From NCBI GenBank assembly GCA_043778225.1, contig JAYWGM010000064.1:1-19748 (forward strand): DNA of 19,748 bases. Direction: 5' to 3'. The position numbers and the translations under genes were made by a program. The first letter of the stretch is position 1; each line of letters starts with the position of its first letter. Below the pieces are notes generated by a model. The model was not told the DNA's origin. It saw only the letters and a list, made by a program, of their open reading frames with translations, and did not search any database. Below, piece after piece: positions 1 through 19,748 of this stretch. Source of the DNA: Deinococcales bacterium (GTDB lineage: Bacteria > Deinococcota > Deinococci > Deinococcales > JAAFIG01).

Positions 1-204
1 CTATCGGATGCCGAAATTCTAGGCTATGCCAAAAGCGGCGAAGGCTTAGACAAAGCTGGCGGCTATGGCATCCAAGCCCTTGGAATGGCACTGGTCGAAC
101 GCATCGAAGGCGACTTTTTTAATGTTGTTGGCTTACCGATTACCCGAATGCTACAGACTGCCAAAAGCCTTGGACTCGAGCTACTGCCATGGGTGAAACC
201 ATGA
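1..204 (+). CDS. maf: Maf family nucleoside triphosphate pyrophosphatase, 3' part (5' end lies outside the window)
   Basis: Frame 1 reads [46 protein letters not shown]...[11 protein letters not shown] and NVVGLP are Maf C-terminal motifs. The gene lies upstream of mreC. Confidence 0.93.
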
Positions 205-335
205 AGGTTAAAGGGTTAAAAGGTAAAAAGGGAGAAGGTCTTACTTTTAACCTTTTAACCTTCTTGACCACAACTACAGCACCTTCGGGCTTGGGTCGCT
301 TTTGCCCTTTTTACCCGAAAAGGGTGAAAGCGTGA
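201..335 (+). other. Putative 44-aa bridging ORF between maf and mreC
   Basis: ATG 201 overlaps the maf stop (ATGA). The frame is open to TGA 333-335, which overlaps the mreC GTG at 332 (GTGA). Product [44 protein letters not shown]. Translation is not demonstrated. Confidence 0.45.
203..263. repeat. Long imperfect inverted repeat built from AAGGTTAA-like units
   Basis: GAAGGTTAAAGGGTTAAAAGGTAA (203-226) pairs with TTACTTTTAACCTTTTAACCTTC (241-263), with one G-T pair and one bulge. Confidence 0.85.
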
Positions 336-1105
336 ACTCGAGAATCGGCTTATTGGTCGGAGCGCTGTTGGTGCTTTCCTTGGTCAGCACTCGCTTTGCG
401 CCGCGAGCGCCATTGGCGGTCTCGAGTACGATTGCACCACTCTGGATGGTCTTTAGTGTAGCCAGCTTAAACGTGCGCGGTTTTTTGGAAGCCATGATTC
501 TCGAGCGCGATTTACGCAGCGAAAATGCCGCCCTCAAAAACAAAGTCGGCAAACTTGAATTGCAAAGCTACCAACTCGAGCAAGAAGTGCGTAAGCTCGA
601 GGAAGTGGCATTGATTAAACGCACCCAAAGTCCTTCGGTGGCACTGGCGGCTCAAGTGATTGCCTTTAATTTTGATGCCTTGAATGCTGAGTTGCGAATC
701 AACAAAGGCAGCATTGATGGGGTAAAATTAAAAATGGCGGTCACCACGCCACAAGGTTTGGTCGGGGATGTGATGCAGGTGGATAGCCACAGCGCTTTGG
801 TTCGCACCATCCTCGACCCAGAGTTTCGGGTTGGGATTAAAGTGGCTAACTTTAACAGTGTCGCGGTAGCTCGAGGTGTGGCTGGGCGTTTGTTGCGGGC
901 AGAAGATTATAAAAATCCAAAAGTCAAAAAAGGCGATGTCGTCTTTAGTTCCAATTCCTCGGGCGGCGTTTTTCCAACCGTGCGCTTAGGGACAGTCTTG
1001 GTGGTTAGTCAATCTCGAGGCGATACCCTAGGGCAAACGCTTGAAATCAGTCCAATTGTGGACATCACGACGCTCGAGCAAGTTTACCTCTTGAGGTTGC
1101 CATGA
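332..1105 (+). CDS. mreC: Rod shape-determining protein MreC
   Basis: N-terminal hydrophobic anchor, coiled coil (LRSENAALK...LEQEVRKLEE), and INKGSIDGVK...AVTTPQGLVG and SSGGVFP motifs. GTG 332 is preferred over TTG 302 because a purine-rich AAGGGTG lies just upstream. Confidence 0.92.
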   Translation: MNSRIGLLVGALLVLSLVSTRFAPRAPLAVSSTIAPLWMVFSVASLNVRGFLEAMILERDLRSENAALKNKVGKLELQSYQLEQEVRKLEEVALIKRTQSPSVALAAQVIAFNFDALNAELRINKGSIDGVKLKMAVTTPQGLVGDVMQVDSHSALVRTILDPEFRVGIKVANFNSVAVARGVAGRLLRAEDYKNPKVKKGDVVFSSNSSGGVFPTVRLGTVLVVSQSRGDTLGQTLEISPIVDITTLEQVYLLRLP

Positions 1106-1157
1106 CCAACCGCGTGCTGAGGTTGCCATGACCAACCGCGTGCTGAGGTTGCCATGA
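1092..1157 (+). repeat. 26-bp tandem repeat (about 2.5 copies) at the mreC-mreD junction
   Basis: TGAGGTTGCCATGACCAACCGCGTGC at 1092-1117 and 1118-1143, then TGAGGTTGCCATGA at 1144-1157. The copies are exact. Confidence 0.97.
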
Positions 1158-1654
1158 TTTTTCGGCGAATTATTTTTGTTTTGGTTATCTTGGGCGTGCA
1201 AGGGGCAATGGGGGCGGTGCTTCCTGTCTTTATTTCGCCACCCGATTTATTTTTATTGGTTGCCTTGTTTGTAGCAACTCGAGTTCCGCTCTTTTTGGCG
1301 CTCTGCATTGGCTATAGCCTTGGACTACTGCAAGATGTGCTTGGTGTGGGTTTGGTTGGCTTTCATGCGGCGGGAATCTTGGCTGGTGTTTTTACCTCGA
1401 GTTTTGTGCGCCGTGGCTTGTCTGCCGATACCAGTTTTAACCATGCCACTACGGCTTTTGTGGCGTTGGTGGCAAAGTGGCTGGTGTTTATCGCGCTGAA
1501 CTATTGGACGCGCCAAGGGATTATTTCTTTAGAGACCCTGCTCTACCGGTTTTTGCCAGAGGTGGCTTTGACACTTTTACTCGGTCCACTTATTTTTGCC
1601 TTTTCTAACTGGGCATTTGGTCGTGGTAACTCGAATGATACTGGTTTACTTTAA
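1154..1654 (+). CDS. mreD: Rod shape-determining protein MreD
   Basis: 166-aa multi-pass membrane protein with PDLFLL and GLLQDVL motifs, directly after mreC. Confidence 0.9.
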   Translation: MIFRRIIFVLVILGVQGAMGAVLPVFISPPDLFLLVALFVATRVPLFLALCIGYSLGLLQDVLGVGLVGFHAAGILAGVFTSSFVRRGLSADTSFNHATTAFVALVAKWLVFIALNYWTRQGIISLETLLYRFLPEVALTLLLGPLIFAFSNWAFGRGNSNDTGLL

Positions 1655-1719
1655 GTATTTGCCGCCTACATTTTAGAATTTTCAGAAAGCGGCAATTCTG
1701 CCATTACGGCGGCAAATAC
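1655..1719. terminator. Stem-loop directly after mreD (possible terminator or stabiliser)
   Basis: Perfect 12-bp inverted repeat GTATTTGCCGCC (1655-1666) / GGCGGCAAATAC (1708-1719) with an inner AGAATT/AATTCT pair. There is no clear U-tract. Confidence 0.5.
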
Positions 1720-1744
1720 GTTATCCCTACTCCTGTTAGTCGCA

Positions 1745-1798
1745 AAATGTTTTAGCAAAAAACGCTAAAACATTTCGGGGGTTTACTTTAGGTATACT
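1745..1798 (+). promoter_or_regulatory. glpX leaderless promoter with an upstream 12-7-12 palindrome
   Basis: AAATGTTTTAGC (1745-1756) N7 GCTAAAACATTT (1764-1775). TATACT -10 at 1793-1798, 7 nt before ATG 1806. Confidence 0.65.
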
Positions 1799-1805
1799 CG
1801 AGGTC

Positions 1806-2801
1806 ATGACCCAACGAATAGACTCACCGATGGAACGGGCGCTGGTTCTCGAGATTGCGCGTGTCACCGAACAGGCAGCCCTAGAAGCCAGTCGTTTTGT
1901 TGGTAAAGGCGATAAAATTGCGGTAGATGGCGCTGGCACAGAAGCCATGCGCCAGACTTTAGGCGAAACCCATATTCGCGGCACAGTCGTGATTGGCGAA
2001 GGCGAAATGGACGAAGCGCCGATGCTTTATATTGGCGAACAGGTTGGGCTACAAACTCCAGATTCGTTTGAAGTGGATATTGCCGTAGACCCCGTGGAAG
2101 GCACAACCGTAGCGGCTCGAGGATTGCCCAACAGTGTGGCGGTGATTGCTTTATCCGAAAAAGGCGGTTTATTGGGCGCACCGGATATGTACATGGAAAA
2201 ACTGGTGGTTGCGCCGCCAGCAGTCGGGCGGGTCAATCTCGAGTGGCATTTGGAAGCCAATTTAAGTGCGATTGCCCAGAGCTTAGACCGTCCTATTGCT
2301 GATTTAACGATTGTGGTGCTTGACCGCCCGCGCCACGAAGACCTGATTGGACGCATCCGAGCCGCCGGCGCTCGAGTTAAGTTAATTGGCGACGGCGACG
2401 TGATTGCTGCCTTAGCTGTTGCGATGCGTGGCACTGGGGTTCATGCCCTGATGGGTTCGGGTGGTGCGCCAGAAGGTGTTTTGACGGCGGCTGCCATGAA
2501 ATGCCTCGGTGGTGAAATCCAAGGTAAATTTTTGCCCGCCAATAATGCCGAACTTGAGCGGTGTAAACGCATGGGAGTAGACCCAAACAAGATTTATGGC
2601 ACTCAAGACCTCGCGCCTGGCAAAGAAATTGTTTTTGCTGCCACGGGCATCACCGATGGCGAATTACTGCAAGGGGTACGGCGTTTTGTCGGCGGCTCGA
2701 GAACCCACACGATTGCGATGGGCTATGCCACTCGGGTGGTACGTTTTATGGATACGGTGCATCTCGAGGGGGAGGGCGCTCGGGTCAATATCCGCGTCTA
2801 A
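1806..2801 (+). CDS. glpX: Class II fructose-1,6-bisphosphatase
   Basis: Motifs [51 protein letters not shown] and FAATGITDG. Confidence 0.97.
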
Positions 2802-3531
2802 AAAAATCAAGAATTTCTTGTCGAATTTTTGGCATATGCGTTTCGTTAATAAAATGATTGCCTTCGGGAATAACAACCAAACGATTTGGCACACCTGCAT
2901 TCTCGAGTACATTTTGCAAAGCCTCGGCTTGAGGCAATGGCACGAGCGTGTCTTTTGCACCATGAATAATGAGCGTTGGGGCAGATTGGCTCGAGACTTG
3001 AAAAACTGGGCTGGCAGCCTTGGCAATTTTCGGGTGCTGGTCGGCTCGAGCGCCCAATAAAAAAGCAAAGGCAGTATCGGTGTACTCGAGTTTCCAGTCG
3101 GTGGGGTTACTTAAATCGGTAGGTGGACAAATACAAGCCACAGCCCGTAAACCACTCGAGACATCTGAACCAAGCAGCGCAGCGATATGCGCCCCTGCCG
3201 AAATGCCCCAAGCAAAAATTCGGTTTGGGTCTATTTTCAATTCGGCTGCATTCGCTCGGATAAAACGCACCACGGCTTTGGCATCCTCAAATTGGGCTGG
3301 AAAAACCGCCTCTTGGGCATAGCGATAATTGGCACTGACCACACAAAAACCGGCTTGTGCCAGAAATTCGGTTTCGGGCAGGTGTTTACCAAACATTTTC
3401 CAGCCACCACCATGAAAATGAATGGCTACAGGTAAGGTTGCGCTCGATTCTGGGCGCATGAGGTCAAGTAAGTTGGCTCGAGCCGTATTTACACCATACG
3501 CCACATTTGTTTTTACGATAAAATCACGCAT
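2785..3531 (-). CDS. Alpha/beta hydrolase (HSL/BD-FAE-like esterase)
   Basis: HGGGW oxyanion motif, GISAG nucleophile elbow, HGAKDTLVP and EGNH catalytic Asp/His region. Confidence 0.9.
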
Positions 3532-4198
3532 GGTTCAAAAGCCCTTGCTCACAATAGAGTTATTATGCCGAGAAGCGCAAGTGTTTTCAGTTGCCGAAAG
3601 CCAACACGCCCAAGTATCGCTATTTGGTGTGACCGACGGAAAAGCCATTGGCACGTATCTCGAGCATAAAATTCGTTTGTATCTGCTCGAGCGATACCAG
3701 TTTGAACTTGGTAACTCGGCAAGTGGAATTGATTTCCCAAATCTTGGTGTAGACATGAAAGTCACCAGCATTAAGCAACCACAATCATCTTGTCCGTTTA
3801 AGTCTGCAAGACAAAAAATTTATGGACTTGGTTATGGTTTGATTGTATTTGTGTACGACAAAACAGATAACCACGAAAGCAGAACTGGAACGCTTCACAT
3901 CACCGATACTGTGTTGATAGAAAAGCAACGAACAGCCGATTTTCAAATGACAAAAGGTCTACGACAAATTTTAGAAAACGAAGGTAACACCGATGACCTA
4001 ATAGCATTCATGACCGAAAAGAACCTGCCAGTGGATGAAATCGAACTGCAAAGCCTTGCCCGAGAAATTTTAATACATAAACCAGAACAAGGCTACTTAA
4101 CCATCTCCAATGCACTGCAATGGAGATTGCAATACGCTCGAGTGATTGAAAAGGCTGGAGCGGAAACAGGCTTGGTCTCTGTGTACAAAAACCCATGA
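3530..4198 (+). CDS. Type II restriction endonuclease, NspV-like (PD-(D/E)xK)
   Basis: GVTDGKAIGTYLEH, GIDFP...VDMKVTS..QPQSSCPF and LTISNALQWRLQY resemble R.NspV as recalled from memory. ATGA overlap with an adenine MTase. Start placed at ATG 3530, 5 nt after TAAAAT. Confidence 0.75.
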   Translation: MVQKPLLTIELLCREAQVFSVAESQHAQVSLFGVTDGKAIGTYLEHKIRLYLLERYQFELGNSASGIDFPNLGVDMKVTSIKQPQSSCPFKSARQKIYGLGYGLIVFVYDKTDNHESRTGTLHITDTVLIEKQRTADFQMTKGLRQILENEGNTDDLIAFMTEKNLPVDEIELQSLAREILIHKPEQGYLTISNALQWRLQYARVIEKAGAETGLVSVYKNP

Positions 4199-5706
4199 AA
4201 AACGCATTGAACAATCATCGGATTGAATTTGGGGATTTCCAAACACCCGATAACTTAGCGCTTGCCATCTGTCAAAAACTATGTGAATTGGGAATGAACC
4301 CAAACGTGATTCTCGAGCCGACCTGCGGCATTGGTGCATTTGTGATGGCAGCCGCACAGACATTCCCCAAAGTACAAAAAATACTGGGTTTTGAAATCAA
4401 TCAAACGTACTTAAACACCTTACAAAAACGCTTATTAGAGAACCCCAGCACAACTCGAGTTATTCTCGAGCAAACAGATTTTTTTAACACCACTTGGCAA
4501 GAAAAAATTGCAAACATACCCGAATCTGTTTTGGTACTTGGTAATTTCCCGTGGGTCACAAGTACCACCCAAAGTACAATTGGTGGGACGAACCTGCCAA
4601 AAAAATCGAATTTTCAAAAACGAACAGGTTTTGAAGCCATCAGTGGCAAAGCCAATTTTGATGTTTCCGAATGGATGCTGCTCAGTGTCCTGCGTTGGTT
4701 TGAAGGTCGGTCAGGCGACATTGCTATGCTGGTTAAAACATCGGTGGCACAAAAAATCTTGGCTTATGCCCAACGACAAAACATTGCACTTAAAGAGGCT
4801 TTTTTAATCAAAATAGATGCCAAACAGCACTTTGGAGCATCGGTAGAGGCTTGTTTACTGGTGATGCGATTAACGCAAAATCAGCAAAATACCAACCATG
4901 ACTACACGATTTTTGAAAATCTCGAGTATACCCACGGGCAACGGGTCGGGCATCGGCAGGGCTTAACCGTGGGTAATTTAAGCCAATTCGAGGAATTTAG
5001 GTATTTACTCGGCACAAGCCCGCAAAAATGGCGTTCGGGAATCAAACATGATGCCGCCGCAATCATGGAATTAACTCAAACCGAGCGCGGTCTCGAGAAC
5101 GGACTGGGCGAAATTGTTGAACTCGAGAAGACATACCTTTACCCGTTACTGAAAGGCTCGGACATTGGCAGTGGGAAAGCATGGCGTAAAAAATTTGTTT
5201 TGGTGACTCAGCAATTTGTGGGGCAGCCAACCCAGAATATCCGAGAAACTGCGCCTTTGACATGGGCGTACTTAGAAAAACACCGCCAAGCTCTCGAGGC
5301 AAGGGGCAGCACGATTTATAAAAAGAACCCGCCGTACTCGATTTTTGGCATTGGAGACTATACTTTCCGCCCTTGGCGCATCGCCATTTGTGCCTTATAC
5401 AAAGCCCTACGATTTCGGCTGGTTGCGCCAATAGAAAACCGCCCTGTGATGTTTGATGACACAGTGTATTACTTATCTTTTGAGACCCAAGCCGAGGCAA
5501 TGGATGTTCTCGAGAAGCTGAATTCTAAACCAGCCATTGGGTTGTTATCTTCCCTGATATTTTGGAATGAAAAACGCCCGATTAAAACAGGAATTTTGAA
5601 TCTGCTTGATTGGACATGGGTGGAAGAGCTAATGAATTCCACGGAAATACAACAAGAACGAGCATTCATAGTAAATATGGTTACTCAGATGCAAGATACC
5701 CAATAG
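4195..5706 (+). CDS. Amino (probably N6-adenine) DNA methyltransferase, gamma class, M.NspV-like
   Basis: Motif X FGDFQTP, motif I LEPTCGIGAF and motif IV variant GNFPW, followed by a C-terminal target-recognition region. Coupled to the endonuclease gene. Confidence 0.85.
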   Translation: MKNALNNHRIEFGDFQTPDNLALAICQKLCELGMNPNVILEPTCGIGAFVMAAAQTFPKVQKILGFEINQTYLNTLQKRLLENPSTTRVILEQTDFFNTTWQEKIANIPESVLVLGNFPWVTSTTQSTIGGTNLPKKSNFQKRTGFEAISGKANFDVSEWMLLSVLRWFEGRSGDIAMLVKTSVAQKILAYAQRQNIALKEAFLIKIDAKQHFGASVEACLLVMRLTQNQQNTNHDYTIFENLEYTHGQRVGHRQGLTVGNLSQFEEFRYLLGTSPQKWRSGIKHDAAAIMELTQTERGLENGLGEIVELEKTYLYPLLKGSDIGSGKAWRKKFVLVTQQFVGQPTQNIRETAPLTWAYLEKHRQALEARGSTIYKKNPPYSIFGIGDYTFRPWRIAICALYKALRFRLVAPIENRPVMFDDTVYYLSFETQAEAMDVLEKLNSKPAIGLLSSLIFWNEKRPIKTGILNLLDWTWVEELMNSTEIQQERAFIVNMVTQMQDTQ

Positions 5707-5724
5707 AAGCAATAGGAGCAAGGT

Positions 5725-5973
5725 ATGGCAAATATGCAAGAGTATTATCTAAAAAATTTCAGGCTCGATGTGCAAAGTTCGTATGAAGTATCTCATTTGG
5801 TGACTGAAATCAGAGAAGCAATTCATAACAAAGATCAATTCAGTATGGGATTTAATCTATACCAAATCGATTTGATTGATGGAAAAGTAACAATTTCATC
5901 AGGTTTTATAGAAGTCGAAATTATCTTGTCATACGAAGAATTTTTCCATGAAATGAGTAAGCCAGTCATCTAA
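5725..5973 (+). CDS. Small acidic hypothetical protein (82 aa)
   Basis: AGGAG Shine-Dalgarno just upstream of the ATG. AT-rich ORF filling the intergenic gap. Confidence 0.65.
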   Translation: MANMQEYYLKNFRLDVQSSYEVSHLVTEIREAIHNKDQFSMGFNLYQIDLIDGKVTISSGFIEVEIILSYEEFFHEMSKPVI

Positions 5974-6075
5974 ATTTTGTCTTTATCAAGTAGCTGTTAT
6001 AGCAGCTTACGCTACTCGAGTCTGAGCTTGGCACATAACAACAAAAAATCTGTCTGCGTCAAGGCTTCCAACCAT

Positions 6076-7608
6076 TCAAATTCGTAACGCCTTAATCGGT
6101 TTAGCTACCTCGAGACTGGGGTCAGTCTCCCACAGCGTGAAATCAGCTTTATACCCCTGTTTAACTTGTCCATACCAATTTTCCCAATTGGCAGCTTTAG
6201 CCGCGCCAATCGTGTACCCCTCGAGTGCTTCGAGTGGTGTTAAAGACTGTTCGGGCATAAACGGCTTGCCATCCAAGCCGATTCGGTTCACGGCAGCTTC
6301 AAACCCAAGTTTGGGTTCTGGACTGGCAACACTGGCATCTGACCCCAAGGCTAAAGTTGCCCCAGTCTCGAGCAGGGTTCTAAAGGCATAGGTGGTTTTG
6401 GCTCGAGTTGCCCCAAGTAAACCAAAAACGGGTACGGCATCTTCGACCAAATGAATTGCTTGGACACTGGCGACAATTCCCAATGCCCCAAATCGGGCAA
6501 TATCGGTAGGGGAGAGGTGTTGGGCGTGTTCAAGTCGTAAACGCACACCTCGAGCATCTGCCAAAGGTTTTAGCTTCTCGAGAACATTTAAGACCTCATG
6601 GTTAGCACGGTCGCCAATCGCATGAACCACAGGGCAAAAGCCCATCTCGAGGGCGCGTCGTCCGCGTTCAAGAATCAATTCTGGTGGGTCGGCAATCACG
6701 CCTGTCGAATCTGTCCCAAGGTAGGGCTGGTGCATCCAAGCAGTGCGCGAACCGAGCGCCCCATCGGCAAAAAATTTAATGCCGCAAATTTTGACCAAAT
6801 CGCCCGTGCCACCGCGTAAACCTGTGGCTTCGACACTCTCTAAATCGGCATGAGGAATACTTGCCCAAACCTGCAACGGTAATGCCCCGCGTTGCTCGAG
6901 TTCCTGCACCGAGCGCAACGACATGGCTGGCTCGAGCGCCATCGTATGCACCGAGGTGTAACCCCACGCCTCGAGTTGAGCGCAAGCACGGGCGGTGGCG
7001 GTCACGCTTTCTTCGAGTGTGACGGCTGGAATGGCAGAACGCACCAAGCTCATGGCGCTTGGCTCGAGAAACATTCCAGTTGGGTTGCCGTGAGCATCGC
7101 GCACAATCCGTCCGCCGTCTGGGTCGGGTGTACCCGCGTGAATGTTGGCTAATTCGAGCGCTCGAGTATTTGCCCAAGCCCCATGACCGTCTCGAGTGCG
7201 AATGTAGACAGGATGCTGCGGTGCAATTCGGTCTAAATCAGCTGCCGTCGGATAAGTATCTTCGCTCCATCGGTTTGGGAAAAATCCACCGCCTTGTACC
7301 CAAGTGCCAAGTGGCGCACTCGAAACTCGGTGGCTAATTTCTGCCAGTCCCTGCTCAAGACTGCTGCAAGCCGATAAATCCAAAGCAGCCAAGGCAAAAC
7401 CATAGCCCGTTAAGTGAATGTGGGCATCGGTTAAGCCGGGGGTTAAGAAGGCTTGGCGGTAATCCAGAATCTCGGCTTTGGGCGCGATTGCCAAACAATC
7501 TGCTCGAGAACCGACAAAACGCACTTGGCGGTTGGTGACCAAGACCGCCTCGGCTCGAGGTTGGGCTGGGTTTAAGGTGATGATGTGCGCCAGAATAATC
7601 TGTTCCAT
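6076..7608 (-). CDS. Amidohydrolase_3 / YtcJ-like metal-dependent amidohydrolase
   Basis: PGLTDAHIH, KFFADGALGSRTA, HAIGDRAN, RLEHAQ and LGSD motifs. The start is taken as ATG 7608 (MEQIILAH), 7 nt after TATACT, because the longer ORF would overlap the PqqD gene. Confidence 0.93.
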   Translation of the reverse strand: MEQIILAHIITLNPAQPRAEAVLVTNRQVRFVGSRADCLAIAPKAEILDYRQAFLTPGLTDAHIHLTGYGFALAALDLSACSSLEQGLAEISHRVSSAPLGTWVQGGGFFPNRWSEDTYPTAADLDRIAPQHPVYIRTRDGHGAWANTRALELANIHAGTPDPDGGRIVRDAHGNPTGMFLEPSAMSLVRSAIPAVTLEESVTATARACAQLEAWGYTSVHTMALEPAMSLRSVQELEQRGALPLQVWASIPHADLESVEATGLRGGTGDLVKICGIKFFADGALGSRTAWMHQPYLGTDSTGVIADPPELILERGRRALEMGFCPVVHAIGDRANHEVLNVLEKLKPLADARGVRLRLEHAQHLSPTDIARFGALGIVASVQAIHLVEDAVPVFGLLGATRAKTTYAFRTLLETGATLALGSDASVASPEPKLGFEAAVNRIGLDGKPFMPEQSLTPLEALEGYTIGAAKAANWENWYGQVKQGYKADFTLWETDPSLEVAKPIKALRI

Positions 7609-7646
7609 GTTACCCAGTATATAATCTGTTCCATGTTGCACAGTAT
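7595..7646 (-). repeat. 26-bp tandem duplication of the amidohydrolase -10 box and start codon
   Basis: ATAATCTGTTCCATGTTACCCAGTAT (7595-7620) and ATAATCTGTTCCATGTTGCACAGTAT (7621-7646), 24/26 identical. Confidence 0.92.
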
Positions 7647-7654
7647 GACCGATT

Positions 7655-7663
7655 TGGTAGACT
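7655..7663 (+). promoter_or_regulatory. Extended -10 leaderless promoter of the PqqD-kinase operon
   Basis: TGgTAGACT followed by 6 nt and then ATG 7670. Confidence 0.6.
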
Positions 7664-7669
7664 GAATCC

Positions 7670-7921
7670 ATGACCAAATCCCCCAACCCCGAAATTATTG
7701 TCACCGAACTCGAGGATGAACTGGTGCTGCTCAATCCACGCACCCAAGCGATGTTTACCTTAAACGGTACAGGTAAACTTATTTGGCAGAGCTTAGGTAA
7801 AAATACCCCCGAAGAAATTGCTGTAAAAATTACCCAAGCCTTTGAAATAGACCTCATAACCGCCCAAAAAGACACCACCGATTTACTCGAGACCCTAGAA
7901 AAATCTGGTTTGTTGCAATGA
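7670..7921 (+). CDS. PqqD family protein / RiPP recognition element
   Basis: 83 aa with the PqqD pattern ELEDELVLLN...MFTLNGTGKLIWQSL...EEIAVKITQAFEID...AQKD..DLLETLEKSGLL. Confidence 0.9.
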   Translation: MTKSPNPEIIVTELEDELVLLNPRTQAMFTLNGTGKLIWQSLGKNTPEEIAVKITQAFEIDLITAQKDTTDLLETLEKSGLLQ

Positions 7922-8811
7922 CCGAATTTCTATTTAATTTGCTTGGACGGCAAATTTACGGCTCGAGCCAGAACGGTCTGGTCGCCCAGATTCGGCGCTT
8001 ATTTGATTTCCCAAGCCATGCCAGCGCTCTTACAAGCGATTGGCAAATACACGTCTCGCATTCCCAAGGCAGTATCCCAAAGCTCGAGAATACATATCAA
8101 GCGGCAGTGCATAACGGCTTTGTCAACATTGCCACCCTAGATGGCAGCACTTGGATTACTTTAGAGCAAAACGCCATTCAACTCGAGTTATTAGAATCTG
8201 GTGCAAACCTGACTTTGTACGGCTCGAGTGATGGCTTAATGCAGTGCATGATGGTTGGCATGATTGAGGCGATTCGGGCTTCGGGTTTACTACCAATGCA
8301 CACTTCGATTGCTGCTAAAAATGGCATTGGTACGGCATTTACAGGCGAATCTGGGCGCGGCAAAACCACGACCCTGATTTATAGCATTCAAGCTGGTTTT
8401 TCGCCTATCTGTGAGGATTTTGCGTGGCTTGAGCCAAACAGCTTACAAGTTTTTGGTTGCGATAGAGGCTTACGTTGCCTGCCCGACACGCTCGAGCGGG
8501 TCAAAAGTTTTTTTCCAGACATCCAACCGATTGCTTTTGAAGTGGATAAGCATCTTGTGCCGTTTGAACAGCTTGCACCAAGGGTTTGGCACTGCCGCTT
8601 GGAGCGCCTTTGGACACTCGAGCGTGATTTAACAAAACCAACACACCTCGAGCCACTGCCCGCCACCCAGCGTGTGATGGCGTTGTATGGTGCAACGGGC
8701 ATACCTCTGACGGCTCAGACTCGGGCGCAAAGCAGCCAGCATATGGCAAGTCTGGCGGCTCGCCTCGAGATTCAGCGTTTGCACATTGGCAATACAGCTT
8801 TGCCGTTCTAA
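7918..8811 (+). CDS. HPr kinase-related P-loop kinase
   Basis: MHTSIA (LHA-like), Walker A GESGRGKTT and ICED (xxDD-like). ATGA overlap with the PqqD gene. Confidence 0.75.
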   Translation: MTEFLFNLLGRQIYGSSQNGLVAQIRRLFDFPSHASALTSDWQIHVSHSQGSIPKLENTYQAAVHNGFVNIATLDGSTWITLEQNAIQLELLESGANLTLYGSSDGLMQCMMVGMIEAIRASGLLPMHTSIAAKNGIGTAFTGESGRGKTTTLIYSIQAGFSPICEDFAWLEPNSLQVFGCDRGLRCLPDTLERVKSFFPDIQPIAFEVDKHLVPFEQLAPRVWHCRLERLWTLERDLTKPTHLEPLPATQRVMALYGATGIPLTAQTRAQSSQHMASLAARLEIQRLHIGNTALPF

Positions 8812-8834
8812 AAAGTTGACTTGCCAGCCTGTAC

Positions 8835-9641
8835 CTACTCTTGGTTTTTACCACGCTTACGAAAACGCCGTTTGCGCTTGCCCTTGCGCTCGCCATCTTC
8901 GGTATTGGCGACTGGTTGGATTGGTTTAGGCGCAATGGGTTTTGCCACTATTTTTTGCGGTGTTGGTGGCTTGTTGCGTCCGCGTGGGCGTTTTTGGTCT
9001 GGCTTTGGCGCTCGAGCTTCGTTGGTTCGTGTCAGGCTAGACTCGAGAACAAAGCGCCCAATGGCTTGTACAAATTTTAAGGGTCGGTAAGGGGCTTCGA
9101 GTTCGATGTAAATAAAGCCCATGCCCGGACGCAAATAATACGCCCGCGCCATGACCTCACCCCATGGTGTATCCACCAGTTCATCATCTAAGCGGGTGAC
9201 CAAGACCATTCCGCCAATCATCGGGACACGCAACGTCTCGATATTCGGGTCAAGGTCGCGCAACAACTGCACAATTGATAGTGGGTCGTGGTAATCCTGA
9301 GTCAAGGCTTGAATTGCTTCATCGCGGTTTTGCCGCAAGGTGACTGTCCCCGCCCGACGGTCAAAGGCAGTCTCGAAAATCCGACCACTGTCGTTTTCGC
9401 TAAACAAGGTCGGCAAGCGTAAATTTGGCTCAAACCTCGAGACCTGAACCCGCCGCGAAACCCCAAGCCCACCTTGAAAAACAGCTTCACGGCGAATCAG
9501 AAATTGCCCTTTATCAAACTGGGTCATCCAGCGTTCAGAACCCGCAATCGCTCCAGCATACGACAAAGTAAAATGAAACTCTTCGGCACTGAGCGGCAAA
9601 GGTTTCCAAGCAACAGATGGCGCATCGGCAAAAACATCCAT
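8835..9641 (-). CDS. Hypothetical protein (possibly DUF3108-like beta-rich fold) with a basic disordered C-terminal tail
   Basis: Long ORF with a DYHDPLSIV motif and a tail rich in K/R/P ending RKGKRKRRFRKRGKNQE. TGaTAGCTT lies 6 nt upstream of ATG 9641; an alternative ATG is at 9647. Confidence 0.7.
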   Translation of the reverse strand: MDVFADAPSVAWKPLPLSAEEFHFTLSYAGAIAGSERWMTQFDKGQFLIRREAVFQGGLGVSRRVQVSRFEPNLRLPTLFSENDSGRIFETAFDRRAGTVTLRQNRDEAIQALTQDYHDPLSIVQLLRDLDPNIETLRVPMIGGMVLVTRLDDELVDTPWGEVMARAYYLRPGMGFIYIELEAPYRPLKFVQAIGRFVLESSLTRTNEARAPKPDQKRPRGRNKPPTPQKIVAKPIAPKPIQPVANTEDGERKGKRKRRFRKRGKNQE

Positions 9642-9898
9642 GCTCATAAGCTATCACGGCTCGAGACCCAAACGCTTAGGATTTGTCCGTAAATATCTTC
9701 CCGATTTGCACCTGATGTAATTTCAGAACCTGCTCGAGAATATCTAAGTACAACGTCTCTGGTAGCACAAGCTGGGCTTGTTGAAACTTTCCATTGGCTT
9801 GTTTGAAAGTACGCCATTGCCTCTATTCCATACTCCAAAATCTGGAATAGAATATCAAATGCCAACAATTTGTTAGCACATACGCCTCGAAAGGATTT

Positions 9899-10249
9899 AT
9901 GAAATTTGACTACCGCATCCCCACGATGAAATTCTCGACTGTCTATCCGTTGTATCTCCAGAAGGCAAAACGCAAAAACCGCACTCAAGCAGAGGTTGAT
10001 CAAGTCATCTGCTGGCTGACTGGTTACAACCAATCTGGCTTGCAGCAGCAGCTAGACCAACAAAGTGACTTCGAGACATTTTTTGCACAAGCGCCGTGTA
10101 TCCATCCAAATAGCGCACTGATTAAAGGGGTCATATGTGGGGTGCGGGTCGAAGAAATCGAGAATCCATTGGTGCAGAAAGTGCGATTCTTGGACAAACT
10201 GATTGATGAACTCTCCAAAGGCAAAGCCATAGATAAGGTCATGCGATAA
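9899..10249 (+). CDS. DUF2200 domain protein
   Basis: Motifs F..VYPLY..KA..K.RT..EVD.VI.WLTGY, IKGVICGVRVEEIE and RFLDKLIDEL.KGK. AAGGA upstream. Confidence 0.9.
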   Translation: MKFDYRIPTMKFSTVYPLYLQKAKRKNRTQAEVDQVICWLTGYNQSGLQQQLDQQSDFETFFAQAPCIHPNSALIKGVICGVRVEEIENPLVQKVRFLDKLIDELSKGKAIDKVMR

Positions 10250-10344
10250 GGCTCGAGTCTTTTACACCGTCAAGCGGGTACATGGATTTAATGCAAAGCA
10301 TGGGCAAGCGACAAACAAGATTTTAAGTTGGCTCGAGCAGGCAT

Positions 10345-10367
10345 AAAAAATGCGCCTTTGTAGGCGC
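10345..10367 (-). terminator. Hairpin plus U-tract directly downstream of that promoter
   Basis: Minus strand GCGCCT-ACAA-AGGCGC-ATTTTTT. Confidence 0.6.
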
Positions 10368-10378
10368 TGATAAGAATA

Positions 10379-10407
10379 AGTATACGGCAATATGCAGAGT
10401 TTGTCAA
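10379..10407 (-). promoter_or_regulatory. Near-consensus sigma70 promoter on the minus strand
   Basis: The minus strand reads TTGACA (10407-10402), 17 nt, TATACT (10384-10379). Confidence 0.8.
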
Positions 10408-10485
10408 ATCTATGCAGTCCAGTCCGTCAAATACGGTTATTCTCGAGCTACGTGCTAGGCTTTACCGGTGAAAAAGCGACGGGGG

Positions 10486-10551
10486 TCGCCCTGTTTTTCT
10501 ATTTGTATGTTCAATGAAAAACCCTAAAGTCAAGACCTTTCGGAGGCTCTA
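10486..10551 (-). mobile_element. Partial copy (one end) of the MITE at 14908-15082
   Basis: The reverse complement matches 14908-14973 at 50/66 positions without gaps, including the TAGAGCCTCCGAAA terminus and AGAAAAACAGGGCGA. Confidence 0.8.
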
Positions 10552-10685
10552 CTGCTCGAGTAAAGCAAGTCGTTGAACTCATTGGATTGCCTAAAGTCTG
10601 TGATGGGCATGGTTTTCTTGCGCCGCGATTCTAAACTGCCAAATGATAGGATGAGTTTGAACTGTTTTTCAAAGGGGAATTCCAC

Positions 10686-13100
10686 ATGGCGCTTAAAAAA
10701 TCTGAACTCTATTCTTCGTTATGGCAAAGCTGCGATGAACTTCGTGGCGGCATGGATGCCAGCCAATACAAAGATTATGTGCTGGTGCTGCTGTTTATTA
10801 AGTACGTCAGCGATAAGTACGAAGGTCAACCTTATGCCCCAGTCACGATTCCAAGCGGCTCGAGTTTTAAGGACATGGTGGCACTCAAAGGCAACCCTGA
10901 AATTGGCGATCAAATCAACAAAAAGATTATCGCGCCGCTTGCCGATGCCAATAAACTCTCGGATATGCCCGATTTTAATGATGCCAGTAAATTGGGCAGT
11001 GGCAGCGAGATGGTCGAAAAACTGAGCAACTTAATTGCAATTTTTGAAAATAAAGCCCTTGATTTTGGGAAGAACCGAGCCGATGGCGACGATATTTTAG
11101 GTGACGCTTACGAGTACCTGATGCGCCACTTTGCGACCGAAAGCGGTAAGAGCAAAGGACAGTTTTATACCCCCGCCGAGGTCAGCCGTGTGATTGCCCA
11201 GATTATCGGGATTGACAAAGCCGACACCGCCAATAACACCACGGTTTACGACCCCACCTGCGGCTCGGGTTCGTTGCTCTTAAAAGTTGGCGATGCTGCC
11301 AGCGCCAAAGTAACCTTATACGGGCAAGAAAAAGATGCGGCGACCTCTGGTTTAGCGCGGATGAATATGTTCTTGCACGACAACCCAACGGCTCAGATTC
11401 TACAGGGCAACACCTTGTCAGACCCCAAATTTAAGGATGGAGACAACCTCAAGACCTTTGATTATGTGGTCGCAAACCCACCCTTTAGCGATAAACGCTG
11501 GAGTACCGGCGTAAACACCGAAAAAGACCCATTTGAACGTTTTCTCTTTGGCACACCACCCACCAAGCAAGGCGATTATGCCTATTTACTGCACATTATT
11601 CGCTCACTCAAAAGCAGTGGCAAAGCCGCTTGTGTGCTGCCGCACGGCGTGTTGTTTCGTGGCAATGCCGAAGCCGAGATTCGGCGCAATTTAATCCGCA
11701 AAGGCTACATTAAGGGGATTATTGGCTTACCCGCCAATCTTTTTTATGGCACGGGGATACCCGCCTGCATTGTGATAATAGACAAAGAAGATGCTTGGCG
11801 GCGCACTTCTGGCGAAACGGGCATTTTTATCATGGATGCCAGCCACGAATTTCTGAAAGACGGCAATAAAAACCGTTTACGAGAACGCGATATTCATAAA
11901 ATCGTGGATACCTTTACCAAGCAACAAGAAATTCCAAAGTACGCCCGCATGGTCAGTTTACTCGAACTCGAGAAAAACGAATTTAACCTCAATATCCCAA
12001 GGTACATAGACAGCCAAGAACTCGAGGATAGAGAAGACATCCAAGGTCATTTGCGCGGAGGCATTCCAGCTAAGGATTTGAGTGCCTTAGAAGCCTACTG
12101 GCGGGTGTGTCCGCAATTACAAACGGCGTTGTTCAAACCCAACCGCCCAGATTATTTGGATTTAACCGTCGAAAAAAGCAGCCTAAAAACAACCATCTAC
12201 GAACATCCAGAATTCAAAGCCTTTATGTTAAGCATGAACAACTTGTTCCTCGAGTGGCAAACACAAGCCAAGGTTCGCCTCAAAAACCTAGATTTGGGAT
12301 GCCAGCCAAAAGCCACCATTCAAGACTTAGCCGAAGGCTTACTGCGGCATTATGCCACCAAACCCCTAATAAACCAGTACGATGTTTTTCAGCACCTGAT
12401 GGATTACTGGGCAGCCACGATGCAGGACGACCTCTACCTGATTGCTGCCGATGGCTGGCAAGCCATTCCAAACCGAATTATCGAAAAAGATAAAAGAGGC
12501 AAAGAAAGGGATAAAGGTTGGACTTGCGACCTGATTCCCAAAGAATTGATTGTGGCAGGCTACTTTAAGCCAGAACAAGCCAGTATTTTGGCACTCGAGG
12601 CAGAGATAGAGAGCCTAAACGCCCAAATGACCGAGTTAGAAGAAGAACACGGCGGCGAAGAGGGCTTGTACAGCGAACTCGAGAAGGTCAGTAAAGCCAC
12701 TGTAACCGCCCGATTAAAGGACTTAAAATCGAGCCAAGACGAGGACAGCAAAGCCGAAGTCATCGCCCTCGAGACATGGTTAAAATACTGCAATGCCGAA
12801 AGCGAAGCCAAAAAAACCCTGCGGGAAGCCGAGAGCGCCCTCGACAAAAAAGCCCTCGAGCAATACCCACGCCTTCAAAAAGACGACATTCAGAAGCTGG
12901 TGATTGAAGACAAATGGCTAAAAGCCTTAGAACAAGCGATTCATGGCGAAATGGATCGAATCAGTCAAAGCCTGACCAGCCGCTTAAAAGAACTGGCAAC
13001 ACGTTACGAAAGCCCATTGCCAGAAGTCTCGAGCCGAGTTGTGGCACTCGAGCAGAAAGTAAACCAGCACCTAAGAAAAATGGGATTTACATGGAATTAA
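10686..13100 (+). CDS. hsdM: Type I restriction-modification methyltransferase subunit
   Basis: LWQSCDELRGGMDASQYKDY N-terminus, GQFYTP, YDPTCGSG, NPPF, PHGVLFRG and NLNIPRYI motifs. AAGGGG upstream. Confidence 0.97.
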   Translation: MALKKSELYSSLWQSCDELRGGMDASQYKDYVLVLLFIKYVSDKYEGQPYAPVTIPSGSSFKDMVALKGNPEIGDQINKKIIAPLADANKLSDMPDFNDASKLGSGSEMVEKLSNLIAIFENKALDFGKNRADGDDILGDAYEYLMRHFATESGKSKGQFYTPAEVSRVIAQIIGIDKADTANNTTVYDPTCGSGSLLLKVGDAASAKVTLYGQEKDAATSGLARMNMFLHDNPTAQILQGNTLSDPKFKDGDNLKTFDYVVANPPFSDKRWSTGVNTEKDPFERFLFGTPPTKQGDYAYLLHIIRSLKSSGKAACVLPHGVLFRGNAEAEIRRNLIRKGYIKGIIGLPANLFYGTGIPACIVIIDKEDAWRRTSGETGIFIMDASHEFLKDGNKNRLRERDIHKIVDTFTKQQEIPKYARMVSLLELEKNEFNLNIPRYIDSQELEDREDIQGHLRGGIPAKDLSALEAYWRVCPQLQTALFKPNRPDYLDLTVEKSSLKTTIYEHPEFKAFMLSMNNLFLEWQTQAKVRLKNLDLGCQPKATIQDLAEGLLRHYATKPLINQYDVFQHLMDYWAATMQDDLYLIAADGWQAIPNRIIEKDKRGKERDKGWTCDLIPKELIVAGYFKPEQASILALEAEIESLNAQMTELEEEHGGEEGLYSELEKVSKATVTARLKDLKSSQDEDSKAEVIALETWLKYCNAESEAKKTLREAESALDKKALEQYPRLQKDDIQKLVIEDKWLKALEQAIHGEMDRISQSLTSRLKELATRYESPLPEVSSRVVALEQKVNQHLRKMGFTWN

Positions 13101-13125
13101 AACGCGCCCATACCATTTTGGTACT

Positions 13126-13449
13126 GCCGAACCTTTGCAACTTTTGTAACACGTTGGGCAAGTCATGTTAAAGAAATGTCATTTTCTTAACACGTTCGGC
13201 GTTTCATGTACACAAAATGCTATTTTCCTGTGTATGAGTTTCGATATTAGGCGGACTGCTGTCCAATTTGACATCGCATACCTAAAGCCTCAAATGTCCC
13301 AAAAAGCGAAACAGGGCATTGCGCTTTTAGGTAGGAGTATAAAAAAGGCTTTTTTTACCCATGAATTACCAAACGTAGGTAGAAACTCGAGTTTTCTACC
13401 CATGACATTTGCGCTAAGTACACAAAATGCCATTTTCCTGTGCATGAAT
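13126..13449. repeat. Degenerate array of imperfect palindromes with about 41-42-bp period between hsdM and hsdS
   Basis: Units include CATGTTAAAGAAATGTCATTTTCTTAACACG, GTACACAAAATGCTATTTTCCTGTGTATGA (13208-13237), GTAGGTAGAAACTCGAGTTTTCTACCCATG and GTACACAAAATGCCATTTTCCTGTGCATGA (13418-13447). The second and fourth are 28/30 identical and 210 bp apart. Confidence 0.7.
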
Positions 13450-13542
13450 AACCAGCCCCAATTCAAGCTCGAGCAGCCAGCCATTGCCAGAAGCAGAAGC
13501 GTAAAGCAGCACCTCGAGAAGATGGGGGAAGTATGGAAGTAA
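13165..13542 (+). other. Putative 125-aa bridging ORF ending in a copy of the HsdM C-terminus
   Basis: Ends VKQHLEKMGEVWK* versus HsdM VNQHLRKMGFTWN*. Contains TQNAIFLCM twice and overlaps the hsdS ATG. Confidence 0.45.
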
Positions 13543-14816
13543 AAGCGGGATACAAACAAACAGAAGTTGGGATAATTCCAGAAGATTGGGAGGTAAAAAT
13601 CCTAGGGGAAATTGTGCAGTATACAAATGGGAAAGCTCACGAAAATAGTATCAATGAATTTGGAAAATATATTGTCGTAAATTCTAAATTCATTTCAACA
13701 GATGGCGAAGTTAAGAAATATTCAGATGAATGCTTTTCTCCGACGGCAAAAGGTGAAATCCTGATGGTCATGAGCGATGTACCTAATGGGCGAGCAATCG
13801 CACGGTGCTTTTTTGTGGAACACAATGATACCTATACCGTCAATCAGCGTATTTGTACGATTCGTCAAAGTCAGATAAATGGAAGATTGCTGTTCTATAA
13901 GTTAAATCGCAATCCGTACTATTTAGCATTTGATGATGGTGTAAAGCAAACAAATCTTAGAAAAAATGACGTACTCTCTTGTCCAATACCTTGCCCTCCA
14001 ACCCTTCTCGAGCAGGAAGCCATTGCCGAAGCGTTAAGTGATGCGGATGCCCTGATTGAATCCCTCGAGCAACTGATAACCAAGAAGCGCCAAATAAAAC
14101 AAGGCACAATGCAGGAATTGCTAACTGGAAAAACGCGGCTCGAGGGATTTAGAAACAAAAGTGGATTTAAGCAAACAGACATTGGAATGATTCCAGAAGA
14201 TTGGGAGGCTGTGAATTTATCTGAAGTTGTCAAGAAATTTCAGAACGGTTACGCATTTTCGTCTGTCGGATATGTAAAAAGCGGTATGCCTATTGTGACA
14301 ATGGCACAAATTGGACTAGACGGAACTTTTCAATTTGATGAACAAGTGGTCAATTATTGGTCATTTCAGGAAGGCTCACATTTAATAGACTTTCAAATTT
14401 TCAGAGGCGATCTGATTATTGCTATGACTGATGTGACACCCGAAAAGAATTTAATTGGCAGAATGACAGTCGTTATTGAAATTGGTCCTTTACTGTTGAA
14501 TCAGCGAGTAGGACTATTGAGGCTAAATCCCGAGAAAATCATTCCCTATTTTCTTTGTGCATTTTCCAACTCGAGCATATGGCGTAGTTATTCACAGGCT
14601 GTTGCCTCTTTAGGTGTACAAGCCAATATTGGTACAAAAGAAATCCGTTTGGGTAAAGTCCCACTTCCAACTCTTCTCGAGCAACAAGCCATTGCCTCGG
14701 TTCTCTCCGATATGGACTCAGAAATCACGGCGCTCGAATCAAAACTCGAGAAGGCGCGGCAAGTCAAACACGGCATGATGCACAATCTTTTGACGGGTAG
14801 AATTCGGTTGGTGTAA
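13533..14816 (+). CDS. hsdS: Type I R-M specificity subunit
   Basis: Two TRDs between repeated conserved blocks GYKQTEVGIIPEDWE / GFKQTDIGMIPEDWE and PTLLEQEAIA / PTLLEQQAIA. Ends LLTGRIRLV. Confidence 0.96.
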   Translation: MEVKAGYKQTEVGIIPEDWEVKILGEIVQYTNGKAHENSINEFGKYIVVNSKFISTDGEVKKYSDECFSPTAKGEILMVMSDVPNGRAIARCFFVEHNDTYTVNQRICTIRQSQINGRLLFYKLNRNPYYLAFDDGVKQTNLRKNDVLSCPIPCPPTLLEQEAIAEALSDADALIESLEQLITKKRQIKQGTMQELLTGKTRLEGFRNKSGFKQTDIGMIPEDWEAVNLSEVVKKFQNGYAFSSVGYVKSGMPIVTMAQIGLDGTFQFDEQVVNYWSFQEGSHLIDFQIFRGDLIIAMTDVTPEKNLIGRMTVVIEIGPLLLNQRVGLLRLNPEKIIPYFLCAFSNSSIWRSYSQAVASLGVQANIGTKEIRLGKVPLPTLLEQQAIASVLSDMDSEITALESKLEKARQVKHGMMHNLLTGRIRLV

Positions 14817-14850
14817 AAAAAACCAGAAAAGCAAGAAATAGACCAATTTG

Positions 14851-14888
14851 TAAAATGTCGGTGGTTTACCAAAAGTACCGACATTTTA
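14851..14888. promoter_or_regulatory. Second, diverged copy of the AbiEi operator-like palindrome
   Basis: TAAAATGTCGGT-N14-ACCGACATTTTA, colinear with 15758-15795. Confidence 0.7.
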
Positions 14889-14907
14889 TGAAAATGGCTT
14901 GTAAAAA

Positions 14908-15082
14908 TAGAGCCTCCGAAAAGTCTGGATTCTAGGGCATACCTTTGCATTTCAAACCAGAAAAACAGGGCGAACACGGGGGTTCGCCCCTACCTAACGT
15001 ATCTCTTTTGTCTTTTTTGTAGGGACAGACCCCTGTGTCTGTCCTGTGACAACGATGTATTTTCATTCTTTCGGAGGCTCTA
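14908..15082. mobile_element. 175-bp MITE-like non-autonomous element
   Basis: 14-bp perfect terminal inverted repeats TAGAGCCTCCGAAA (14908-14921) / TTTCGGAGGCTCTA (15069-15082), flanked by the 8-bp direct repeat TGTAAAAA (14900-14907 and 15083-15090). Confidence 0.88.
14967..15045. repeat. Inverted pair of GTAG-type REP sequences (REPIN-like)
   Basis: Minus strand 14993-14967 GTAG-GGGCGAAC-CCCCGT-GTTCGCCC-T; plus strand 15019-15045 GTAG-GGACAGAC-CCCTGT-GTCTGTCC-T. Confidence 0.85.
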
Positions 15083-15153
15083 TGTAAAAACGAGCCTTGG
15101 CTTTTGGCTAAGTTTAACAAACGAGCTTTGACCGAAGCGGCAATGTTTTTCAT
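15083..15153 (-). pseudogene. Truncated AbiEii-family nucleotidyltransferase toxin (N-terminal 23 codons only)
   Basis: MKNIAASVKARLLNLAKSQG is a typical AbiEii N-terminus. It has an ATGA overlap with the AbiEi stop and runs into the MITE. Confidence 0.85.
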
Positions 15154-15758
15154 GCCAGTACCGCTTCGGTATAGATACGCATTTTTTGTTCTACCAAGCA
15201 CACTCGAGCGGCGGCAAAGAGTTTTTTTAAGTCACGGTCTTGGCGGCTTAAATAACTTTTTAGGGCTTCAAGAAAAATACTTCGTTCAATCCGATGACTT
15301 AAATGCAGCACATCCGCTAAGGTTTTTTCTTTAGAATAAATCCGAATTTGTCCATGACCAACTGCGTAGGTTTCGATACCATACTCAAATTGTTTAGGCG
15401 AAAAATAGTACAGCGCCAGTGGTGGATACTCGAGTTTGGGACGACGGGCTTTATTGCTTATGGCTAAGTGAATCTCGGAAGGGGCGACTGTCCCCAATTG
15501 ATAAAAAGCCAATGCTGAAAGGCTACAAATTACCGCCTTGGGAATTCGTAGCATCACCTCGAGTAAGTGGTCTTGGTCTGAGCCGACACTACCAACCAAG
15601 CGGTAGACACCATATTGGGTACGTTCGAGTAACCCAAGTTTGGTGTAATAAGATAGCCAATGGGCTGGCAAACCAGACTCTTGTACTGTTTTAGTAGACA
15701 CCAAGCCGTGATGTTGGCTTAGTAAACTCGAGAGGGTTAGAGGCAAAACATTGTTCAT
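15150..15758 (-). CDS. Type IV toxin-antitoxin AbiEi family antitoxin / transcriptional regulator
   Basis: Winged-HTH N-terminus (GLLERTQYGVYRL), AVICSLSALAFYQL and IRIYSKEKTLAD. Start placed at ATG 15758, inside the operator palindrome. Confidence 0.9.
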   Translation of the reverse strand: MNNVLPLTLSSLLSQHHGLVSTKTVQESGLPAHWLSYYTKLGLLERTQYGVYRLVGSVGSDQDHLLEVMLRIPKAVICSLSALAFYQLGTVAPSEIHLAISNKARRPKLEYPPLALYYFSPKQFEYGIETYAVGHGQIRIYSKEKTLADVLHLSHRIERSIFLEALKSYLSRQDRDLKKLFAAARVCLVEQKMRIYTEAVLA

Positions 15759-15799
15759 AAAGTGTCGGTAGTTTAGCATAATTACCGACACTTTATGAA
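15754..15799. promoter_or_regulatory. AbiEi autoregulatory operator and promoter
   Basis: Perfect 17-bp inverted repeat TTCATAAAGTGTCGGTA (15754-15770) N12 TACCGACACTTTATGAA (15783-15799). It encloses a minus-strand TGcTAAACT -10 and overlaps the start codon. Confidence 0.8.
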
Positions 15800-15825
15800 A
15801 GTACAAGCAAGGCTGTTTTCAAAGG

Positions 15826-15831
15826 TAAACT
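15826..15831 (+). promoter_or_regulatory. Leaderless -10 box of hsdR
   Basis: TAAACT, 6 nt, ATG 15838, the same geometry as at glpX, the PqqD gene and the amidohydrolase. Confidence 0.6.
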
Positions 15832-15837
15832 AAGCAC

Positions 15838-18800
15838 ATGAATCTCGGTCAATCTGAACGTGCGACACAAAATCGTGTGATTGCTTTGTTCCGTCAAGAA
15901 CTTGGCTATCGGTACTTGGGCGATTGGTCTGACCGCGATAAAAACAGCAATCTCGAGGAGGGTCTGCTGATTGCTCATTTACAAAAATGTGGCTATTCGG
16001 CGGCGCTTATTTCGGGGGCGCTCTATAAATTACAGACCGAGGCAAGTCATCCTAATCGTGGTTTATACGAAAACAACAAAGCGGTTTATCAGCTTTTGCG
16101 CTATGGTGTGCAAGTCAAGGTTGCTGCTTCCCAAAACACCCAGACGGTGCATTTGATAGATTGGTTGCATCCTGAACTAAACGATTTTGCAATTGCCGAG
16201 GAAGTCACTTTGCGTGGGCATCGGCAACGCCGACCCGATATTGTGTTGTACTTAAATGGAATTGCCGTGGGTGTTCTCGAGTTAAAAAATAGCCGTGTTT
16301 CGATAGGCGATGGGATTCGGCAAAACATTTCTAATCAAAGCCCCGAATTTAACGAATGGTTTTTTTCGACGGTGCAATTTGTATTGGCGGGCAATGATTC
16401 CCAAGGGTTACGCTACGGCTCGATTAAAACCGAGGAAAAATTCTTTTTGACTTGGAAAGAAGACGAAACCGATAACTCGAGATTTAAGCTCGATAAATAC
16501 CTCTTAAAAATGGCTGATAAGTCGCGCTTGCTCGAGTTAATTTATGATTTTGTGTTGTTCGATGGCGGAGTTAAAAAATTGCCTCGGGTGCATCAGTATT
16601 TTGGGATTAAAGCTGCTCAGAGCCGAATTTTGGCGCGTCAGGGCGGAATTATTTGGCATACCCAAGGCAGTGGTAAAAGCATTGTTATGGTTTTATTAGC
16701 CAAGTGGATTCTCGAGCATAACCCACAAGCTCGAGTGGCGATTATTACCGACCGCGACGAATTAGATAAGCAAATCGAAGGTGTTTTTAGGGACGCTGGC
16801 GAAACGATTAAGCGCACCAGCAGCGCCCGCCAACTCATGCAGCAATTGGGGCAAGCAACACCGCGTTTGTTGTGTTCATTGGTGCATAAGTTTGGTCGTC
16901 AGGGCGTGGATGACTTTGAAGTCTTTATTAAAGAACTCGAGGCGCAGCCACCCTTTGTGGTCGGTCAGGTCTTTGTCTTTGTCGATGAGTGTCACCGCAC
17001 CCAAAGCGGCAAGCTCAATCGGGTGATGAAGGCACTGATGCCCAATGCGATTTTTATTGGCTTTACGGGAACGCCGCTCTTAAAAAAGGATAAACAAACC
17101 AGTTTGGAAGTCTTTGGTGGCTATATTCACACCTATAAATTCAGCGAAGCCGTCGAGGATAAAGTGGTGCTGGATTTAATTTACGAAGCCCGTGATATTG
17201 ACCAAAGCCTCGGTTCGGTGGACAAAATAGATGCTTGGTTTGATGCCAAGACGCGGGGCTTGAACGACTGGAAAAAAGATGAGTTAAAAAAGCAGTGGGG
17301 AACGATGCAAAAAGTCTTGAGTTCACGCTCGAGAATGGATCGGGTGGTCAGTGATATTGTGTTTGATTTTAGTATCAAACCGCGAATTTCCGAGGAACGC
17401 GGCACAGCTATTTTGGTGGCTTCGAGTATTTATGAAGCCTGTAAGTATTTTGAGTTGTTCCAAAAAACAGTCTTTAAGGGGCGCTGCGCCGTGATTACTT
17501 CGTACAATCCGCAATCCAAGGACATCGCGCTCGAGGACACGGGCGCAAACACCGAAACCGATAAGCAATTTATTTTTGAGACCTACACCAAGTTACTCGA
17601 GACGGTTGCTGCTACGCCCAACAGCACCAAAACCGAAACCTACGAAGAACAAGCCAAGCACCAATTTAAGTTCAGTCCAGCCAGCCTGAAATTGCTGATT
17701 GTGGTCGATAAATTACTGACTGGTTTTGATGCGCCTAGCTGCACCTATCTCTACATTGATAAGAGTATGCAAGACCACGGCTTATTCCAAGCCATTTGTC
17801 GCACCAATCGGCTGGATGGTGATGACAAAGAATTTGGCTATATTGTGGATTACAAGGATTTATTTAAGAAAGTTAAAAACGCCATTTCGGTCTATGCTTC
17901 CGAGTTAGACCACAGTGCTGGCGGGGTAGACCCCGAGGTGCTGCTGCAAAACCGTTTAAGCCTAGGGCGTGAACGCTTAGAAACCGCCCTCGAGACACTG
18001 GCGCTGCTTTGCGAACCGGTGAACCCACCTTCGGGCGAACTCGAGCATATACGTTACTTTTGTGGCAACACCGAAATCCCTGAGGACTTAAAAGCCACCG
18101 AAGCGCCTCGGATTGCTTTTTATAAAGCCGTGGTCTCGCTCTTGCGGGCATTTGCAAACATTGCCGATGAATTGCAGTCGGCAGGGTACTCGCCAAGCGA
18201 AATTGAGCGAATCAACCAAAAACTAAACCAGTACCTAAAACTGCGCGACACGATTCGCTTAGCCAGTGGTGAAATCCTCGATACAAAGTCTTATGAAGCC
18301 GATATGCGGCACTTAATAGACACCTACATCGAAGCCAAAGAACCCAGACGAATCTCGCCGTTTGAAACCATGCCGTTGCTCGAGGTAATTGCTAAACTGG
18401 GCATGAAACAAGCCCTAGAAGAAATGCCCAACGGGATAAAAGGCAACCAAGAAGCGATTGCCGAAACCATCGAGAACAATGTGCGCCGTAAAATCATTAA
18501 AGAACACCTGAGTGACCCAGCTTTTTTTGAGAAAATGTCGGCGTTGCTCGATGAAATTATTGCCAACCGCCGAGCCAAAGCCCTCGAGTACGAAAGTTAT
18601 TTACAGCAGATTGCCGAATTGGTCAAAAAAGTGCTGACTGGCTTTGCCGAAAACACCCCAAAGCGCATTAACACCCCAGCTTTACGGGCTTTGTACAGCA
18701 ACCTTGGGCAGAACGAAGAACTTGCGCTTGAGGTGCATAAAGCGGTTCAACACATCCGCCCTGACGACTGGCGCGGCATTAGAACCCGCGAGAACGTAAT

Positions 18801-18888
18801 CAAAGCAGCGTTGCTGCCGCTTCTTGGTCATCAAAGCGAAGTTGAACGGGTGTTCTTACTGCTTGTCTCGCAGACCGGAGAATACTGA
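15838..18888 (+). CDS. hsdR: Type I restriction endonuclease subunit R
   Basis: Nuclease motif RPDIVLYLNG...ELK, Walker A HTQGSGKS, DECH, FTGTP, LLTGFDAP and QAICRTNR. Confidence 0.97.
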   Translation: MNLGQSERATQNRVIALFRQELGYRYLGDWSDRDKNSNLEEGLLIAHLQKCGYSAALISGALYKLQTEASHPNRGLYENNKAVYQLLRYGVQVKVAASQNTQTVHLIDWLHPELNDFAIAEEVTLRGHRQRRPDIVLYLNGIAVGVLELKNSRVSIGDGIRQNISNQSPEFNEWFFSTVQFVLAGNDSQGLRYGSIKTEEKFFLTWKEDETDNSRFKLDKYLLKMADKSRLLELIYDFVLFDGGVKKLPRVHQYFGIKAAQSRILARQGGIIWHTQGSGKSIVMVLLAKWILEHNPQARVAIITDRDELDKQIEGVFRDAGETIKRTSSARQLMQQLGQATPRLLCSLVHKFGRQGVDDFEVFIKELEAQPPFVVGQVFVFVDECHRTQSGKLNRVMKALMPNAIFIGFTGTPLLKKDKQTSLEVFGGYIHTYKFSEAVEDKVVLDLIYEARDIDQSLGSVDKIDAWFDAKTRGLNDWKKDELKKQWGTMQKVLSSRSRMDRVVSDIVFDFSIKPRISEERGTAILVASSIYEACKYFELFQKTVFKGRCAVITSYNPQSKDIALEDTGANTETDKQFIFETYTKLLETVAATPNSTKTETYEEQAKHQFKFSPASLKLLIVVDKLLTGFDAPSCTYLYIDKSMQDHGLFQAICRTNRLDGDDKEFGYIVDYKDLFKKVKNAISVYASELDHSAGGVDPEVLLQNRLSLGRERLETALETLALLCEPVNPPSGELEHIRYFCGNTEIPEDLKATEAPRIAFYKAVVSLLRAFANIADELQSAGYSPSEIERINQKLNQYLKLRDTIRLASGEILDTKSYEADMRHLIDTYIEAKEPRRISPFETMPLLEVIAKLGMKQALEEMPNGIKGNQEAIAETIENNVRRKIIKEHLSDPAFFEKMSALLDEIIANRRAKALEYESYLQQIAELVKKVLTGFAENTPKRINTPALRALYSNLGQNEELALEVHKAVQHIRPDDWRGIRTRENVIKAALLPLLGHQSEVERVFLLLVSQTGEY

Positions 18889-19604
18889 TGGCATTTACTT
18901 TAGAGCTTTCAGACATCACCATCGAAGTGATTCAAAAAGACATTAAAAACATTCACCTCAGTGTTTTCCCACCAACCGGAACAGCCAAAATTGCCGCACC
19001 AGCCCACCTTAACCCAGAAACAATCCGCTTATTTGCGATTGGTAAGTTAGGTTGGATTAAACGCCAACAACAAAAACTTCGCAATCAAATCCGCGAAAGT
19101 CCACGCGATTACCTGACTCGAGAAAGCCATTATGTCTGGGGAAAGCGTTACTTGCTTAAAATCATCGAACAAGACAGCAGCCCAGCCGTGTTACTCGAGC
19201 ATAAAACCCTGGTCCTCAAATGTAAACCAGCCACCAGCCATGCCAAACGCGAAGCGATTCTAGCAGCTTGGTACAGAGAACTGATTAAAAGTGTGCTACC
19301 AACCCTAATCCAAAAATGGGAAGCGATTCTGGGCGTTCAAGTCAACAAAACCTTTATTCAACACATGAAAACCAAATGGGGAAGCTGCAAGGCGGCTCAA
19401 GGTAACATCAGACTCAACACCGAATTGGCAAAAAAACCACCAGAATGCCTCGAGTACATTCTGGTGCATGAAATGATTCACTTACTCGAGCCGACCCACA
19501 ACCAAAGATTTTTTGCCCTGATGGATGCCTTTATGCCCAATTGGCGAATCGAAAGGGACAAGCTAAACCACTTACCTGTTCGTCACGAACACTGGCAATA
19601 CTGA
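18888..19604 (+). CDS. M48/DUF45 (YgjP-like) metal-dependent hydrolase, commonly downstream of hsdR
   Basis: MKTKWGSC, YILVHEMIHLLEPTHNQRF (HExxH) and MPNW. TGATG overlap with the hsdR stop. Confidence 0.92.
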   Translation: MAFTLELSDITIEVIQKDIKNIHLSVFPPTGTAKIAAPAHLNPETIRLFAIGKLGWIKRQQQKLRNQIRESPRDYLTRESHYVWGKRYLLKIIEQDSSPAVLLEHKTLVLKCKPATSHAKREAILAAWYRELIKSVLPTLIQKWEAILGVQVNKTFIQHMKTKWGSCKAAQGNIRLNTELAKKPPECLEYILVHEMIHLLEPTHNQRFFALMDAFMPNWRIERDKLNHLPVRHEHWQY

Positions 19605-19748
19605 TGGTGCAGTTCCGTGGAACTAGCCCATTTGGGAACCCTTTCGTTAGTTATACCAAATTGAGGAAGTTCGTAGAACTTCCCGACTAAAAGGAGTATC
19701 AACAAATACCGTCTTTGACAGGTACGAAGCAATCCGCGTTTTTTGCGG

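What the first reader, a model, noticed from the sequence alone, without database searches (positions are those of the whole stretch)
175..19490. CTCGAG is a HIP1-like highly iterated palindrome (about 25-fold over-represented)
Seen: about 111 CTCGAG sites in 19.7 kb (one per roughly 180 bp), against about 4-5 expected for a hexamer at roughly balanced base composition. Sites occur in all three frames (CTC-GAG Leu-Glu, xCT-CGA Ala/Thr/Ser/Pro-Arg, TCG-AGx Ser-Ser/Arg) and in intergenic DNA (e.g. 1797, 6015, 10252, 10332, 10442, 10555), so codon or dipeptide bias alone is unlikely to explain them. Known: cyanobacterial HIP1 (GCGATCGC) behaves this way and is linked to DNA methyltransferase target sites. 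Inference: this lineage has its own HIP system, i.e. a CTCGAG- or TCGA-methylating enzyme with biased repair, or a chromosome-organising or uptake signal. Even the typically mobile R-M and TA genes carry many sites.
Basis: partly seen in the sequence, partly recalled or inferred. Interest (0 to 1): 0.85.

Follow-up and report, generated by a model that had tools for sequence, protein, structure and literature searches.

The report
Hyper-abundant CTCGAG palindrome in Deinococcales
The six-letter palindrome CTCGAG occurs about once every 160 bases throughout this uncultured Deinococcus relative and its whole family, is created and kept even at the cost of changing proteins, and so parallels the still unexplained HIP1 word of cyanobacteria in another phylum.

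Summary
The window holds 111 CTCGAG sites, against 2.4 expected. The genome holds 24,877, about 27-fold over expectation and the commonest hexamer.

- **A DNA-level signal.** Density is equal inside and outside ORFs. It is 9.6-fold above a synonymous-codon shuffle.
- **Proteins are affected.** Leu-Glu is the most over-represented dipeptide, O/E 2.33.
- **Distribution.** All 19 genomes of the family carry 4.3-6.8 sites/kb. So do three genomes of a second family, while a congener of two of them has 0.3/kb.
- **Turnover.** Sites are kept three times better than other hexamers and arise repeatedly by substitution.
None of six methyltransferase families or candidates is shared by all 19 genomes. 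No Vsr was found, and the deamination neighbour is not depleted.
- **Mechanism is unresolved.** I favour a sequence-specific transmission bias.

This scan has reported the same word before, on other DNA of this family and of this genome. My literature searches found no published report.

The parts
175..19490 (.). 111 copies of the palindrome CTCGAG, one per about 178 bases
   Evidence: One search found 111 sites against 2.38 expected from dinucleotide shuffles. One search placed 65/19/17 in the three frames and 10 outside the listed ORFs.
1806..2801 (+). glpX (fructose-1,6-bisphosphatase) with six sites at 1848, 2116, 2238, 2371, 2696 and 2763. It served as the test gene for site gain and loss.
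   Evidence: Searches compared 19 family genes, which carry 103 sites at 19 alignment columns, none present in all 19. Nine outgroup genes carry 5 sites.
2696..2701 (+). Site found only in this genome. It was made by a change that turns Gly-Ala-Arg into Gly-Ser-Arg.
   Evidence: column 896. This genome alone has the site (GSR). Sixteen family genes and 9 of 9 outgroup genes read GAR.
3422..5706 (+). Type II restriction-modification pair (endonuclease 3422-4198, methyltransferase-like protein 4195-5706) carrying 12 sites. I tested it as a candidate enzyme and rejected it as a universal determinant.
   Evidence: One search lists the 12 sites. One search matched NF052465 at 340.5 bits. One search found no Pfam match better than E 0.01. 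One search found relatives in 12 of 364 Deinococcota genomes, 8 of them among the 19 of the family.
10252..10560 (.). Four sites (10252, 10332, 10442, 10555) in the 436-base spacer upstream of hsdM
10686..18888 (+). Type I restriction-modification block (HsdM-like 10686-13100, HsdS 13533-14816, HsdR 15838-18888, AbiEi-like gene on the minus strand 15150-15806) with 37 sites, 4.5 per kb
   Evidence: One search gave the Pfam matches. One search gave the count.

Best explanation
CTCGAG is a true highly iterated palindrome. It sits at an equilibrium of about 5-7 sites per kb. At that equilibrium, decay by ordinary (mostly transition) mutations is balanced by a sequence-specific force. That force creates and retains the word wherever the DNA can tolerate it.

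I think the force is most likely a transmission bias, or molecular drive, rather than a benefit of each single site. A stably inherited protein would recognise the palindrome and give DNA carrying it an advantage during exchange of DNA within the lineage. Uptake, protection or recombination of transforming DNA are the likely steps. Recent work argues the same for HIP1.

**Shown**
- The excess, and its DNA-level nature.
- Its family-wide spread.
- Positional retention and repeated gain by substitution.
- The cost to proteins.
- Its absence from imported islands and from 16S rRNA.

**Inferred**
- That the force is a drive.
- That it acts at transformation or recombination.
- That its recognition factor is not one of the mobile methyltransferases.
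For: **Scale and DNA-level nature**
- 24,877 sites in 4.03 Mb, 26.7-fold over zero order and 47-fold over first-order Markov.
- 6.19 sites/kb in ORFs against 6.09/kb outside.
- 20,928 sites in ORFs against 2,174 +/- 54 after synonymous shuffling and 968 after codon-order shuffling.
- The profile across gene starts and stops is flat.
- Placement is close to Poisson: var/mean is 0.88 at 500 bases and 1.01 at 1 kb. This fits a process blind to local function.

**Cost to proteins**
- Leu-Glu has O/E 2.33, the top dipeptide, while Glu-Leu has 0.96.
- 69% of Leu-Glu pairs are CTC-GAG. Half of all CTC codons and half of all GAG codons lie in the word.
- Relatives without the excess have Leu-Glu O/E of 1.21 and 1.37.

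**Retention and gain**
- In 142 kb aligned with a congener at 74% identity, 565 of 855 and 565 of 912 sites are shared.
- Only 21.5% of all hexamers are shared. CTCGAG ranks 1 of 503.
- 34 of 889 and 32 of 944 sites face a gap.
- glpX shows independent gains, some of them non-synonymous.

**Stability of the trait**
- Density is 4.3-6.8 sites/kb in 19 of 19 family genomes, across 5 genera.
- G+C content ranges from 44.6% to 58.7% in the three family genomes sampled.
- Restriction-site purges differ even between congeners. This points to a stably inherited factor.

**Other**
- ComEC and DprA are present.
- Imported islands lack the word.
- The 16S gene has 0 sites, while its flanks have 14-15.
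- HIP1 is reported to raise transformation in a methylation-dependent way (abstract seen; passages of PMC13756078).
Against: - No recognition factor was identified.
- ComEC and DprA are equally present in the congener without the excess, so they discriminate nothing.
- Retention of sites is equally expected under selection on each site or under a repair ratchet.
- Known uptake sequences are 9-12 bases long, not palindromic and about tenfold sparser (recalled).
- No population data were examined to show that alleles creating the word rise in frequency.
- The reported HIP1 transformation effect depends on methylation, and here I found no shared methyltransferase.
- Transformability of this family is assumed from cultured Deinococcus and Thermus (recalled).
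Confidence: 0.4

Rival explanations
1. An orphan methyltransferase marks CTCGAG or TCGA. A methyl-directed or very-short-patch-like repair then restores and ratchets up the sites, as Elhai proposed for HIP1.
For: - HIP1 and the alternate HIPs co-occur with cognate methyltransferases (PMC4390886, passages read).
- This genome holds at least 20 methyltransferase genes.
- One methyltransferase family in the window is invisible to Pfam, so my census has blind spots.
- CTCGAG and TCGA are listed as methylated motifs shared in one host-virus group of hot-spring communities (passages of 10.64898/2026.06.24.734251). Those passages do not name that group's taxon.
- Single-step differences between congeners fall most often on the central CG: 74 of 173.
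Against: **Class census across the 19 family genomes**
- C5 methyltransferases: none found in G010 (91% complete) or G002.
- N6_N4 class: none in G013 (one contig), G014 or G002.
- D12 class: none in G006, G010, G012 or G008.

**Gamma-class and other candidates**
- TaqI-like protein: 3 of 19.
- 501-aa protein: 2 of 19.
- 1341-aa protein: 2 of 19, plus G150.
- The window's 503-aa protein: 8 of 19.

**Other**
- No Vsr in this genome.
- CTTGAG and CTCAAG have O/E 1.40 and 1.42, so they are not depleted.
- TCGA outside the hexamer has O/E 0.74.
- A trait that is stable across five genera would need an unstable, repeatedly replaced enzyme.
Confidence: 0.25
2. Each site has a small function of its own. 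Examples are binding of a nucleoid or chromosome-organising protein, or a self-mark read by a defence system. Ordinary selection would then keep the sites.
For: - Sites are retained three times better than other hexamers.
- Spacings under 20 bases are depleted to 0.3-0.5 of expectation, and spacings of 50-200 bases are enriched 1.14-1.29-fold.
- The word co-occurs with a very heavy restriction load. Thirty-four of 64 palindromic hexamers have O/E below 0.1.
- The reversed word GAGCTC has 0-568 copies per genome in the 19 family genomes, mostly under 30, and 2 and 30 in G149 and G150. A third high-density genome, G032, keeps 1,197.
Against: - About 25,000 sites would each have to carry a selectable benefit. 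That is a load argument, and it is my inference.
- Counts per kb are nearly Poisson, so there is no strong periodicity.
- There is no relation to gene starts or ends.
- A congener (G151) lives without the word.
- No binding protein is known.
Confidence: 0.25
3. The excess is a passive by-product of base composition, codon usage or dipeptide preference.
For: - In the high-G+C relative G019, a milder excess (O/E 4.4) is only 1.6-fold above a synonymous shuffle.
- Genus g9 of the phylum has the word and its reverse at similar counts.
Against: - Density is equal outside ORFs.
- The count is 9.6-fold above the synonymous shuffle.
- All three frames are used.
- G151 has the same G+C content (50%) and no excess.
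- Amino-acid changes create sites.
Confidence: 0.02
4. The excess is an artefact of assembly or a manipulation of the sequence.
For: None found.
Against: - The same excess is seen in independently deposited public assemblies. L001 has 150 sites in 21 kb and L012 has 131 in 21 kb.
- All 19 species-level genomes of the family show it.
- Sites lie in frame in conserved genes.
Confidence: 0.01

Closest known systems
HIP1 (GCGATCGC) and the alternate highly iterated palindromes of cyanobacteria (Elhai 2015, PMC4390886, passages read; Xu et al. 2018, PMC5861425, abstract seen; PMC13756078, passages read)
   Same: - A short palindrome over-represented tens of fold.
- Present in genes and between genes.
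- Spread by substitution rather than insertion.
- Retained above background.
- Typical of a whole lineage, with odd members lacking it.
- Function unknown.
   Different: - A different phylum.
- A hexamer rather than an octamer.
- Several times denser: about 6,200 per Mb, against 300-2,700 per Mb quoted for HIP1.
- Strong enough to make Leu-Glu the top dipeptide.
- No co-distributed methyltransferase found.
- Only weak evenness of spacing.
DNA uptake sequences of Neisseria (DUS) and Pasteurellaceae (USS); features recalled, not read here
   Same: - A genome-wide over-represented word thought to be kept by a transmission bias in naturally transformable bacteria.
- It arises by point mutation.
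- It is shared among related species.
- It is scarce in imported DNA.
   Different: - Those words are 9-12 bases long, not palindromic, and occur about once per kb.
- They often sit as inverted pairs behind genes.
- Here the word is a 6-base palindrome, about six times denser, with a flat profile at gene ends.
- No receptor is known and no uptake data exist.
Dcm/Vsr very-short-patch repair bias at CCWGG in E. coli (recalled)
   Same: A methylation-linked repair system that raises the frequency of its own target word.
   Different: - The effect there is well under twofold and depletes the T:G product word.
- Here the excess is 27-fold.
- No Vsr was found.
- C5 methyltransferases are not universal.
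- The product word is not depleted.
Restriction-site avoidance
   Same: It acts on short palindromes genome-wide. It is extreme in this very genome for other words.
   Different: It has the opposite sign. The avoided words also differ between congeners, whereas CTCGAG is constant across the family.

Membership tests
Highly iterated palindrome (HIP) | A short palindromic word over-represented more than about tenfold genome-wide | tested here: met
   24,877 copies, 26.7-fold over zero order and 47-fold over first-order Markov. It is the top hexamer.
Highly iterated palindrome (HIP) | Present in coding DNA in all frames and in non-coding DNA | tested here: met
   12,383, 4,197 and 4,348 sites in the three frames. 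Density is 6.19/kb in ORFs of 150 aa or more and 6.09/kb in the rest, which still holds short genes.
Highly iterated palindrome (HIP) | Spreads by nucleotide substitution, not by insertion of an element | tested here: met
   34 of 889 and 32 of 944 aligned sites face a gap; gains occur within a gap-free glpX alignment.
Highly iterated palindrome (HIP) | Lineage-wide, with sites retained above background | tested here: met
   19 of 19 family genomes; 62-66% of sites retained, against 21.5% for all hexamers.
Highly iterated palindrome (HIP) | Associated feature, not defining: a cognate methyltransferase co-distributed with the word | tested here: inconclusive
   Searches found no family or orthologue in all 19 genomes. 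Specificities cannot be read from sequence, the genomes are 57-94% complete, and one methyltransferase family escaped Pfam.
Highly iterated palindrome (HIP) | Associated feature: quasi-periodic spacing (Xu et al. 2018) | tested here: inconclusive
   short spacings are depleted and spacings of 50-200 bases are mildly enriched; var/mean is 0.88-1.22. No periodicity test like theirs was run.
DNA uptake sequence | Preferential uptake or transformation by DNA carrying the word | not testable with these tools
   This needs a culture or uptake assay.
DNA uptake sequence | Competence machinery present | tested here: met
   ComEC and DprA are in 5 of 5 genomes searched, including one without the excess. 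The feature is therefore necessary but not discriminating.
DNA uptake sequence | An oriented word of 9-12 bases, often in inverted pairs at gene ends | tested here: not met
   The word is a 6-base palindrome. The profile at stops is flat, 6-8 per kb.
Methyltransferase plus very-short-patch repair bias | C5 methyltransferase and Vsr endonuclease present | tested here: not met
   no Vsr in this genome, which is 89% complete; no C5 methyltransferase in G010 or G002.
Methyltransferase plus very-short-patch repair bias | Depletion of the deamination product word | tested here: not met
   CTTGAG has O/E 1.40 and CTCAAG 1.42, the highest among the 18 one-off words.
XhoI-type restriction-modification system | XhoI-family endonuclease (PF04555) | tested here: inconclusive
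   no match in this genome. The control rang in none of 14 genomes, so the search is uninformative.

The most novel reading that the evidence does not exclude
A six-base palindrome serves as the recognition word of a lineage-wide molecular drive that needs no dedicated, vertically inherited methyltransferase. One example would be a sequence-specific bias in uptake or recombination of transforming DNA in Deinococcales. The drive is strong enough to rewrite about one in 110 codon pairs of the proteome (my arithmetic). It was either gained twice or lost repeatedly within one order: family f1, and two of three genomes of genus g19.
Probability: 0.25. Interest if true: 0.9.

Novelty: new variant of a known kind. 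Interest (0 to 1): 0.75.

Why it matters
Highly iterated palindromes have been a 30-year puzzle known only from cyanobacteria. A second, denser case in an unrelated phylum shows that the phenomenon is general.

This case also offers sharper natural experiments:
- Nineteen genomes differ widely in G+C content yet have the same word density.
- Two congeners with the same G+C content (G150 and G151) have 7.0 and 0.3 sites per kb.
- Comparing their gene contents could name the responsible factor.

It is also a clear example of a DNA-level force overriding protein sequence, with Leu-Glu the commonest excess dipeptide. The lack of the word is a practical marker of imported DNA in these genomes.

Tried and rejected
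**Methyltransferase candidates, each rejected as a universal determinant**
- TaqI-like 650-aa protein: 3 of 19 family genomes.
- 501-aa Eco57I-type protein: this genome plus G006 at 43% identity.
- 1341-aa type IIG-like protein: G000, G009 and G150 only.
- The window's own 503-aa protein: 12 of 364 Deinococcota genomes, 8 of them among the 19 of the family.

**Class census**
- PF00145, PF01555, PF02086, PF02384 and PF07669 were searched. No class was present in all of G002, G006, G010 and G013.

**Searches that gave nothing usable**
- Vsr: none found.
- XhoI endonuclease Pfam: no match, but the control rang nowhere, so the search is uninformative.
- NCBIfam scan of 55 methyltransferases and neighbours: generic names only, no specificities.
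- PDB sequence search of the window's restriction-modification pair: nothing below E 0.19.
- The maximal-order Markov expectation (ratio 1.16) is uninformative, because the sub-words are themselves made of the word.
Its first 80 loci were mostly high-G+C contigs (55-72% among the 25 densest listed) that usually also carry GAGCTC, so they do not show the family's signature. It says nothing either way about phages of this family.
- Sequencing runs: 3 runs of one study hold the stretch, and two may be its source. None was laid, and no methylation can be read from them.
- No 16S gene was found in this genome with a primer pattern. I used G013 instead.
- A 23S search gave a machine error.
Full report
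**The observation.** The window holds exactly 111 CTCGAG sites between 175 and 19490. Dinucleotide-preserving shuffles give 2.38 +/- 1.45, and none of 200 exceeds 7. I accepted 17 ORFs from the ORF list and Pfam scan. Against these, 65 sites read CTC|GAG, 19 read xCT CGA Gxx and 17 read xxC TCG AGx. The type I restriction-modification block (10686-18888) holds 37 sites. A type II pair at 3422-5706 holds 12.

**Not a local feature.** The window is contig C64 of a 4.03-Mb, 107-contig assembly that is 89% complete.
- Genome-wide there are 24,877 sites, one per 162 bases.
- That is 26.7-fold over a zero-order expectation and 47-fold over a first-order Markov expectation.
- It is the commonest hexamer. 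The next ones are words overlapping it, and the commonest unrelated hexamer has 5,347 copies.
- The flanks are only weakly biased, so the word is the hexamer itself. Only CCTCGAGG stands out, with 243 copies against about 812 expected from the flank frequencies (the expectation is my arithmetic).

**Not codon or dipeptide bias.** I called 2,961 non-overlapping ORFs of at least 150 aa, covering 84% of the genome.
- Density is 6.19 sites/kb inside them and 6.09/kb outside. The outside still contains short genes.
- Shuffling synonymous codons within each gene leaves 2,174 +/- 54 sites, against 20,928 observed. This keeps protein sequence and codon usage, although codon usage is itself inflated by the word.
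- Shuffling codon order leaves 968.
- The frame labels printed for the two minor frames were swapped. The counts are 12,383, 4,197 and 4,348.
I did not run it, because it would preserve the in-frame word by construction. The equal density outside ORFs answers that question.

**The proteome is affected.**
- Leu-Glu is the most over-represented dipeptide (17,867 copies, O/E 2.33). Glu-Leu has O/E 0.96.
- 69% of Leu-Glu pairs are spelled CTC-GAG.
- Half of all CTC codons (12,383 of 23,683) and half of all GAG codons (12,383 of 25,018) lie in the word.
- In samples of relatives, Leu-Glu O/E is 2.24 (G006) and 2.16 (G013) where the word is dense. It is 1.37 (G151) and 1.21 (G019) where it is not.

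**Taxon and spread.** GlpX relatives place the genome in Deinococcales. The nearest named record is an uncultured "Deinococcales bacterium" assembly with 92% identity. That locus has 150 sites in 21 kb.
- All 19 species-level genomes of the family (five genera) carry 4.3-6.8 sites/kb (genome sizes are rounded). The three family genomes I sampled span 44.6% to 58.7% G+C.
- Among 364 Deinococcota genomes, comparable densities occur outside the family only in three genomes of a second family. These are G149 (8.6/kb), G150 (7.0/kb) and G032 (3.6/kb).
- G151 is placed in the same genus as G149 and G150. It has 0.30 sites/kb at the same 50% G+C.
- G150 is closest to G151 (DprA 63%, ComEC 57% identity) and far from this family (51% and 39-41%). 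The trait therefore either arose twice or was lost repeatedly.
- The largest genus of that second family, presumably Deinococcus (my inference), has 0.01-0.36 sites/kb. Other families range from about 0.3 to 3.5/kb.
- In one such genome the milder excess is only 1.6-fold above the synonymous shuffle.
- These tallies include one unpublished genome, G325. No conclusion rests on it.

**Dynamics.**
- I aligned 400 kb of the congener G006 to this genome: 112 segments, 142 kb, 74% identity. Of the CTCGAG sites, 565 of 855 (G006) and 565 of 912 (this genome) are shared.
- Only 21.5% of all hexamers are shared. CTCGAG ranks first of the 503 hexamers seen at least 60 times.
- Only 34 of 889 and 32 of 944 sites face a gap. 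Differences therefore arise by substitution.
- The transition neighbours CTTGAG and CTCAAG are themselves retained only 6% of the time. In about half of cases they face CTCGAG in the other genome.
- In glpX, 19 family genes carry 103 sites at 19 alignment columns. No column holds the site in all 19, and 9 outgroup genes carry 5 sites.
- Several glpX sites coincide with amino-acid differences. The site at 2696, for example, is unique to this genome and turns Gly-Ala-Arg into Gly-Ser-Arg.
- This picture is a balance of decay and re-creation, with retention about threefold better than background.

**Where the word is missing.**
- Counts per kb are nearly Poisson (var/mean 0.88 at 500 bases, 1.01 at 1 kb).
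- Spacings under 20 bases are depleted, and spacings of 50-200 bases are mildly enriched.
- The profile across gene starts and stops is flat.
- The three longest site-free stretches are a polysaccharide-synthesis cluster, a defence-like island and a restriction-modification islet. All are typical imported DNA.
- In the single-contig family genome G013, each of the two 16S genes has no site. The 3 kb flanking each has 14 or 15.

**Search for the enzyme.** This genome has 5 full C5, about 4 N6_N4, 3 D12 and 8 gamma-class or Eco57I-type methyltransferase genes. It has no Vsr match.
- Across the 19 family genomes, no C5 enzyme was found in G010 (91% complete) or G002.
- No N6_N4 enzyme was found in G013, G014 or G002.
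- No D12 enzyme was found in G006, G010, G012 or G008.
- The gamma-class genes are mostly type I or long fused enzymes without shared orthologues.
- Four specific candidates were each found in only a minority of genomes.
- One of these is a 503-aa protein in the window. It sits next to an endonuclease that matches NCBIfam NF052465. It has no significant Pfam match, yet it belongs to a family of over 5,000 proteins. A Pfam-based census can therefore miss methyltransferases.
- Word statistics also speak against a very-short-patch mechanism. CTTGAG and CTCAAG have the highest O/E of the 18 one-off words (1.40 and 1.42). TCGA outside the hexamer has O/E 0.74.
- Methylation itself was not measured.

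**Reading.** The data fit a sequence-specific force acting on the DNA word, set by something stably inherited in the lineage.
- I favour a transmission bias linked to exchange of DNA (odds about 0.4). My reasons are the number of sites, the near-random placement, the constancy across genera and G+C contents, and the contrast with fast-changing restriction purges. Recent evidence also shows that HIP1 promotes transformation (listing; passages).
- A methylation-directed repair ratchet gets odds of 0.25.
- Selection on each site gets odds of 0.25.
- ComEC and DprA are present but do not discriminate.

**Novelty.** Six searches of the paper library gave no report of this word's excess in Deinococcales or elsewhere. 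The searches combined CTCGAG, palindrome, over-representation, iterated palindrome, uptake sequence and Deinococc-. The HIP papers I read in passages deal with cyanobacteria only. Subscription journals are mostly not in that library. This scan has noted the same word repeatedly in this family, once on another piece of this genome. That note is marked "part of it fell", without saying which part.

Noticed in passing
whole genome G000; G006 sample L153-L172: Most other palindromes are nearly purged. Thirty-four of 64 palindromic hexamers have O/E below 0.1; GACGTC, AGGCCT and GGGCCC each have 1 copy in 4 Mb. GGCC has 131 copies (O/E 0.01) and GATC has O/E 0.13. The purged set differs from the congener G006: GTGCAC 0.01 against 0.79, GATATC 0.01 against 0.62, AAGCTT 0.07 against 1.26. 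Whole words are therefore removed quickly relative to species divergence.
   Followed up: partly
window 3422-5706: Type II restriction-modification pair. The endonuclease matches NCBIfam NF052465 (340 bits). Its relatives carry PF27258 and are 70-80% identical in Proteobacteria and cyanobacteria. The adjacent 503-aa protein has only faint SAM-methyltransferase signals and no significant Pfam match, yet has more than 5,000 relatives. This is the best-conserved DNA of the window within the genus (83-85%). Only short remnants remain in G003 and G004. Its recognition site is unknown.
   Followed up: partly
window 1652-1788: A dispersed repeat of about 137 bases, strongly structured (-45 kcal/mol) and without any CTCGAG. 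It has 31 BLAST hits in this genome (15 of at least 110 bases) and many in other family genomes.
   Followed up: partly
G000:C41:54500-60500 (L174): A 4.3-kb CTCGAG-free stretch encodes a 1063-aa protein without Pfam match, a 158-aa protein, and a receiver-domain plus PNP_UDP_1 phosphorylase protein. This architecture recalls the Detocs anti-phage system (recalled, not tested).
   Followed up: no
G000:C44:57429-63066 (L173): The longest CTCGAG-free stretch (5.6 kb) is a polysaccharide-synthesis cluster: glycosyltransferases, EpsG, a flippase-like protein and a DegT aminotransferase. It is probably imported.
   Followed up: partly
G150 and G151 (handles): Two genomes placed in one genus, both about 50% G+C, have 7.0 and 0.30 CTCGAG sites per kb. 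They are a natural contrast for finding the cause.
   Followed up: partly
whole genome G000: The eight-base palindrome CCTCGAGG is rare among flanked sites, with 243 copies against 1,117-2,203 for the other 15 flank pairs. The spacing CTCGAGNCTCGAG (distance 7) occurs 123 times, against 30-53 for distances 8-11.
   Followed up: no
L206, L207 (G013 rRNA loci): Pairs of CTCGAG sites exactly 13 bases apart lie on both sides of each 16S gene (1405/1418 and 3088/3101; 1400/1413 and 3156/3169). They may lie in the processing stems.
   Followed up: no
window 10686-13100: The HsdM-like protein is 804 aa. Its methyltransferase domains end near residue 448, and about 350 further residues have no Pfam match. 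A YgjP-like metallopeptidase gene (18888-19604) follows hsdR.
   Followed up: no
G000:C89 (L099) and G013:C1:536911-539819: In two genomes a methyltransferase gene lies within about 1-2 kb of dprA. In G000 it is a D12-class gene. In G013 it is a relative of the window's 503-aa protein. This may be a coincidence or an insertion hot spot.
   Followed up: no
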